A stretch of DNA of 64,000 nt, from assembly GCA_025594325.1 (NCBI GenBank), contig JANHCV010000009.1, positions 992,001-1,056,000 of the forward strand, given 5' to 3'. The stretch is from Blastocladiella emersonii ATCC 22665. Its lineage: Eukaryota > Fungi > Blastocladiomycota. The position numbers were made by a program, and so were the translations under genes. Positions 1 through 64,000 of the stretch are shown here, piece by piece. Numbering within the stretch: position 1 is the stretch's first letter; every line of letters begins with the position of its first letter. Under the pieces are notes generated by a model that ran no database searches, was not told the DNA's origin, and saw nothing but the letters and a program-made list of their open reading frames with translations.

Positions 1-173
1 ACCGCGGAGCAGCACTGCGTCCAGATGTCGGCCGACGACTGCTCGTAGTAGTCGGTTTGCGGGGCGTGGATCGCGATGGCGCGCACGGCGGTCGCCAGGA
101 TCCGGCCCGCGTCGTCGATCACGGACGCCCGCGCGGACGAGGTGCCGACGTCGATGCCGATGTAGTGCTCCAT
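1..173 (-). CDS. FGGY-family carbohydrate (pentulose/ribulose) kinase, 5' end; gene runs off the window
   Basis: Manual translation from the ATG at 173 gives MEHYIGIDVGTSSARASVIDDAGRILATAVRAIAIHAPQTDYYEQSSADIWTQCC. This contains the FGGY N-terminal GIDVGTSSAR phosphate-1 motif and the EQxxxDIW motif. Confidence 0.9.
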   Translation of the reverse strand, partial: MEHYIGIDVGTSSARASVIDDAGRILATAVRAIAIHAPQTDYYEQSSADIWTQCCSA

Positions 174-322
174 GGTTTCTCTCTAGTGGGATTGGGGAGA
201 GCGCGGACCGGATGCGGGCGGCGGGCGGCGACTTGAAGTTTGGAGGAGCACACGTGGGCGGCGTAGCTCGCTCAGCGACGCGACTTCCTTCCTCCCTCTA
301 ACCCGCACACCTCATCTAAACC

Positions 323-2500
323 ATGAATCGATCCGTGGCAAGACGCCTACTCGCCGCAACGCTGGCACTGGCGTGGGCCGGGCTCGCGGCGGGCGCCGTG
401 CAGCAGCAGGCCGCCATCACCACGGCGCTGTTCGCCGAGCGGCAGACGCTCGCGGACCTCGACGTGATTGCGTTCGGCGACGCTAACGGCGACAAGTTGT
501 AAGGTCCTCTCTCTGTCCGATGCGATCGCTGGCGCGGAGACTGACCTCTGCGAGGAGTGTAGCGCCGACGTGTTCGCCCTTGACGAGCACCGCCACATCC
601 TGTCGCTGCTCGTGTGGAACCCGAGTACGCCTGCCCGCACCCGCCCGACGCGCATCATCGCTGACCTGACGCGGTGTAGAGTCCAAAAAGTTCGAACTCC
701 CAACGCCGCGCGTCGCCATCGACGTGAGCAGCTCGCCGGGGCACTACATCGCGACCGCGGTGCCCGGCGACTTTGACGGGACGGGGTCGCTCGACCTCCT
801 CCTAACCCTCGCCAACGCGACCTCGGGCACGCTGAGCTACGACGTCGAGCTCGCGACCGGCGCCAACGGCACCTTCACGCGCGCCGCGCAACCCCTCATC
901 ATGGGCATGCGCGACGCCGAGCCGACGCTCGCCGATGTATCGGGCCAGCTGATGCTCGACATTCTGGGGATCGCGCCGGGCAACGGGAACGAGACTGCGG
1001 GGCTCGCGCGGTGGCCCAACGTCGCCCTCACCACGCCCGTGACGCCGTTCGCCGCGACCCCCGTGCCCATGAACGCGTCGATGTGCGTCCCCGCGGCAGG
1101 CCACTCGAACGCGTTCGTCGACCTCGACGGCGACTGCTCCCCGGACCTGTTCCTGACGTGCGCCGACGGGTCGTTCCAGGTGTGGACGACGACGGCCGCG
1201 CGCGAGGTCGCTCCCATCCTGGAAAACGGGCGCGCCGCCGAGTTTGCGACCGCGTGGCGGCTCGTGCGCAAGGGAACGGTCCCGGCGGGCGCGGGCCCGA
1301 TCGCGTTCGCGGACATGGACGCCGACGGCACGCTCGACGCCGTGTTCACCGTGTGCGCGGGCGCGGCCCCGTGCGCCGTGCACGTCGTGTACAACCGGCA
1401 GATCCCGCTATGCGCTTCGTCTTCCGCCGATACGGGAGGGTGGAACGAGTGCCGCACGCTCGACGCCCTGTGCTCGGCGGACCCAGCGTTCCGGCTCGAT
1501 TTCGCGGCCGCACACGTCATCCCGCTGCCGGCGGGCAGCAACGCAGCAGCGGCGCGCGGCGCGTCGGACCTGAGCCGGCTGCGCGTCGGCGACCTCAACC
1601 TCGACGGGTACCCGGACCTGCTGTTCGTGTCGGGCGGCGCGCTCGAGATCCTCGAGAACGTGCCGTGCGTTCGCGGGCTCGCGGGGGGCAACTGCGCGGC
1701 GGCGGCAACGCTGTCGAGCGACCCGCGCGCGTTCGTCCCCGTCGCGCACGGGATCCCGCCGCACCGCGACCTGTTCGACGCGGCGTGGTTTGACCTGGAT
1801 GAGAATGGGTCGCTCGACGTGATGCTGCGGCTCGCTGACGGGAAGAGCACCCCGCGGACCGTCTTTTACGAGAACAAGCTCACGAATGACGCGTTTTTCA
1901 TCAAGACGGTGACGACGGGGGCCGCGGCGGCGGGGGCGGCCGCAGGGTGTGCGGGGCGCGGCGAGTGCCAGGTCCACGGCGTCAACGCGCTCGGGTCCAG
2001 CTTCAAGCTCACGGTCACGGACCCGCAGGGGCGGACCAAGGCGATCCAGAGTGCGCCGTCTCTCGCTGTAACAGCTGGCCGCGATCGAGCACTAACACCC
2101 GGTCCACTGTGTAGTGACGCAGCCGTACCAGTCAGCGCACCAGACGCTACACCTGCCGTACGCCTTCTCGGGTCTGGGCCGCACCAACAACTACATCGAA
2201 ACCCTGGCCGTCGGCGTGTCGCGCAACGTGTCGGCGCGGACCTCGTTTGCCGGGATCATCCCGAACTCGCAGCTCGTCGTGTACCCGCCGCGCGCCGGGT
2301 CGGGGACCACCAACTCGGCGGCAGCCATGATCGCGGGCGGGACCGGGTGGCGCATCGAGCTGTTCATCAACCCGGGCCAGTACGCGCTCGCGGTGCTCAC
2401 GGTCCTGATCGTCGCGCTCGTCGCGCTCGGCGTCATCACGGGCCTGCTCCACTGGGCCGAGCGGCGCGAGGACGAGCGCGAGAAGATTGCGTGGATCTGA
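323..2500 (+). CDS. ITFG1: ITFG1/LINKIN/T-cell immunomodulatory protein homolog (FG-GAP repeats, single TM), multi-exon
   Basis: Signal peptide (MNRSVARRLLAATLALAWAGLAAGA) and repeated FG-GAP calcium motifs (GDANGD, GDFDGTG, DLDGDCSPD, GDLNLDGYPD, DLDENGSLD). Also NDAFFIK, GRTNNYIE and PNSQLVVYP motifs, and a C-terminal TM followed by ERREDEREK. Introns near 499, 626 and 2051. The exact 3' end is uncertain. Confidence 0.88.
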
Positions 2501-2654
2501 TTCGTGGGACGTGATGCGCCACGGCGTGACGCCCGCGCGGACGTGCATGCATGCATTCAGCGATGGATGATACATGCGTTTTCTCTCTCGTCCACCTCGC
2601 GCCTCCTTTGCTCTCTCGCTGAAGCCCATCGACGAAATTTCCCGACGCAGCACC

Positions 2655-2952
2655 ATGTCACAGCACAACAACAACGCCTCGCCCGATACAGCATCAGCCC
2701 AGACTCTCAAGGACCTCATGGAGGTCCTGAAGCAGGGGGTCGAGCGGAACCGGCTGGACCTACAGGAGCTGGCTGCGCCAGGAGACGCAGCAGCTCCGCG
2801 CAGAGTCGCAGGCGCACCACGAGCAGTTGCAGAAGCTGTCCGAGAACACAGAGTACATGAGTACAAACATCCAGGACGTCAAGGAGCGGCTGCAGCGCCT
2901 CGAGGATGTGGTTCGCTGGTCGGCCAAGCCGAAGACGACCGCGCGCGCCTAA
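2655..2952 (+). pseudogene. Small coiled-coil ORF with an apparent +1 frameshift
   Basis: MSQHNNNASPD...LKDLMEVLKQGVERNRLDLQEL continues as a heptad-like LRQETQQLRAESQAHHEQLQKLSENTEYMSTNIQDVKERLQRLEDVVRW only after a frame change near 2770. Confidence 0.35.
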
Positions 2953-3355
2953 CCGCTTTCACGGAGGCCTAAGACAGATCGATACGGGGGCCGACATGCA
3001 TCGCTGCTCGCGTCGCAGTCCTCCCGCACCTCCCCGATAGTCGCGACCTCCTCTCCCTTAATCCTTTCCTGCCAGTGCCTGTGGCCATACATGTTTCTAT
3101 ACCGACCTCCTGCATTTGATAGGTCGCGCTTCGGCGTCGCGATGCGAGGAGTGATGGGACGCGCGTGGTTCGCGGCACGCGTCGGCGGCGTGACCGAGGT
3201 GGGCGATCGCGTTTCTCAGGTTTTCGTTCACGCTCACGGGAGGTCGCCGCCGCCGCCGCCACGCCCACCTCACTTTGGCGCGCGCTCCTCTTCTCGGCGC
3301 CAACGCTTGCACCACGCAGCTCACGCAACGTAACACCACCCGGCGCAACCCCACC

Positions 3356-5629
3356 ATGGCAGTCGCCGGACCCGACGGCGGCGCGGGCCGCCTGCTGCGC
3401 GCCGCGATCCTCGCGCTCATCTTCACGGTCGCCTTCTCAACGCGCCTCTTCTCGGTGATCCGCTTCGAGTCGGTCATCCACGAGTTTGACCCGTACGCTT
3501 GCCGCGCACCACGGTGCCGTGCCCCCGGCTAACGCGTTTTTGCGGGATGTAGATGGTTCAACTACCGCACGACGCAGAAGCTCGTGGCCGACGGACTGTA
3601 CGAGTTCTGGAACTGGTTCGACGAGCGGTCGTGGTACCCGCTGGGCCGCGTGGTCGGCGGCACCGTGTACCCTGGCCTGATGGTGACGGCGGGCGTCATG
3701 CACAACGTGCTGCACCTGCTGCACTTCCCCGTCGACATCCGCAACATCTGCGTGTTCCTGGCCCCGGTCTTCTCGACCGCCACCTCGCTCGCCGTCTACC
3801 TGCTGACCTCCGAGATCCACTCCAAGGGCGCGGGTCTGTTCGCCGCCGGATTCATCGCGGTCGCGCCCGGGTACATTTCGCGGTCGGTCGCCGGGTCCTA
3901 CGACAACGAGGGGATCGCCATCTTCCTGCTCATGTTCACCTTCTACCTGTGGATCAAGGCCGTCAAGCTCGGGTCGGCGCTGTACGCGGCGGTCGCCGCC
4001 GCCTTCTACTTCTACATGGTGGCCGCGTGGGGCGGCTACGTGTTCATCACGAACCTGATCCCGCTGCACGCCTTCGTGCTGGTGCTCATGGGCCGGTTCT
4101 CGCCCAAGGTCTACGTCGCGTACACGACCTGGTACGCGCTCGGCACGCTCGCCTCGATGCAGGTCCCGTTCGTCGGGTTCCAGCCCGTCTTCACGTCCGA
4201 GCACATGGCCGCCATGGGCGTGTTCGGCCTGCTGCAGCTCGTCGCCTTCGTCGATTTCCTGCACGCCCACGTGTCGCCCGCGCACTTCCGCGTCCTGTTC
4301 CGCTCGTTCGTCCTCCTCGTCGCGGGCGTGCTCGCCGTCGCGCTCTCGGTCCTCGCGGCATCGGGCGTCATCGCCCCCTGGACCGGCCGCTTCTACTCGC
4401 TGTGGGACACGGGGTACGCGAAAAAGTACATTCCGATCATCGCGTCCGTGTCCGAGCACCAGCCGACCGCGTGGTCGTCCTTCTTCTTCGACCTCCAGGC
4501 CCTCGTGTTCCTGTTCCCCGCCGGCGTCTACCTGTGCTTCCGCGAGCTGCGCGACGAGCACGTGTTTGTCATCCTCTACGCCGTGTTCGCCAGCTACTTT
4601 GCGGGCGTCATGGTCCGCCTCATGCTCACCCTCACGCCCATCGTGTGTGTCGCCGGCGGCGTCGCGGTCGCGACCCTGATCCAGACGTACTCGGCGACCC
4701 CCGACGATGACGACGAGGAGGGGATTGACGAGGCCATCAAGAAGACCAACGGCGGCAAGCGTGTGGCCAAGGCCGCGTCCGCATCCCCCAAAACGCCCCG
4801 CGTGCGCGCGTCCGAGCTCAAGTACCTCGTGTGCGGCGTGCTCGCGCTCGTCCTGTCGGTGTTCGCGATGCACTCGACGTGGGTCACGTCCAACGCGTAC
4901 TCGTCGCCGTCGATCGTGCTCTCGTCGCGCGGCGCCGACGGGTCGCAGGTGATCATCGACGACTTCCGCGAGGCGTACTACTGGCTGCGCAAGAACACGG
5001 CCGACGACGCGAAAGTGCTGGCGTGGTGGGACTACGGGTACCAGCTCGCCGGCATGGCGAACCGGACCACGCTCGTCGACAACAACACGTGGAACAACAC
5101 GCACATTGCGACGGTCGGGCTCGCCATGGCGTCGACGGAAGACAAGGCGTACGAGGTCATGGCCAAGCTCGACGTCGACTACGTGCTCGTCATCTTCGGC
5201 GGGCTCATCGGGTACTCGGGCGACGATATCAACAAGTTCCTGTGGATGATCCGTATCGGCGAGGGCGTCTACCCGAGCCAGCTCCAGGAGGCCAAGTTCT
5301 TCACCGACCGCGGCGAGTACCGCGTCGACGACGCGGCGCCTGCAACGATGCGCAACTCGCTCCTCTACAAGCTTTCGTATTACCGGTTCAACGAGCTGTA
5401 CGGCGGCACGGGCTACGACCGCGTCCGCGGATCCGCCATTGCCTCGAAACCCATCAAGCTCCACACCCTCGACGAGGCATACACCACCGAAAACTGGATC
5501 GTCCGCATCTACAAGCGCCGCGCGCCCGACGCACTGGGGCGGTCGCTCAAGGACGCGGCCGCGTTCGACGACGGCAAGCGCCGGCGGAAGCGCCGCCAGC
5601 GCGCTGCCGCTGCCGGTTCCCGCAAGTAA
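3356..5629 (+). CDS. STT3: Oligosaccharyltransferase catalytic subunit STT3
   Basis: [11 protein letters not shown](intron 3493-3552)[34 protein letters not shown] and [11 protein letters not shown] motifs, with many TM helices. Confidence 0.98.
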
Positions 5630-5666
5630 GCACAAAACTGATGATACATTTCTCATTCCCCATCTA

Positions 5667-7064
5667 CTACTTGCGTGGCGTCTGCCCACCCGCAACCTCG
5701 CGCCGCGCACCATGGCTCGCGCAGTACGCGACCCCACCGACGACCACCACGCCCCCCACCGCGAGCCGCGCCGGCATCGCGCCCGCCGCCGTCGCCGCGC
5801 GGCAGTCGCCGCACACCAGGCACCCGGCGTGCCACACGCGCGCGCCCACGACCGCGGCTTCCGCGCGGTACACGGCGCCGCCGCACGACGTGCACGGCAC
5901 CGAGCCCGCGTGTGCGAACGCCGACGCGTCATCCCCCAAAGCGGGCACGACGAGGCGCGGCGGCGGAGGCGGGGGTGGGGTTGAGAGGGGTTGCGAGGGA
6001 GAGGAGGGGTTGGGGTTGGGCGCGGACTCGAACCGCGCGGCGAGCGACGTGACGGACCGGCGGCCCTGCTTCGGGCGCGTCGGCGACCCAGCGGGGGTGA
6101 GCTTGAACCGTTTCGCGGGCCGCGGCGCGGGGTCGGTCGTCGCCGACTCGAACTTGCGCGCGATGGCCGAGGACGAGCGTTTCGCGCCCGTTGCGAGGAC
6201 GATGGGGGTGGACGCGACGGCAGTGGGTTTCGAGGCGGACGCCGTCAGGTGCTCGATGCGCACGCGGACCGAGGGGGCCGAGGCCAGCGGCGGGGAGACG
6301 GGTTTCGCGGTGGACGAGGTGGAGGTGGTCGAGGAGATGCTCAGGCGCGAGGTCGGGCGCGGCGGGGTCGCGGGGGCGGCGGCCGAAGCGGCGGCGGCGC
6401 GGTTCGGGCTGCGGCTGCGGCTGCGGCTCGCGCGGGACCGCTTGGAGGCTATGCGGACGGCGAAGTGAGTTGAGGGAACGGGGAACGATGCGCGCGATCG
6501 GCAACGTACGGATCGGCGACAGACGGTCAGCGGGACTCGCCGGGCGCGACGACGACGACGCCGATCCGAGCGAAGACGTCTTGGCGCTCAGGCGCGACGA
6601 GCGGCGCAGCACGGGCGTCTTGGACTTGTCGTCGTCGTCGTCCTCCTCATTGGCGGGTTCTACACCGCGAAAGTGGGTTGGTCAGGCGATGGACCGGACG
6701 GAGTGCATACACTCAACCCCTGATGCGTACCCTGCGACGACCGCGCCGGCGTCGGTGCGCCGAGCGTGGCGCGGTGCGAGCGGCGCGCCGGGGCCCCTGC
6801 CGATGTCGTCTGCTCTTCAGTCGTTACGACGATGGCGGGTGCCGCGGCCGCTGGCGCGATGACCACGGCCTCCTCGTTGGGCGCGGAGACGAACACGGGC
6901 GGCGCGGGCTTTTCGACAGAACCGGACCCCGAGGTGCGCGACTGCCACATCTCGCGGCGCGCGGAAAACTCGGCGCGGCCGAGCTTGGGCGAGGTGCCCG
7001 TGATGCTGCGGCGCGGGTGGGTCACGGCCTCGGCGCGTTTCAGCGGCGAGACGGGGAGGGTCAT
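5667..7064 (-). CDS. Low-complexity protein with a C-terminal LIM domain (probably multi-exon)
   Basis: C-terminal CTSCGGAVYRAE...WHAGCLVCGDC...YCASH matches LIM zinc-ligand spacing. The likely start is MTLPVSPLKRAE at 7064. The internal exon structure is not resolved. Confidence 0.7.
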
Positions 7065-7381
7065 TAAGTCGAAAGTTGATACGGTGCAAGATGGTGCGAG
7101 GGTTGAGGGGGGAGAGAGGGGGAGGGGAGGGAGGGGTGGCGGCTTTTTGTAAGGGCGCAAACTTTGCCGTGGAACGGCGAGCAGTGGACCGACCGGCGAG
7201 GAAAGGCGAAACGAGGCGCGTTTCCGCCCGCACGTGGGCGTCGGCGGAGCGCGTCACTCAGCCACCCGCCCACTCGGCTCGATGGCGCTCAGGAAGACGA
7301 GGGTGTGGCGACGACGCGAGGAAGAGAATATATGGAACAGAGAGAGGGACGGCAAGCTCGAGTGGTGGGCGGCGGCGGGGG

Positions 7382-8286
7382 CTACATGGCCTGCGATGGA
7401 GCGGCGTCAGCGCGCGAACGAGTAAGAGGAGACGTGCGAGCGCACGCACCATGGACGCCTTGAGCATGGCGAGTTCCGCCTCCTCGTCCTCGTCGATGAC
7501 CTGGCCCTTGGTCGGGCGCGGTGGCTGCGCGACGGCTGGATTCGCGGGATGTCAGCGCGCCGTCTCGGTCTCCCACACAAAAAAGCGTACCAGGCTCGGT
7601 CGTCGGCACGTTGGGCGCCGAGATGGGCACGTTCTCGAGGCCGAGCAGCTTGCTGTCGAGCTCCTCCTGCTCGAGCAGCTCGAGCTCGGCGTTGAGCTCG
7701 TCCTCGTCCATGTCCATGCCCATGCCGACGGGCTGCGAGATGGCGTCCGAGATCTCGTTGGCCAGGTCCATTTGGTCGCGGATCTCGTCCATGGTCTGGT
7801 CCACCTTGTTGATGTCCCTACGCGGTGCGCGCGAGGAGTGAGCGCGCGTTTCGGAGAGAACCCCGTCAAAGAGACCGTACATGGCGCCGTGAATCTCCTT
7901 CATGGCATCGGCGCCCATCTTCATGGCCTTCATGGCCTCGAGGTTGACGTTGGCGTTCTCGATGGTGCCCATCTGCGTCTCGATGGTCATGCGCGCGCCC
8001 GAGATCTTCTCGATCTGCGTCTCGTACATTTTCTTGCGCTTGAGCGCCATGAGCGCGGCTACACACCACCACTCTCGAGTCAGCGCAGACGGCATCGGAT
8101 ACGCCCCGGCAGAACGCACGCACCGCGCTTGTTATTGGTCGCATTGGCCTTGGCCGTCTTGAGCTCGTTGTCGATCTTGGTCTGCAGGTACCGCTCGCGC
8201 TTCTCGAGCATGTCGAGCGTCTCGCGCAGCCGGATGATGGCGTCCTTGGGCGTCGTCTTTGGCTTGCCCCTTCCAAACAGATGCAT
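7382..8286 (-). CDS. SNF7: ESCRT-III subunit Snf7/Vps32/CHMP4
   Basis: MHLFGRGKPKTTPKDAIIRLRETLDMLEKRERYLQTKID, ALMALKRKKMYETQIEKISGARMTIETQ, and DEDELNAELELLEQEELD. Spliced C-terminus EDEEAELAMLKASM/AM*. Confidence 0.96.
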
Positions 8287-8756
8287 CGTGGTGGCGGTCG
8301 CGCGGGCGGGCGGGCAGTCGGGTTGCGAGGGGGAGTGCGCGTGCGGCGCGTGCGCAGAGTTACGTGGCAAGCAAAGGCGTGCGTGCGATGGGCAGCGGGA
8401 GCGAGAGGGAGGCGGGGGAGAGAGAGAACGCACGAAAGGAAGAGCGACGCGCCACGCCGAGGCGAAGCGGAACGCCACGTGCGCGCGCGTGCGTGGCGCC
8501 CGCCGGCCCGCTCGCGTCGTTCTTGCTTGGCTCCCGGCCTCGCGCCGCGCCCCTTCGCGCTCTCTCCCTCGCGTGCTCGGCTCGAGAGCTGACAAACTCG
8601 TCTGGGTGCAAGCGACCTCTCGCAACGCCACGATCCGTCCACGTCAAATGTATCCCATGCAATCTCGCGCCGCGACGCGTCCATGAGTGATCGAGTCGCT
8701 CATCGCGCACGCGCCTCCCTCCCCCATGCATAGCCGCCGCCACCAACTCTCGCGAC

Positions 8757-9733
8757 ATGAGCTTCTTCAACATCCGGTACGCATCGCCGCGATGGACCTG
8801 CCGAGCGCGATCGCTCACAACGGAAGCCACTGCAGGTCCAAGATCAAGAGCGCGAGAAAGACGTCGGCGTCGGTGCCCAAGCCACTCTTCCTCACCGCGC
8901 CCTACGTCTCGTCGGTCCTCGTCAAGGGGAGCTTCCAGCCCATGGTCCAGCTCCCCGCCCAGATCGACCGCGACGAGTGGCTCGCCGCCAACGGTACGCG
9001 GATCGCGCGCGGATGGGCGGGTGTGTGCGTGGGCTGACGATTGCGCGCGTCTAGTCTTTGACTTTTTCCAGTACATCTCGCTCTTCTCGGGCACCATCTC
9101 CGAGTTCTGCACCGTCAAGGAGTGCAGCACCATGAGCGCCGGCGCAGGGTAGGTATGCCTTGCCTCGTTCGCTCGCTCTCGCACTCGAATCCGCCGGTCC
9201 TCGATCGCTCGCTCGCCTTCACGAATCCTCGCTCGCTCTCGCACTCGCCTCCGCCGGTCCTCGCTCGCCCACCCGCCCTGGCCGATCCTCGCCCACACCC
9301 ACCTCCCGTCGTCGCCCCCGCGCCACCACTCACCCCACCACGCACACTCCCCTCGTCCAGAACCGAGTACGCGTGGGTCGACGCACAAAAGCGCGCCAAC
9401 AAGGTCGCCGCGCCGCAGTACATCGACAGCGCCACCACGTGGATCCAGGGCCAGCTCGACGACCCAGAAGTGTTCCCGACCAAGTCGGGCCAGCCGTTCC
9501 CGAAAGACCACCCCGCCACCGTCAAGACCGCCTTCAAGCACATGTTCCGCATCCTCGCCCACATCTACCACGCCCACTACGACAAGATCCTGCACCTCCA
9601 CGCCGAGGCCCACCTCAACACCCTGTTCGCGCATTTCGTCTGCTTCGCCAAGGAGTTTGACCTGCTCGACAAAAAGGACACGGACGTGCTCAAGGACCTG
9701 ATTGCCGAGTTCGAGGCGCAGAATCTGTGCTGA
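8757..9733 (+). CDS. MOB2: MOB kinase activator, Mob2-type
   Basis: KPLFLTAPYVSSVLVKGSFQPMVQLPAQIDRDEWLAAN, FCTVKECSTMSAG, FRILAHIYHAH and HLNTLFAHF. Three introns. Confidence 0.92.
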
Positions 9734-9832
9734 CCTCGCGCGGGTGGGGGGTTGATTGATAGTTTCTTGCTCGCTCGCTTGATCGGTTGCATTTGGGACC
9801 GCCGCCTACAATACATTTTCGCCTCGTTCCAC

Positions 9833-10339
9833 TCATTTCGACTCGCCGCGCGCAGTTTGGGTGACTCGGTGGGCCTGCGGCGCTCCTGCCCGAGGCTCGG
9901 AGACGGAGAAAAGTATCTCGCGCGCGTCACGTGATAAATCGACGCGTCTCACAGGTTTCGAAACGCGTCGCGACGCGGCCTTCGCGTCAGCTGAGACGTC
10001 TGAAATGTCCAGAAAGCGACGTAGGTTATCGAAACCACTGTCCATTACCTCAAATAGGGTCTTGCGCGGCCCGCGTGGCCACGTCCGTTCACAAGCGAAA
10101 CTTGCGCAGTCGGCCATGACTTGGCTAAGCGAGGAAGAGGTGTACGCAGGGGTTGAATTACTGCGGTTCGAGTCTTTCGCCAGCTTGTCAACGAGCTTGC
10201 GCAGTCGCTCCAGGTCATTCGTTTTGATGACAGACAGGAAGTTGGGGTCCACGGCTGCCACCTGCTGAGATGCATTCGAGCGAAGGGGGCGCAGCGGCCG
10301 CGCAGGGCCGTGCGCCTGACCTGCTTGAGCAGGTAGCAT
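9833..10339 (-). CDS. Orphan family member 1 (HxxxxPxR...K signature)
   Basis: ORF from MLPAQAGQAH. Its 44-aa block HGPARPLRPLRSNASQQVAAVDPNFLSVIKTNDLERLRKLVDKL aligns ungapped to three other ORFs in the window. The 3' end may be degenerate because it overlaps the motif at 9927. Confidence 0.55.
   Translation of the reverse strand: MLPAQAGQAHGPARPLRPLRSNASQQVAAVDPNFLSVIKTNDLERLRKLVDKLAKDSNRSNSTPAYTSSSLSQVMADCASFACERTWPRGPRKTLFEVMDSGFDNLRRFLDISDVSADAKAASRRVSKPVRRVDLSRDAREILFSVSEPRAGAPQAHRVTQTARGESK
9927..9950 (+). repeat. Island motif copy: TCACGTG-ATAAATCG-ACGCGTCTC
   Basis: Exact match to TCACRTG-N8-ACGCGTCTC. Confidence 0.85.
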
Positions 10340-10931
10340 TGTGGGCAGCTGTTGGTGAACGGATACCGAGTGGAGAGGAGGAGGAGGAATGATTGCTAGC
10401 GGGCGACTAACGCGTTGTGGTGTTTGCTCCCCCACAACGAGCCTACTTGTATGCACACATCACTCGTACGCACGCACGCACGCACTAGAGTCATGCGCCG
10501 TGTGCATATCAGGTTCGCAAATCCCTTGCTCGATGAATGATTGAGCCTGCATCACTCGCTGCATCACTAGTTCGCGCGGCTCCGACGTCCCGTCGCAACG
10601 TTTGGCTCCCTGAACACGGTGGTTCCCGCTCCAGGCGGTCGCATTTTGTTGTTCCAAGCTGGCAAGGCCGTGGGCCTCAAGTTTTGGAGCGCGAAAATCG
10701 CGCGCGTTGAGCCACACCCGCACACAGAGGTCACTAACCAGTGACCAAGGTGCGATCCTTCTTATAAGAAGGATCGCACATGAACTGCTAGCCATAATAC
10801 GATTGATGTCTTGCCTGATGTAGCCACAATCAACTGCTCTATCACCACGAGCGTGAAGTGGTTATCGAGGCCGTAGTCTCAAGCCTCCGACTTGTAGTTT
10901 AGGACGAACGTTGGGACGCGTCACGCGCGCG

Positions 10932-10955
10932 GCGTGTGGTAAATCGACGCGTCTC
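10932..10955 (+). repeat. Island motif, partial copy: GCGTGTG-GTAAATCG-ACGCGTCTC
   Basis: Shares 17 exact bases (TAAATCGACGCGTCTCA) with the 9927 copy. The heptamer is degenerate. Confidence 0.6.
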
Positions 10956-11222
10956 AACCGTCCCGGCCACCTGAGGTCTCACAATCGTAGCAGCAAGGAC
11001 CTGAAGGCGTCATCTTTGCTCACTCATTTCGAGAACGTGCTCAAGTTCCATCGATCAATCTGTCTATTGCCCAGAAATTATATTCTACCCGCTCGTGGTG
11101 CCGAATCACGACTTAGATCAGGAGCCCGAGCGCTGCAACCACGCCCATGATCGACGAGGTCAGGTAGACGGCGTTCGTCCCCGCAGAACTACTTGGCGAA
11201 CCGGTAGGGTCTCGCTTGGGCA

Positions 11223-12667
11223 TCACGCCGTTGGCCACGGGCGTCGTGGCCAGCGACTCGACGGCTGCGGGAGCCGTGAAGCTCGCGGGATCCAGCTTGT
11301 CGACCCTAAAGGAGTTGCAAAACGTGAGTTCACTGCTCGATCGCTCGGCTCAACGCAATTAGAGCCGCGTCGAACGTACCAGCGGAAGTTGAGCGAACCG
11401 TCAATCTGCGTCTCGATCTTGAGCAGGTTGATGACCTTGCGCGGCCAGCTCGCAGGCATCATCTTGGTCCCGCCGAGGACCACGATCGTCTGTCCAAGCA
11501 CCAGCGCCGTCGGGCTCTCGACAGCGAGCGGACCCATGTCGGGGTTCAGCACGATGCCCGCGGTCGCGGTGAGCGTGCGATCGCGCACGTACGTGACGAG
11601 CGAGCGGGCGCCGCGTCCGCCGAAATAGATGTCGTAGCGCGTGTCGTTGACGCCAACGTACGTGACGGCGGCGGGATCGCGGCCGACCGAACGCAGGTCG
11701 CCACGAACCAGCAGGTTACCCCGGCGCGTGTTGGCGGACTGCGGCGAGTACGACCACACCTGCGTCGGGAACTCTTCTAGCCGCAGCTTGACCTCGGCCT
11801 TTTCGTCGCGGCCCGACCAGAACATAGTACCGCCCGCCGCGTCGATGGCGCGGATCATGGGCACGCTCGGGTTGAAGGTGTCCGTGTACTTGACCTCGCC
11901 GAACTGGAGGTGTGGGGGTCGCGAAAAGTTAGCTACTGGCCGCTTCGATGCGGCGTCAATGTAGAAATGTGTACCTCATTGATGGTCGCGACCGGGGTCG
12001 TCTTGTTCACGTTGATGTTCAAGTCGAGGTTGGTGGTCGTAAACCCGCCGGTGCGGTTACGCGCGAGCCCGCCCATCACGAACGCCGTCGGGCGCATCGC
12101 GCCGGGCACCGTGTCCGAGAGGACCACGACGCGCGCCGGGTACAGCGGCATCGACGCGTTCTTGGTGCCCGTCGTGAGCTTGGCCTGGACGCTGGCCGAA
12201 TCGGCCGCGGTCGCAGGGAACTCGTACTCGAAGACCTGCGTGTTGGGCACGTTGACGGCCGAGTTGCCGCCCGCGAGCAGCACGCGGTACGGGTCGCTCG
12301 GCGACGGCTGCGACATGAGCGGCACGAGGTTGGCGACGCCCACGGCGCCGAGCGACGGCTGCATGGTGACGATGGAGGGCTCGGGGCCCGACTTGGCGAG
12401 GTCGAGCGGCTTGGAGAAGTCGAGCGGCTTGGAGAAGTCGAGCGAGAAGACGGTCGACAGCGGGCGGCCCGTCACGTTCGCGGCCGCGCCCGCGGGAACG
12501 GTCTCGCCGCCGTACACGGTCGCCAGCTTGAGACGCGACATGTACGTCACGGCGACGCCACGGAACCCGTTGGTGGTCTCGGCAGGCCACGGGCCGGCGG
12601 TGGCGGGCGCCGCGACGAGAGCGATCCAGAGCACGGCGAGCAGGGACACGAGGGAGATGGATCGCAT
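11223..12667 (-). CDS. Secreted protein with Kelch-like beta-propeller character (2 exons)
   Basis: Signal peptide MRSISLVSLLAVLWIALVAAPATA and repeated hydrophobic-GG motifs (VYGG, LLAGG, FVMGG, IYFGG, VVLGG). Intron at about 11911-11971. An 18-bp tandem duplication encodes FSKPLD twice. Confidence 0.6.
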
Positions 12668-13547
12668 TGCTGTGGAAGTCGTCAAGGCGATGTTAAGTCA
12701 AATTAGGGGAGAGGCGGGCATAACAGATTTTATAGTCGTGGAAACAGGCTCGTTCTGACCATGTTCTAGGCGAGCGCAAGGGTAGTGCGGCCGACGGCCC
12801 CAGGTGTTCGAGCTCAGACACTCGATCAACCGAACAAGATTCCAGAAAATCTCGACTGGCTGCGTCACGGCACCAGGGTAGGGTCCCTCCTCATCGCCGG
12901 ACACGCGACGTTTTGCGATCCATGAAGCCGGTGGAGCCGGAGTCTGCAGCTTACACGCCCATCAGACTTTGATCAGATGGTGCTCTGGCCCGAGTGTCGA
13001 TGCGTGCTGCTGACCATCCATCGCGATGAAACTAAACCGCCGTTGGGTGATCGTAGCGCCGGCGCAAGGCGAAATGACCGCATGGGTCCACGCGGGCCAC
13101 CTCGACGCGTAGTGCCGAGCGGCTGGACGAGTATCTGAGTCCAAGGGTTGCGTGAGTCGACGGGCCGAGTGGCGCGTCGCGTGCCATCGAGGGTGTGGCG
13201 GCGCATCGCGCCCATCCCGATCACAGTTCAAAAGCGGTGGCTCCTCCAAGGCTTCGAGCAGGCGAAGCGAAGGGAGTACGCGATCGGCTCACTTTCCGGA
13301 TCTCAAGCTCCGGAACTTCACGACCTCCTCAAATCTCAAGTTGACGCTGAACCCTCCCTCAGAATGATACGGGCGCTGCGTTTGTCCGAGGGGTGATGAT
13401 CGCTGGCTTGATGGCAACGAACGCGATGGGGCTTCGAGTTTTGTCCCGTCAGCCGTGAGAGTAGGTAGCGTGTCAGGCCACGTCGATCATGCAGGGACCG
13501 CAAGCGGTTGCTCGCGGTGATCAGCGTCGAAACGCGTCCCACAGCTA

Positions 13548-13571
13548 TCACGTGATTGTTCGACGCGTCGT
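13548..13571 (+). repeat. Island motif copy: TCACGTG-ATTGTTCG-ACGCGTCGT
   Basis: Two mismatches at the 3' end. Preceded by TGATCAG and a second AAACGCGTCCC, as in the 16242 copy. Confidence 0.75.
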
Positions 13572-13599
13572 CGCGTCGCCTCTGGCGGAGGCCGCGCGG

Positions 13600-13818
13600 A
13601 GGCCGCGCGGAGCAAGGATGCCCAGCGTCCCGTAAGCCGGTGCCGAGGATGTATGTATCAGCTGCTGCAACCTGCTGTCTGACGCGATGCAAACATGGAG
13701 CGAGCCTAACGCCGAGGCTTTGACACGACTCGCCCTGCCCTACGGTTCGCAGGACCTGCCACTCGACTAGCTTCACTTCAACCTCGCACACGTTCCTCTC
13801 GAACGCGTAAGCGCACAT
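13600..13818 (-). pseudogene. Possible relic of the MATH-like/BTB family (pre-BTB segment)
   Basis: YAFERNVCEVEVKL aligns with WSYERYGCRVEIKI of the 51038 BTB protein. No BTB core follows. Confidence 0.25.
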
Positions 13819-14252
13819 AGAACCGACTCTTCGGCATCTGTACCCCCCAATTCTCGCTCATCCTCGCCGCCATGTCGCGTGGCTACTTGCTCGCGATCGT
13901 GGTCGTGGTCGAGAGAGCAAGGTGGATCGGCGGCCCATCATGTCGTTGAGAGCTTTCAAATTTGATCCATGTGGGCCAGCAACGTGGTCGCACCAGCGAG
14001 AGCTGCGGAGCTGCGGAGCTGTCCGCCGATTCATGCGACCCGCCGTTGCCCTTTGGGGCGACGAAGAACGGAAACTCCGTGCCCCCTTCCCTCCCCTTTC
14101 GGGGCGTCCAGCAGCTGTCTAGGTCGGCACGAGGTTGGGGCTCGAGCAGCTCAGCTCGGAGCGTGGTGCGCCTCCCCCTTGCTGCGCTGGATCGCGGTTG
14201 CGCCGCGGCGCTCCTCGGCGTCAACACAACCGTCTCTAGACCCGCGGCCGCG

Positions 14253-16087
14253 ATGCAGTACCCGCCGACGCCGCTCCTGTCGCCCGAGTTCACGCCGAAG
14301 AAAGAGCGGCCGTCGAAGATCAAGGCGACGCACTCGCGGCCGGCGAAGAAGCGGATCTCGAAGCTGGTCCTCCCGCCCGGCTCGCTCGACGAGCACCTGG
14401 AGGATGTGGCCGCCGCAATCCAGCCGACGCCGCGCCAGGAGCGGCTCGCGCACGAGTGCACCGATCTCGTCGCCGACTACGTGCTGCGCTCGCTCCAGGC
14501 CGCGCTGCCGAAGCTCGAAGCGACCCGTGCCGCCCGTGTCGGCTCGCTGCACAAGAAGACGGCCATCCACTTCTCGTTCGACGTCGACCGCGTGTTCATG
14601 ATGAGCAACTTCAACCCGACGACGCGCCATCTCGAGGACACGCTCGTCGTCATCGAGCGCGCGCTCGCGCTCGCGGCCGACCCGCCGCGCTACTGGCCCG
14701 TTGACGACGGGCTCGTCATGTGGGTCGCCGACGTCAAGAGGCGCGCCAACAGTATCGCGTGCACCGTGTACGCCGGCCCGCTCAACCTCGAGTTCGACGA
14801 GAGCGACGGCGGCGTGCGGCACGCGGGCGCCGCCGTGCCCGCCTTCAAGGTCAAGCTCGACCTGCTGTGCGCGACCGAGGTCGTCGCGGACCCGGACCAC
14901 CGCATGACGCGGCGCGGGACCGCCGCGCAGGTCGAGTCGCTCCGCCACGTTCTGTCGACCAACGAGACCGTGTCCAAGTCGCTGCACCGCCTGTACCAGC
15001 CGCTCGTGTCCGAGGCCACGGTCGAGACGGTGCTGCGCGAGCCCGACGTCGTGCGCAAGCTGATCCGCATCCTCAAGCTGTGGGGAATGCTCGTCTTCTC
15101 GAGCAGCGCGACCGCCATGTCCAAGTCGACCATCTTCGAGAACCTCGCCGTCTACGCGGTCCGCGAGTACGCGTACGACCGCCGCGAGCTCACGCTCGAG
15201 GCGCTCGCCATCAAGGTGATCCGCTATATCGCCAACCTGGACAAGCTGCAGCTCGGCGGGACCCGCAAGGACAGGCCTGCGGCGGCTTATGTATTGCACA
15301 TGGTATGTTTTCACTCACCTGAACGTCTCCCACTGGCTGGCCTCTAACGACCCGCGACCTCGTCGTCGTCGTCTAGTGTGACGAGTCTAACAACCTGACG
15401 CGCACCGACGACTCGCGCGTGTTCTCGGTCGAGTACCAGGGCGACCTCAAGCACGCGGCCGAGTCGCTCCTCCCCGACACCCCCGCGGCGTTCTGGCTCA
15501 TGGCGTACCCGCAGGACAAGCGGCTGATCACGACCACGCTCATGTTCCTGCGCATCCGCGTGCTCGACGCGACGTGCGCGACCACGCCGATGCCCGGGTT
15601 CTGGCACCTCGACAAGCGGTTTGAGGAGATCGGCATGCACCACCAGATTGCCGCCCTCGTCACGGTCGCCCTCACGCTGCAGGACTGGATCCGCGGCGCG
15701 CTGTGCGCCGCCGTCGGCGATACGGCCAAGGCCGTGATCCAAGGTATGGAGCAGTACCTCGACTCGGAGTACACGCTCGACTGCACGCCGGGATCGCCGT
15801 ACTCGACGGACGACGGGCGCACCGCGCTCCGCTCGGTCGCCGAGACTACCGTGCAGCTGCTCCAGCGGCTCGTCGGGTTCACCAAGCGCGCCGAGGCGTA
15901 CGACGACACGACCCAGTTCGACGGGTTTGCGGTCGTGATCCCCGTCGTACCCGACGTCGTCTCGCTACACGTCGAGGTCCGGTGCCCCGTCGTCGACACG
16001 CACAAAAACCTCAAGGAGGTCGCTGAGGATGCGATCGAGGAGGAGAACAGGCGCGAGAGGATTGAGGCGCGCAGGAACGGCGTTTAG
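14253..16087 (+). CDS. 2'-5'-oligoadenylate synthetase (OAS)-like nucleotidyltransferase with an extra C-terminal domain (exons 14253-15302 and 15377-16087, 586 aa)
   Basis: GSLHKKTAIHFSFDVDRVFMMS has the same spacing as OAS [22 protein letters not shown]. Also a third Asp in KLDLL, VRKLIRILKLW (cf. LKSLIRLVKHW), IFENLAVYAVRE (cf. YALELLTIYAWE), YVLHMCDESNNL (cf. VILDPADPTGNL) and N-terminal PGSLDEHLED (cf. AKSLDKFIED). The phase-0 GT..AG intron keeps the frame. Confidence 0.82.
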
Positions 16088-16241
16088 AGAAGATGATACC
16101 GCGGCGTGTGGTGAAAATGTAAATAAGATCCAATATACCTCGCTGATTGTGCATACATGAACTCGGTCACTGTTCCTCTACGTTGTCGGCCAGGGGTGGG
16201 CCAGCCTGATCAGGCTGATCAGAAAACGCGTCTCGCACCCG

Positions 16242-16265
16242 TCACGTGTTATCGAAACGCGTCTC
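16242..16265 (+). repeat. Island motif copy: TCACGTG-TTATCGAA-ACGCGTCTC
   Basis: Exact consensus match. It lies between two convergent 3' ends and is preceded by the 16-bp palindrome CAGCCTGATCAGGCTG (16202-16217). Confidence 0.85.
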
Positions 16266-16336
16266 ACACGCTTGAACCGCGCGTGCGAGCGCCCCTGCTC
16301 AAATTCTTTGGCTCTACGTGTTAAATCAGGGAGTTT

Positions 16337-17353
16337 TCAATTATACAGCTCTACCAACGCGTTACTCGGCGCATTGAAGCTAGCCAACATCTTCTGCGCA
16401 ACAGCCACAAGCTCGCGACAGTCGATCCGCTGCGCAAACTCGACCAGTTCGGTCGCCTGGCTCGCGTCCTTGATGACCGGATCCACGCCGACCGACTCGA
16501 AAAACTGGTGAATTGCATGGGGAACCGGCTCGCCGGGCACCCAGCCCGAGTACACGTAGGCAAGGACCATTGCAAAGGGCGCCATTGGCCACGACAGCTT
16601 GATCGGCTGTCCTTCGCTGATCCGCTTCGCCCAAGCTCCTCGGATCAGCGCGGCGAAACCGGGCTGGGTGCTGAGAATGAGCTTCGCCGCGTACACGACC
16701 GTGATCATGGGCGGCGAGTGGCTCACGCGAACGTGGAAGCACAGGTCGCAGCGTGCCGGGTTGTTGAGCTTGCTGGTAATGACCGTTGATGCCCACCACG
16801 GGAGCCGCTGCTCGACTACCGGGTGCAGGAACTTGATTACAACGCGGCGAAGTCCCGTTTCGAACAAGCTCGCGACCGTGGTCTCGACGAACACGGCGCT
16901 GTGTAGCGTCAAGCACGCCCGCTCGCCGGAATTTGGGATCTGACAGCTCGCAGTAGGCGTCGGAGCGCTGAACAGCGCGTCGCGACAAGCGGGGAACGGA
17001 AGGCTGATAGAACACTCGATCGCACTCGTCACGCGGGCCACGGCGATGCTGACCTCGGCCGTCTCGTTGAAGGCGCCAGGTCGGACGAGTACGGAGAAGC
17101 TCTTGAACGGCAAGTGGGCCGGCGCGCTACACACGTCCGAGGCGAAGCCGCGGCTCAGATCCGAGCTGCGCGCGAGCGACTCGGCGTGCTTGCGTTGAGC
17201 GAACAATGTGAACCTTGGAGCGCCTGCCGACGCGACATCGGACGACTGCCCTGGTTCCGCGGGTGGGATGGTAGAGAAGGTGAACGTCGTCGCGATCGCA
17301 TCAACAGCTACGAGCGGCGGGCCAAGGCGAACCTGCGCCGTGAACGCTCGCAT
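16337..17353 (-). CDS. BTB/POZ-domain protein with an uncharacterised N-terminal beta-rich region
   Basis: LNNPARCDLCF...VYAAKLILSTQPGFAALIRGAWA...PIKL...FAMVLAYVYSGWVP is homologous to the 39114 and 51038 proteins. The start is uncertain. Confidence 0.7.
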   Translation of the reverse strand: MRAFTAQVRLGPPLVAVDAIATTFTFSTIPPAEPGQSSDVASAGAPRFTLFAQRKHAESLARSSDLSRGFASDVCSAPAHLPFKSFSVLVRPGAFNETAEVSIAVARVTSAIECSISLPFPACRDALFSAPTPTASCQIPNSGERACLTLHSAVFVETTVASLFETGLRRVVIKFLHPVVEQRLPWWASTVITSKLNNPARCDLCFHVRVSHSPPMITVVYAAKLILSTQPGFAALIRGAWAKRISEGQPIKLSWPMAPFAMVLAYVYSGWVPGEPVPHAIHQFFESVGVDPVIKDASQATELVEFAQRIDCRELVAVAQKMLASFNAPSNALVELYN

Positions 17354-17626
17354 GGAGGTCTCGCATCGTCTTCTCGGCCAGAAACACGTACGGGGAGGCG
17401 CAGATTGTCGCGCAAATTGTTGCGCAGAGTCACGGCTTCGGGCATGGCGAGGTTTGACGTATCGCAGTCCGAGAGCCTGGAGAGCTAGCGAGGGACTTGT
17501 CCCCGCAGAAGGCGGTTCGATCCACCTCGCGCAGTGTCTCCCGTCACGGACGAACCGACGAGCGCGGACGAACAGACGAGCGCACAGGTCATGTGTCAGC
17601 AATTCGTCGAGCGAGTGCCGCTGCTT

Positions 17627-17650
17627 GAGACGCGTCGGTCTATCATGTGA
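17627..17650 (-). repeat. Island motif copy (inverted): TCACATG-ATAGACCG-ACGCGTCTC
   Basis: Exact consensus match on the minus strand. Inverted relative to the 16242 copy. Confidence 0.85.
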
Positions 17651-17710
17651 TCCTTGTCTCGCGCTGCGCCACACGGTCGTTACGGGATGTCCCAAAAACG
17701 GCGTGTAGTA

Positions 17711-18951
17711 TTACGCAATAACATCATCAAACAAAATCTTCATGAGCTCGCCGACAAGCTGCGCGTTGAGGCTGTTGCCGAGGAGGCGGTACTGCTGCGC
17801 GCGCGAGACGGACTTGGGGAAGGTGAGCGAGTCGGGGAAGCAGTGCAGGCGCGCGACCTCGGCGGGCGAGAAGAAACGCGGGCGCAGCTGGACCATGCGG
17901 TCCACGTCGCTGATCAGCTGCGAGCCGCCGGCGGGCAGCAGCTCCGAGACGAGGAACGAGCCGGATCCGAAGATGTGGCGCGACCCGTACGCCTTGGTGA
18001 AGGTCGACGAGCGCGTCGCGTTCGAGGAGACGACGTCTACACGGGAGGGGCGGGGTGTGAGAGTCGGGGGTTTGGGGAAAGGGGTGAGGAGAGATGAAGC
18101 GGACCGAAGTTGAACTTGTGCGACTTGCGGATCCACGCTTCGGGCACGAGGCACGTCTCGTCCACTTCCACGTCGAAGTACGACGAGAGCGCGGCGACCT
18201 CGACTGCCGGGTTGTCGGAGGAAGTAGGAGAAGAGGAGGGCGACCACACGACGGGCCAGGTGGTCTGGATCACGCCGCGCTCCGAGTAGAGCGGTGTGGG
18301 CTCCGACTCGGCCTCGTCCGCAGCCACCGGGGCCGCCGGCAGGTCGTCGGCCCGGCGACGAGCCATGAGAAAGTATCGTAGTCGGGCGTTCGGGATGCCG
18401 AGGTGGGTTGGCTCGAGGAGACACTCCGCGATCGCGTACCCGCGCCTGTCGAGGGCGTCGACGAGGATGCGGCGGCACTCGCTCGTCTCAAAGTTCTTGA
18501 CATTCTCGAGGAACAGGTACCGCGGCGGGACCGCCATGCGCTCGAGCAGCGCGACGAGGTGCAGCAGGCCGCGGCTGCGGTCGTCCTCGTGGTCGAGGCA
18601 CTTGCCGCCGCGCGTGAACGGCTGGCACGGCGGCGACAGGAACCAGGCGTTGGCACGGTACCGTTCCACGTCGGCGAGCGACAGGTGCTCGATGGACGCG
18701 GTGCTCAGCGCCGTCGCGGGGAAGTTGTGCGCGTACACGGTGTTGGCGACCTGGTTGACGTCGTACGCGGCGACCACGTCGCCGGGCGCACCGGTGTGCT
18801 TGAAGCCATAGTGCTACGGGCGGAGTCGGGGTTGGGGTCAGGACTTGGCCGAGTCGAGCCGCGCAGGGAGCGAGCCCGGCCGTACCAGGCCGCCGATCCC
18901 GGAAAAGAACTCAATGGCGCGGATCTCCGTGTTGGTGTTGCTGCTAGTCAT
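17711..18951 (-). CDS. DNMT2: DNMT2/TRDMT1 tRNA (cytosine-38-C5)-methyltransferase
   Basis: Motif I EFFSGIGG, motif IV SPPCQPFTR, motif VI LENV, CFT/SSTFTKAY region and motif X QQYRLLGNSLN. Two introns. Confidence 0.95.
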
Positions 18952-19479
18952 GGTTCATGTGCAACGTTGCATGGGTTCGCTGGTTGGGCGACGAGGGAGG
19001 AGAGAGGAGGGATCAGCAGCGACTCGGCCACTTGCGAGACAGAAGGCGAGACGGCTGCCACGGCGGTCGGCTCTCAGGTGACGCGCGGCCACGCCACTCG
19101 CGCCGCCGCGCCGATCCTCTCGCAGAGCGCCACCCGCCCGTGCAGCAAGGTTGGCGCGTCCCTCTCTCTCCCGCGAGCGATCCCTCGTACCCGTACCCGC
19201 AACGCGACGTGCTGGGCGCGTCTCTCTGAACCCGTCGCTCGCTCGCGCAGTCGCCCTTCCCATCGGCACTGCCCTCCAACCGACCGACCGACCCGCCGCG
19301 GCACCGTCGCCCCTTCAACCGATACACCCGTACCCCTTCGCGTACGTGATGCCCGCGACCGTGCCGACCCATCGGCCAAGTCAGACTGACGAATTCGACC
19401 CCGCACCGCCGTCCAGATCGCGCATCCTCTGCACCCGCTGCTCCATCGCGCAACCCCCGCAACCCGTCGCGCCACCACC

Positions 19480-22400
19480 ATGGACGACCCCGACACGCCC
19501 ACCACGCAGGCGGCGTCGGCGGCCGCCTCGGCGCCCCAGTTCGACCCGGCGCTCGTCGTGTCGCACCTGCACGGCGTCGGCGCCTCGCTCTTCGAGGCCA
19601 CGCCCAGCGAGATCGCCCTCGCCCTGTCCGGCGTCCCCGACGCATTCGAGAAGTGCCGCAAGTTTGCCAACGAGGCCGGCGTCCCGACCCTCGTCGTTGT
19701 CAAGGAGCGCGTTCCCCAGGGTACGCTTGCCGCTCGCTCGCTCGCTCGTCGTCGTCGTGATCCCGATCTGATCGCTCGCATCGTACCCGCCGCCAGAGAA
19801 CGACGCTGTCGTCGTCGACGACCCCGACCAGCCGGCGCCCGAGGTGACCAAGTTCGACCTGCGCCTCGACGTGCACTACTCGGCCAACCTCGTGTCGTCG
19901 ATCGTGTTCATCAAGCGCGCGCCCGTGCTCGACCCCGCCAAGCCCATGAGCTCGCAGGTCACCTTCATCCACCTGCCGGGCCCCGCCGCGGGCTTCGCGT
20001 CCGGCGGGCCCGTCGACGCGGCCGCCCCGACCATGTTCTACGAGCTGATCCACAGCTACGTGCACCACGCCGTGGCGCCCTACTTCAACGCCTTTGTCAA
20101 CTCGCAGGCCGCGACCGACGCCGACGCCAAGGACGCGGCCAACGCGGCCAACGGCAGCGTCGGCAACTCGACGTCGTCGCTCGGCCAGCCGCTGCTGTCC
20201 GCGGTCGCCGCCAAGCGCGCGGCCGAGGACACCAAGGGGATCCCCGTGGCCAAGAAAAAGTTTGCCGAGCTCGAGCTGTCGCTCCTGCACCTGCAGCAGA
20301 ACGTGGACATCCCCGAGGTCACGCTGCACGCGCACCCGGTCATCCACCAGGCGATTGCGGCCGCGCGCGACGCCGGCCGCCGGCCCAACGTCGATCTGAT
20401 CCCGCCCGAGCTCCTCGCCGACTCGTCGTTCCTCAACAAGCTCCAGGGCGACGTCAACTCGTGGGTCAAGGAGATCCAGAAGGTCACCAAGCTCTCGCGC
20501 GACCCCGCCTCCGGCACCGCGTCGCAGGAGATCAACTTCTGGCTCAACATGGAGCGCGCCCTCGAGAAGATCGACAAGCAGCTCAAGTCCGAGGAAGTCC
20601 GTACGTATCTCTTTTTTGGTGCTTGTCGTGCTTGTGAGCGGCTCCACTCACATCTTGCGCGCGAAAAATAGTCCTCGTCCTCGACGTGCTCAAGCACGCC
20701 AAGCGGTTCCACGCGACCGTGTCGTTCCGCGCCGACACGGGCCTGCAGGAGGGCATGGACGTGGTGCACAAGTACAACATCCTGATGAAGGAGTTCCCGA
20801 TCGATGAGCTGCTGGCCGCCACGGACCTCGGCCGCATCAACGAGGCCCTGGTCCTCGTCTTCAACCACATCAACAAGAAGATCAAGCTGTCGTCGTACCC
20901 GGTCAAGCGGCACCTGCTCCTCGTCGAGGCCATCTCGCGCGACCTGCTCGACCAGATCCTCAAGGTGCTCAAGGCCCGCCGCCTCATGTACCTCAGCTAC
21001 GACGACTTCAACAAAGTCACGGCCGGGTGCGCCGCCGTCTTCGACACGTGGGACTCGTGCATCAAGGACTTTTCGGGGCTCGCCCGCGAGGTGTCGCGCA
21101 AGCGCAACGACAAGTACCTGCCCATCAAAATCACCAACTTCCACGCCAAGCTCCAGGAGCGCATCGAGTACATGCGCCGGTTCCGCAAGCAGCACGAGCA
21201 GCTCCAGGCTACCATCGGCCGCGTCGTCGGGTCCCCGAGCCACCTCGCCCCCGGCATGCGCCCGCGCCCCGCCATCGCCGCCGCTCCCGGTTCGGCCGCT
21301 GCGGTTGGCGCCGCGGCCGCGGCCGCCGCCGACATCAACGCGCTCGACGAGGTGGCGTCCGCGTACGAGGTGGTGCGCACCGTCGACGTGCTCGACGTGA
21401 CGGGCGAGGGCACCGAGATCTGGGCGGGCGCCGAGGAGGCGTACAACGAGCGTGTGGGCCGCGTCGAGAACATCATCATCGCGACGCTGCGCGACAAGCT
21501 CGGGTCGGCCAAGAACGCCAACGAGATGTTCCGGGTCTTCTCCAAGTTCAACGCGCTGTTCGTGCGGCCCAAGATCCGCGGCGCGATCCAGGAGTACCAG
21601 ACCCAGCTCATCGACTCGGTCAAGGACGACCTGCGCAAGCTCCAGGACAAGTTCAAGCTGCAGTACCCGTCGTCCGAGGCGTTCCACATGTCGGGCGTGC
21701 GCGACATCCCGCCCGTGGCCGGCGCCATCACCTGGGCCCGCCAGATCGAGCGCCAGCTCGACATGTACATGCGGCACGTCGAGGACGTGCTGGGCCGCGG
21801 GTGGGAGAACTACGCGGACGGCGCGCGGCTCGCCCAGGACTCGGTCTCGTTCCGCAAGAAGCTCGACACGCGCGCCATCTACGAGCAGTGGGTCCAGGAG
21901 ATCCTCCAGCGCGACCTCAAGGTCACGGGCCGCATCTTCGACGTGGTCCGCCAGCGCGCCAACAACAACCAGCTCCAGCTCGTGGTCTCGTTTGACCCGC
22001 AGATCATCACCCTGTTCAAGGAGGTCCGCAACATGCAGTGGCTCGGGTACTCGATCCCCTCGACCGTCGCCAACATCGCCAAGGAGGCCAAGCGCGTCTA
22101 CCCGTTCGCCGTGTCGATGCAGGAGACGATCCGCACCTACCAGCTCACGGTCGACAAGCTGCGCTCGCAGCCGCGCGATGTCGCGCTGCTCGTCGCCGTC
22201 TACCAGCGCGACGTCCAGGGGCTCATCGCCCGCGGCATCCACTACCGGTGGGAGGTGTTCAGCACGCTCGACGTGCGGTCCGACGGGTCCAAGCACGTCG
22301 GGTTCGTCCGCGAGCTCGCCAACACCGTGTCGCTGTTCCAGGACAAGGTCGTCAACGTCATGGACGTGATGGCGCACATCAACGCCAAGGTTCGCGAGCT

Positions 22401-25400
22401 CGAAAAGTGCGCCTACGCGTTCCCCACCTTCGAGGCCATCCTCGGCGACATCCAGGCCCACGTCGACAAGCTCAACCTCGACGGGTACTCGAACCTCAAC
22501 GTCTTCGTCGACCACCTCGACAAGCAGCTCGAGCTCGTCCTCGTCAAGCGCCTCACCACCGCCATGAACCAGTGGGCCCGCGCCTTCGAGGCCACCCACG
22601 ACGACGACTACGCCACCGCCGCCGGCGGGTCCGGCGCCGCCGCCGCCGCGCGCCGCAAGCGCCACTCGATGCTGCGCAACGCCAGCAGCAGCGCCGCCGC
22701 CTCGGTCGTCGACGGTGGCGAGGATGCGGCGTCGGTCGTTGACGACGCCGATGCCTCGGCCGAGGCCGGCCTCGGCGGCGCCGACGTCGTCAAGCCCAAG
22801 CTCAACCCGCTCGTGCACGAGGTGACGATCCGCAACCAGATCATGTATATTGACCCGCCGCTGGAGCGGGCGCGCGCGACGTGGTACCACCAGCTGCAGC
22901 AGTGGATGGCGACCGTGTGCAACCAGTCGCGGATCCAGTCGACGCACTACCAGCTGTCGATGCGGCAGGCCGAGAAGGTGACCTACGGGTCGCTCCTCGA
23001 GCGGCTCCCCGAGACGTCGCTCCGCGCCGTGTACTCAATCATCGAGGCCAAGATGGCGCAGGTCGAGGCGTACGTCGAGGTGTGGCTCCAGTACCAGTCG
23101 CTGTGGGACCTCGAGCCGTCCACCGTCTACGAGGCGCTCGGCGACGACCTCGCCAAGTGGCAGGGGATCCTGCTCGAGATCAAGAAGGCCCGCGGCACCT
23201 TTGACGTGTCCGACACGGCCAAGCTGTTTGGGCCCATCGTCATCGACTACGAGCAGGTGCAGTCCAAGGTCAACGCCAAGTACGACCAGTGGCAGCGCGA
23301 GATCCTCACCAAGTACGGCGCCAAGCTCGCGCAGGCGATGCGCGACTTCCATGCGACCATCGCCAAGGCGCGCGGCGACCTCGAGGCCTTCTCGGTCGAC
23401 TCGGCCGCGACCGGCGACACGGTCGCCTTCATCATCTTCCTCCAGGACCTCAAGCGCAAGGTGGTCCCGTGGTCGGGCGATGTGGACGCGTTCCGCAGCG
23501 GGCAGAAGGTGCTCGAGCGCCAGCGGTACTCGTTCCCCGCCGACTGGATCTACATTGAGCAGATCGACGGCGAGTGGTCCGCCTTCAACGAGATCCTGAT
23601 CCGCAAGGACAACTCGATCCAGGAGCAGGTGTCGGGGCTCCAGCTCAAGATCGTCCAGCAGGACAAGGCGGTGCAGGCCAAGTGCGCGTCGCTCATGGAC
23701 GAGTGGGACAAGACCAAGCCCGTCCAGGGCGACATCCCCGCCGAGCACGCCCTCAACACGCTGTCCATCTACGAGGCCAAGCTCACGCGCATCCGCGACG
23801 AGGTGCAGCAGCTCGCCAAGGCCAAGGAGGCGCTCGGGCTCGTCGACTCGGGCCGCGACACGGCGTCGCTCGATGTGGCGCTCGAGGAGATGGCCGACCT
23901 CAAGGCCGTCTGGTCCGCGCTCAGCTCCGTGTGGGCCGAGCTGTCGGAGCTGCGCGAGCTGCCGTGGGCCAATGTCTCGGCGCGCAAGGTGCGCAGCCAG
24001 CTCGACGCGCTCGTTGCGCAGACGCGCGAGATGCCCGCCAAGATGCGCCAGTACGCGGCCTTCGAGTACATGCAGGACACGCTCAAGGGCCTCGTGCGCA
24101 TGAACGGCCTGCTGTCCGAGCTCAAGTCCGAAGCGCTGCGCGACCGCCACTGGAAGGCGCTCCTCAAGCAGCTCAACGTGCACCTGCTGCTCACGGACCT
24201 CACGCTCGGCCACGTCTGGACGCTCGACCTCCGGCGCAACGAGCAGGTGATCCGCACCGTCATCACCACGGCGCAGGGCGAGATGGCGCTCGAGGAGTAC
24301 CTGCGCCAGGTCAAGGAGACATGGACCAACTACTCGCTCGAGCTCGTCAACTACCAGAACAAGTGCCGGCTCGTCAAGGGGTGGGACGACCTGTTCTCGG
24401 TGTGCTCGGAGCACCTCAACTCGCTGCAGGCCATGCGCATGTCGCCGTACTACCGCGTGTTCGAGGAGGAGGCCGGGTCGTGGGAGGACAAGCTCAACCG
24501 CGTCCAGCTCCTCTTCGACGTGTGGATCGACGTGCAGCGCCAGTGGGTGTACCTCGAGGGCGTGTTCACGGGCTCGGCCGACATCAAGCACCTGCTCCCC
24601 GTCGAGACGTCGCGGTTCCAGAACATCAACACCGAGTTCATGGCCGTGATGAAGAAGGTGTACAAGTCGCCCTACGTCCTCGACGTGCTCAACATCCAGA
24701 ACATCCAAAAGTCCATGGAGCGGCTCGCCGACCTGCTCACCAAGATCCAGAAGGCGCTCGGCGAGTACCTCGAGCGCGAGCGGTCCGCGTTCCCGCGCTT
24801 CTACTTTGTGGGTGACGAGGACCTGCTCGAGATCATCGGCAACGCCAAGGACGTGGAGCGCGTCCAGAAGCACCTCAAGAAGATGTTCGCCGGCATCTCG
24901 ACCGTCACCACGGGCAACGACGGCGAGATCACCGCCATCAAGTCCAAGGAGGGCGAGACGGTCCCGTTCCGCACCCCCGTCCCCGTCAAGGACCGCCGCA
25001 TCAACGAGTGGCTCACGGGCGTCGAGCGCGAGATGAAGACGTCGCTCGCCCTCATCCTCGAGGACTGCCACGCCGAGTACGCCGCCATCTTCCACGGCCA
25101 GCAGCAGCAGGCTGCCGGCGCCGACGCGGCTGCCGTCGCGACCACGTCCGCGCAGCTCGCGGCCGCGCTCCTCGCGTGGATGGCCAAGTTCCCGTCGCAG
25201 CTCATCGTGCTCGCGTCGCAGATCGTGTGGACCGAGTCGGTCGAGGCGTGCCTCGCGCAGGACCAGCCCGCGGGCCCGACGCTCGGCCTCGTCGAGACGG
25301 TGCTCCAGGTGCTCGCCGACGCGGTGCTCACGGACCTCGACCTCATGACGCGCAAGAAGTGCGAGCACCTTGTCACGGAGCTCGTGCACCAGCGCGACGT

Positions 25401-28400
25401 GATCCGCACGCTGCTCAAGAACGGAATCGCGCGCGCCACCGACTTCGAGTGGCTCTACTACATGCGCTTCTACCTCGACCCCAAGGCCGCCAACCCGCTG
25501 CAGCGGCTCGAGGTCCGCATGGCCAACGCCAAGTTCTACTACGGCTACGAGTACCTCGGGATCCCCGACCGCCTCGTCCAGACCCCGCTCACGGACCGCT
25601 GCTTCCTCACGCTCACGCAGGCGCTCGAGGCGCGGCTCGGCGGCAGCCCGTTCGGCCCCGCCGGCACGGGCAAGACCGAGTCCGTCAAGGCCCTCGGCGT
25701 CGCCCTCGGCCGGTTCGTGCTCGTGTTCTGCTGCGACGAGAACTTTGACTTCCAGGCCATGGGCCGCATCTTCGTCGGCCTGTGCATGGTCGGCGCGTGG
25801 GGCTGCTTCGACGAGTTCAACCGCCTCGAGGAGCGCATCCTCTCGGCCGTGTCGCAGCAGGTGCAGTCGATCCAGCTCGGCCTGCGCAAGGTCGGCGCCG
25901 CGCTCAAGCAGAACCCCGCCGCCGCCACCGCCTTCGAGATCGAGCTGCTCGGCCGCCAGGTGCCCATCAACGCCGACACGGGCATCTTCATCACCATGAA
26001 CCCGGGCTACGCCGGCCGCTCCAACCTCCCCGACAACCTCAAGAAGCTGTTCCGCAGCGTCGCCATGACCAAGCCCGACCGCGAGCTCATCGCCCAGGTC
26101 ATGCTCTACTCGCAGGGCTTCAAGTCGGCCGAGACGCTCGCGACCAAGGTCGTCCCGCTGTTCAACCTGTGCAGCGAGCAGCTGAGCTCGCAGTCGCACT
26201 ACGACTTTGGTCTGCGCGCGCTCAAGTCGGTCCTCGTTTCCGCCGGCAACCTCAAGCGCATGCGCATCGTCTCGGGCGACGCGGCCGCCGCCGGCGCCGT
26301 CGTTGACTCGGAGCTCAGCAGCCCGATCACCGAGCAGGAGATTCTCATCCAGTCGGTCTGCGAGACGGTCATGCCCAAGCTCGTCATCGACGACCTGCCG
26401 CTGCTCAAGTCGCTGCTCCAGGACGTGTTCCCCGGCATCGAGTACAAGCCCGTTGACCTCGGCAAGCTCGAGGACGCGATCCGCGCCGTGTGCAAGGAGC
26501 GGTACCTCGAGTGTACCGACGCGTGGATGGCCAAGATCCTTCAGCTGTACCAGATCCAGCACATCCACCACGGCCTCATGATGGTCGGGCCCTCGGGTAC
26601 CGGGAAATCGGCCAACTGGAAGGTGCTGCTCGAGGCGCTCGAGCGCGTCGAGAACGTCGAGGGCGTCTCGTACGTCATCGACCCCAAGGCCATCCCCAAG
26701 GACAACCTGTACGGCACGCTCGACGCGACCACGCGCGAGTGGACCGACGGCCTGTTCACGCACATCCTGCGCAAGATCATCGACAACGTGCGCGGCGAGA
26801 GCGGCAAGCGCCACTGGATCATCTTCGACGGCGACGTCGACCCCGAGTGGGTTGAGAACCTCAACTCGGTCCTCGACGACAACAAGCTGCTCACGCTGCC
26901 CAACGGCGAGCGCCTGTCGCTCCCGCCCAACGTGCGCATCCTGTTCGAGGTCGACACGCTCAAGTACGCGACGCTCGCCACGGTCTCGCGATGCGGCATG
27001 GTGTGGTACTCGGAGGAGGTGGTCACGCCCGAGATGATGTGCGCGCACTACCTCAACACGCTCGCCGCCGAGCCGCTCGACATGGGCGAGGAGGCCGCCG
27101 TCGCGCTGCCGCAGGAGGACGTGCTCAACCTGCAGCGGTCCGTGGTGTCGGCGCTCGCGCCGCACATGGAAAAGGACGGGTTCGTGCTCCGCGCCCTCAA
27201 GCACGCCGAGACGGACATTGAGCACATCATGGACTTCACGGCCGGCCGCGTCATCAACACGCTCTTCTCGCTCATCAACAAGGCCATCCGCAACATGATC
27301 GAGTACGACGCGCAGCACACCGACTTCCCGCTCTCGCTCTCCGCCATCGAGGCGTACACGAGCAAGAAGCTGCTCACGGCCGTCGTCTGGTCCTTCTCGG
27401 GCGACGCCAAGCTCGACGCGCGCAAGGACCTGTCCGATTTCGTCCACGGCATCACCACCATCGACCTGCCCTTCTCGGGCGACGGCAACGTCATCGACTA
27501 CGACGTGACGCTCCCCACGGGCGAGTGGATCAACTGGACGTCGCGCGTGCCGCAGATTGAGATCGAGACCCACAACGTGTCGCAGGCCGACGTGGTCGTG
27601 CCGACCGTCGACACGGTCCGCCACGAGCAGGTGCTGTACAGCTGGCTCAGCGAGCACAAGCCCGTCCTCCTCTGCGGGCCGCCCGGGTCCGGCAAGACGA
27701 TGACGCTGTTCTCGGCGCTGCGCAAGCTGCCCGACATGGAGGTCGTCGGGCTCAACTTCTCGTCGGCGACCACGCCCGACCTGGTGCTCAAGACGCTCGA
27801 GCAGTACTGCGAGTACAAGAAGACGCCGAGCGGGCTCGTCATGTGCCCGCAGACGCTCGGCAAGTGGCTCGTCATCTTCTGCGACGAGATCAACCTGCCC
27901 GCGACCGACTCGTACGGCACGCAGAAGGTGCTCTCGTTCCTGCGCCAAATGATCGAGTCCAACGGCTTCTGGCGCACCTCGGACCTGCAGTGGATCAAGC
28001 TCGAGCGCATCCAGTTTGTCGGCGCGTGCAACCCGCCGACGGACCCGGGCCGCGTGCCCATGTCGCACCGGTTCCTGCGCCATGCGCCGCTCGTCATGGT
28101 CGACTACCCGGGCCGCACCTCGCTCATCCAGATCTACTCGACGTTCGCCCGCGCGCTGCTCAAGGTCATCCCGACGCTGCGCGGGTACGCCGACGCGCTC
28201 ACCAACGCCATGGTCGACTTCTACCTCGACTCGCAGCAGCGGTTCACGCCCGACATCCAGGCCCACTACGTGTACTCGCCGCGCGAGCTGACGCGCTGGG
28301 TCCGCGGCATCTACGAGGCCATCTACCCGCTCGATGACCTGTCGGTCGACGGCCTCGTCCGCGTGTGGGCGCACGAGGCGCTCCGCCTGTTCCAGGACCG

Positions 28401-31400
28401 TTTGGTCGCTGAGGACGAGCGCGAGTGGACCGACCAGCAACTCGACGAGGTCGCCTTCACCCACTTCCCGTCGCTCGACCCCGCCGCGCTCCAGCGCCCG
28501 ATCCTCTTCTCCAACTGGCTCACCAAGAACTACCTCCCCGTGCAGCGCGACTCGCTCCGCGACTTTGTCAAGGCGCGCCTCCGCGTCTTCTACGAGGAGG
28601 AGCTCGACGTGCCGCTCGTCCTGTTCAACCACGTCCTCGAGCACGTCCTGCGCATCGACCGCGTCTTCCGCCAGATGCAGGGCCACCTGCTGCTCATCGG
28701 CGTGTCGGGCTCGGGCAAGACGACCCTGAGCCGCTTCGTTGCGTGGATGAACGGCTTCTCCGTGTTCCAGATCAAGGCGCACAACAAGTACACGGGCGAC
28801 GATTTCGACGAGGACCTGCGCCACGTGCTGCGGCGCGCCGGGTGCAAGGGCGAGAAGATCTGCTTCATCATGGACGAGAGCAACGTGCTCGACAGCGGGT
28901 TCCTCGAGCGCATGAACACGCTGCTCGCCAACGCCGAGGTGCCCGGCCTGTTCGAGGGCGACGAGTACGCGGCGCTCATGAACCAGTGCAAGGAGGCGGC
29001 GGCCAAGGAGGGCCTGCTGCTCGACTCGTCCGAGGAGCTGTACAAGTGGTTCACGCGCCAGGTCATGAAGAACCTGCACGTCGTCTTCACCATGAACCCG
29101 CCCGAGAACGGGCTCGCGTCGCGCGCCGCCACGTCGCCCGCGCTCTTCAACCGCTGCGTGCTCGACTGGTTCGGCGACTGGAACGACGAGGCCTTCTACC
29201 AGGTCGGCAAGGAGTTCACGGACGTGCTCGACCTCGACGTGCCCAACTTCAACGCCCCCGACACGATGCCCGTCGCGGTGCGCGACCTCGTGCTCCCGCC
29301 CACGTACCGCGACGCGGTGCTCAACGCCTTCGTCCACGTGCACCAGTCGGTCCACCACACGAACCAGCGCCTCGCCAAGCGCCAGGGCCGGTACAACTAC
29401 TGCACGCCGCGCCACTACCTCGACTTCATCCGCCACTACGTGCGCCTGTTCAACGAGAAGCGCGAGGAGCTCGAGGAGCAGCAGCGCCACCTCAACGTCG
29501 GCCTCGACAAGCTCAACGACACGGTCAAGCAGGTCGAGGAGCTCCGCGGCTCGCTCGCCATCAAAAAGTACGAGCTCGAGCGCAAGGACCAGCTCGCCAA
29601 CGAGAAGCTCAAGCGCATGGTTGCCGAGCAGAACGAGGCCGAGAAGAAGAAGTCGGCGTCGCAGGAGATGTCCAAGATGCTCGAGTCCCAGACGCTCGAC
29701 ATCCAGCAGCGCCGCGAGGTGGTCATGGCCGACCTGGCCGAGGCCGAGCCCGCCGTCCAGGAGGCGCAGCGCAGCGTCCAGGGCATCAAGAAGCAGCAGC
29801 TGACCGAGGTCCGCTCCATGGGCAACCCGCCCGAGGCCGTCAAGATGGCCATGGAGTCGGTGTGCACGCTGCTCGGCCACCAGATCGACTCGTGGAAGAG
29901 TGTCCAGGCCGTGATCCGCCGCGAGGACTTCATCGCGTCGATCATCAACTTCGACACGGACTCGATGATGACGCCCGCCCTGCGCGAGCGCATGAAGCGC
30001 GACTACCTTAGCAAGCCCAACTACCACTTCGAGGTCGTCAACCGCGCGTCCAAGGCGTGCGGCCCGCTCGTGCAGTGGGTGATCGCCCAGGTCAAGTTCT
30101 CCGAGATCCTCGTCAAGGTCGGCCCGCTCCGCAACGAGGTGCAGCACCTCGAGGAGAGCGCCGAGCGCACGCGCATCGAGGCGCAGAAGATGGAGCAGCT
30201 CGTGCGCGACCTCGAGGTCAGCATCGCGCGGTACAAGGAGGAGTACGCCGAGCTCATCTCCGAGACGCAGATGCTCAAGGCCGAGATGGAGCGCGTCAAG
30301 CACAAGGTCGACCGGTCCGTGTCGCTCATCGCGTCGCTCAGCAGCGAGAAGGTGCGCTGGGAGGAGACGTCGCAGACGTTCGAGCTCCAGATGGCCACGC
30401 TCGTCGGCGACGTGCTGCTCAGCGCCGCGTACCTCGCGTACGGCGGCTACTTTGACCAGCAGTACCGCGGCAACCTGTGGTCGAGCTGGCGCGGCCACCT
30501 GCGCCTGTCGGGCATCTCGTTCAAGTCGGACCTCGCGCTCATCGAGACCCTGTGCACGGCCGACCAGCGCCTCAACTGGCACGCCAACGCGCTGCCGACC
30601 GACGACCTGTGCATCGAGAACGCCATCATGATCGAGCGCCACAACCGCTACCCGCTCATCATCGACCCGAGTGGCCAGGCCACGGCCTTCATCGCCAACG
30701 AGTACAAGGACCGCAAGATCATGGTCACGTCGTTCCTCGACGACTCGTTCCTCAAGAACCTCGAGTCGGCGCTGCGCTTCGGCAACCCGATCCTGATCCA
30801 GGACGTGGAGAACCTCGACCCGATCCTCAACCCCGTCCTCAACCGCGAGCTGCGCCGCACCGGCGGCCGTGTCCTGATCCGCCTCGGAAACCAGGATATC
30901 GACTTCTCGCCGTCGTTCACCCTGTTCCTCGCGACGCGCGACCCGAGCGTCAACTTCCCGCCCGACATTTGCTCGCGCGTGACCTTCGTCAACTTCACGG
31001 TCACCAAGTCGTCGCTGCAGACGCAGTGCCTCAACAAGGTGCTGTCGCAGGAGCGGCCCGACGTGGACGAGAAGCGCACCGACCTGCTCAAGCTGCAGGG
31101 CGAGTTCAGCTTCCGCCTGCGCCAGCTCGAAAAGTCGCTGCTCCAGGCGCTCAACGAGTCCAAGGGCAACATCCTCGACGACGACCACGTCATCGCGACG
31201 CTCGAGGTGCTCAAGAAGGAGGCGGCCGAGGTGCAGCAGAAGGTGCTTGAGACCGACGCCGTCATGAAGGAGATCGACACGGTCACGGCCATGTACACGC
31301 CCTTCTCGAGCGCGTGCGCGAGCATCTTCTTCGCCATGGAGCAGCTGTCGCACATTCACCACTTCTACCAGTTCTCGCTCGAGTTCTTCAACGAGGTGTT

Positions 31401-33864
31401 CCAGTTCGTGCTCAAGAGCGCCAAGCTCGCGGCCGTGCGCGACTACAACGCACGCCTCGACGTGCTCATTCTCGAGCTGTTCAAGGAGTCGTTCCGCCGC
31501 GTCAGCCGCGCGCTCGTCCACGACGACCACGTCATGTTCGCCACGATCCTCGCCCAGATCTACCTCAGCCTCGAGGCCCGCCACCTCGTCCTCAGCTCCG
31601 AGTTCGAGTACCTGGTCACGGGCGTCGCCCCGCCGCTCAAGGGCAACTCGGTCGCCGCGCCCGACTTCCAGGCGCGCCTCGAGCAGATCGCCGCGCTCGA
31701 CTCGTTCCGCACGACCGTGTTCCCGCACGTGCAGGCCAACGGCACGCAGTGGGAGGCGTTCCTGCAGTTCCGCTCGCAGGCGATTCCCGAGTGCTGGTCG
31801 CCCAACGGCCACGCGATCGTCGCGCACATCAACCGCACCATCGTCGCCAAGGCGTTCCGCCCCGACCTCGTGCCCGCGTCCATCGAGCAGCTCATCCACG
31901 CCGTGTTTGAGAACGAGTTCCCGCTCAGCTACGAGACCAACCTCGGCAAGATCGTTCAGGAGGAGGTGCACGCGCTCAGCCCCGTCGCCTTCTGCGCGCA
32001 GCCCGGCCTCGACGCGAGTAACCGCGTCGAAAACCTCGCGCAGGACATGGGCGTCGCGCTGCAGTCGGTCGCCATGGGCAGTGCCGAGGGCTACGGCCTC
32101 GCCGACAAGGCCATCAGCAACGCGGTCCAGCGCGGCGGGTGGGTGCTGCTCAAGAACGTGCACCTCGCGCCGCAGTGGCTCAGCCAGCTCGAGAAGCGCC
32201 TGCACTCGCTGCGCCCGCACGCCGCGTTCCGTCTCTTCCTGACCATGGAGACGAACCCGCGCGTCCCCGTCAACCTGCTGCGCCAGTCGCGCATCTTCAT
32301 GTTCGAGGCGCCGCCCGGCATCAAGGCCAACCTGCTCGACTCGCTCAACTCGATCAAGTCGATGCCCGCGCTCACGCGCGGCCCCGCCGAGAAGGCCCGC
32401 CTGTACTTCCTCGTCAGCTGGCTGCACGCGCTGCTCCAGGAGCGCCTGCGGTACGCGCCGCTCGGGTGGTCCAAGGTGTACGAGTTCAACGACGCGGACA
32501 TGGAGTGCGCGCTGTTCACGCTCGACGAGTGGTGCGAGAAGGCGGCGGGCGGCCGCAGCAACCTGTCGCCGGCCAAGATCCCGTGGGCCGCCATCAAGAC
32601 GCTGATCAAGGAGTCCGTGTACGGCGGCAAGATCGACGTCGAGTTCGACCAGTACGTGCTCAACTCGTTTGTCGACCAGCTCATTGTGCCGCAGGCGTAC
32701 GAGCTCGACTTCCCGCTCGTCCACGGCCACCTCGCGATCCCCGAGGGCACCCGCATCGAGCACTTCATCGAGTGGGCGCAGCGCCTGCCCGAGCGCGAGC
32801 CGCCCAAGTGGCTCGGCCTGCCCGAGAACGCCGAGAAGGTGATCCTCGCCCACCACGGCACCAAGCTGCTCGCCCAGATCCAGAAGATGCGCAGCCTCGA
32901 GGACGACTCGGAGGAGGACGTGTCGCCCGTCGCGACGCGCGCCGCCACGCCCGTCACCACGACGGCTTCCGCGGCTGACGGCGGCCTGTCGCACCACGCC
33001 CACCACTCTTCGGCCTCGTCGTCGTCCAAGGCCACGGCGGTCCCCGCGTGGATGAAGGCGCTGCACGCGTCGGTCGACGAGTGGACCAAGCTGCTGCCGG
33101 CGTCGCTCACGGCGTTTGCGCACCCGAACGTCAACGACCCGATGGCGCGCTTCTTCCTGCGCGAGCACGCCATGGCGCGCAAGTTGCTCGCCAAGCTCAA
33201 GCAGGACCTGCACCACCTCAAGCTCGTGTGCGAGGGCCACATGAAGCAGACCAACCACCTGCGGTCGCTCATGTCGGCGCTGACCAAGGGCGTGATCCCC
33301 AAGGAGTGGCGCGCGTACAAGGTGCCGCGGTCGTGGCAGGTGCGCGCGTGGCTCGACGACCTGGTGCGCCGCCTCGAGCAGCTCAACCAGCTCGCGGCGC
33401 TGTCGTCGTATGACGGCGGCGTGCACGTGTGGCTCGGCGGCCTGTTCATGCCCGAGGCCTTCATCACGGCGACGCGCCAAGCGTTTGCGCAGCGCAACGG
33501 GTGGTCGCTCGAGGAGCTCGAGCTCGACCTCGACCTGTCGGGCGCGTCGTCCTCGCCCGCTACGCCCGCGGCCGACCACGGGTTCACGCTCACGGGGCTC
33601 CGCCTCGAGAGCGCCGCCTGGGTCGACGGCGTCATCTCGCTCAGCAGCACCATGCACAGCTCGCTCGGGCCCGCGGTCCTCCGCTGGGTCAAGGCGGGCG
33701 CGGCGTCGGACACCAAGACGCCCATGGCCGCCGGCGCGCGCGAGGCCCCGATCCCCGTGTACCTCAACGAGGACCGGTTCAGCATGCTGTTCAGCGTCCA
33801 GCTCCCGACGCGCGAGTCGGCCCGCGAGCTGCTCCAGAACGGCGCCGCGATGCTCACCATGTAA
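19480..33864 (+). CDS. DYN1: Cytoplasmic dynein 1 heavy chain
   Basis: Protein of more than 4600 aa with four P-loops (GPAGTGKT, GPSGTGKS, GPPGSGKT, GVSGSGKT), CFDEFNR and a stalk coiled coil. Two 5' introns (about 19721-19797 and 20601-20670). Confidence 0.99.
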
Positions 33865-33941
33865 GGCATCCTCTCCTCTCCCCCCTTTTTTTGTTTGCAA
33901 TTTGTCTCTTTATCATCATCTCTCTCTTCTTGTCTCGTCCA

Positions 33942-34871
33942 TCATCGTGTCTCTACTGAGTCGAGAAACGCGCTGATGTCGTCCCACGACTCGGCCACAA
34001 AGATCCGCGGCGCCGCCTCGTCCGCCGCCTCGTCCGCCTCCGCGATCGGCGCAGCGAGCGGGAGCCGCACAAGCGCGATCCCCGCCTCGTCCAGAATCGA
34101 CGTGACAGACCCGCTCAGCTTGAACTCGGGCGCGACGAAGATCGCGACGTCCGCGGCCAGCATGCACGGCAGATCGTTGAGCGAGTCGCCGACGCACACG
34201 ACACGCCCGCGGCCCTCGCCAAGCGGCATCCACTCGAGCATGAGCTTCAGCTTGTCGACCCCGTTGACGACGCTGGCGTCGATCTCGCCCGTCGTCACCC
34301 CGCACTCCACCTCCAGCGTAAGGTTGCTCGAGAACACACTGACCCCGCCCGCCCCCGCCGCCGCCGCGAGCGCGCCGCAGATCATGCCCGCGGACCAGTT
34401 GACGCTGCACACGGTGATCGCATCGCCGCGGTCCTTCCACTTTCGCAGCGCGGCGGCGGCGCCGGGTCGGAGCGGGATCGCCGCGCCGTGCTCGCTAAGA
34501 TCGGCGGGCGTCAGATCAAAGAAAATGCCCGCGCGCGAGATTCGCTCGATCGAGCGGATCTCGGCGGGCTGCACCTGTGCGATCGCGTCGGCGGCGGCGG
34601 CAAGGGCGAGCGCGCGGGGTGTGCCGGGCGGGAACGGGGTCGGGCAGGTGACGGCGAGGCGCGGGTCCGAGTCGTTGATGCTGAGCGCGGGGTCGGGCGA
34701 GAGCGGGCGGCCGGACTTGCACGCGGCGTAGTCGGCGAGGTAGCGGTCGACGAACTGGTTGAAAGGCGGGTGCAGCGACGGGTTCTTGAGGTACGGCAGG
34801 GCCGCGAGGTGCGCGATCGTGTCGTCGATGGTCAGGGTCGAGTCGAAGTCGAGCCAGAAGCGAGTTTTCAT
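33942..34871 (-). CDS. HAD-superfamily phosphatase (Cto1/thiamine-phosphate-phosphatase-like)
   Basis: Motif I LDFDSTLTIDDT, motif II CSVNWS and motif IV VGDSLNDLPCML. Confidence 0.85.
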   Translation of the reverse strand: MKTRFWLDFDSTLTIDDTIAHLAALPYLKNPSLHPPFNQFVDRYLADYAACKSGRPLSPDPALSINDSDPRLAVTCPTPFPPGTPRALALAAAADAIAQVQPAEIRSIERISRAGIFFDLTPADLSEHGAAIPLRPGAAAALRKWKDRGDAITVCSVNWSAGMICGALAAAAGAGGVSVFSSNLTLEVECGVTTGEIDASVVNGVDKLKLMLEWMPLGEGRGRVVCVGDSLNDLPCMLAADVAIFVAPEFKLSGSVTSILDEAGIALVRLPLAAPIAEADEAADEAAPRIFVAESWDDISAFLDSVETR

Positions 34872-35084
34872 GGTGGGGTGAAGGTGCGACGGGAGCGAGG
34901 ACCGTGTGCGAGAGGCGAGCGCGGCTTTCACCTCCCAAACGAATTCATGACTCGAGCATCGGCGAGTGAGAGAGCGGGCGGGAACAACAAGAGAGGCTAA
35001 ATAGAGTGACAATTTTGTAACAGGGTCGAGGGAGAGCGATGAAGACACGATTCGGGCAGATGCGGGAGGGACAGGGCGGGACGC

Positions 35085-35636
35085 TCACGCCTGGACCTCG
35101 GGAGCCTGCACGGCCACGTCGGTGATACGGAGCGACGTGAGGTGCTGGCGGTGGCCGTGGGTGCGCTTGTATCCCTTGCGCCGCTTGGTCTTGACGGTCT
35201 GGCGCTTGGCCGAGAGCCAGTGCTCGACGACGACGGCCTTGACCGAGGCGAGCGAGGTGGCGACAAAGGGCGCGCCGCGGAGCGTGACCTCGGCCGACCC
35301 GATCTCGCGCACCTTGTCGAGGACCAGCTCGGCGCCGAGCGGCACGTCCTTGAGCCGCGGCAGCGTAAGCAGGTCGCCGCGCGTCACATGGTACGGCCGG
35401 CCCTTGACCTCGAGCAGCGCGTAGTACGGGCCGCCCGACTTGGCCAGGTACGTGACGTAGGACGTGGCGGGGACCGCCGAGGCGGAGGCGGCAGCGGCAG
35501 CGGCGGGGGCGGCGGTCTCGGCCTTGCCGGATGCGGCAGCGGCAGTTGGTGTGGCCGCCGTCGCGAGGGTGCGGGCAAACGACGAGGACGCTGCAGACCA
35601 CTGGGGCCGCAGCGCGCTGGCGAAGGTGCGGAGCAT
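35085..35636 (-). CDS. MRPL21: Mitochondrial ribosomal protein bL21m
   Basis: Mitochondrial presequence followed by YALLEVKGRPYHVTRGD...KTKRRKGYKRTHGHRQHLTSLRI. Confidence 0.93.
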   Translation of the reverse strand: MLRTFASALRPQWSAASSSFARTLATAATPTAAAASGKAETAAPAAAAAASASAVPATSYVTYLAKSGGPYYALLEVKGRPYHVTRGDLLTLPRLKDVPLGAELVLDKVREIGSAEVTLRGAPFVATSLASVKAVVVEHWLSAKRQTVKTKRRKGYKRTHGHRQHLTSLRITDVAVQAPEVQA

Positions 35637-36321
35637 GGTGTGATGGGACGGGTGCCCGGTCGGCGCGGCGAGGAGGAGCGGGGCGGGGTCGGAGGCGGCT
35701 CAGAGGTTCACGGCAGGACGATCTGGCCTGCGGGAGCGCGATGCAGCGAGTCAAGCTTCGTAGATGCGTGTGCTTCGTGTCGTTCCCGGGCGAGAATCGG
35801 CGTTGGCGGTGTGAGGCGCAACGAGAACGCTGATCAACTTTTTACGAGCTTCAACGTCACATGATGCACTCGAAACGATCGCCTCTCCTCCTCCACGGCC
35901 GTTTGGCAACGAAACGAATGTAAACATGAACCAAGACTATGTGCAATGTGATCAGAATGCAGATATTTATGAGCCGACTAAGCCTTGTTGAAAGACTTCG
36001 CGGCCGAGCTCGCGCCGGTCCCTCCACGGCGGTTGGAGCTGAGCTTTCTTTCGCATCTGGCTCGCCCTGAATGACGACGCGACGTAGCTCAAAATTATTG
36101 CCATTGCACTCGAGCAGATGCGCGGTAACTTCGAGGTCAACTGCAACGGGCGCAACGCGGTCCCCCGCTCCAACTTTCCGCATCAGAACGGCGAGCTGAC
36201 CATCGCGGCCGCGTCAATCTTTGTGAACGTGACCGAATCGGACGCCTTCTACGCTATCCTCGCTGGTCCATTCACATCGCTCAGGAGCTTTTGCCGCGCA
36301 CGCGCGACCCCCGCAACGCGT

Positions 36322-36417
36322 TCATGATTCGTGAGCTTGTCCTTTGCCGCCACCTCACACTGTCCCGCGTCATGATTCGCGAGCTTGTCCTTCGCTGCCA
36401 CGTCACACTGTCCCGCG
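36322..36417. repeat. 48-bp tandem duplication (2 copies, 4 mismatches)
   Basis: TCATGATTCGTGAGCTTGTCCTTTGCCGCCACCTCACACTGTCCCGCG is followed directly by a near-identical copy. Confidence 0.9.
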
Positions 36418-36576
36418 TCACGACGCTCCGCTGAACCAACGCGCCTCGCGCGACATACTCAGTCTGCTTGCTTGCCTTGATCGCATCTCTGATCCCTCAC
36501 TGATCCCACGTTTCCTTGCAATTAACGTGTAAACCACGACGCGCAGCGCATATATCTCTCATCAACGCGCTGAAGG

Positions 36577-36672
36577 GTTGAGTTGAGTTGAGGTTGAGGT
36601 TGAGGTTGAGGTTGAGGTTGAGGTTGAGGTCGAGGTCGAGGTTGGGTGGGTGGGTGGAGGGGGGGGGGGGGT
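36577..36672. repeat. (TTGAGG)7(TCGAGG)2 microsatellite followed by G-runs
   Basis: Read directly at 36588-36641, followed by GGGT repeats and a G homopolymer. Confidence 0.9.
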
Positions 36673-36834
36673 TGAAAGCCCAGCACGGAGCGGAGCAGTT
36701 CCTAACGCTACCAGTCGCCAATTATTATTTAAGCTTCATGAAAACAAGCCTCAGGTCCAGGTTTACAGCGCAGAGATGTTCGGGAAGAATCGACTCGATA
36801 GAGTTGCCCCTTGGCTCCACTGGCGGTCCTGGAC

Positions 36835-37392
36835 TCATATATACGGTGCGGGAGCGGCAGGGGCCGCGAGAGGGAACTTGCGCGGACGTTTTCTCCGAAA
36901 CATGGCCTTGATGCGCGCGCGACTTCGGTTGATCATCAACCAATGCGGCGGTTGGAACAACCAGCGACCAGCCTGTGGAAGTTGAGCCGAGGAAATGGTG
37001 TCGTGGGCCGGACCAACTCCTGTGAGCGATTCGGAGGACGCGCTACACAGCGAGGCTGCATATGTCGTTGACAAATTGGCAGTGCTGAACAGTTGCTCGA
37101 CATTAGGTTTGGAGGTGAGACTCGATGGCGGGCGTACGAGCGGAAGCAACAGCTCCAGATGACCGACGAGGTCGGTCATGCTTGGGTCAAGAGCGAAGAA
37201 CGGCGTGCCGGTCAGGCTGACGGCCGCGCTGCGCGTGAACTGAAGCAAGGACAAACAGGCATCATTTGGGACCACCAACAGCTTGTCTTGATTTACCGCT
37301 GGATTCTTGCTGGCCGATACTTTGACAGGCCTGAGAGCGGAACCGCCATCACGGCCATTTGTGGGACGAGGCGTCCCAGGTTCGTTACTCAT
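36835..37392 (-). CDS. Orphan family member 5 (tandem paralog of 37798-38286)
   Basis: AVSLTGTPFFALDPSMTDLVGHLELLLPLVRPP aligns ungapped with TLTLTGEPYPIKCPTVEQFVASFHVLLPLLEAP (11 of 33 identical). Confidence 0.5.
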   Translation of the reverse strand: MSNEPGTPRPTNGRDGGSALRPVKVSASKNPAVNQDKLLVVPNDACLSLLQFTRSAAVSLTGTPFFALDPSMTDLVGHLELLLPLVRPPSSLTSKPNVEQLFSTANLSTTYAASLCSASSESLTGVGPAHDTISSAQLPQAGRWLFQPPHWLMINRSRARIKAMFRRKRPRKFPLAAPAAPAPYI

Positions 37393-37797
37393 TCTACACT
37401 TGGCGCCGCTGAGAAAGTTAGTGACGCCGACGACTTGATAACCGTTGGTTTATAGCGTTCTACCAGTTTAGTCGCGCAAGAGGGAAAACTTTTACGGTAC
37501 AGTACAGCTAAGGAGAAACGAAGCTGAGCTTGATGGTCTGCGACGTTGCTCAACTCTTGGGAGCGAACAAGGAACAGCGAAAGATGTCCTCAGCTGTGAA
37601 AAGGGGGAGTGGGATCTCTTGCTCGGCGTTGAGGCTGCAGTTCCGAGCCGCATCACTACATGCATCAAAGTCCTCACGCATGAGCTCGGGATCCCGGCAC
37701 GTCCAAACGTGACTTTCACCGCCAAGTGCATAATTCATCTTCAAGCTCGAAAATGGCTTCAGCGAAACGCATACCAAAAACGCCAGTTTATTCGGAA

Positions 37798-38286
37798 TCA
37801 TCCCCTATACACCTTGGACCTCGCCAGGATTCGGGCAGCAATTTGTTCCTTGTGCGCGTAATCCACAGACAGTTCCCGTTGAACTGCAGTGACAGGTACC
37901 TCGGGAACGTATATCCATGTTCCCCACAGTCCCCAGCGAGAGAACGTGGTCACCTCCGTCACAGGGTTTCGATCTTGTGGCACGGGTGCCTCGAGGAGCG
38001 GCAGCAAAACGTGAAAGCTCGCGACGAACTGTTCCACAGTCGGACATTTAATCGGGTAGGGTTCGCCAGTGAGAGTCAGAGTGAAGTGTTTAACCAGCTT
38101 GTACAGCCTCTGATAATCAGAGTCCTTGGCCAGCACGTTGATTCCTTCAGCCAGCGCAGGGCTGAGATGCGTCGAGGTCCCTTGGACGTTCCGAACCGGC
38201 TTTGCGGCCTTGTGAGCGCGTCTTTGCTTCTGGGTGATGGTTTTGTGCGCAAGGGGAAGCGGTGCCTGCGAGGACGCCGATGACAT
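37798..38286 (-). CDS. Orphan family member 2
   Basis: Signature block HKAAKPVRNVQGTSTHLSPALAEGINVLAKDSDYQRLYKLVKHF. An alternative upstream ATG lies at 38415. Confidence 0.55.
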   Translation of the reverse strand: MSSASSQAPLPLAHKTITQKQRRAHKAAKPVRNVQGTSTHLSPALAEGINVLAKDSDYQRLYKLVKHFTLTLTGEPYPIKCPTVEQFVASFHVLLPLLEAPVPQDRNPVTEVTTFSRWGLWGTWIYVPEVPVTAVQRELSVDYAHKEQIAARILARSKVYRG

Positions 38287-38756
38287 TCTGTGTGACGAGT
38301 CGGGCGCTGGAAGTCTCGAAACCGCCGTGTCTCGGGGCCAGAAGGTAAAGTACCTGTTGAGAATATGGAATGGAAAGCCCGACGGGTGCGATGTCTTCGG
38401 GCGAGGAGCGGCCATGAGCGAACAGTAATATGAATAACGCGAGCAGGGAGAACCAATGAATCTTTACGCCGGGTCGTGGTTTGGCCAGCTGAGCCAACGG
38501 CTCTACTTAATGTTCTGCTGCCACAAGTGCATATATCAGTCTCGCAGTAATGCGGTTGGTTTTGAGCAATGCGCGAGACGTCACTGCACTTCAACAGCGG
38601 CGTGATTCTGGACTAGCTCACGCCTGCGACACCCATATCGCACGCGAAGTAAATGAGCACGAATGACCAACATGTACGTCGGTCGTAATGCTAATTTTTG
38701 CGCAGCTTCCGGTGGCCTACATGCACTCACGTTGCTAAACCTAGTGTCGGCTTATG

Positions 38757-38780
38757 CAAGACGTGATGGAAATCACGTGA
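38757..38780 (-). repeat. Island motif, degenerate copy: TCACGTG-ATTTCCAT-CACGTCTTG
   Basis: The heptamer is exact and the spacer resembles that of the 40436 copy (ATTTCCCA). The nonamer is degraded. Confidence 0.45.
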
Positions 38781-39113
38781 GGAGACACGACGCGTTGCGC
38801 CACACCGCTGATGTGACATGAGATGTGGACTATTCCAATAAGACGGCGGCGTAAATCAGTTTGAGGCAGTTTAGTGTGGACAAAAGTGAGCAAGCTCGGC
38901 CTTGATCGCTCCAATCCAGTCATTGAGCGCGGTGGGCACAAGGCCAAGCGCCGCGCATAGCCTTGGCCTCGTGCTCGATCCCGCTCTCCTGGTGCTCCGC
39001 TCTTTCAACAACATTTTCAGCAGCGGACATGAAAATCAAATCAAATTAATTGAATCGAATGCTTAAAACAACTAATGTCCAGGGCAACCATTAAAGAAAA
39101 AACACGTCATGCT

Positions 39114-40121
39114 CTACGCTTCCTCGACAGACGCAATCGGCGGCTCAGGTTCTGCTTCCGACTCGAGTGTTTGGGCCTCAAACGACCGGATCGCGCTGTC
39201 GATACGCTCGTCCAGTGCGCGCACAATGCAAGGGCGCAGGGCCTTCATAAGGTCGGCACACTCAAGCATCTGAGCCAAGTTGAGGCACTTGGTCAGGACG
39301 TCAAAGTGTTTGAGCTCCTCGATGTCGGTTCCAAACTTGGTGAAGATGCCAGCAATCTCGACAGGAGGTTCCATTACAGTCGGGACCCAGCCAGTGTACA
39401 AGTGCGCGAGCGCTAGAAGAAACTCCGGGAGGCCCCACTCGGTCATTGAAATCGGTTCCTTGGCGGCGGCGGATTCAGCCCAGTTGCCGCAAAACATGGT
39501 GGTAAAGAAGGCAGACCGTGCGCCCAGGATCGAGCGCGAAGCGTGAATAGGCTTGGTGGTGTCGCCGGCGATGAATGACACGTCGCACAAGTTTTGATTT
39601 CCAAGCGTCGAAAGCAAAGTGAAGTCCATGTTGAGTTTCTGGGACATGGCGGTAGTTGAAGGAGTGTCACTCACGGTAACACGCAGCTGTACGCCGTACG
39701 CATACGAAGGCATGACCATGTCCATGAATGTCCCGTAGACCGAATCAAGTTGGCACGGGTGAACAAGGACGGTACATTGACCCTCGTCACGGTACGTTGC
39801 GCAAACTGTAATTTTGACCTCGAAAGTGCGGGTAATTTCATCCAACGGAAAGAGTGTCAGAGTAACCGCCACGGTATTCTCGCGAAACCCGCGGTAGAAG
39901 GTGAGAAAGAATGTTCCGCTTCCAATTGTTGGTGGAAGTGATGCAGAAGTCGACCTAAAGCCATTTGTAATCTTTGTGTTGCTGCCCGAAACGTTTTTGA
40001 ACGTGTAGACGTGACCGCTTTCAGCGGTATCAAACCAAACAAATTCGAAGGCAGTCTAAAAGAACCGTTGTGAGCGGCATCCAGTGCGAGTGCTGACTGA
40101 AGTACATGCAGGCAGATCCAT
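39114..40121 (-). CDS. MATH-like + BTB/POZ protein
   Basis: BTB core LGNQNLCDVSFIAGD...IHASRSILGARSAFFTTMFCGNWAES...EPI...HLYTGWVP. The frame stays open upstream to a TTTTAG acceptor, with a short first exon MDLPA at 40121. Confidence 0.8.
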
Positions 40122-40383
40122 GGTTTCAGGCGGAGAAATTCGGTGACGGTAAGTTCGATAGAGGAGGGAGGAAGGAGCGCGGGTGTATTTGTACGCACAT
40201 GCAATGAGCAGATGTCGCGCATAACAGCTAGTGAGAGATGTCAGTCGTGCGGTCAGTAAAGGAGTTACTCCTGAAACCTTTCCCTGATTAGACAGGAGTG
40301 CTCCCTTTCGCGAAAACGCGTATGAGACCCGCATAGCGTACCACGAATTGGCCTGCCGGGATTTCTTGTGCAACGACGATCTG

Positions 40384-40419
40384 GTGCGAGACGGCGTGCG
40401 AGACGGCGTGCGAGACGGC
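40384..40419. repeat. (GTGCGAGACGGC)3 12-bp tandem array next to an island motif
   Basis: Three exact units. Each contains GAGACG, the reverse complement of part of the motif nonamer. Confidence 0.9.
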
Positions 40420-40435
40420 GCGCGCCTGGGCGTGC

Positions 40436-40459
40436 GAGACGCGTTGGGAAATCATGTGA
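40436..40459 (-). repeat. Island motif copy (inverted): TCACATG-ATTTCCCA-ACGCGTCTC
   Basis: Exact consensus match on the minus strand, about 310 bp upstream of the BTB gene. Confidence 0.85.
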
Positions 40460-40569
40460 CGTGTGGCGCCTGTCAAATCTGTCCGGTGAGCCACGAGCGC
40501 GGAGATCAAGCAAGCTGCTCGGCTTCCTCCCCTCCCCTCCTCTCCTCGCCACTGTCACCAAACCACACC

Positions 40570-43500
40570 ATGAACTCTGTCGATCGCGGCCTCGAGCTGC
40601 GCCTCGCGTCGCCGGCCGCGCCCGTAGTGCGCCAGGCGGTGGGCGAGCTGCTTTCGCGGCCCGAGCCGCACGGCGCCAACGACGTGCTCGCCCTCGTCCA
40701 GTCGCCCGCCACCTCGCCGCTCGCACGCACCCTCGCCTGCAACGCCCTGCGCGCCCACATGGTCGCCGTCCTCGACCGCGCCGCCGCGTCCACCACGGGA
40801 ACAACCAAGTCGCGCCGCCCCGACGCCACGGCCGCCAAGTCGGCGTCGGCGACGATCCGCGCCGTCGCCATGCAGCTCGCGCACTGGCCAGAGTCCTCGG
40901 CTGCGTTCGCTGCCGGCGCGCAGCTCCTCGTCGAGCTGTTCGTCTACCCGGGCCTGCACCTCGACGCCCGCGAGAACCCGCTCCTCGCCGTGCTCGCCGA
41001 GAGCCCCGACGCCAGCGGCGCCGTGTGGCGCGCCATCGCGCAGTGGGTCGCTCGCACCTGCCGCTCCGCTGCTGCGACTACCGAGACTACCGCGGCGGCT
41101 TCGGCCGAGTCGCTCGAGCGCGCGGTCCCGCGCCTGCTGCCCGTGCTCGCCCACCTCGTCCTGTGTCCGAACGCGACCCTCGGCACCAACAACGTCCCCG
41201 CGCCCAAGCGGTTCCCCGTCCCGCTCTCGCAGATCGCCGATACCTGCCTCCTGCTCCTGCGCACCCCGACCGCCGCCGCGGTCCACGGGAGCGTCATGGA
41301 CGCGCTCAAGGCGTGGACCCTTGCCCTGCCGCCGATCGCCAACGAGCGCGATCCTGCGCGCGACGCCTGGCTCGAGCACCTCGTGAGCTCGGGGCTCGAT
41401 TCGCCTGAGGACGGGAGTGGACTCGACTTCGGCGTCGTCACCGAGCTCCTCGTCTCGGACGCCGTCGACCGCAAGTATGGCGCCCTCGACACGACGCCGT
41501 CTGTCGAGCTGCTCCTGCGCGTGCTCAGCCGCGAGGACGCGGCGCTGACGCCCCACCGCCGCGAGATGCTCGTCGCGTGCCTCGCCTTCGTGCTCCTCGA
41601 CAGCACCCTCGCCGAGCCGCTCATTCACCGCGTGCTGCAGCTTCTCCTCGGCATCGTCCTCGACGGGCCCATGCACCCGGCCGTGGCGTCCATGCTCGTC
41701 ATTCCAGCGCTGCAGTACCAGGCCCACGCCGACCTCGACCTGCGCCAGGCATCGCGCGCGCTCCTCGATGCCGTCGAGGCAAGCTCCCCCACCGAGTCCC
41801 ACTCGCTCGCTTCCGTGGACGCTGCCGTTGGCGTCCTCGCCGCCGGGATCCTCAACGACGCCGCTGCGTGCAACGCCGCTCTCGCCTCGGGCATCCCGCA
41901 CCGCGTTCTCGTCTTCCCCGCGGCCTTTACCGCCGACCCGACCGCCGCCGCGCAGCTCCTCGACGTCGCCGCCGACGGCGACAACGCGCTCGAGCCGCAC
42001 GCGCACCACCTGTTCCCGTACGCGCTGCACCACCTGCAGCACTCGAGCTCGGGTCCCGGCGCGCTCGCCGTGATTCAGGACCTGCTCCCGCGCCTCGTGG
42101 CGTCGCGCAGCCCCATGATCGTCTCCAAGGTCCTCGCCGTGCTGTCGGCGTGGGCCAAGGCGCACCAGGCGCGCCCCGCGGTCGCGCTCGCCGCCTTTGT
42201 TGCCCTGTTCCGCGCGTGGAAGGCGTGGAACCGGTCGTACCCGACCCTGCGCGACGCCATGTCGTACTACCTGTCGGCGCAGGGCGTGGTGCGCGCAAAG
42301 CGCGGGTCGGCGATTGACCAGGCGCACCGCGACCTCGAGCTCGGGCTCGCGGTCCTTTTGAGGGATGCGCTGCGCGACGAGTCGCTGACGTTCGGCCAGG
42401 TCGACGACGCCGCGCTGTTCCTGACGCGGTTCATCCAGCTGCCGTCCCTCGCGCCTGCCACTCTGGAAATCCTCATCGACGGCTGCACGCTCGGCGCGGC
42501 CCGTGGCATGTTCGAGGCCGACGGCATGTGGAACCTGACGCTCGCCCCCGTCGCGGTGCGCGCGCTCGGCCTGCCGCGCGTCACCCGCGCGATGCTCCCC
42601 ATTTACCGCGCGCTCGCCGCGTACCTCCCGCACCTCGACGCCGAGCACCTGCGGTCGACGGTCGTCGAGGCCCTCGTCTACCCGTTCATTCCGTTCGCGC
42701 CCGTCGTCGACCACTGCGACACGCGCATGCGCGACGACGGGTCCGAGGAGGACATGCCCGTGTACAAGCCCAAGGTTAGTGGGGTTGCGCCCGATCTCGT
42801 CGCCGCGGCGCTCGACGCCCTCGTCGCGCTGCCTGTCGCCGAGATCCAGCGCTGGATCCCCGACAAGGTCCCCGAGACATGCCAGATTTTGCTGGCCGGG
42901 ATCCAGCAGCCCGAGCACGCGGCGCTCGCCCGCGCGCACGCTGGCGTCCTGCGCCGCCTCCTCGAGCACGAGGCCGACGAGATCCCGCGCAGTTTGTTCC
43001 TCGGCCGCCCCGGTACCGAGTCGGCAGCGTCTGCGGCCGGCTCCGAGTTGGACCTGACCCGGTCGTCGGCGTCGACGTCGATCGAGGCCGATATCAGCGC
43101 GGCGCGCGCCAAGCTGGTGGTCCTCGGCATCAAGTCGCCCGCGATCCTGTCGGCGGCGTCGCGCGTCGCCGTCCTGCCCGTCGCGACCGAGCTCGGCTCG
43201 TTTGTCGGCGCGTCTCTCGCGGACGGCACGTTCGACCACCACCTGATGCACCGGCTCATGGCGGTCCCCATGTACCAGCGGCACTACGCGACGCACCTGC
43301 CGTCGCTGCCGACGGCGGTCCTGGGGGCTACGGCGCCGCCGCACGCCGCGCTCCTGGCGGCGCTCGTGCGCGGGTTCACGGCCGCCGATATGGTCAACGT
43401 CAAGGCCAACGCCATGTTCGCGATGAGCGGGCTCGCCCTCGCGCTCCACGCCATGCACCACGAGGACGCGCCCGCGGTCGCTGAGTTTGTGTTCTCGTTC

Positions 43501-45973
43501 CTCGTCCAGCGGTTCCTCGTCGTCCCCGACGGCGTCGAGCCCGTCGTGGTCGCGGTGCCCAGCGACGTGGCCCGGTTCGCGCTCGAGCCCGCCGACGCCG
43601 AGGCCCTGTTCACCCGCGATACCGCGGATGTCAGCGTCGACGAGCTCCAGGCCGCTGCCGCACACTGTCTCGGTCACCTGTCCAATGTCGCGGGCGCCGA
43701 ACATGTCGTGGCGGCCCTCGTCGAGCACTTGATCAAGCTCGTTGACGAGGAGACGTACGTTTTCGTTACTCTCGCTTTCGAGACTCCCCCGGCTCACACA
43801 TTCCCGTATCCGATGTAGCAACTGGAGCGGCTTCTCCGCGGCCTTCTCGCTGTGCATGGTCCTGGGCCACAAGTTCGCGTCGCGCACCGACATCCCGGCG
43901 CACCTCGCCCGCGTGCAGTCCTACCTCGAGGCGCACGCGACGCGCAAGCTCGCGTTCCTGCCCATCAAGAAGGCCGTGGGTCTCGCCATGGGCGTCGCAT
44001 ACGCATCCCGCGCGCGCGCCGACGCGGTCCCGCGGTCCGTCATCGAGTACGCGCGGTCCGCCGTCGCGGGCTTCGACGCGGACATCCCGCTGCGCGCCGC
44101 GTGCGCGTCGTGGATCCTCCTGCAGACGCGCGAGGAGACGGACCTCGAGGCCGTCGCGAAACTCGCGGGCGTGATCGACGCGGTCGCCGATATCAACACG
44201 CGCGGGCACCTTATGGCCACGTCGGCCGCGGCGACGGCGCAGCTCGATGCGGGTGCCACGGCGCCGCTCGTCGCCCACCACCTCGCCGGCTGGCTCAAGC
44301 CCGGCACCGCGCCCGCGTACCGGATCAACCACGGCCTCGCGCTGTTCGCGGCGCTCGGGTTCGATTTCGTGGACCCAGGCGCGTCCGCCGCGCATCCCGC
44401 TGCGCGCGCGGCCGGCGCCGCGGTCCTGCCGAAGCTCCTCGACCTCGTTGGGTGCGGGCCCGCGGGCACCGCCAAGTTCGCGGCGACCAACGCGCGCCTC
44501 GCCAAGGTGTGCCTCCCGTTCCTCGCGTGGACCGTCAGCCAGTGGAGCGGCGCCGGGTCCGCCGCCGCCGCCGCGGTCCGGTCGACCGCCGTCAAGGAGC
44601 CCGCGGACCTCGCCCGACTCGAGCGCGACGCGTACGTCCTGCGCAACGTGTTCGACGCGCTCGCGCCGCTCGCCAAGGATACCCCGGTGCCTGCCGCGCA
44701 CGTGCTCGTCGGCGCGCTCGCGGATGTCCGCAAGCCGCTCCCGCTCGTCAACTGGTACCCGGTCCTCGATGCAGTCCGCGCGCAGGGTTTTGGGGAAGTC
44801 GCGTGGCGGTTCGCCGCCGCGCACGCGCCGTCGTCGTACTCGGCGCTGCAGTACCTGCTCGACGGGACGGGCCGCGTCGCGAAGTCCGCAGGCGAGTGGG
44901 CGCTCGCCGTCTCGCGCGACCACGGGCTCGGCGTGCTCATGGGCATGGCGGGTCTGCGCCGCACCCCACTCGACGTGCGCGGGCGCAAGGGCGCCGTCGT
45001 GACCGTGCCCGAGGAGACGCTCGCGCAGGTCGTGGTGGGATTGCTCGGCGACCTGTTTGGCGACACGGCAGTCCGCGGGCGCCCGCGGCCGGTGCTCCCG
45101 CCCAATGCCGCCGTCGGGCTGCAGACTTCGCTGCTCGAGACGATCGGCGCCAACGTCCCGCTGACCCCCGCCGCCGACGGCGTGCACGCGCGAATCACCG
45201 GGATCATGACCACGTTCCTCGACCGCCACCCGACGCTCACGCCGCCGCAGACGCGCGCCGTCGTCGAGCACTTTGTGTTCAGCTACGCGTCGGCCGAACT
45301 GCTCACGTCGCCCGCGCTGCGCGCCGCGCCGCAGGCCGAGCTCGTCCACGCCGTCGTGACGGCCGCGCACCTCGTCGACCTGGCCCGTTCCCGCCCCGCG
45401 ACGGCCCCCGTCCCGCGCCACCTCGCGCCGGCCACGATGCTCGGGTGGGCGGTCCACGCGCTGCTCGACGCGGGCGTGTGGTCGGGCGATGTCGTGGCGC
45501 TGCTCCGCCGCGTGCTCGTCGGGCTGATCGAGTCGGCGACCGCGCCCGAGGACAAGAAGGGCGAGCTCGCGCCCGCCGAGATCGCACGGGCGAACGCCAA
45601 GGCGCGCAACGCGGCGCGCGACGAGTGGGTCGTCCGCGTGCTCGACCTCGCGCTGCTTCTGCATGCGACGTCCAAGGACGCGCGCGCCGTGGAGTGCGCC
45701 GTGCGCGAGTTTCTTCTCCCGCTGCTCACGCGTTCCGCGGCGGGGAAGGGTGGGGACTGGAAGACGCAGCTCGCCTTCGAGCTCGCGGCGGCGCTCGACG
45801 CGGACCGTGGCGGGAACGGTAACGACCACTCGTGCGTCAATCGCGTCCTCAAGCGGTTCGGCGCGCTCGCGGAGGCGCGGCCCGACGAGTACGCTGCCGC
45901 GACGCGCGGCGTGTTTGCGCGGTTCCGGTACCACGACGAGGCGGCACGGCAGTGGCAGAGCTGGGCCATGTGA
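40570..45973 (+). CDS. Large HEAT/ARM alpha-solenoid protein, probable focadhesin (FOCAD/RST1)-like
   Basis: About 1800 aa, all helical, with one intron (about 43757-43817). Segments such as KANAMFAMSGLALAL and FASRTDIPAHLARV, plus the size and architecture, resemble focadhesin. The family call is from memory only. Confidence 0.5.
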
Positions 45974-46015
45974 TGTGAGCACGGTGTTGTTGAGTAGAGT
46001 AGATATAGTTTGTAT

Positions 46016-48328
46016 TCATTCGTCGTCGTCAAACGAGATCTCGCCCTCATCGACCGCGAGCGCCGACGGGTCAGGCACCGTCCACGCAGCCGCGCCGATT
46101 GGGTCGATCACGACGTCGCTGTCAAGGACCACGTCCTCGCCGACCAGCGGCGCCGGGCCGTCGTACACGGACAGCCCCGCGCCCTCGTCCTCATCATCGT
46201 CGCTGCCGAGCTCGAGATCGACGTCAGCGCGCAGCTCGCGGGCGATCGCGTCGAGGTCGGGCACCGGCTCGGTCTTGACCACCACGGGCTCGGGCACCTC
46301 GTCGCCGCGCCACAAGAGCCCGTCGGCAAAGAAGCGGTTGTTGACGACGAACCGGAGGCACTGGAGCAGGTGCGAGTGCTCGATGCGCATCTCGCGCTCG
46401 AGGAGCCGCGCGAGCAGCGGCTTGCGCCGGCCCTTGCCCGCGTACATGCCAGGCGCCGCGGCGGCGGTCGCGGGACCCGAGCTGGACGCGGAACCGCCGT
46501 GCTTGTCGCCGCCGCGGGGCAGGCACCCGTTGTCGTGGCGGTACTTGCACGCGTCGCCGTTGCGGCAATTGCCGCGCTTCCAGAACCTGCAGATGGAGGT
46601 ACTGCGCTCGGCGTAGCCGTCGTCCTCCTCGTCGCCGTCACCCACGCGGCGGACGGTGGCGGGCATCGAGTCGGGCGCGTCGTCATTGTCATCGTCGCTC
46701 ACGAGCTTCTGCTCGCCGTTCTCGTCGGTCGTGTACCGCGGGCGCTTCTCGCGGGGTGGCGGGGCGAGGTCCGAGTCGGCGGCGGCGGCACCGCGCTTGC
46801 GGCGCTGCTTGTCGGCGGGGTTGACGAGCTCGCCGCGCGCGATGCGGGCCTGGCGCTCGGCCGCCTTCTTCTGGATGTTGGCGTCGGTCGGGTACCGCTT
46901 CTTGCGCTCGGCGATCCACTTGGCGAGGTCCTCGGGGGTGTCGAGGCGGATGGTGCCGGGCGGGAGCTCCTTGGGCGCCTTGGGAACACTGTACGGCGAG
47001 GCGGTTTCGTCAGCGACAGCGTCCCGTGAGATCTCGAGGAGCAGCGGGGCGTACCCAAGCCCATGCTCGTCCTCCTCGTGCTGCTTGACGACGCGCTCCG
47101 AGCCGGCAAAGGGGCACTGCGAGCAGGTGCGGTGCTTGCTGAGGTGGTTGCGCAGCTGCGTGTGGTTGGTGAACTTCTTGTCGCACGCGTCGCAGTCGAA
47201 CGAGGTCGGCGGGCTAGACACAGAAATATACAGGGTATCCTGATTCAGTCTCCCACTGGACTAGTCGGAATCCACCTCGTATGCGACAGCAACGCACCCA
47301 ATCGACGGCATCGGCGGCAGCGACGCGTGGGCGGGCTGACCGCTGCGCCCCGCACTCGAGGACGCCTGGCTCCGCGCGGGCGCGGGCGCCGGCGCCGACG
47401 CAGCAGAAGCGGTCGCGGCCGCGGGCCAGAACGGCGTCGCGATCGGCGGCTCCGCCGGCGGCCCGGTCTCGTCGACCATGGGGCCGGGGATGAAGACGGG
47501 CGGCGCCGGGGCCTCGGTGCGCACGCCGGGCAGCATCTCCTCGAGACGCGCGGACGACGACGACGAGGCCCCCGAGCGGCGCGGCGGCGACGTGACGGCC
47601 TCGAGGCGGCGGTTGCGTTCGATGACGCGCTTCTTGCGCTGCGACGGCTCGTTGGCCTGCGGGTACGCCATGGCGCCGTACGCGATGTTGCCCGACCACG
47701 ACGGCGTGGGCACGCCCGACCACGACGGCGTGGGCACGCCCGGCGCGGGGGCGGCGGGCGCGGCGGGGGCGGGAGCTGGGGCGGGTGCGGGGACCGGGGC
47801 GGGGGCGGGGGCAGGGGCCGCCATGCCGCCGTACGCGGTCGCGTACGCCGAGTGCGCGGGCGCAGGCGCGGGTGCAGCGGCGGCGCCGTATGCGCTCGGG
47901 TACGCGGGGGCCGCAGGAACAGGAGCGGATGCGGCGGGCGCGTGGCCGCCCAGCAGCGCGGCGTTTTGGGCCTGGAGCTGCTGCAGCAGTTGCAGTTGCT
48001 AAAGTCGCGCGTCAAGCCGGTTAGCGGGCGCGGCCTAAACGGGTTCATGGAGGAAAGACGCACCTGCTGCATGAGCTGAGCCATCATCAGCTGCTGCTGG
48101 ATGGGCGTATTCGGGTTCGCCGGTGCTCCTGCCGCAGGCTGCTGGGCCACGGCCGACATGGCCTGCTGCTGCATGACGGCCATTTGCTGGAGCTGCATCT
48201 GGACCCCCTGCAACGCGGACATGGGCTGCTGCTGCTGCTGAGGCGGTGGGGCCGGTTGCGCGTAGTGCTGGTGCTGAGGCGGCGCCGGTGCATAGTGCGA
48301 CTGCTGCTGGGTCGGGTAGTGGTACTGC

Positions 48329-48361
<33 letters not shown>

Positions 48362-48528
48362 TGGCGGCGCTGCTCCATCATGATCATTTCGTGCGCCATG
48401 GTCGCCGAGCCGCCACCGCCGCTGGGCCGGCTCGAGGGTGCGGCGCCGTAGCCCGCCGGTGGCGGCGCAGCGGGCGTGGGCGGGTACTGCGGGTACTGAG
48501 ACCGCTGCGGGTTGTGGTTGTTGTTCAT
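46016..48528 (-). CDS. NUFIP1: NUFIP1/Rsa1 snoRNP assembly factor with C2H2 and CCCH zinc fingers and a Q/P/A-rich N-terminus (3 exons)
   Basis: CDACDKKF...HLSKH C2H2 finger, LDTPEDLAKWIAERKKRYPT NUFIP1 motif, CRFWKRGNCRNGDACKYRH, and LLARLL...LLQCLRFVVNNRFF. Confidence 0.82.
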
Positions 48529-49726
48529 GGCGACGTGGTGGTGTGAGGCTGCATGGGGTCAGTGGGGGGCAAATGAACGGGCAGCGCCGAAAAGGAGGAA
48601 GCGAGATTGCGCGCGCGTCACGTGGGACGGTTGCTGGGCGCCTGCAAACGCGTCCCGCGCGTCTCGCAGCGTGTCTCCCGAGAAGGCGCGAGCGACGGCC
48701 TTCCCATCCACGCTCCCAAACGCAGAACCATGAGAGCCACTCCATGAAACTCGATTGCGTCGTGGCTCGTCGCGTGGTCCTGCACGCGGCCACTCGGCTT
48801 GTTCTGCCGCTCGCCACGGCGGCAAACACGCGTCGTCGAGCGGCCCCGCCATCGAGCGGTTCTCGCTCAAGACGTCCATAACTCCGCTGTCGCGCTCTCG
48901 CATCTCGTTCGCCAACACGATCGCATGCCCCGGCTCGACGGTCGCGCCATCCGTGACTAGGCTTCGCGCTGTGCGCCTGCTGAGGTCCATGCCACCGCCC
49001 TTGTACCCGCGATTCTCGTCCAGGACTTCCGCGTATACGACTGCGCACGCTACTCGGCGCCGCTCACGGTGCTGCGAAACCCCGTCCGACAGCACCTCGC
49101 GCACCGCCGCTCGTTCACAATCTCACTCGCGACTTGCACGCGCTGAGCGTATCCCGACTGGCCCGCGTTGCTCCGCACTATTTTGCTGGTGCATGTAGCA
49201 CTTCTCCGTTCTGCTTGTTGACTTGGACGCTGACCCGATTCGACGCGTTGAGCTCGTGCACATGGGCACGGGCGTCCTGACTTACCTGGTTGGCAACCGC
49301 CCTCTTCGCCATTGTGCAGTGCTCTCTCGAACCGTTACGCTCGTTTCCATCGTGCGCCCACTCCCGCTCATCAATGATCAGGAACGTCGGCTGGCTTGCT
49401 CACTGGCGCGAACGGCTCGTCGACTCGGAGATCATAATCTTCCGCCCGCAGCAGGCACACACCGTCTTCACCTCGAACGCTCTCGCCCTCCGCCCACTCA
49501 CTACATCCTCATCGCGTCTTGATGTACAACGGCCCCGCGTCTCGCGAGTGAGTCTCCGTGGCTCAGCGCAGCGCTTCGGCCAAGGTGTTGCGCGGCAGCA
49601 GCCTCTCGTTGCAGTAAAACGTGCGCGAGAATCACGTCGGTCGGCGCTCGCACCGTGCGTTCATCGCCTGAGTCCCGTCGCTGCCCGCCATGGTCATAGT
49701 TCGCGAAAATACTGAAGTTTTGTTCA

Positions 49727-50356
49727 TCAAAACACGGGCTTTGCCCTCCACTGCGGGTTGCAGATCACGCATACCACGTAGGGAACGTACAGCATGCCCG
49801 ACTCCTCGTCGATTCGCATCTGGGAAAGGCCCTGAAGCTGGGTCGCAAAGTCATCCACACAGGCCTTGTGGAGGTATAGGCGCGCCTCGCGCACGGCCGC
49901 GCTGAGCGGGTCGACGAGCTGCGTGGGCGTACGCGCCAGCACCTCGCCCAGCACGCGGTGCTGGTGGTACTTGTACGCCGCGCGGATCAGTATCGGCTCC
50001 TCGCCCGCGCTGCACACGTGCGGCCCGCCACCCCACTTCATCAGGCAGCCGCACTTCATGCGGAGCACGCGGAGCCAGTCCGGCCGGTCGTCGGCGTAGA
50101 CGTGGAACGGCTGCATCCTTGGGAACCGCGGCTTGATGAACTCTTGCAGCCGTTTGAGACCAGGCGCGACGTGTAGGTACGCGCGCAGGTCGCGGCCGAG
50201 ACGCCGCGGCGGGCCCGTCGGGCACTGACGCGCGTAGTTGAAGACCGAGCCCTCGGCGTCGGGTGAGAGGCGGCCAACGCATTTGCAGGGCGAGCAGCCG
50301 CGAAGTGTGGCCGCAGTGGCAAAGAGGAGGATGTCTTCCACGAGGTCGAGATTCAT
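49727..50356 (-). CDS. Lineage-specific protein with an F-box-like N-terminus
   Basis: 209-aa ORF starting MNLDLVEDILLFA. A second copy of this N-terminus (MQLDLMEDIL) lies about 180 bp upstream. Confidence 0.4.
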   Translation of the reverse strand: MNLDLVEDILLFATAATLRGCSPCKCVGRLSPDAEGSVFNYARQCPTGPPRRLGRDLRAYLHVAPGLKRLQEFIKPRFPRMQPFHVYADDRPDWLRVLRMKCGCLMKWGGGPHVCSAGEEPILIRAAYKYHQHRVLGEVLARTPTQLVDPLSAAVREARLYLHKACVDDFATQLQGLSQMRIDEESGMLYVPYVVCVICNPQWRAKPVF

Positions 50357-50669
50357 GGCGAGATTACTGCCAGCGCAGAGAGGAGTACGAGATGGGTGAG
50401 TGCATGGACCGGCAAAGTGGGTCGGGGGTCGTTGCGGCTCTCTTCGTGCCTCGGATCGACGTGCAGGGAGGCGGGTGATCGTTGATCATGATCAACGGCG
50501 GGCAAAGAATATCTTCCATGAGGTCAAGCTGCATCGAGTCGCAGGCGTTGTTTGCGACGGCCAACGCGAGGGCGAAGTAGGTGTGCACGGCGTTTGCACA
50601 GTCGTTGGGCTCCGCCTTCCTAAAGTGATGCACGGAGTGATGCATCGCGTGATCAGCATGGGGCTGACA

Positions 50670-50693
50670 TCACATGATATCGCGTCGCGTCTC
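50670..50693 (+). repeat. Island motif copy: TCACATG-ATATCGCG-TCGCGTCTC
   Basis: One mismatch to the consensus, preceded by TGATCAG. Inverted partner of the 52225 copy. Confidence 0.75.
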
Positions 50694-51037
50694 CTTCGTG
50701 TCTCACGCGGTGACAAGTTCAGGTGTCGCATTCGTTATGCGTAAACGCGGGCTCGAACAAGTGCACAATCAGGCTCACACTCTTCAGGGCCGAAGGATAA
50801 TTACTTGCCTCCGGACTGGAAAGACTAACCTGCGCTTCCCGCATCAAATCAAACTTCCCACTGTTTGCATGAGTATTTTCGAGTTGATCTTTTATAAAAG
50901 GAAAGGGGAAAGTACAAGGATGGAAATTCTCTTGGGAGATGACAACAAATTTCAACATAACGCGGGCCGGAGGAACAAATGTGGTGCCACGAGTCAAGGA
51001 ATTGTTTGGCAGTTTACTTGGCTGCCGAGGCAGACGA

Positions 51038-52040
51038 CTAAGCAGCGGGCTTGATCGAGATCGCGTTGATGCGGGTGCTGATCGCGTCCACGATCTTAGG
51101 CTTCAGCGCCGTCATGAGCTTCGGGCACTCGAGCATTTCTGCAAGGTCGAGGCAATTGACAAGAACGTCATAGTGATAAAGTTCAGCGAGCTTGACCTCG
51201 AGCTTGGCGAATGCTGCTGTAATCGGCTTGGGTGCAGCGTCAGGACCAGGGACCCAGCCCGTGTACAGGTTGACGATCGCAAGCGCGAAAGCGGCACGTT
51301 GCCAAGCGGGCAGCGCGATGGGCTCCTTGGCAGCTGCCGAATCCGCCCAGTCGCCTCCAAACATCGAGGCAAAGAAAGGCGAGCGTGAAGAGAGAATAGC
51401 AAGCGAAGCAGCGATCGGTGTGGAGGTGGATGCTCCTGGAAGGAGGCTTACATCACAAATTGCAGGATTTCCAAGCGATGATAGAAGCGTGTCATCCGCA
51501 GCTGAAATAGGGGCGGTGAGCAGGTCGGTTTGACTAAACTTAATCTTGATCTCGACACGACAACCGTAGCGCTCGTACGACCACCAGGAGATCGGTGCAA
51601 CATAGAAAACAACTCCCTGCTCTTTACGAATTAAGCAGGACATGGCTGTAAGCTTTTCAGGATTCGACATGTGCATAATTTGGGCACTGCAAATCAAGTC
51701 GACTGGCAATTGGGTGCCGTTGAATGGCTGGAGCATCACGCTCATCTCCCACACGCTTGATGCAAACGATGGCCGGAAGCCGATTATAAAGCTTCCCCCG
51801 CCAAACTTGGGGTGGAAATCGGTTTGTTTGGTTTTAAAGCCGTGTTCGGTTGCATCACTTGAAACGCAGAGGTCCTCGTACGTGTAGCTGACTGATTTGG
51901 CATCCTCCTCGATCTTAGCTTGCTGGGCAAGCACCTGATTTACGTGAGCGTCAGCGAGGTTTTGGTTACATGAGCTTCTGCCAACTTGCATACTATAATT
52001 TTTGTCATTGCTGAGACGCCTCTTTTGCGTCGGTTTCATG
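51038..52040 (-). CDS. MATH-like + BTB/POZ protein
   Basis: LGNPAICDVSLLPG...IAASLAILSSRSPFFASMFGGDWADSAAAKEPI...NLYTGWVP, closely parallel to the 39114 protein. The N-terminal region also aligns (HGFKT...FGGGSFIIGF vs NGFRS...IGSGTFFLTF). Confidence 0.82.
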
Positions 52041-52224
52041 AAGGCGGAGGGAAAGTGGAACACGCGCTGTTTTGCCCCTTTATCTATCCGAGAGCAGACA
52101 TGGAAGCAAACTGGACAGTACCTCGACCTCAGGCTGACAAGCTCGTTTGTACGCTCAACCGCGGAACGTGATAGATTTTTCAGAATTCGCGTGTTCATGT
52201 GTCTCGCGCTGACCACGTGGGCGT

Positions 52225-52248
52225 GAGACGCGTTTCGATATCACGTGA
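52225..52248 (-). repeat. Island motif copy (inverted): TCACGTG-ATATCGAA-ACGCGTCTC
   Basis: Exact consensus match, 23 of 24 identical to the 16242 copy. Confidence 0.88.
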
Positions 52249-52360
52249 ACTGCGTCTCTTGGCATCGAAGAGCTCAAACGTTTGCCAAGCGACAAATAAT
52301 AAGGTTCAAGCACTTAAGGAGGTTAATACAGTGATTGCAACACAGCGGAACAAAGCATGG

Positions 52361-52639
52361 CTACCTCAGCCGCGGACACGCTGGATGCGGCTCTCCTGAC
52401 ACCAAGCGCGTCACCAGCTTGGACTTGAGCGCGTCCAGCCAGAGCAAGAGGTGAATGAGAACGACGACAAGGGCATGGCGGGTCCACTCGTGAAGCTTGA
52501 TGGGCGCGTTTGACTTGATGGAGTCGGTCCAGCCGCCGCGAAACATGGCAGCAAAGAAGGGCGAACGGGATAAGAGAATTGCGCGCGAAGCGTGGAAGGG
52601 CGAAGTCGAGTCGCCCGCGAGGAACGAGACGTCGCACAC
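52361..52639 (-). pseudogene. Truncated BTB/POZ gene fragment
   Basis: CDVSFLAGDSTSPFHASRAILLSRSPFFAAMFRGGWTDS is present, but the TGWVP segment and the N-terminal region are missing. Confidence 0.75.
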
Positions 52640-52962
52640 GGCCGGATCTTTGAGCGCGTCAAGTCAAGTCGTGCCGATGCGCGAAGGAGCGGGGATGGTG
52701 ACGGTCATGGGGGGGGGGGCGAGACGACGTGGACCGAGGCAACGATCCAATCAACCCGAAATGGGTCGCTCTCCACGTTTTGGAAGCGCGGATCAACCGC
52801 CTGCAACCACACAATGGCTCACATCATAGCAGCCCCTGCAAAAGAACCAAGGTGGGTTTTTTTGTGCGTGGAGAGCGCTTTGCACAGGCTCAGCAGTGAC
52901 CCCGCATCTCCTGTCGGAGTGAGCGACCGCTTCCTGACTGGCTCAATGATGTCTCGCACGTG

Positions 52963-52986
52963 TCACGTGATTGTTTGACGCGTCTC
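52963..52986 (+). repeat. Island motif copy: TCACGTG-ATTGTTTG-ACGCGTCTC
   Basis: Exact consensus match. The upstream GTCTCGCACxxG is shared with the 16242 copy. Confidence 0.85.
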
Positions 52987-53311
52987 CGTCGTCTGGGCCG
53001 TCCTTCGCACGAAGCTCGCACGTTAAGGTAGATACGTGATGAGAGAAACGAAAAAGATATTTAGAGCGGCAGCGAAAACCCCTTTTCCAAAAATGCGTTC
53101 TGCGCGCATGCATGCATTGAGCGGCCATGGATTCAGCCTTGTGGCAACCACCGACTTGGCCGCGGCCCTCGCCTCTCCCGAATCCATCTCGCGCCCCATA
53201 CTGCGTGTCCCATTCATTACCACCGCAGTAATTCCACACGACCTTTGGGACCAGCGTCCGTCCGCAAACTATTCGTAGTGGAAACAGTAAACTGTTCAAC
53301 GTTCTGCATCC

Positions 53312-54043
53312 ATGGCAACCACCAGGACTCCGACTCCTCTACAAGTTCATAACAGTGCACAGCCAGTCCGAAAAGTTCGGGACACGCATAATCAGCAGAA
53401 GACCAGCTTCCATCCCGGATGCGAGGTTCTGGTGAAACGCTCCAACCTCGTTCGCATCACTTCGCTCGCTCACAAGCTTTTCAAGTGCGTCGATATCGAC
53501 ATCCGGATTCCTGCGTCGCGAACCGCCTACTCGAACGCGGAATTCGTCAAGGTCACCAACTCGCTTGAGAAAATGCTCACGGCTTTGTTGGCCCTGCGCT
53601 TCTGGGCTCCCATTGGTCCACTCACGGCCTCGGGTCCATCAGCGTCTGGCAAGCTGGTCACGGAGGACGACGAGACGGACGATGACGAAACCGAAGCCCA
53701 GGAGGAAGATGAGCCCGAAGCTAATGAGGAGATGGGGATCAGCCCAATTGAGCGCTACCTTTCGAAGTTGGACGCAATCCAAAGACGGATAACCGAGTAC
53801 GAGGTCAAGCGCATCCGTGCCATCACAGCTTCGCCCTGGGTAATGCGCACTTTTGGCATTGTCTTGCCAGCCACTCCTGTCCAACACACTCGCACCCAGA
53901 AACCTTTCCAGACCAAGACCCCCATACCCATTTTTTCGAGACAAATCTCGACGATACCGGTGCAATACATATATTATATACGATACCACACGACACGCTG
54001 CAATCCTGTGGCTAGCTACAAACTCGAGCTCAGCGACAGTTGA
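53312..54043 (+). CDS. Orphan family member 3, with an acidic tract
   Basis: Signature HNSAQPVRKVRDTHNQQKTSFHPGCEVLVKRSNLVRITSLAHKL. The unspliced ORF's stop codon falls inside the MITE TIR. Confidence 0.6.
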   Translation: MATTRTPTPLQVHNSAQPVRKVRDTHNQQKTSFHPGCEVLVKRSNLVRITSLAHKLFKCVDIDIRIPASRTAYSNAEFVKVTNSLEKMLTALLALRFWAPIGPLTASGPSASGKLVTEDDETDDDETEAQEEDEPEANEEMGISPIERYLSKLDAIQRRITEYEVKRIRAITASPWVMRTFGIVLPATPVQHTRTQKPFQTKTPIPIFSRQISTIPVQYIYYIRYHTTRCNPVASYKLELSDS

Positions 54044-54352
54044 AGTGGAGAGAGAGTGGATTAAAACGGGTGTGCCATGACACGGGTGTTATGCTCCAAC
54101 TCTCCCCCCCACTCGAGCTCCGAAACTTCTACGGAGAAGAATCACCACGGAACACGAGCGGCAACAAACGACTCCCAAACCTCTATGGAGAGGAATGACG
54201 ATGGAGGGCGCGCGGGAACGACGAATGGAAATGATAGTGCGCACAAGAGGAATCGATCTCAGGGCTCATAACCAGTTGAAGTGGAGAGAGAGTGGATTAA
54301 AACCCGTGTCATGGCACACCCGTTTTAATCCACCCTCTCTCCACTTCAACTG
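54037..54352. mobile_element. MITE-like element: 316 bp, 50-bp terminal inverted repeats, 3-bp CGA target-site duplication
   Basis: The left TIR CAGTTGAAGTGGAGAGAGAGTGGATTAAAACGGGTGTGCCATGACACGGG (54037-54086) matches the reverse complement of 54303-54352 at 49 of 50 positions. CGA flanks both ends (54034-54036 and 54353-54355). Confidence 0.88.
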
Positions 54353-54459
54353 CGACACTGCCGTCACTTGGTTTGCGCACACTAACGATGCGTAATTCGA
54401 GCATCCGTGAATACGGCATAACCCTGTGATTGCTGACGATCATGCGAGGGCACTAAACT

Positions 54460-54507
54460 GATCACGCGTCAGATCACGCGTCAGATCACGCGTCAGATCA
54501 CGCGTCA
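54460..54507. repeat. (GATCACGCGTCA)4 12-bp tandem array
   Basis: Four exact units, each containing ACGCGTC, about 50 bp before the motif at 54561. Confidence 0.92.
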
Positions 54508-54560
54508 GATCAGCGCGAGACTGCTTAAGGCTGCACTGCGAACATCAAAGGGCGAATAGC

Positions 54561-54584
54561 TCGCGTGTTTTCGCGACGCGTCTC
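54561..54584 (+). repeat. Island motif copy: TCGCGTG-TTTTCGCG-ACGCGTCTC
   Basis: One mismatch in the heptamer, with the 8-nt spacing preserved. Confidence 0.7.
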
Positions 54585-55042
54585 GCGTCAACCGGCGGCG
54601 TTGGTGTAGGGCAGTGTTTCAGCAAGCTCGATGAAACGCTGGAGACTCGCGCGACACGACGCGCGTGGCCCAGTTCCCCGGTTCAAGGCTTTACGGCTCC
54701 TCCATTCTCGTCCAACTCCCGACCGAAACAGCTACGGTTAGCGCCGAGGTACTGAAAGTGAGGCGATTCTTCGCGTGATTTCGTGGTACGACGCACTTGC
54801 CACGCATGTATCATCAGGCGGCAAAAGCCAATAGGTGGCCATCGACGCATGGAACGAGCGCGACGTGCGCTGCATTCAAGTTGAGCTCGAAAGCCGCAGC
54901 TTGTAAAGTGCTCCTGTCTCGCTCCCTCCAAATTCCACCCTTGAAATGAGTAGGCCTCGTAATGTCTCGACTAATTTTTTACCCGTAACTGCACTGGGTC
55001 CTAATACCCTTCGCCTGTGGCCTTGTAGCAGACCCGACTCTG

Positions 55043-55441
55043 GTGTCGTCGGCTTCACGCTCGCACTGGAGCGTCCCCGAAAGACCAAGTGCAGCTTCGT
55101 CAGGACCTCGAGGAACCCACGGCCTCGTGCGTCCTCCACGCTTCGTCAACTATGTCGCATCACAACGCATGGTTCGTGCCGAGCCGAAGAACCTCGCGCT
55201 AGTCAAGCAGGCCGACTTGAATCTCTTGGCCAAAGTCGCCCTACGACTTTCGAACTGCACCGAGGCCCGCCCCTACGATGCCGCAGATATACGCGTTGAT
55301 ACGCTTGCGGAGGTATCCGAGCTGATTGACATGATCTTGGAGATGCTTCCAGCGCTGCTGGCGATTCCCATACTTCGGCCCCGGATCTGTTGGATCCTGG
55401 CACCCTCCGCTGTTTGGGCCCTCGAATCGACCCAAGAGTAG
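55043..55441 (+). CDS. Orphan family member 4 (start unclear; may be a pseudogene)
   Basis: Signature HGLVRPPRFVNYVASQRMVRAEPKNLALVKQADLNLLAKVALRL. MLPALLA matches MLTALLA of member 3. No in-frame ATG was found upstream of the signature. Confidence 0.45.
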   Translation: MSSASRSHWSVPERPSAASSGPRGTHGLVRPPRFVNYVASQRMVRAEPKNLALVKQADLNLLAKVALRLSNCTEARPYDAADIRVDTLAEVSELIDMILEMLPALLAIPILRPRICWILAPSAVWALESTQE

Positions 55442-55591
55442 CCGAGGACCATCACGTACCCCCGCGCCAGCGTCCCAAGGCGCAAGGATCCCTGCGAACG
55501 AGCGGTCGATGGCTGCTGTAGCCTCAAATCCAGCAATGGTTCTCGCGTCCTGAATTCAATAGACTTCTTCATATCCCCGTGGCGAATGAGT

Positions 55592-56237
55592 TCAACGGCT
55601 CTCGAATTCCTTGAGTGCAGCGACAAGCTTGGCCTTGTGGTTGGCCAGCGTGACGAGCGCGTCGACGGCTAGCGGATTGAAGTCAGCGACCATGAATTAC
55701 GCGTGTGACACGAGCTGAGCGTACCGTTCTTGAAGTCGGACTGAGCGGACCGCAGCGACTGGTTCGGGAAAGCGCCGAACCACTTGATCGGGTCGGTCGG
55801 CGCGGGCGGCTTGGTTGCGTCCTCGTCCTCCTCGGCGGGCTCGTCCTTCTCGACGACAGCGACAGGAACCGGGGCGAGGCCGAGGTGCTGCGACTCGCCG
55901 GTGATAGACACGCTTGCAGTCGTGGTAGGAAGAAGAGGTCAGTCGCGGTGCAAGCACGCCTCGTTGCAGCGGCAGCGTGCGCACCTCGCCTTCATGCGGT
56001 AGTCGTAGGCGATCGGGCCGAGCACGGGACCCATGGCGTGGCGGGCCTGCGAGAGGTTGAAGAAGCCCTGCATTCGGCCGAGTCAGCGGCTGAGGAAGGA
56101 GAAGCGGCGGGGCGACGGCGACCCGCACCGACTGGAGCGTCTTGGCGGCGACAGCATGGGCGTCGAGTAGGGTCTCGTAGGCCGACAAGGCGCCGACGAG
56201 CCGCGTCTCGGACGATTTGCATTCAGTGCGGGTCATG
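55592..56237 (-). CDS. VMA22: V-ATPase assembly factor Vma22/CCDC115 (4 exons)
   Basis: GFFNLSQARHAMG...YDYRMKA and DPIKWFGAFPNQSLRSAQSDFK motifs. Confidence 0.9.
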
Positions 56238-56522
56238 GTAGATGCATGGGTTGCGTTCTGCGTGGGGAGCGAGGGGAGAGCGAGACGCGAGCGCGACGTG
56301 ATCGGCGTCCAGCCACAGCGCACGTGCAGCGCTGGCTTACGCGTTTTGCCGAGCAAGCACGCGTCGCTTCGTGTGCCCCGCTGAGCTGGCCGCGGCAGCG
56401 TTCCCCCTCGCCCGGCCGGCCATCGCGCATCCCCGCTCTCTCTCCTCTCCTTCCCCTTCGCTGTCAGCGTAACGGTATCACCCACGGAGCAACCGCACCA
56501 CCACGCCTACTGCACCACCACC

Positions 56523-57052
56523 ATGTCGACCAACGTCCCCACCACCTCCACCTCGGCGACCAAGCCGTTGCGCAAGCACCCGGAGCTCGCGTCGCAGTCG
56601 CACGAGCCGGCGCCGTCGCACCACGCGGGCCAGCAGCCGCACGCCGCCGTCGTCGGGTCCGTTCTCTCGCTGCGGCTCGGACTGATCACTACGCGCATCA
56701 CCGCTCACCCACGCGCACGCACGCACGCACCCTCGTAGCCACGCGAGCATGGCCGACCAGCGCCGCCAGGAGATGCGCGAGGACCTGACCGAGGAGCTCA
56801 TCAAGCACCAGTCGCACCCGCACCACAAGGCGTCGGGCCGCGCCCCGGGCGACCCCGCCTGGGCCGAGGGCGAGCACGTCGGCCTCGAGCAGGTGTCGAC
56901 GGTACGCTTCTCCCGCTGCTCGATCGCCTTTCGCGACACCGCGACTCACACTGCCCGTCGTGTAGACCCAGGTCCGCGAGGGCGAGCCGCCGATCGTCGG
57001 GCACGTCCAGGCCCTCGACGAGGCCGCCGCCGCCAGCAAGGGCCGCAAGTAA
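56523..57052 (+). CDS. Small hydrophilic protein of unknown function (3 exons)
   Basis: Host-like codon usage with GT..AG introns joining MSTNVPTT..., AMADQRRQEMREDLTEELIKH... and ...ALDEAAAASKGRK*. Confidence 0.55.
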
Positions 57053-57253
57053 GCGCCGCCGCTGCGGGTCGCCGTTCCTCGGCGCTGTCCGAGCAGAGTT
57101 TGTCAGTGTCATTGTCGTCGTAAGCAGATCAGTTTCTTCATCATTATCGCCCTGCCGTGTGCCCGCTCGGTGAGATGAGTCGATGAGCGCGAGACCCTGA
57201 ACGCGTCGCGCCGCAGCTGCTCGGCCGACGCCATCGCGACGAATGTGAATCCC

Positions 57254-60200
57254 ATGGAGCGCGCCAAACGACCGCACTCGGTGCAACAGCAACATGATGG
57301 TGAGCAGATTGAGGCCCCGCCAGCCGCCGCTGCGCGGGCGGGGTTCAAGATCCGCCGCACGGCCAAGAAGCCGCGCACACGAGCTGCTTCTGCCGCCGCA
57401 TCGGCGCAACCCGCCCCTCCGTCTTCCACCGCACCGACAGCGACGCCGCTGCCCGACTACCTCGCGTCGCTCGTCCCCGTGTTCGCCGCCATCAACACGA
57501 CCGCCACCTTCATGGCCGCGCGCGGCGTGCACCTGACGCTCGACCAGCTCAAGTCGGCGGTCGACGGCGCGACTGGTGGACAACCGCGGCCCTTTGACGT
57601 GACCGTGCTGCGCGAGCTGCTCGCCGTCGCGCCCAACCTCGTCGCCGCCGGGTGGGCCGACGAGCTCGGCCGCGGGTCGCAAGCCGCCAAACTCGACGAT
57701 CTCGCCGCCTCGCCGCTCCGTACGGTCCAGGCGGCGCAGCAGAGCGTCACGGTCGCGCTCGTCGGTGTGCCGCTCACGAGTGAGGCGGGGCCGGCAAAGT
57801 ACGCACGATGACGCGCGCGCTGGATCGAGTGCAAGGGGAAACTCACGACTATGCTTCGTGTGGTAGAAAAAAGGTCTCGGCCGCCAACGCGCTCAAGGCC
57901 ATGACCCGTGGTATCGAGGCGCGTAACGCCGCCTTTCGCGCTGCGCTCGACGCGTTCCACGCCGCGTGTATCGCCGAGGTACGGATCCTGGGATTCGGCG
58001 CGAGACTCTACGCCGACTCACCATCGCGCTGTAGAGCAAGGACCCGGCCGAGAGCCTCGCGGAACTCGCCTCGACGACGCTGCCCGACGTACCCGCACTC
58101 GATCGGCCGCGCCCGCTCCGCCTGACCGACACAGCCGGCGCAGCCTCAACCCCCGCTGCCCGCGACGTCGAGGCCAACAGCGAGACAAGCGACTCTGCCA
58201 TCGACATCCTGACCCTCGTCACGCGCGAGCGCTTCTACTACAACCAGCTCGTCGCGACGCACACAGTCCCAGCGCGCGCCGCGCGCTTCGGCACCTTCCC
58301 GCCGCGCCTGAGCGCCGGCCTGCGCACCGCGCTCGAGCGGTACAAGGGCATCCGCGAGCTGTACGCGCACCAGGCCGACGGCATCGACCGCGTGCTCGAC
58401 GGCGCGCACGTCATCGTCACCACGTCCACGTCGTCGGGCAAGTCGCTCGTCTACACGGTGCCGATGCTGCACGCGCTCGAGCACGACCGCCGCACCCGGT
58501 GCCTGTACCTGTGTCCGACCAAGGCGCTCGCGCAGGACCAGCTGCGCGGGATGCGTAGTTTGCTCAACGCGTGTGCGGGGCATCTCGAGGGCGTCGAGGT
58601 CGCGGCGTTTGACGGCGACACGCCGCAGGCCGACCGCGCGGGGATCCGAGCGAAGTCACAGATCCTCCTGTCGAACCCGGACATGCTCCACGTCACGATC
58701 CTGCCCAACGCGCACGAGTGGGCCGCGTGGCTCGCCCGGCTCAAGTACGTCGTCGTTGACGAGGCTCACGAGTACCATGGCGTGTTTGGTTCGCACGTAC
58801 GGTTTGTTTGGGTGAGCCGCGATTCCTGCGCACGCTGACCTAAAGCCCGGTACTGGCGTAGTGCGCGTGGATCTTTCGCCGGCTCCGCCGACTCGCCGCG
58901 CACTACGGCAACACGTCGCTGCAGTTCATCGCGTGCTCGGCGACCATCGCCAACCCGGTCCGTCACAATCCCTGTTCTACACCCGACTCGGACTAACTCG
59001 AACGCTCCCGCCACAGGTCGAGCACGCCCGCGCCCTGTTCGGTCTCGAGTTCGAGCACATCGGCGACGACGCGTCGCCCGCGGGCCGCCGCCTCATGGCC
59101 ATCTGGAACCCGCCGCTCGTCACGCAGCCCACCGTTCCGCGCAGTGATCCCGACGCTCCTGCACCGCCTGCAGCACCGCGCCGCGTCCCGCGCGTCTCGT
59201 CCGTGGCCGAAACCGCGCGCCTGTTCGTGTACCTCGTCGCGCGCGGCGTACGCACCGTCGCCTTCACCAAGTACCGCCAGGCGTGCGAGCTGCTGTTCAA
59301 GGAGGTGAGCGTGCTGCTCGCGGGGGACGCGGCGCTGCTCGACCGCGTGCGCAGCTACCGCGGCGGGTACCACCCCGAGGAGCGGCGCGTGATCGAGCGC
59401 GGGCTCGCGGCCGGCGAGTTTTGGGGGGTCGTTGCGACCAACGCGCTCGAGCTCGGGATCGATATTGGCGGGCTCGATGCGGTTTTGCATCTTGGGTTTC
59501 CTGGGCACGCGGCGCTGGTACTACTTCGTGTTCAATGACGTGTTCTGCTCGGCTCAAGCTAACTCACGTTGCCACTGAGTAGAAACAACAAGCTGGCCGC
59601 GCCGGCCGCCGCGCGCGCGACAGCGTGTCGGTGCTGATCCCCGAGGCGCACCCGCTCGACCAGTTCTTCGCGCGGCACCCGGACAAGGTGTTCTCGCCCG
59701 ACACCGAGCAGCACACGGTCGTCGACCCGTCCAACGAGGGCATCGCTGCCGCGCACCTGGCGTGCGCCGCGTTCGAGCTGCCCGTTCACGCGGCCGAACC
59801 GTGCTTCGGCGGGATCGAGTACGCGGACCTCGTCCCGCGTCACCTCGTCAGACACGAAGCGCAAGACGTGTACGAGTCACCCGTCTCCTTCCCCGCGCGC
59901 ACCGTCGCGATCCGGTCGATCCAGAACGACCAGTTCACGGTCGTCGACCGCACGCGGCCCGACCGCCACACGGTGCTCGAGTACCTCGAGGCCAGCCGCG
60001 CCGCATTCGCGCTGTATATTGGCGGCATCTTCCTCAACCAGGGCACCAGCTACCTCCTCACCGACGTCAACCCCGCCACGCTCGTCGCGGGGGTCCGCGC
60101 CACGGCGGCGAATTATTACACGAGCTGCCAGTACGTTTTCCGCGTGTGCGCGTTTGGGGTGCGGGACGAGAGCTGACTCGTGGTGCGCGGTCATGTAGGG

Positions 60201-61056
60201 ACATCACCAACATCGACCCTGTGCGCGACGTGGCGGCCAAGCGGCTGGGGCCTGTCGAGGTGCGCTTCGCCGAGGTCCAGGGTACCGAATCCTCTCGCCA
60301 CACGATCACTGTTACTCGCTCGTAGCTCACCTCAACCTCGCACCATCCAGTCACGACCCAGGTCTTCGGCTACCACAAGATCGACACCTCGACGCGCCGG
60401 ATCCTCGAGACGGTCGAGCTGACGACGCCCGCCATGGTCCGCCCCACGCGCGCCATGTACATGGACGTCCCGGCCGCCGCGGTCCGCAGCATGGGCGGGC
60501 CCGACCTCGCGTACGCGGCGATCCACGCGCTCAACCACGCGCTGCTCAACCTGCTCCCCGTCGCCGCGGTCCTTGGGTCCACCAACGAGGCCGGGTGCGA
60601 GTGCCGCGGAACCGATAACCGCCGGCCGCGCCCGTTCCGCGTCCTCGTCTACGACAAGCGCACGGGTGGCGTCGGGCTCGCGCGGCGGCTGTTCGAGACG
60701 TGCGCGCCGATGCTGCGGAACGCGGTCCGGCTGGTTGGAGAGTGTTTGTGCGACGACGGGTGTCCCGAGTGTACGTTTCGGTGTGGTGGTGGTGGACGTT
60801 GGTGGAGGGCTGACGTCGTGCGTGTGTGTGGCGTGTAGGCGTGCTCTGGAAACATTGCTCGCAGCAGAACGAGCTCATCAACAAGCGGCTCGCCGTCGTG
60901 CTCGCGCGGTATCTCCTCGGTGAGTCCGAACTGCAGAGTGAGACTGAGATGCAGGGTGAGCCGAGCGACGCGGTGGCTCAGTCCGAGGCAGAAGAAGAGC
61001 CTGGGGCTGTGGGCGACGACGATGTGGCTCAAAACGAGCCGTCGCTAGATGCGTGA
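57254..61056 (+). CDS. HRQ1: Hrq1/MrfA-type DEAH-box helicase with a C-terminal DUF1998 zinc site (multi-exon)
   Basis: [55 protein letters not shown], and C-terminal [10 protein letters not shown]...C. Confidence 0.93.
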
Positions 61057-61762
61057 TGAGGATCCGCTCAGAATGTATATTGGTTAAGCCGTTTGAGCAC
61101 AAGTCTTGGAGGTCGTGACAGAGCTTTCCCGAGAGCCAGTCAGCGAGAACCACAGGTCGGTCACGGTCAATCAATGAACGAGACACGAGCAGCGGATGTC
61201 CCTGGCGCCAGCGGAGCCGCGGAGTAGTCGCCGAGGTACGGCGATCGAGACGCGTACCCAGTACCGGCAGCAGCAGCGGACGGCGTCGCCCCAGGTGTGG
61301 TGCTGGTCGCCGCGAACGCTGAGCCCGGCGTCGAGTAGTCCGAGACCAAGAGCGAGGCCACGGACGTGGGCGCGAGGTGCGGCGACGTGTACGCGGCGCC
61401 GCCGTGGTGGCGGTTCGCGTGGTGAGCGCGGCGCCGGTGCTGCGACACGGACACGATGGACGGCGGCGGCGGTTGCATCGAGGCGGCGAGACGAACACGT
61501 GTGTGGCGCAGCGCGTTGTCACAATCCAGGCTTCGCGTCAAGCGCTGACAAGGCACGCTTGAATCGTGCCGTTAAGCATCACGTCAGTGACCTTTCAGCA
61601 CTACTGCGGTCGAATTAAAACCAGAATATGGCGAATATATCACTGCAAACCGGACCTCACACACATCAGATTTACCCTCAGCTCGACACGATCATCGATC
61701 AAGAATGAATGGCCAGATCATCAAACCCAACAGCGTTCACAATACGTCGGATGTGATTGATG

Positions 61763-61786
61763 TCGAGGTATAACTCAACGCGTCTC
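61763..61786 (+). repeat. Island motif, partial copy: TCGAGGT-ATAACTCA-ACGCGTCTC
   Basis: Exact nonamer and an AT-initiated spacer. The heptamer is degenerate. It lies about 90 bp beyond the stop of the 61878 ORF. Confidence 0.5.
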
Positions 61787-61877
61787 ATTCGTGATGGCTC
61801 TCCCACGCTGCCCGCGAGCGACGAAGATTAAGGGCAAATAATTAATAAAATTTAGATACATACAACGGGCATGAAAA

Positions 61878-63955
61878 TCAAAGCTGAATGTCAGCAACCT
61901 TGGCTGCAGCGGGCGCAATCCGCGCGAATTCGTCGCGAACCGAAGTCGTATTGATTTCCTCGGTCGTATCCGCGACCAGCTTACGCACAATCTCCGCCAA
62001 AGCTTCGGGATCAGCGAGACCGTCCAGCGCGCCATCAGGAGCGAGACGCAAAACGGCCAACGGAAGGCTGCCCGCGACCACCTCTCCCCGCAGCGTGTCA
62101 AAAGCACGGCGAGGATTGGTTGTAAACAGCATGCGTGCGACAAGCCGGGCGGACGCGAGGCGATCACACGCGCAAGTCAAGGATTCTTCAACGTCCAGGG
62201 ACTTGCACAGTCGCGACCAAAGGTCGTTTACAGGAGGAAGCAGCGATTCGCAATGCTCGAGTCCGCACTTGTCCCAAAGAGCCTCGACAATGTCGCGCCA
62301 GATTTGCTGCGCAGTGAGCGGGCATGTTGGGCAAAGCGTGAGGTGAGGCTCGTCGATATTTCCGAATCTGTCCAGCGAGTCGGGAACGCCATCAGGTTTG
62401 AAGAGCGAGCGGAGGACAACCTGGAGGTAAAGGTGAGCGTTGTTTGACTGGTCGATCAAGCGCGTGAACCAGCTCTTGATGTTCACTCGCGAAAAGGCTG
62501 ACGCGAGCAGCCGAGAAATGTCGAGGGATGCAAGCCAGCTCGAGCTCTCATAATAAGACGCCGGGGAAGAGGTGAGAGCGCTGAGAAACTCGGCGGGGAT
62601 GGCAAGTGTCTCGCTGTCGAACAAAAAGGCAAAGAAACGAGCATCGACGACAAGGTCGAACTCGTCCACTTCGCGCGCCGCTGCGGCGTACAAGTAAAAG
62701 GCATCAACGAAAGCTGACAGGGTAAGCTGAATGTCCGTGTAGCTGCGCGGACCCAGGACGAGTGCAACCGGAGCACGGCTTCGCCAATGTGGGGGTTGGA
62801 ATAGGGTCTTCCACGCCCAACGCAGAACGCTATACGTGCGATATGAATTAGCCTGCATTCATGTGGTGACCCAAGTACAGGATGGGGTCACGCACCGTCA
62901 AGAAGCAACTGCTTCCACTTGTCCGAGCTGTACCGCCCGCGGAGCCGCCCAACGTATTCAAGCTCGTTTCGGGCGATAGCCGAGCCGAGAAGCGCGCTAC
63001 AGTGCTTCGTAGCAACGAGCCCCTGCGCGTGGAGAAACTCGAGGTCGTCGACAGGCAAATCAATGTCAAACCATTCAACCACATGCTCTCCGAGCTGGCG
63101 CTGCACGGGTACGTCGAATCCGTTGTCCCCCTTATCATCTCCGCCGTCAAGAGGCGTCCGATGAATCGGAAAGTCTTGGAGTTGTAGATCGAGGACGAAG
63201 GCGGACCTGATTTGGTCAGGGAAGCGACGGACAAGCTCAACAAAGACGTGTGAGCCCACGTCAACCGCCGAGTGCACGTAGAGGTTGTGCACGTTGAGAG
63301 GCATTTGCGAGCTGTGCTTGATGAGCCAAATGTAAAAGTCGGTGAACTTGCGAGGAACATAATACATTTCCGCGACGCCCTCTGCAACGCAGATGGCCAG
63401 TTTTGCCGGGTTGGGCGCTCCGTACAAGCCAGCAAGCACCGACGTGTCAACCGTGAAGCGAGAGCCTTCCATGAGCAGCTGGAATGTCGGAAGGTTCCAC
63501 GACAGCAGCGCAAGGTAGCATAGGCCGTCGATGAAACGCACAGGAGACGCGGGAAGATTGAACTCGGCGATGTCAAGGCCAAAGTCGTAGAACAGGTCAA
63601 AGAATAGCGGGACCCAGTCTGCCAGCGCGAGACGGACCTCGAGCAGCGAGGTCGATTTGATGACGATGTCGGTAAGAATTAGTTGGAGCGGATCCGTCCA
63701 GCCGGAGATGACGGCAGCAGCGACAAGTCGCACAAGCGTCGACAGCGGGCACGTCAAAATAGAGCTGTAGTTAATCGTGTGCGAGTCCTCGAGCCGCTGA
63801 CGTAGGGTCTCCGAGTTGACGTCGCTGGGTCGAATACGGCGCCGCAGAAGCTTGGCCAGGTTGACCAAGATCGCAGTCGGTGCAGGGGCTCGGACATAAA
63901 AATCATTTCTTGATCTGGCAGCCTTTTGGATCTCCGTGGAATTGAGGTCGATCAT
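61878..63955 (-). CDS. Lineage-specific helical protein(s): two adjacent ORFs (355 and 326 aa), possibly one spliced gene
   Basis: Two long, non-low-complexity ORFs separated by 29 bp, with island-type codon usage. No family was recognised. Confidence 0.55.
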
Positions 63956-64000
63956 GAAAAGGCGCGCGAGGGCATCGCGAGGACGCCTCGGAAACGTGCT

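Follow-up and report, generated by a model that had tools for sequence, protein, structure and literature searches.

A 24-bp composite motif, TCACRTG-N8-ACGCGTCTC, was confirmed as a real and rigidly spaced element of Blastocladiella emersonii intergenic DNA, made up of an E-box and an ACGCGT box. It is probably a docking site for transcription factors, and it probably regulates a large, mainly lineage-specific gene set. The initial annotation had left three readings standing: a composite regulatory site, an antisense promoter, and a mobile cassette with the motif as its end or recombination site. The regulatory reading was the best supported, given the intergenic placement of the sites, their rigid spacing, their unconserved flanks, and their enrichment upstream of orphan and BTB-family genes.

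B. emersonii has long served as a model of zoospore development and phototaxis; to our knowledge, almost nothing is known of transcriptional control in the Blastocladiomycota. Because the motif is long, rigid, and abundant and prefers species-specific genes, it offers a handle for finding the binding factors (using a 35-bp probe) and for defining a large regulon. It is also a handle on how near-identical regulatory sites might spread by the thousands in one lineage, wiring new genes. In addition, the analysis flags many BTB-family genes that are missing from the current annotation.

Architecture and distribution of the motif

Both strands of the window (the whole 64,000-nt stretch of B. emersonii DNA that was analyzed) were searched for TCACRTG-N8-ACGCGTCTC with up to two mismatches allowed. 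Ten matches were found, compared to 0.28 expected, and none of 100 shuffled sequences attained that number. All six copies that the initial annotation had listed as exact were recovered (9927+, 16242+, 17627-, 40436-, 52225-, and 52963+), as were all three listed with one or two mismatches (13548+, 50670+, and 54561+). An inverted, overlapping partner at 52213+ was added to that list. Two of the three copies described as partial were retained by PWM scoring, namely 10932+ (18.1 bits) and 61763+ (17.6 bits); the third, 38757-, proved to be the E-box half alone. In the window, eight or nine of the 11 ACGCGTCTC words and seven of the nine TCACRTGA words were located inside the composite, which was therefore treated as one element and not as two independent boxes.

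The PWM was built from 15 sites. Its consensus was TCACRTGAT, three or four free nucleotides, and TCGA-ACGCGTCTC, with GCAC often next. The ACGCGT core was invariant across sites, and the extended form of this box was ACGCGTCTCGCAC; the E-box core was CACGTG or CACATG. The spacer had been described as fixed at 8 nt, and so it was in 205 kb of B. emersonii DNA: 19 cases had this gap, versus at most four for any other gap in the tested range of 0 to 30 nt. The upstream extension that had been noted was also real, with GTCTCGC-N3/4-(G)TCACGTG occurring in about six copies. In these, an extra GTCTCGCAC box was present 3–4 nt ahead of the E-box, resulting in a 31-nt direct repeat of GTCTCGC. The upstream box GTGGCGCARCGCG, when counted alone, showed no clear enrichment (5 versus 1.9 expected). 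Homotypic 12-nt arrays of individual boxes adjoined two of the sites. Outside the boxes, the flanks of the sites were unrelated, and no common sequence extended past ca. 35–45 bp, as would be expected of a binding site under selection but not of a repeat. Spacer “subfamilies” were considered as proof of copying and set aside as weak, since the spacer consensus GAT..TCGA leaves just 3–4 free positions.

The divergent BTB ORF at 51038-52216 was used as a query to fetch five further B. emersonii loci (contigs 1, 9, 10, and 14), two B. britannica loci, and one Catenaria locus. At a threshold of at least 16 bits, 26 PWM sites were found in the resulting 205 kb of B. emersonii DNA, as opposed to 0.25 expected; the density was ca. 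0.13 per kb, or about one site per 8 kb. The same density would give about five sites in the B. britannica sample (42 kb) and about three in the Catenaria sample (21 kb). Neither a site nor a preferred gap was found at these BTB loci, so that, within this limited sample, the motif seems to be confined to B. emersonii. Synteny with sister species was also sought: a homologue search with a HAD protein returned only the protein itself, and a search with the BTB ORF returned no match. At one further locus (L012), two copies only 2.1 kb apart were identical at 34 of 35 nt, and the DNA surrounding them was unrelated. A duplication involving loci L006 and L007 is too recent to inform on conservation, and the motif is not found at its ends. 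The literature searched contained no description of the motif. The published genome paper (PMC9730499) describes 21 contigs and the mapping of 23,370 ESTs as a check of the assembly; when this text was searched for the motif, RNA-seq, and transcriptomes, neither such a motif nor such data were found in it.

Placement, orientation, and neighboring genes

The NCBI annotation supplied the gene calls for most of the window. All 26 PWM sites were located in annotated intergenic DNA of the 205-kb sample, and ca. 108 kb of gene bodies contained a sole match, which was weak and had two mismatches. The initial annotation had reported no copies inside conserved genes; this held, as the annotated gene bodies of the window were devoid of sites. 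The short intergenic regions between conserved genes likewise had none. Rfam and tRNA scans of the window revealed no RNA genes near the sites.

The genes adjoining sites belonged to the BTB family or were orphans without a Pfam match, apart from one GT22 gene and one START gene. A site was present no more than 1 kb upstream of 11 of 28 orphan or BTB genes versus 2 of 34 Pfam-conserved genes (odds ratio ca. 10, P = 0.0017), a comparison that is biased because the loci were chosen via BTB genes and because the upstream spacers of orphans are longer. The proposed enrichment near lineage-specific genes was thus found in the 205 kb scanned, subject to this choice of loci. The BTB family is Blastocladiomycota-wide; the sample contained 23 BTB homology blocks, of which many are truncated in, or missing from, the annotation. 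Although the annotation shows almost nothing in many of the long, lower-GC stretches where sites occur, BTB-family ORFs are present there. About half of the homology blocks (ca. 12 of 23) had no site; a 3-kb BTB stretch of locus L010 was without one, and locus L009 had a BTB gene and zero sites. Conversely, a conserved GT22 glycosyltransferase gene had a perfect site 88 nt ahead of its ATG. The claim that the motif marks every accessory island therefore is true only within the window. The G+C content of the window is 55–74%; the window also carries a nearly intronless dynein heavy chain gene (GC3 of 0.98) and encodes an STT3 protein that is 100% identical to that of B. emersonii ATCC 22665. 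The contig encoding the latter, JANHCV010000009.1 of assembly GCA_025594325.1, contains the window at positions 992001-1056000.

An exact site at 9927-9950 (+ strand, 35.7 bits) follows the stop codon of Mob1 by 194 nt and borders a low-GC stretch. The partial site at 10932-10955 (+) has a degenerate E-box, with the spacer and ACGCGTCTC intact. Both of these sites are flanked by the Mob1 stop (9733) on one side and the 3' end of a 449-aa gene (11113) on the other. A two-mismatch site (13548-13571, +) lies in the intergenic region from which the 449-aa gene and an OAS-like gene diverge. The extended site at 16224-16265 (+) comprises a ACGCGTCTCGCAC box, the E-box, and a second ACGCGTCTC 31 nt beyond the first. 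Its composite, at 16242, is positioned between two convergent stops, those of the OAS-like gene (16087) and BTB-family ORF 1 (16337); inward-pointing 3' copies and copies between convergent stops, as described previously, were thus verified. BTB-family ORF 1 (16337-17353, - strand; E of 1e-12 to the other BTB ORFs) is absent as an exact ORF from the NCBI annotation. It is flanked by sites 16242+ and 17627-. The latter is an exact site (17627-17650) located 273 nt ahead of the ATG of ORF 1 and 61 nt past the stop of a minus-strand C5 DNA methyltransferase gene. Because site 17627 follows the methyltransferase stop and site 16242 separates two stops, ORF 1 is truly bracketed by inward-facing copies, and these can serve no other annotated gene. 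An ORF at 17742-18113 was considered as a target gene on the E-box side and was rejected as the antisense shadow of the minus-strand methyltransferase gene.

Farther along, the half site at 38757-38780 (-) consists of the E-box and spacer alone, with a GTGTGGCGCAACGCG box upstream. BTB-family ORF 2 is located at 39114-39872 (-; PF00651, E of 6e-9), and only 127 aa of it are annotated. The exact site at 40436-40459 adjoins a tandem array (12 nt x 4.8) of the GTCTCGCAC box (40384-40459 for the whole feature, -), and its E-box end is 110 nt ahead of the ATG of a 1779-aa gene. A one-mismatch site (50670-50693, +) lies 344 nt past the stop of BTB-family ORF 3 and 313 nt ahead of the ATG of a 209-aa gene. 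ORF 3 itself (51038-52198, -; PF00651, E of 3e-5) is annotated for its last 108 aa only. The symmetric double site at 52213-52248, CACGTG-N8-ACGCGT-N8-CACGTG, has no strand; it is found 26 nt ahead of the ATG of ORF 3 and 112 nt past a BTB fragment (52364-52663, minus strand). An exact site follows at 52963-52986 (+), 326 nt ahead of an orphan ORF (53312-54043). At 54460-54584 (+), an ACGCGTC-containing array (12 nt x 4.8; 54460-54517) precedes a one-mismatch composite (54561-54584). A genuine MITE with 55-nt TIRs was noted at 54037-54352; it is unlike the 24-bp motif. The partial site at 61763-61786 (+) is the ACGCGTCTC half alone, located where the last low-GC stretch starts.

Distances to start codons were classified by the end of the site that was nearest. 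In four annotated genes (the 1779-aa gene of the window and, elsewhere, the GT22 gene, a 228-aa gene, and a 67-aa gene), the E-box end was 88, 100, 110, or 145 nt ahead of the ATG. The ACGCGTCTC end was nearest the ATG, at 26–273 nt, in BTB ORFs 1 and 3, the BTB gene of locus L011, and a 544-aa gene. In other genes, the site was 150–940 nt from the ATG, and its orientation was opposite to that of the 88–145-nt class. Symmetric double sites were located between tandem BTB genes. The density of sites per kb was similar in divergent, tandem, and convergent intergenic regions, with the divergent value not above the convergent one; the convergent regions that bear sites are unusually long and may hide unannotated genes. 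Three sites (16242, 9927, and L010:1035) had annotated 3' ends on both sides and no gene that they might serve. When single sites beside BTB genes were inspected, the ACGCGTCTC end faced the gene in eight or nine of 10, for 5' and 3' sites alike. Of the sites that border low-GC stretches, nine of nine had the ACGCGTCTC end facing the interior (a post hoc reading of a small count), and five of the nine were equally well explained as promoters ca. 100 nt from the flanking gene. Beside a subset of sites located ca. 100 nt upstream of genes, there are 3' and inward-facing copies.

A probable composite regulatory site and its rivals

The probable regulatory role was modeled as follows. A Cbf1/USF-type E-box (TCACRTGAT) and an MCB-like ACGCGT box (ACGCGTCTCGCAC) would be held exactly 8 nt apart, often with a further GTCTCGCAC box 3–4 nt away on the other side of the E-box. 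A fixed protein assembly, composed of either two cooperating factors or one multi-domain factor, would occupy ca. 24–35 bp of promoter-region DNA. This assembly would activate a large battery of genes, mainly orphans and members of the BTB family but also a few conserved genes. The site would function irrespective of its orientation, and it also occurs in a symmetric double form; the tightest class is that with the E-box end 88–145 nt ahead of the ATG. The likening of CACGTG to bHLH sites and of ACGCGT to MBF sites is presumptive, from resemblance. Protein binding, activation, and any timing are what we infer. The placement in either orientation, the double sites, and the similar densities among intergenic classes fit an orientation-flexible transcription-factor site better than a strict core promoter. 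The density that is no higher in divergent than in convergent regions and the sites between 3' ends count against the regulatory reading, and the inward facing of ACGCGTCTC at most BTB-adjacent sites is not predicted by a plain, orientation-free upstream activating site.

In a rival reading, a general DNA-binding factor would act at the edges of gene units as a boundary, insulator, or roadblock, either blocking read-through or keeping stretches of lineage-specific genes apart from their neighbors; orientation would then matter, with copies facing inward. Such a factor would resemble the general regulatory factors of yeast, which also act at 3' ends. The sites between convergent stops, the uniform facing at stretch edges, and the facing of single sites toward BTB genes from either end are all in keeping with such a function, and the overall density is high for a specific regulon. 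We nonetheless consider a boundary unlikely. The orientation counts are small and were read post hoc, more than half of the edge sites have the promoter explanation given above, and half of the BTB genes are not bracketed. Moreover, the short housekeeping intergenic regions, where protection from read-through would be most needed, have zero sites. A directional form of the boundary, which we regard as very unlikely, would have inward copies delimit fast-evolving, lineage-specific units (BTB arrays and orphans) and insulate them from tightly packed conserved genes, following a convergent-site logic like that of CTCF loop anchors; it would have arisen in one species of an early-diverging fungal group via the very recent spread of a 24–35-bp site. 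Another possibility was that the 3' copies are antisense promoters. The motif would fire toward its ACGCGTCTC side, BTB ORFs 1 and 3 would be transcribed convergently, and the antisense or double-stranded RNA produced would adjust or shut down expression of the family. Inward copies are indeed located 72–344 nt past the stops of four BTB genes, and copies in the same orientation are found 26–273 nt upstream of BTB genes. However, polarity is reversed in the best-defined promoter class, in which the E-box end is nearest the ATG, and most of the 3' copies are also upstream of a neighboring gene; this reading was judged to be distinctly unlikely.

The initial annotation had also proposed that the motif is where a gene-carrying mobile cassette ends or recombines; a related possibility is that a short, dispersed mobile element spread the site and left it as a footprint. 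Inverted copies do flank two BTB ORFs, and the failure to find the motif at the sampled B. britannica and Catenaria loci implies rapid spread. Against this stand several observations. The spacing of the paired copies differs (1409 versus 1579 bp), shared sequence ends within ca. 35–45 bp, and no target duplication was seen when the 16242/17650 pair was inspected by eye. The bracketed proteins are 30–48% identical, yet the motifs are near-perfect, and BTB paralogues of this similarity have or lack the motif independently. No recombinase or transposase domains were found among the ORFs of the stretch that were scanned. Contigs from two source-sample DNA runs spanned 50209-54066, so that the second cassette was crossed by a 3858-nt contig without alternative joints. 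Inversion or excision joints between paired sites were absent from the contigs of four such runs, but this test is weak, since rare forms are lost from contigs. The loose ends at 52248, 52963-52984, and 54562-54588 resemble copies of the short motif from elsewhere in the genome. Given the unrelated flanks, the lack of visible duplications at the pair inspected, and the lack of inversion or excision in the contigs, the cassette is unsupported, and we hold a mobile origin of either kind to be highly improbable. The near-identical pair at L012, set in unrelated flanks, together with the absence from sampled relatives, leaves room for some copying process that spreads the site. A viral promoter origin was also considered and rejected: a single match was obtained in 2.9 million viral contigs, with no sign of viral origin.

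Comparison with known systems

The inverted copies that flank two Blastocladiella genes resemble the TIRs of DNA transposons and MITEs. Unlike TIRs, they showed no target duplication at the pair inspected by eye, the sequences next to and between them are not conserved, and the genes that they bracket are old paralogues.

The regulatory reading invites comparison with three kinds of elements. The MCB (ACGCGT) of fungi is bound by MBF/SBF-type APSES (KilA-N) factors, and its 6-bp palindromic core is identical to that in the Blastocladiella motif; in yeasts as in Blastocladiella, clusters and tandem arrays occur in promoter regions. SBF/MBF-type factors are described as having entered the fungal lineage early (PMC4862756). 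Unlike the MCB, the Blastocladiella box continues into the longer ACGCGTCTCGCAC, and a strict 8-nt gap ties it to an E-box. The targets also differ, with orphans, BTB genes, one GT22, and one START as neighbors in place of the G1/S replication or repair genes of MCB/MBF.

The Cbf1/USF-type E-box is RTCACRTG, which is the CDEI consensus of budding yeast. The left half of the Blastocladiella motif, (G)TCACRTGA (where R is G or A), matches it letter for letter. Unlike the Cbf1/USF E-box, however, the Blastocladiella E-box is almost never alone, as the window counts given above attest, and its sites are without the centromere or MET-gene context of Cbf1 sites.

Finally, long, lineage-specific core-promoter motifs are known from protists, an example being the INR+FPR element of oomycetes. 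Unlike these motifs, the Blastocladiella motif is found in both orientations, at distances of up to ca. 900 nt, and also 3' of genes. Like them, it is long, restricted to a species or clade, and near a large fraction of genes, and a subset of its copies is positioned within the narrow interval of 88–145 nt from the ATG.

Tandem arrays and a MITE-like element

Two 12-nt tandem arrays of 4.8 copies each were located at 40384-40441 and 54460-54517 (units GCCGTCTCGCAC and GATCACGCGTCA). The repeat units are single boxes of the 24-bp composite motif (E-box, 8-nt gap, ACGCGT box), and composite sites immediately adjoin both arrays. A MITE-like element was found at 54037-54352; it is bounded by 55-nt terminal inverted repeats that are 96% complementary, and a third arm is present internally. 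The contig depth over this element in one DNA sequencing run (X1) was ~4.5x that of its flanks, which indicates that it is multi-copy in the genome.

Orphan ORFs and other window genes

The stop codon of the orphan ORF at 53312-54043 directly adjoins the MITE-like element. This ORF belongs to a second orphan family that was found in the low-GC stretches, the other members being at 9833-10456, 36835-37392, and 37798-38415. The four are weakly related (pairwise E-values of 1e-4 to 2e-2), none had a convincing Pfam match, and all are absent from the annotation. For the annotated 586-aa gene at 14253-16087, named OAS-like in the initial annotation, neither exon ORF matched Pfam at E-values up to 0.01. 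A C5 cytosine DNA methyltransferase gene lies on the minus strand at 17711-18777. Its PF00145 matches are split over two ORFs in different frames, and the gene thus contains an intron or a frameshift.

Segmental duplication and the BTB family

An inverted segmental duplication of ~9.3 kb was identified between two further loci, JANHCV010000009.1:1382524-1403201 (L006) and JANHCV010000009.1:1348037-1368714 (L007). The copies hardly differ, with 0-1 mismatch per 400 nt, and the duplication is recent. Genes for an amino-acid permease, a BTB protein, and a RibD_C protein lie within it. Copies of the BTB family occupy 16337-17353, 39114-39872, 51038-52198, and 52364-52663 in the window, and others were found at two more loci (5.9-16.5 kb of L005 and 7.2-13.3 kb of L010). 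In the NCBI annotation, many copies are absent or cut to their last 108-127 aa. The family forms tandem arrays, is fast-evolving, and is common to B. emersonii, B. britannica, Catenaria, and Allomyces.

Follow-up and report, generated by a model that had tools for sequence, protein, structure and literature searches.

Families confined to one lineage and of undescribed role are common in eukaryotic genomes, and among fungi the orphan, tandemly amplified families of small proteins include the wtf genes of S. pombe and the effector clusters of smut fungi. The family described here, five members of which lie in a 64,000-nucleotide stretch of the Blastocladiella emersonii ATCC 22665 genome (the window; contig JANHCV010000009.1, positions 992,001 to 1,056,000), shares with these its many diverged paralogues within one lineage, its tandem arrays and dispersed singletons, its rapid divergence outside a short core and a composition that is atypical compared with core genes, but it has no evident signal peptide or transmembrane segment and no evident link to LTRs or to the sexual cycle. 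With the bacterial WXG100 pairs of the EsxA-EsxB type it shares a helix-turn-helix hairpin of about 100 aa whose genes are paralogues lying side by side; such an arrangement would be expected to yield heterodimeric four-helix bundles. Unlike those proteins, it is eukaryotic, carries long disordered extensions and has neither a conserved W-x-G in the turn nor a secretion-system context: no conserved W-x-G column is present, the neighbouring genes are housekeeping genes, and no sequence match or significant structural match to the bacterial pairs was found. The BTB/POZ proteins (PF00651) occupy the same islands in the window and have low GC3 and multi-copy status in common with the family, but they are unrelated to it in sequence and are not co-located with it elsewhere in the genome.

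Family membership and distribution

The five open reading frames that the initial annotation of the window grouped as an orphan family, here copies A to E, are all present where it placed them, and their mutual homology is confirmed by a profile that excludes them. The 44-aa blocks of A, B, C and D, starting at residues 49, 68, 13 and 26, respectively, align without gaps and with H1, P6, R8 and K30 invariant, as had been described, and the proposed relationship of E to B is recovered by blastp (29.6 bits). The blastp pairs A-C, A-D, A-B, B-C, C-D and B-E score 26-34 bits and are mutually consistent. A leave-window-out HMM built from 22 copies located elsewhere in the genome only retrieves exactly these five from the 785 ORFs in the window that reach 40 aa or more (E-values of 2.6e-18 for C, 3.7e-17 for D, 1.8e-16 for A, 3.3e-16 for B and 2.2e-10 for E), and the shuffled control proposed with the initial annotation, five shuffled copies of the 785-ORF set, gives zero matches. 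The conserved block extends well beyond 44 aa, to about 95 aa, and its signature residues are common across 36 family members yet not invariant (H 23/36, P 30/36, R 30/36, K 26/36, D33 27/36, L37 32/36).

Profile searches of the ATCC 22665 genome returned 37 matches and then 46, which gives a family of at least 43-46 copies with genes of about 130-600 codons and a protein identity between copies of only about 25-57%. Some copies stand alone and others form tandem arrays or two-gene cassettes, and they fall into three subfamilies, represented in the window by A, C and D (subfamily 1), B (subfamily 2) and E (subfamily 3). On the sequence evidence, the five ORFs are members of a real, previously undescribed multigene family with several homologous paralogues in the genome, lineage-restricted according to public data.

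Outside the genome, the HMM search that had been suggested finds essentially only proteins from ATCC 22665 itself. Run exhaustively against 1.84 billion (1.84e9) protein representatives, the profile gave five matches, four of them "hypothetical proteins" of B. emersonii ATCC 22665 and the fifth a barnacle repeat protein that is probably spurious. No homologue outside the lineage is thus found at the level of annotated proteomes, through which, rather than through raw genomes, the related fungi were covered. The GenBank protein set holds only four copies, and as about 90% of the family is missing there even for B. emersonii, Allomyces, Catenaria or other Blastocladiella species may have unannotated copies. 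A word-based protein search gave no match and missed the four GenBank copies as well, probably swamped by low-complexity words.

The initial annotation recognised no domain in these proteins, and this stands, with no family or specific fold assigned by Pfam, PHROGs, the PDB (sequence or fold) or the ESM Atlas. Pfam searches of the five window ORFs and 22 full-length members gave scattered single matches below the cut-offs only, the PHROGs search was blank, the ESM Atlas search was blank twice, and a metagenome scan with a single family protein found no match. The PDB sequence search assigned no family, its best-noted lead being TAF4 (E 0.049). No family member matches the BTB domain.

The five copies in the window

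Copy A (9833-10339, minus strand), a singleton of subfamily 1, starts with an ATG at 10337-10339 and has its domain at about 10082-10324, with an insertion of about 25 aa separating its two helices and a GC3 of 0.60. Copies B and E, also on the minus strand, form a cassette. Copy B (37798-38415; domain at about 37966-38226), the upstream gene, has an alternative ATG at 38284-38286 and groups in the tree with copies from contig 19 (SH-aLRT 94), and copy E (36835-37392; domain at about 37093-37356), the downstream gene, has a degenerate form of the basic N-terminal motif (ALRPVK) and a clade support of SH-aLRT 98. The same order, with a subfamily 2 gene ahead of a subfamily 3 gene on a single strand, is seen at loci L033 (twice), L035 and L047. 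The cassette recurs on contig 19, and the branching of the subfamily 2 and subfamily 3 trees is largely mirrored.

Copies C and D lie on the plus strand. Copy C (53312-54043), a 243-aa member of subfamily 1, has its domain at 53336-53611, followed by an acidic linker and a confidently predicted C-terminal helix (residues 145-173, pLDDT about 94), and a MITE-like repeat (54037-54352) adjoins its stop codon. It forms a clade with the copies C6:555k and C21:1061k (SH-aLRT 97). Large ORFs adjoin two relatives of copy C; these ORFs, designated Family X, have no Pfam domain and are unrelated to BTB proteins as judged with the window BTB profile. Copy D (54989-55441; domain at 55106-55381), also of subfamily 1, has a short C-terminus and an open frame with no in-frame ATG before the motif, the initial annotation having taken a GTG at 55043 as the start; it is possibly a pseudogene, or an upstream exon may be missing from the frame. 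An upstream ATG is absent in about five copies, including D, and some of these may be dead.

Coding status and base composition

The copies are homologous, their frames are all open, and they have diverged while purifying selection acted on the reading frame. None of the 46 genome matches contains an internal stop, with frames open for 127-594 aa. Divergence is concentrated at third codon positions (in one example, identity at the three positions is 0.67/0.77/0.49), and GC1 is higher than GC2 in all of the 29 copies compared. The closest pairs, including pairs of purely low-GC3 copies, have dN/dS of 0.17-0.45, values that are biased downward, since the underlying local alignments are protein-guided and dS is saturated. 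From dN/dS and the excess of divergence at third positions it follows that the copies evolved as coding genes, and the absence of stops and the GC1/GC2 pattern likewise fit protein-coding copies rather than chance ORFs. The earlier description of the family as fast-evolving is borne out by its rapid divergence, and the dN/dS check on close pairs that went with it shows this divergence to be constrained.

The copies sit in short stretches where GC falls to about 55-60%, flanked by ordinary GC-rich genes. Typical genes of this genome have GC3 near 0.9-0.98, and the family is without such extreme bias: its GC3 is about 0.52-0.72 (typically about 0.6), the same as that of the DNA on either side, with 0.72-0.87 attained by the four annotated copies alone. 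For comparison, GC3 is 0.60-0.77 in the island BTB genes, 0.84-0.96 in neighbouring housekeeping ORFs and 0.98 in a dynein-sized housekeeping ORF. The low GC3 suggests a putatively low or stage-restricted expression. Decay through RIP or methylation was considered as a source of the low GC and rejected, CpG not being depleted in the islands (observed/expected 1.12-1.23). Enrichment of 8-mers in 38 upstream regions revealed no convincing family-specific upstream motif.

Predicted protein architecture

The proteins are predicted to have a disordered N-terminus, then a basic motif and a hairpin of two helices, with a further helix often present at the C-terminus. In the domain model (pLDDT 77.6), the basic motif H-x2-A-R-P-L-R-x-V-R is extended and stands before the antiparallel hairpin, with helices at 43-59 and 75-94. 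The conserved domain of about 95 aa is net basic (13% basic versus 7% acidic residues). A variable, often acidic linker follows the hairpin and leads in many copies to one long charged helix; such charged C-terminal helices recur among members. The structure comparison proposed with the initial annotation gives no Foldseek match in the PDB at E up to 0.001 for the full-length model, and a wide fold search of this model with VIA-align returns generic or designed helical hairpins only (Z at most 6.8).

The N-termini inspected by eye are rich in Pro, Ser, Thr and Ala and are without a hydrophobic core of the kind found in signal peptides, and the proteins are apparently non-secreted. B. emersonii is a saprotroph, so the label of effector, which the family had been given, is without basis on both counts. 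A mitochondrial presequence was also considered and rejected, since the N-terminal regions are not basic (5.2% acidic and 6.6% basic residues).

Alternative explanations

The possibility that most copies, including the five in the window, are decaying relics and that only the few GC3-rich annotated copies still function is unlikely. It would account for a GC3 that equals that of flanking non-coding DNA in most copies and rises to 0.72-0.87 only in the four annotated ones, for the several copies without a start codon and the truncation of D, for the presence of merely four copies among GenBank proteins and for the MITE at the end of copy C. Against this, a random frame would meet a stop about every 29 codons by our arithmetic from base composition, and all 46 matches are open over their length; the third-position divergence and the dN/dS values, which extend to pairs composed of low-GC3 copies only, also argue against decay. 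It is very unlikely that a mobile element or integrated virus carries the ORFs as cargo or accessory genes, with the low-GC islands as its insertions. The atypical composition of the islands, the MITE-like repeat in the window, one RVT_2 neighbour and the carriage of copies on the perfect inverted duplications at C1:3.427-3.437 Mb and C7:144-177 kb would be in keeping with such an origin, but the window copies have no DNA-level similarity to one another and their proteins are far diverged, and no hallmark gene for a transposase, integrase, capsid or polymerase is found among 120 neighbouring ORFs beyond that single RVT_2. The blank PHROGs search, the undepleted CpG and the clean placement of singletons between housekeeping genes also speak against it.

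A reading of the family as fast-evolving substrates, partners or effectors of adjacent BTB adaptors, dispersed together with them, was put forward in the initial annotation and is highly improbable. Its local part stands: both tandem pairs of the window have BTB genes (39114-39872 and 51038-52216) at a distance of 0.8-2.6 kb, low GC3 is common to the BTB genes and the family, and contig 21 is rich in both. Genome-wide, co-dispersal is largely refuted. When 37 mapped copies are compared with 39 Pfam-BTB sites, only four copies lie within 5 kb of one, all four of them in this window, and the contigs that carry 23 of the copies show no BTB match anywhere; a profile of the window BTB paralogues finds no match in the 170 kb surrounding 17 loci of the family outside the window, and the 120 ORFs neighbouring the family there are housekeeping genes, none of them BTB. 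The absence of an evident signal peptide counts against the effector version. The reported proximity of an island motif holds only loosely, the 23-bp motif being genome-wide (611 copies) and near only a minority of family loci. Extremely improbable is a chromatin role for the domain as an extremely diverged histone-fold-like module of the H3 alphaN/alpha1 or TAF4 type. The lead came from the motif region of some copies, which we take to resemble the H3 alphaN/alpha1 segment, and the net basic domain would suit it. The TAF4 histone-fold chain 1h3o_A, which like the family has two helices, then a long linker and then another helix, is the sixth PDB sequence match over profile positions 20-79, but this marginal match is not significant and is recovered neither by fold search nor by the Pfam Histone model. 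The latter (PF00125) matches 15 sites in the genome and no family copy, neither the profile nor a single member retrieves an H3 or CENP-A chain at E up to 10, the fold searches list no histone, and the helix lengths are unfit for a histone fold, helix 2 having about 20 aa where a histone fold has about 28.

Proposed function and significance

The best overall explanation, to which we give a probability of about one half, is a hairpin family confined, on public data, to B. emersonii that is under purifying selection and encodes dimeric docking proteins, the BTB genes being mere co-residents. Because a lone hairpin needs a partner, the most likely working form suggested by the medium-confidence monomer model would be a homo- or heterodimer, that is, a four-helix bundle. 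Its partners would be neighbouring paralogues such as B and E, and possibly C and D, and the conserved basic N-terminal peptide, as placed in the same model, may serve to dock the protein onto a conserved ligand in the cell, be it another protein or a nucleic acid. The window BTB genes would share the same type of low-GC3 island with these copies and would not be specific partners. A bolder extension, which is quite unlikely, is that the cassettes of subfamilies 2 and 3 encode obligate heterodimers and constitute a Blastocladiella-specific two-component system, for example a poison-antidote or self/non-self pair, within a set of low-GC3 genes that stays concealed from standard gene prediction in so strongly GC3-biased a genome.

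As a lineage-restricted family it is of an ordinary kind, and it adds about 45 undescribed genes to a model zoosporic fungus. The tempting tie to BTB ubiquitin-ligase adaptors is unsupported and is removed. Since the public protein set lacks about 90% of the copies, genes whose codon usage resembles that of intergenic DNA seem to be systematically missed in this genome, and the congruent duplication of the cassettes provides a concrete hypothesis of paired helical-hairpin partners.

Identity and extent of the family

Five copies of a family of small proteins with a predicted hairpin are encoded in the window, GC-rich eukaryotic DNA whose GC content of 65-73% dips to 52-58% at approximately 36-40 kb, 50-55 kb and 61-64 kb. 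These are the singleton A (9833-10339, minus strand), the tandem pair of E (36835-37392) and B (37798-38415, with an alternative start at 38286), both on the minus strand, and the tandem pair of C (53312-54043) and D (55043-55441), both on the plus strand. Ungapped 44-aa blocks of A, B, C and D have H1, P6, R8 and K30 in common, as the initial annotation stated, but the conserved block extends over approximately 95 aa rather than 44. Pairwise blastp yields a web of mutually consistent 26-34-bit matches among the window copies, including one between B and E. In an independent test, an HMM trained solely on 22 non-window copies retrieves exactly these five from the 785 ORFs of the window (E 2.6e-18 to 2.2e-10) and none from five-fold shuffled window ORFs. 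The proposed relationship of the five, E to B included, is therefore confirmed. Profile searches of the organism's own genome (32.65 Mb, 21 contigs), which had also been suggested, return 37 places with a five-copy profile, all of them open frames and many in tandem, and 46 with a 27-copy profile, none with an internal stop and with open frames of 127-594 aa.

When 1.84 billion representative proteins are searched exhaustively with a profile, five match, four of which (H9P43_005271, 005272, 006291 and 009541) are entries named "hypothetical protein" from Blastocladiella emersonii ATCC 22665 and correspond to copies that this genome carries on contigs 17, 19 and 7. The remaining match, a barnacle repeat protein (E 2e-7), aligns at five repeated helical stretches and is regarded as spurious. 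Pfam, PHROGs, PDB sequences, the ESM Atlas and a metagenome scan provide no family assignment, and the family goes unmentioned in the paper describing the 21-contig, funannotate-annotated assembly (PMC9730499). The original reading of an orphan family lacking a known domain thus holds; the family is undescribed, and orphan families are a common kind of feature. By sequence comparison, no relative is detectable outside B. emersonii in the proteins searched, which comprise annotated proteomes only, so that missed copies elsewhere are possible. The public protein set holds at most four of approximately 45 copies; gene prediction thus seems to overlook low-GC3 genes systematically in this genome. 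As most copies are unannotated even here, absence from related fungal proteomes is no proof of absence from the genomes.

Protein anatomy

The AlphaFold2 model of copy C, generated with a paralogue alignment, predicts an unstructured N-terminus and an extended conserved segment bearing H-x2-A-R-P-L-R-x-V-R, followed by a hairpin of helices at residues 43-59 and 75-94, an acidic disordered linker and, with very high confidence, a helix at 145-173. The pLDDT is 62.9 for the full-length model and 77.6 for the domain-only model (pTM 0.51). A long charged helix also ends many other members, and basic residues outweigh acidic ones in the domain (13% K/R vs 7% D/E). Fold searches, as proposed initially, match generic or designed helical hairpins only.

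Subfamilies, cassettes and genomic layout

BLAST clustering and a maximum-likelihood tree divide the family into three groups: a dispersed subfamily 1 containing A, C and D, subfamily 2 with B and contig-19 copies (SH-aLRT 94), and subfamily 3 with E and contig-19 copies (SH-aLRT 98). Copy C clusters with copies at C6:555k and C21:1061k (SH-aLRT 97) and copy D with copies on contigs 18, 7 and 1; since the closest kin of each window copy are not the other window copies, the tandem pairs are old. A subfamily-2 gene is followed by a subfamily-3 gene on the same strand in the window (B then E) and at four or five contig-19 loci, and this recurrent order, together with the largely mirrored branching of the two subtrees, indicates that the pair was duplicated as a unit. 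No DNA-level similarity is found among copies within the window, and singletons occupy 1-2 kb low-GC dips between housekeeping genes.

At one contig-19 locus (G000:C19:751001-761000), subfamily-2 and -3 ORFs at 6499-7278 and 7282-7725 lie in the same frame with one stop codon between them, and those at 4001-4618 and 4533-5219 are in different frames and overlap by 85 nt; such near-fusions may reflect a recent break, read-through or an intron. At 100% identity between its arms, a perfect inverted repeat at G000:C1:3427001-3437000 has arms of at least 4.75 kb (1-4752 and 4978-9729), a 225-nt spacer and one family copy per arm. A larger mirror duplication on contig 7 (144.9-148.0 kb vs 174.2-177.3 kb) carries three copies per arm; both are either genuine palindromes of recent origin or artefacts of long-read assembly. 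Adjoining both closest relatives of copy C is a second undescribed family, X, of tandem low-GC3 ORFs of 371-719 aa (3-2159, 5287-6639, 6840-7952 and 8044-9363, all minus, at G000:C6:551001-561000; 7143-8639, minus, at C21:1056001-1066000), lacking Pfam domains and any relationship to the BTB proteins of the window. In the window, a MITE-like element (54037-54352), comprising ~50-bp terminal inverted repeats plus a third copy in its interior, starts 6 nt before the end of the copy C ORF and therefore contains the stop codon that C now has, and a perfect 30-bp palindrome (10750-10779) lies ~300 bp upstream of the open frame of copy A.

The 23-bp island motif, noted initially near four of the five copies, is reconstructed as CAC[GA]TG-N8/9-ACGCGTCTC, with an E-box-like CAC[GA]TG part and an MluI-box-like ACGCGT within ACGCGTCTC. 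The window contains seven occurrences, at 9928-9950, 16243-16265, 50671-50693 and 52964-52986 (plus) and 17627-17649, 40436-40458 and 52225-52247 (minus), which often immediately precede island genes in sense orientation or follow them in antisense orientation, and the genome contains 611, vs 0 for a reversed control. The motif is absent from the vicinity of most family loci and thus represents a dispersed sequence of general occurrence rather than a family-specific one; it is probably a promoter or boundary element.

Composition, selection and alternative explanations

Family GC3 is 0.52-0.72, similar to the flanks (0.52-0.61), with the four annotated copies the highest at 0.72-0.87. Neighbouring housekeeping ORFs have values of 0.84-0.96 and the window's 4392-codon dynein-sized ORF 0.98; the family's codon usage is atypical for the genome. 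Low GC3 is common to BTB genes and other island ORFs (0.60-0.77), and the islands show no CpG depletion. The hairpin family, BTB paralogues and family X form a genome-wide compartment with GC3 of 0.55-0.77 (ordinary genes 0.84-0.98), with window islands at 36-40 kb, 49-55.6 kb and 61-64 kb.

GC1 exceeds GC2 in 29/29 copies examined. In the closest non-identical pairs, nucleotide identities by codon position are, for example, 0.67/0.77/0.49 or 0.69/0.80/0.52, and NG86 dN/dS is 0.17-0.45, at saturated dS and biased somewhat downward by the protein-guided alignment; judged from these alignments, the pattern is that expected of purifying selection acting on the reading frame. In approximately five copies, including D, no ATG precedes the motif; these may be dead genes or may be spliced. 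That the copies are mostly decaying relics is the foremost alternative, and an unlikely one. Carriage as mobile-element or viral cargo is improbable; the domains in the 120 largest ORFs neighbouring other family loci are ThiF, G-alpha, UCH, ECM29, DnaJ, WD40, MSP, UBX and similar, with one RVT_2.

Marginally less probable still is a role as BTB partner. Both 39114-39872 and 51038-52216 are confirmed to encode BTB domains, with a fragment at 52364-52663, and the tandem pairs lie near them as initially described, but this does not recur elsewhere: the window's four tandem-pair copies are the only ones within 5 kb of any of 39 Pfam-BTB sites genome-wide. A diverged paralogue at 16337-17695 (minus) matches the window BTB genes by BLAST and HMM and has no Pfam BTB match, so that Pfam-based BTB counts in this genome are lower bounds. 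Of 37 mapped copies, 23 are on contigs lacking any BTB match, a profile of the window's BTB paralogues has no match in the 170 kb that surround 17 further family loci, and no BTB is found among the 120 neighbours. The inferred partner or effector role is therefore not supported, and no signal-peptide-like start is seen by eye among the N-termini inspected. The co-location is best explained by a common low-GC3 island type in a contig-21 stretch rich in both. A diverged histone fold is the most doubtful of the alternatives.

The data show a genuine gene family that is under selection and confined to one lineage; it encodes small basic proteins, predicted to fold as hairpins, and has been duplicated as singletons, arrays and two-gene cassettes. 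Tentatively, with a confidence of roughly 0.3, the predicted hairpins would assemble into four-helix bundles, preferentially between neighbouring paralogues, the conserved basic peptide at the N-terminus would dock onto a conserved putative ligand, and low GC3 would reflect weak or stage-restricted expression.

Follow-up and report, generated by a model that had tools for sequence, protein, structure and literature searches.

The 2'-5'-oligoadenylate synthetases (OAS) and the cGAS-like enzymes connect bacterial anti-phage defence with animal innate immunity. Members of the OAS superfamily are present in eight of the 12 eukaryotic supergroups, and the superfamily possibly goes back to the last eukaryotic common ancestor, while the surveyed proteins are described as 'certifiably absent' from many genomes of plants, fungi and amoebozoans that are well assembled (Culbertson & Levin 2023, PMC10732462). 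In the accessible part of the supplementary files of that survey, none of 14 fungal genera checked (Blastocladiella, Allomyces and Catenaria included) is named, and the only fungal name seen is Rhizophagus, with viperin. A literature search found no paper naming both oligoadenylate and Blastocladiomycota. Zoosporic fungi, Allomyces among them, are hosts to persistent infections by giant viruses, and which defences these hosts use has been posed as an open question (PMC13533422).

The gene described here lies in a stretch of 64,000 nucleotides (the window) from Blastocladiella emersonii ATCC 22665, a zoosporic, water mould-like fungus of the order Blastocladiales. A preliminary description of this DNA picked it out as an OAS-like enzyme of the CD-NTase superfamily, encoded in an accessory island together with BTB adaptors. 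The analysis below supports the first part of that description, in that the gene product is probably a template-independent nucleotidyltransferase of the OAS/CD-NTase superfamily, and a highly divergent one, and leads to a different view of the second.

Results

The gene and its relatives

The gene occupies positions 14253-16087 of the window on the plus strand and has two exons, with the start ATG at 14253 and the stop codon at 16085-16087. The spliced coding sequence of 1761 nt translates exactly into a protein of 586 residues (P0001), which is 100% identical to the hypothetical protein H9P43_007283 of B. emersonii ATCC 22665 at NCBI; the genome had thus been rightly called fungal-type from its letters. 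Exon 1 (14253..15302, +) encodes residues 1-350; its GC3 is 0.95 when it is read in the coding frame, the two remaining frames having 0.67 and 0.44. It is followed by a phase-0 intron of 74 nt (GTATGT...CTAG; 15303..15376, +), placed between M350 and C351 by exact exon mapping, and by exon 2 (15377..16087, +), which encodes residues 351-586 and carries the stop codon.

The protein consists of a tail, an OAS-like core and an extra domain. The N-terminal tail, residues 1-44 (14253..14384, +), is Pro/Lys-rich and weakly conserved in the five-sequence alignment, and neither AlphaFold model (both with pLDDT 37-38) gives it any secondary structure. The core, residues 45-385, is made up of an OAS-like N-lobe with the palm of the Pol-beta nucleotidyltransferases (NTases), residues 45-215 (14385..14897, +), which includes an LDEHLED helix, and of a helical C-lobe resembling OAS1_C, residues 216-385 (14898..15481, +, the intron lying inside these coordinates). 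The N-lobe is supported by its profile matches in the PDB and by PADLOC, and the C-lobe by its own, marginal profile match in the PDB and by a HMMER domain. The remaining residues, 386-586 (15482..16084, +), form a family-specific C-terminal domain.

An exhaustive phmmer search of 1.84 billion cluster representatives returned just two other clusters, represented by a protein of Catenaria anguillulae PL171 (P0002; E 1e-25) and one of Allomyces arbusculus (P0003; E 4e-16). Further searching added an orthologue from A. javanicus (P0004) and a second A. arbusculus copy (P0005), which sits on the same contig as P0003. These five sequences make up the family alignment and profile used throughout. 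Metagenome and viral contigs scanned with the family profile gave pattern matches, none of which was confirmed as a relative. Since the only relatives found are those of Blastocladiella, Catenaria and Allomyces, the family is so far known just from the Blastocladiales. Identity across genera is 24-27% (26% between P0001 and P0003).

Similarity to OAS proteins

The five-sequence HMM was compared with all 177,635 distinct PDB sequences using HMMER, and its significant matches were OAS proteins only: pig OAS1 (E 2.5e-5), human OAS2 (5e-4), OASL (2.6e-3) and human OAS1 (0.014). The next match after these was an unrelated protein (E 0.036), aligned to the C-terminal region alone. A three-sequence profile gave the same picture. 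When the lobes were searched separately, the N-lobe profile matched OAS2 (1.3e-5, in both its OAS units) and OAS1 (5.7e-5), with no other PDB match below an E value of 0.5, and the C-lobe profile had a single PDB match at E<=10, to residues 189-314 of OASL, at a marginal E of 0.075. At that E value the C-lobe alignment is colinear, its last part setting DPADPTLNV of OASL opposite the family motif D352-x-x-N-N-L. A second HMMER domain aligned to residues 196-266 of pig OAS1.

The motifs recognised earlier fit these alignments, and their positions (GS, DVD, the third Asp, KLIRxxKxW and DxxNNL) proved correct on the sequence. The glycine-serine pair and the D-x-D motif are separated by 11 residues, the same spacing as in pig OAS1 in the ungapped HMMER alignment, where G-S-x11-D-x-D runs without a gap along a 17-residue segment of the pig protein; the likeness in spacing to mammalian OAS1 had been correctly seen. 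In the C-lobe, the helix RKLIRILKLW (R268-W277; 15054..15083, +) aligns to LKSLIRLVKHW of OAS1 and OASL, with R268, L270, R272, K275 and W277 invariant among the five sequences. The motif D352-E-S-N355-N356-L357 (15380..15397, +), with invariant D, N, N and L, aligns to DPTLNV of OASL and belongs to the segment YVLHM|CDESNNL, which straddles the intron. The proposal of colinear OAS matches over the whole fold thus holds for a profile spanning both lobes, the C-lobe alone being marginal (E 0.075).

Defence-system profiles and protein language-model features point in the same direction. In PADLOC all five members were matched, and every model that matched was a CBASS 'oligonucleotide-cyclase': PDLC00803 matched five of five (best E 3.4e-5) and PDLC00808 four of five (best 9.7e-6), the matches on P0001 being confined to residues 75-138, the segment from GS to DxD. 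The NCBIfam model CBASS_cyclase_a (NF041116) matched one member of the five (E 1.4e-4). Among the ESM-atlas features, OAS1 clusters came top for both P0001 (0.96, 194/256) and P0003 (0.95, 194/256); for both proteins DZF clusters came second (0.93), followed by CBASS cyclases (0.89-0.91). Assignment to the OAS/CD-NTase superfamily, as first made from the letters, is therefore supported by the PDB profile, PADLOC and language-model features alike.

Pfam gave no match in either exon, and OAS1_C (PF10421), NTP_transf_2, SMODS and Mab21 (PF03281) were each unmatched by any member at E<=10. Solved chains of cGAS or the cGLRs were likewise absent at E<=10 from the PDB matches of the whole-family and N-lobe profiles. 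The AlphaFold2 models reached a pLDDT of only 38.5 and 37.4 (single-sequence and five-sequence runs), and Foldseek against the PDB with the second of them gave TM scores of about 0.1, which is noise. The predicted order of helices and strands fits OAS1, which at a pLDDT of 37-38 is weak evidence. Taken at the level of profiles, homology to OAS is well supported by the profile spanning both lobes and by the N-lobe, and marginally by the C-lobe on its own.

The active site

About 10% of the columns in the five-sequence alignment are invariant, and these include G97, S98, K101, T103, D110, D112, D203, R272, K275, W277, D352, N355, N356 and L357. The active-site loop G97-S98-x11-D110-V-D112, with K101 and T103 (14541..14588, +), is preserved in all five members, G97-S98 lying at 14541-14546 and D110-V-D112 at 14580-14588 (+). 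The third catalytic carboxylate, D203 in KVKLDLL (14859..14861, +), is also invariant in five of five, and is placed on a predicted beta strand (198-204/205) in both AlphaFold models, each with a pLDDT of 37-38. Together, V-G97-S98-x11-D110-V-D112-R-V and D203 conform in every member to the Pol-beta NTase signature hG[GS]-x9-13-[DE]h[DE]h with a third carboxylate on a later strand. The set of three catalytic carboxylates, D110, D112 and D203, is thus intact, as had been read from the B. emersonii sequence, and intact throughout the family.

Human OASL and the DZF proteins have lost their catalytic residues. Such selective retention of the active-site residues in otherwise divergent sequences speaks for a functional nucleotidyltransferase and against a pseudoenzyme of the DZF or OASL kind. 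The basic residues with which OAS1 contacts dsRNA are presumably not conserved in the Blastocladiales family.

The C-terminal domain

The extra domain, of about 200 residues, is carried by all five members. Its profile has no match in Pfam or in the PDB, and its ESM-atlas leads are below threshold (0.82). The possibility that it is a degenerate second OAS unit, as in OAS2 and OAS3, was considered and rejected, because hhalign found no relation to either OAS lobe beyond five residues that overlap by construction. Its few invariant residues are mostly hydrophobic, with H438 and D568 in addition, and it is constrained (dN/dS 0.29-0.41 within Allomyces). The make-up of its invariant residues suggests a binding or regulatory role rather than a second catalytic unit.

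Descent and genomic context

Intron positions were obtained by mapping each protein exactly onto its own locus. All the genes examined, from the three genera, have a phase-0 intron immediately before [CV]DxxNNL, at one and the same position of the alignment: the junction reads LHM|CDESNNL in Blastocladiella, VHQ|CDPLNNL in Catenaria and LNR|VDxLNNL in the three Allomyces genes. Codon use is native, with a GC3 of 0.94 over the whole coding sequence against 0.98 in a nearby dynein heavy chain gene, and the GC content of the gene (0.68) is like that of the core genes of the window, the flanks being somewhat lower (0.59-0.63). Together, the common intron position and the native codon bias show vertical descent from a shared ancestor of the three genera, so that contamination, recent transfer and strain-specific cargo are all ruled out.

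In comparisons within Allomyces (NG86), where dS is about 0.5, the dN/dS ratio is 0.26-0.41 overall and below 0.55 in each of the three domains, the C-terminal one included, ratios that are probably inflated by strong codon bias; between genera dN/dS is saturated and uninformative. The Allomyces values indicate purifying selection on a fast-evolving protein. By these measures the gene is old, vertically inherited and constrained, and is not accessory cargo.

Downstream of the gene lie an ORF earlier called BTB, a DNA-methylase-like ORF 1.6 kb away (Pfam DNA_methylase, E 7e-7) and, 4.6 kb downstream, the dynein heavy chain gene (4392 aa). The ORF called BTB has no support as a BTB protein, with no Pfam match (E<=0.01 for the whole ORF, E<=10 for its last 187 aa) and no PDB match, so the BTB adaptors of the preliminary description are unsupported. 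When the window was compared by tblastx with the Catenaria and Allomyces loci, only the gene itself was matched. Synteny was confined to one pair of loci, that of P0003 in A. arbusculus and that of P0004 in A. javanicus, and no neighbour recurs between the window and the four other loci, among which no linked effector, Cap gene or candidate partner was seen. The absence of a common neighbour leaves the 'accessory island with BTB adaptors' unsupported, and linkage yields no effector candidate. Orthologues in Catenaria and Allomyces, the shared intron site, native composition (GC 0.68, GC3 0.94) and the nearby DNA-methylase-like ORF and dynein gene also speak against an island.

Discussion

It is likely, from the conservation of the active site and the profile matches, that the protein is an active enzyme, which would bind two NTPs at an OAS-type site and join them without a template into a short oligonucleotide, linear or cyclic. 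Beyond this chemistry the proposal becomes tentative. Synthesis may be turned on by a ligand, for example viral nucleic acid, with either the core or the extra C-terminal domain as the sensor, and the product may carry the signal, as a second messenger, to some effector that is not RNase L, providing an antiviral alarm. A ligand-switched alarm of this kind is conceivable rather than probable, and an immune-signalling role for the gene in any form is possible at about the same level. The most specific form, a Blastocladiales OAS-type alarm enzyme whose C-terminal domain senses infection (e.g. by giant viruses) and whose product switches on an effector with no relation to RNase L, has to be regarded as somewhat more doubtful again.

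The chemistry would be similar, and the history different, if the family were a CD-NTase with an origin of its own in a bacterial CBASS cyclase, in the manner of the 'eSMODS' acquisitions, and so stood outside the eukaryotic OAS clade; its product would then be a cyclic di- or trinucleotide. The PADLOC cyclase models, which match all five members (best E 9.7e-6), the single CBASS_cyclase_a match and the place of CBASS cyclases among the ESM features (0.89-0.91) are in keeping with such a descent, and the OAS superfamily itself nests in the bacterial clade C (PMC10732462). However, no solved bacterial CD-NTase appears at E<=10 among the PDB matches of the whole-family and N-lobe profiles, where OAS proteins appear at 1e-5, and the PADLOC matches on P0001 cover only the segment from GS to DxD. 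LIRxxKxW and DxxNNL, the motifs of the C-lobe, line up with OAS and OASL. The gene also has introns, one of them common to the genera, and native codon use, so that any transfer from bacteria would be old. A separate descent from CBASS thus seems unlikely.

Membership of the OAS/CD-NTase superfamily is also to be preferred to a housekeeping or RNA-modifying role, in which a Pol-beta NTase of the terminal uridylyl or adenylyl transferase or CCA-adding type would tail RNA and make no signal. The hG[GS]..DxD..D signature is shared across the whole Pol-beta superfamily, one member of the five has a weak match to the NCBIfam archaeal CCA-adding model (cca_archaeal, E 0.0057), and the C-terminal part shows a weak atlas similarity to PAP_assoc and PAP_central (0.77-0.81). 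Against this, PAP, TUTase, CCA-adding, Utp22 and DZF chains were all absent at E<=10 from the PDB matches of the whole-family and N-lobe profiles, and for PAP_assoc, PAP_central, tRNA_NucTransf2 and Nrap there was neither a Pfam match nor a matched solved chain. The sequence evidence therefore does not group the family with the housekeeping Pol-beta NTases, the grouping that the preliminary description had named as telling against its own reading. Housekeeping NTases are, moreover, widely conserved, while this family was found in a single order of fungi and changes quickly (26% identity from one genus to another). A tailing enzyme of this sort is quite improbable.

Improbable to a greater degree is a non-catalytic, RNA-binding scaffold of the OAS/DZF type, comparable to OASL or NF45/NF90. 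The DZF clusters at 0.93 in the atlas features and the weak Pfam DZF_N matches in two Allomyces members (E 0.08-0.09) would suit a scaffold, but G-S, D-x-D and the third D are invariant in the five sequences despite an inter-genus identity of 24-27%. That the OAS resemblance arose by chance in an orphan protein, as the lack of Pfam matches and the poor structure models might suggest, is hardly credible: the methods concur (HMMER at 1e-5 with zero bias, PADLOC in five of five, language-model features of two distant members), the likeness keeps the same order through both lobes, and invariance falls exactly on the motif residues, so that, at least as a matter of sequence, the resemblance is beyond chance.

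HMM-based searches appear to have overlooked the Blastocladiales family. What is new is a very divergent enzyme, of OAS type as predicted from its profile, with a novel fused domain, in a kingdom without an earlier report of such enzymes. A constrained family in zoosporic fungi that is invisible to Pfam and has kept its active site intact would extend the OAS superfamily into the Fungi, and it would offer a concrete candidate answer to the question of how these fungi defend themselves against giant viruses (PMC13533422). If the alarm-enzyme reading is true, fungi would have their first immune pathway based on a nucleotide second messenger. Both Allomyces and Blastocladiella grow in culture, which makes the prediction directly testable.

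Comparison with known systems

The OAS-like proteins of non-animal eukaryotes (PMC10732462) resemble the family in being non-vertebrate and in their sparse distribution. The DZF proteins (NF45/NF90, Zfr, Strbp) belong to the same superfamily fold class and are the second-best language-model neighbours of the family (0.93); unlike them, the Blastocladiales proteins have invariant catalytic carboxylates.

With the bacterial CBASS CD-NTases the family shares an active-site segment that matches cyclase profiles in all five members, and the enzyme logic would be alike, namely the untemplated synthesis of a nucleotide signal. Unlike the CBASS enzymes, the family leaves Pfam SMODS (PF18144) unmatched, and the P0001 matches are limited to the GS..DxD segment. 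The gene is also eukaryotic and intron-containing, and stands without an operon partner (Cap or effector) or a recurrent neighbour.

The closest likeness in layout is to vertebrate OAS1, OAS2 and OASL (PDB 1px5, 4rwn, 4ig8, 9h1z and 4xq7), with which the family is colinear. The common order is an N-terminal helix, G-S-x11-D-x-D, a third Asp on a strand, the LIRxxKxW helix, an ExLxxYA-like helix and then the DxxNNL/DPxxN segment. RNase L is not known in fungi. Unlike the vertebrate OAS proteins, the family lies below Pfam detection, and it adds to the shared core a basic tail of 44 residues and, at the C-terminal end, an unrelated domain of about 200 residues.

Genomic neighbourhood of the OAS-like gene

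The OAS-like gene lies 4.6 kb from a dynein heavy chain gene (window 20686-33864, + strand), which is a core motor gene, flagellar or cytoplasmic. This gene is a single unbroken ORF encoding a complete protein of 4392 aa, with DHC_N1, DHC_N2, AAA_6 to AAA_9, MT stalk and Dynein_C domains (best E 1e-131). Closer to the OAS-like gene, an ORF on the - strand (17711-18478) gives a C-terminal match to the C-5 cytosine methyltransferases (PF00145, E 6.8e-7), which is consistent with the DNMT2-like gene that the preliminary description separately placed at the border of this stretch.

The lower-GC islands remarked on in the preliminary description are matched by a GC content of 0.53-0.58 at 36000-40000 and 50000-56000, as against 0.65-0.74 in the rest of the window, and the OAS-like gene is located outside both. 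The ORF of 452 aa at 16337-17695 (- strand) had been called a BTB gene in the preliminary description, an identity that found no Pfam or PDB support in the portions and at the cut-offs searched: Pfam matched neither the full-length ORF (E<=0.01) nor the final 187 residues when these were scanned separately (E<=10), and phmmer matched no PDB sequence to the final 254 residues.

Family copies in Allomyces

The two copies in A. arbusculus, at 10001-12030 of locus L002 and 10001-12072 of locus L003, are separated by ~50 kb on contig JADHYV010000009.1 and are 70% identical. Adjoining the second copy is a gene (L003 12526-15403, - strand) for a 933-aa protein in which the E2 ubiquitin-conjugating domain UQ_con is unusually joined with TerD and a weak F-box-like match; no such combination was seen beside the remaining family members. 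The A. javanicus copy occupies a locus syntenic with that of the A. arbusculus protein P0003, but is closer in sequence to the second A. arbusculus copy, P0005 (81%), than to P0003 itself.
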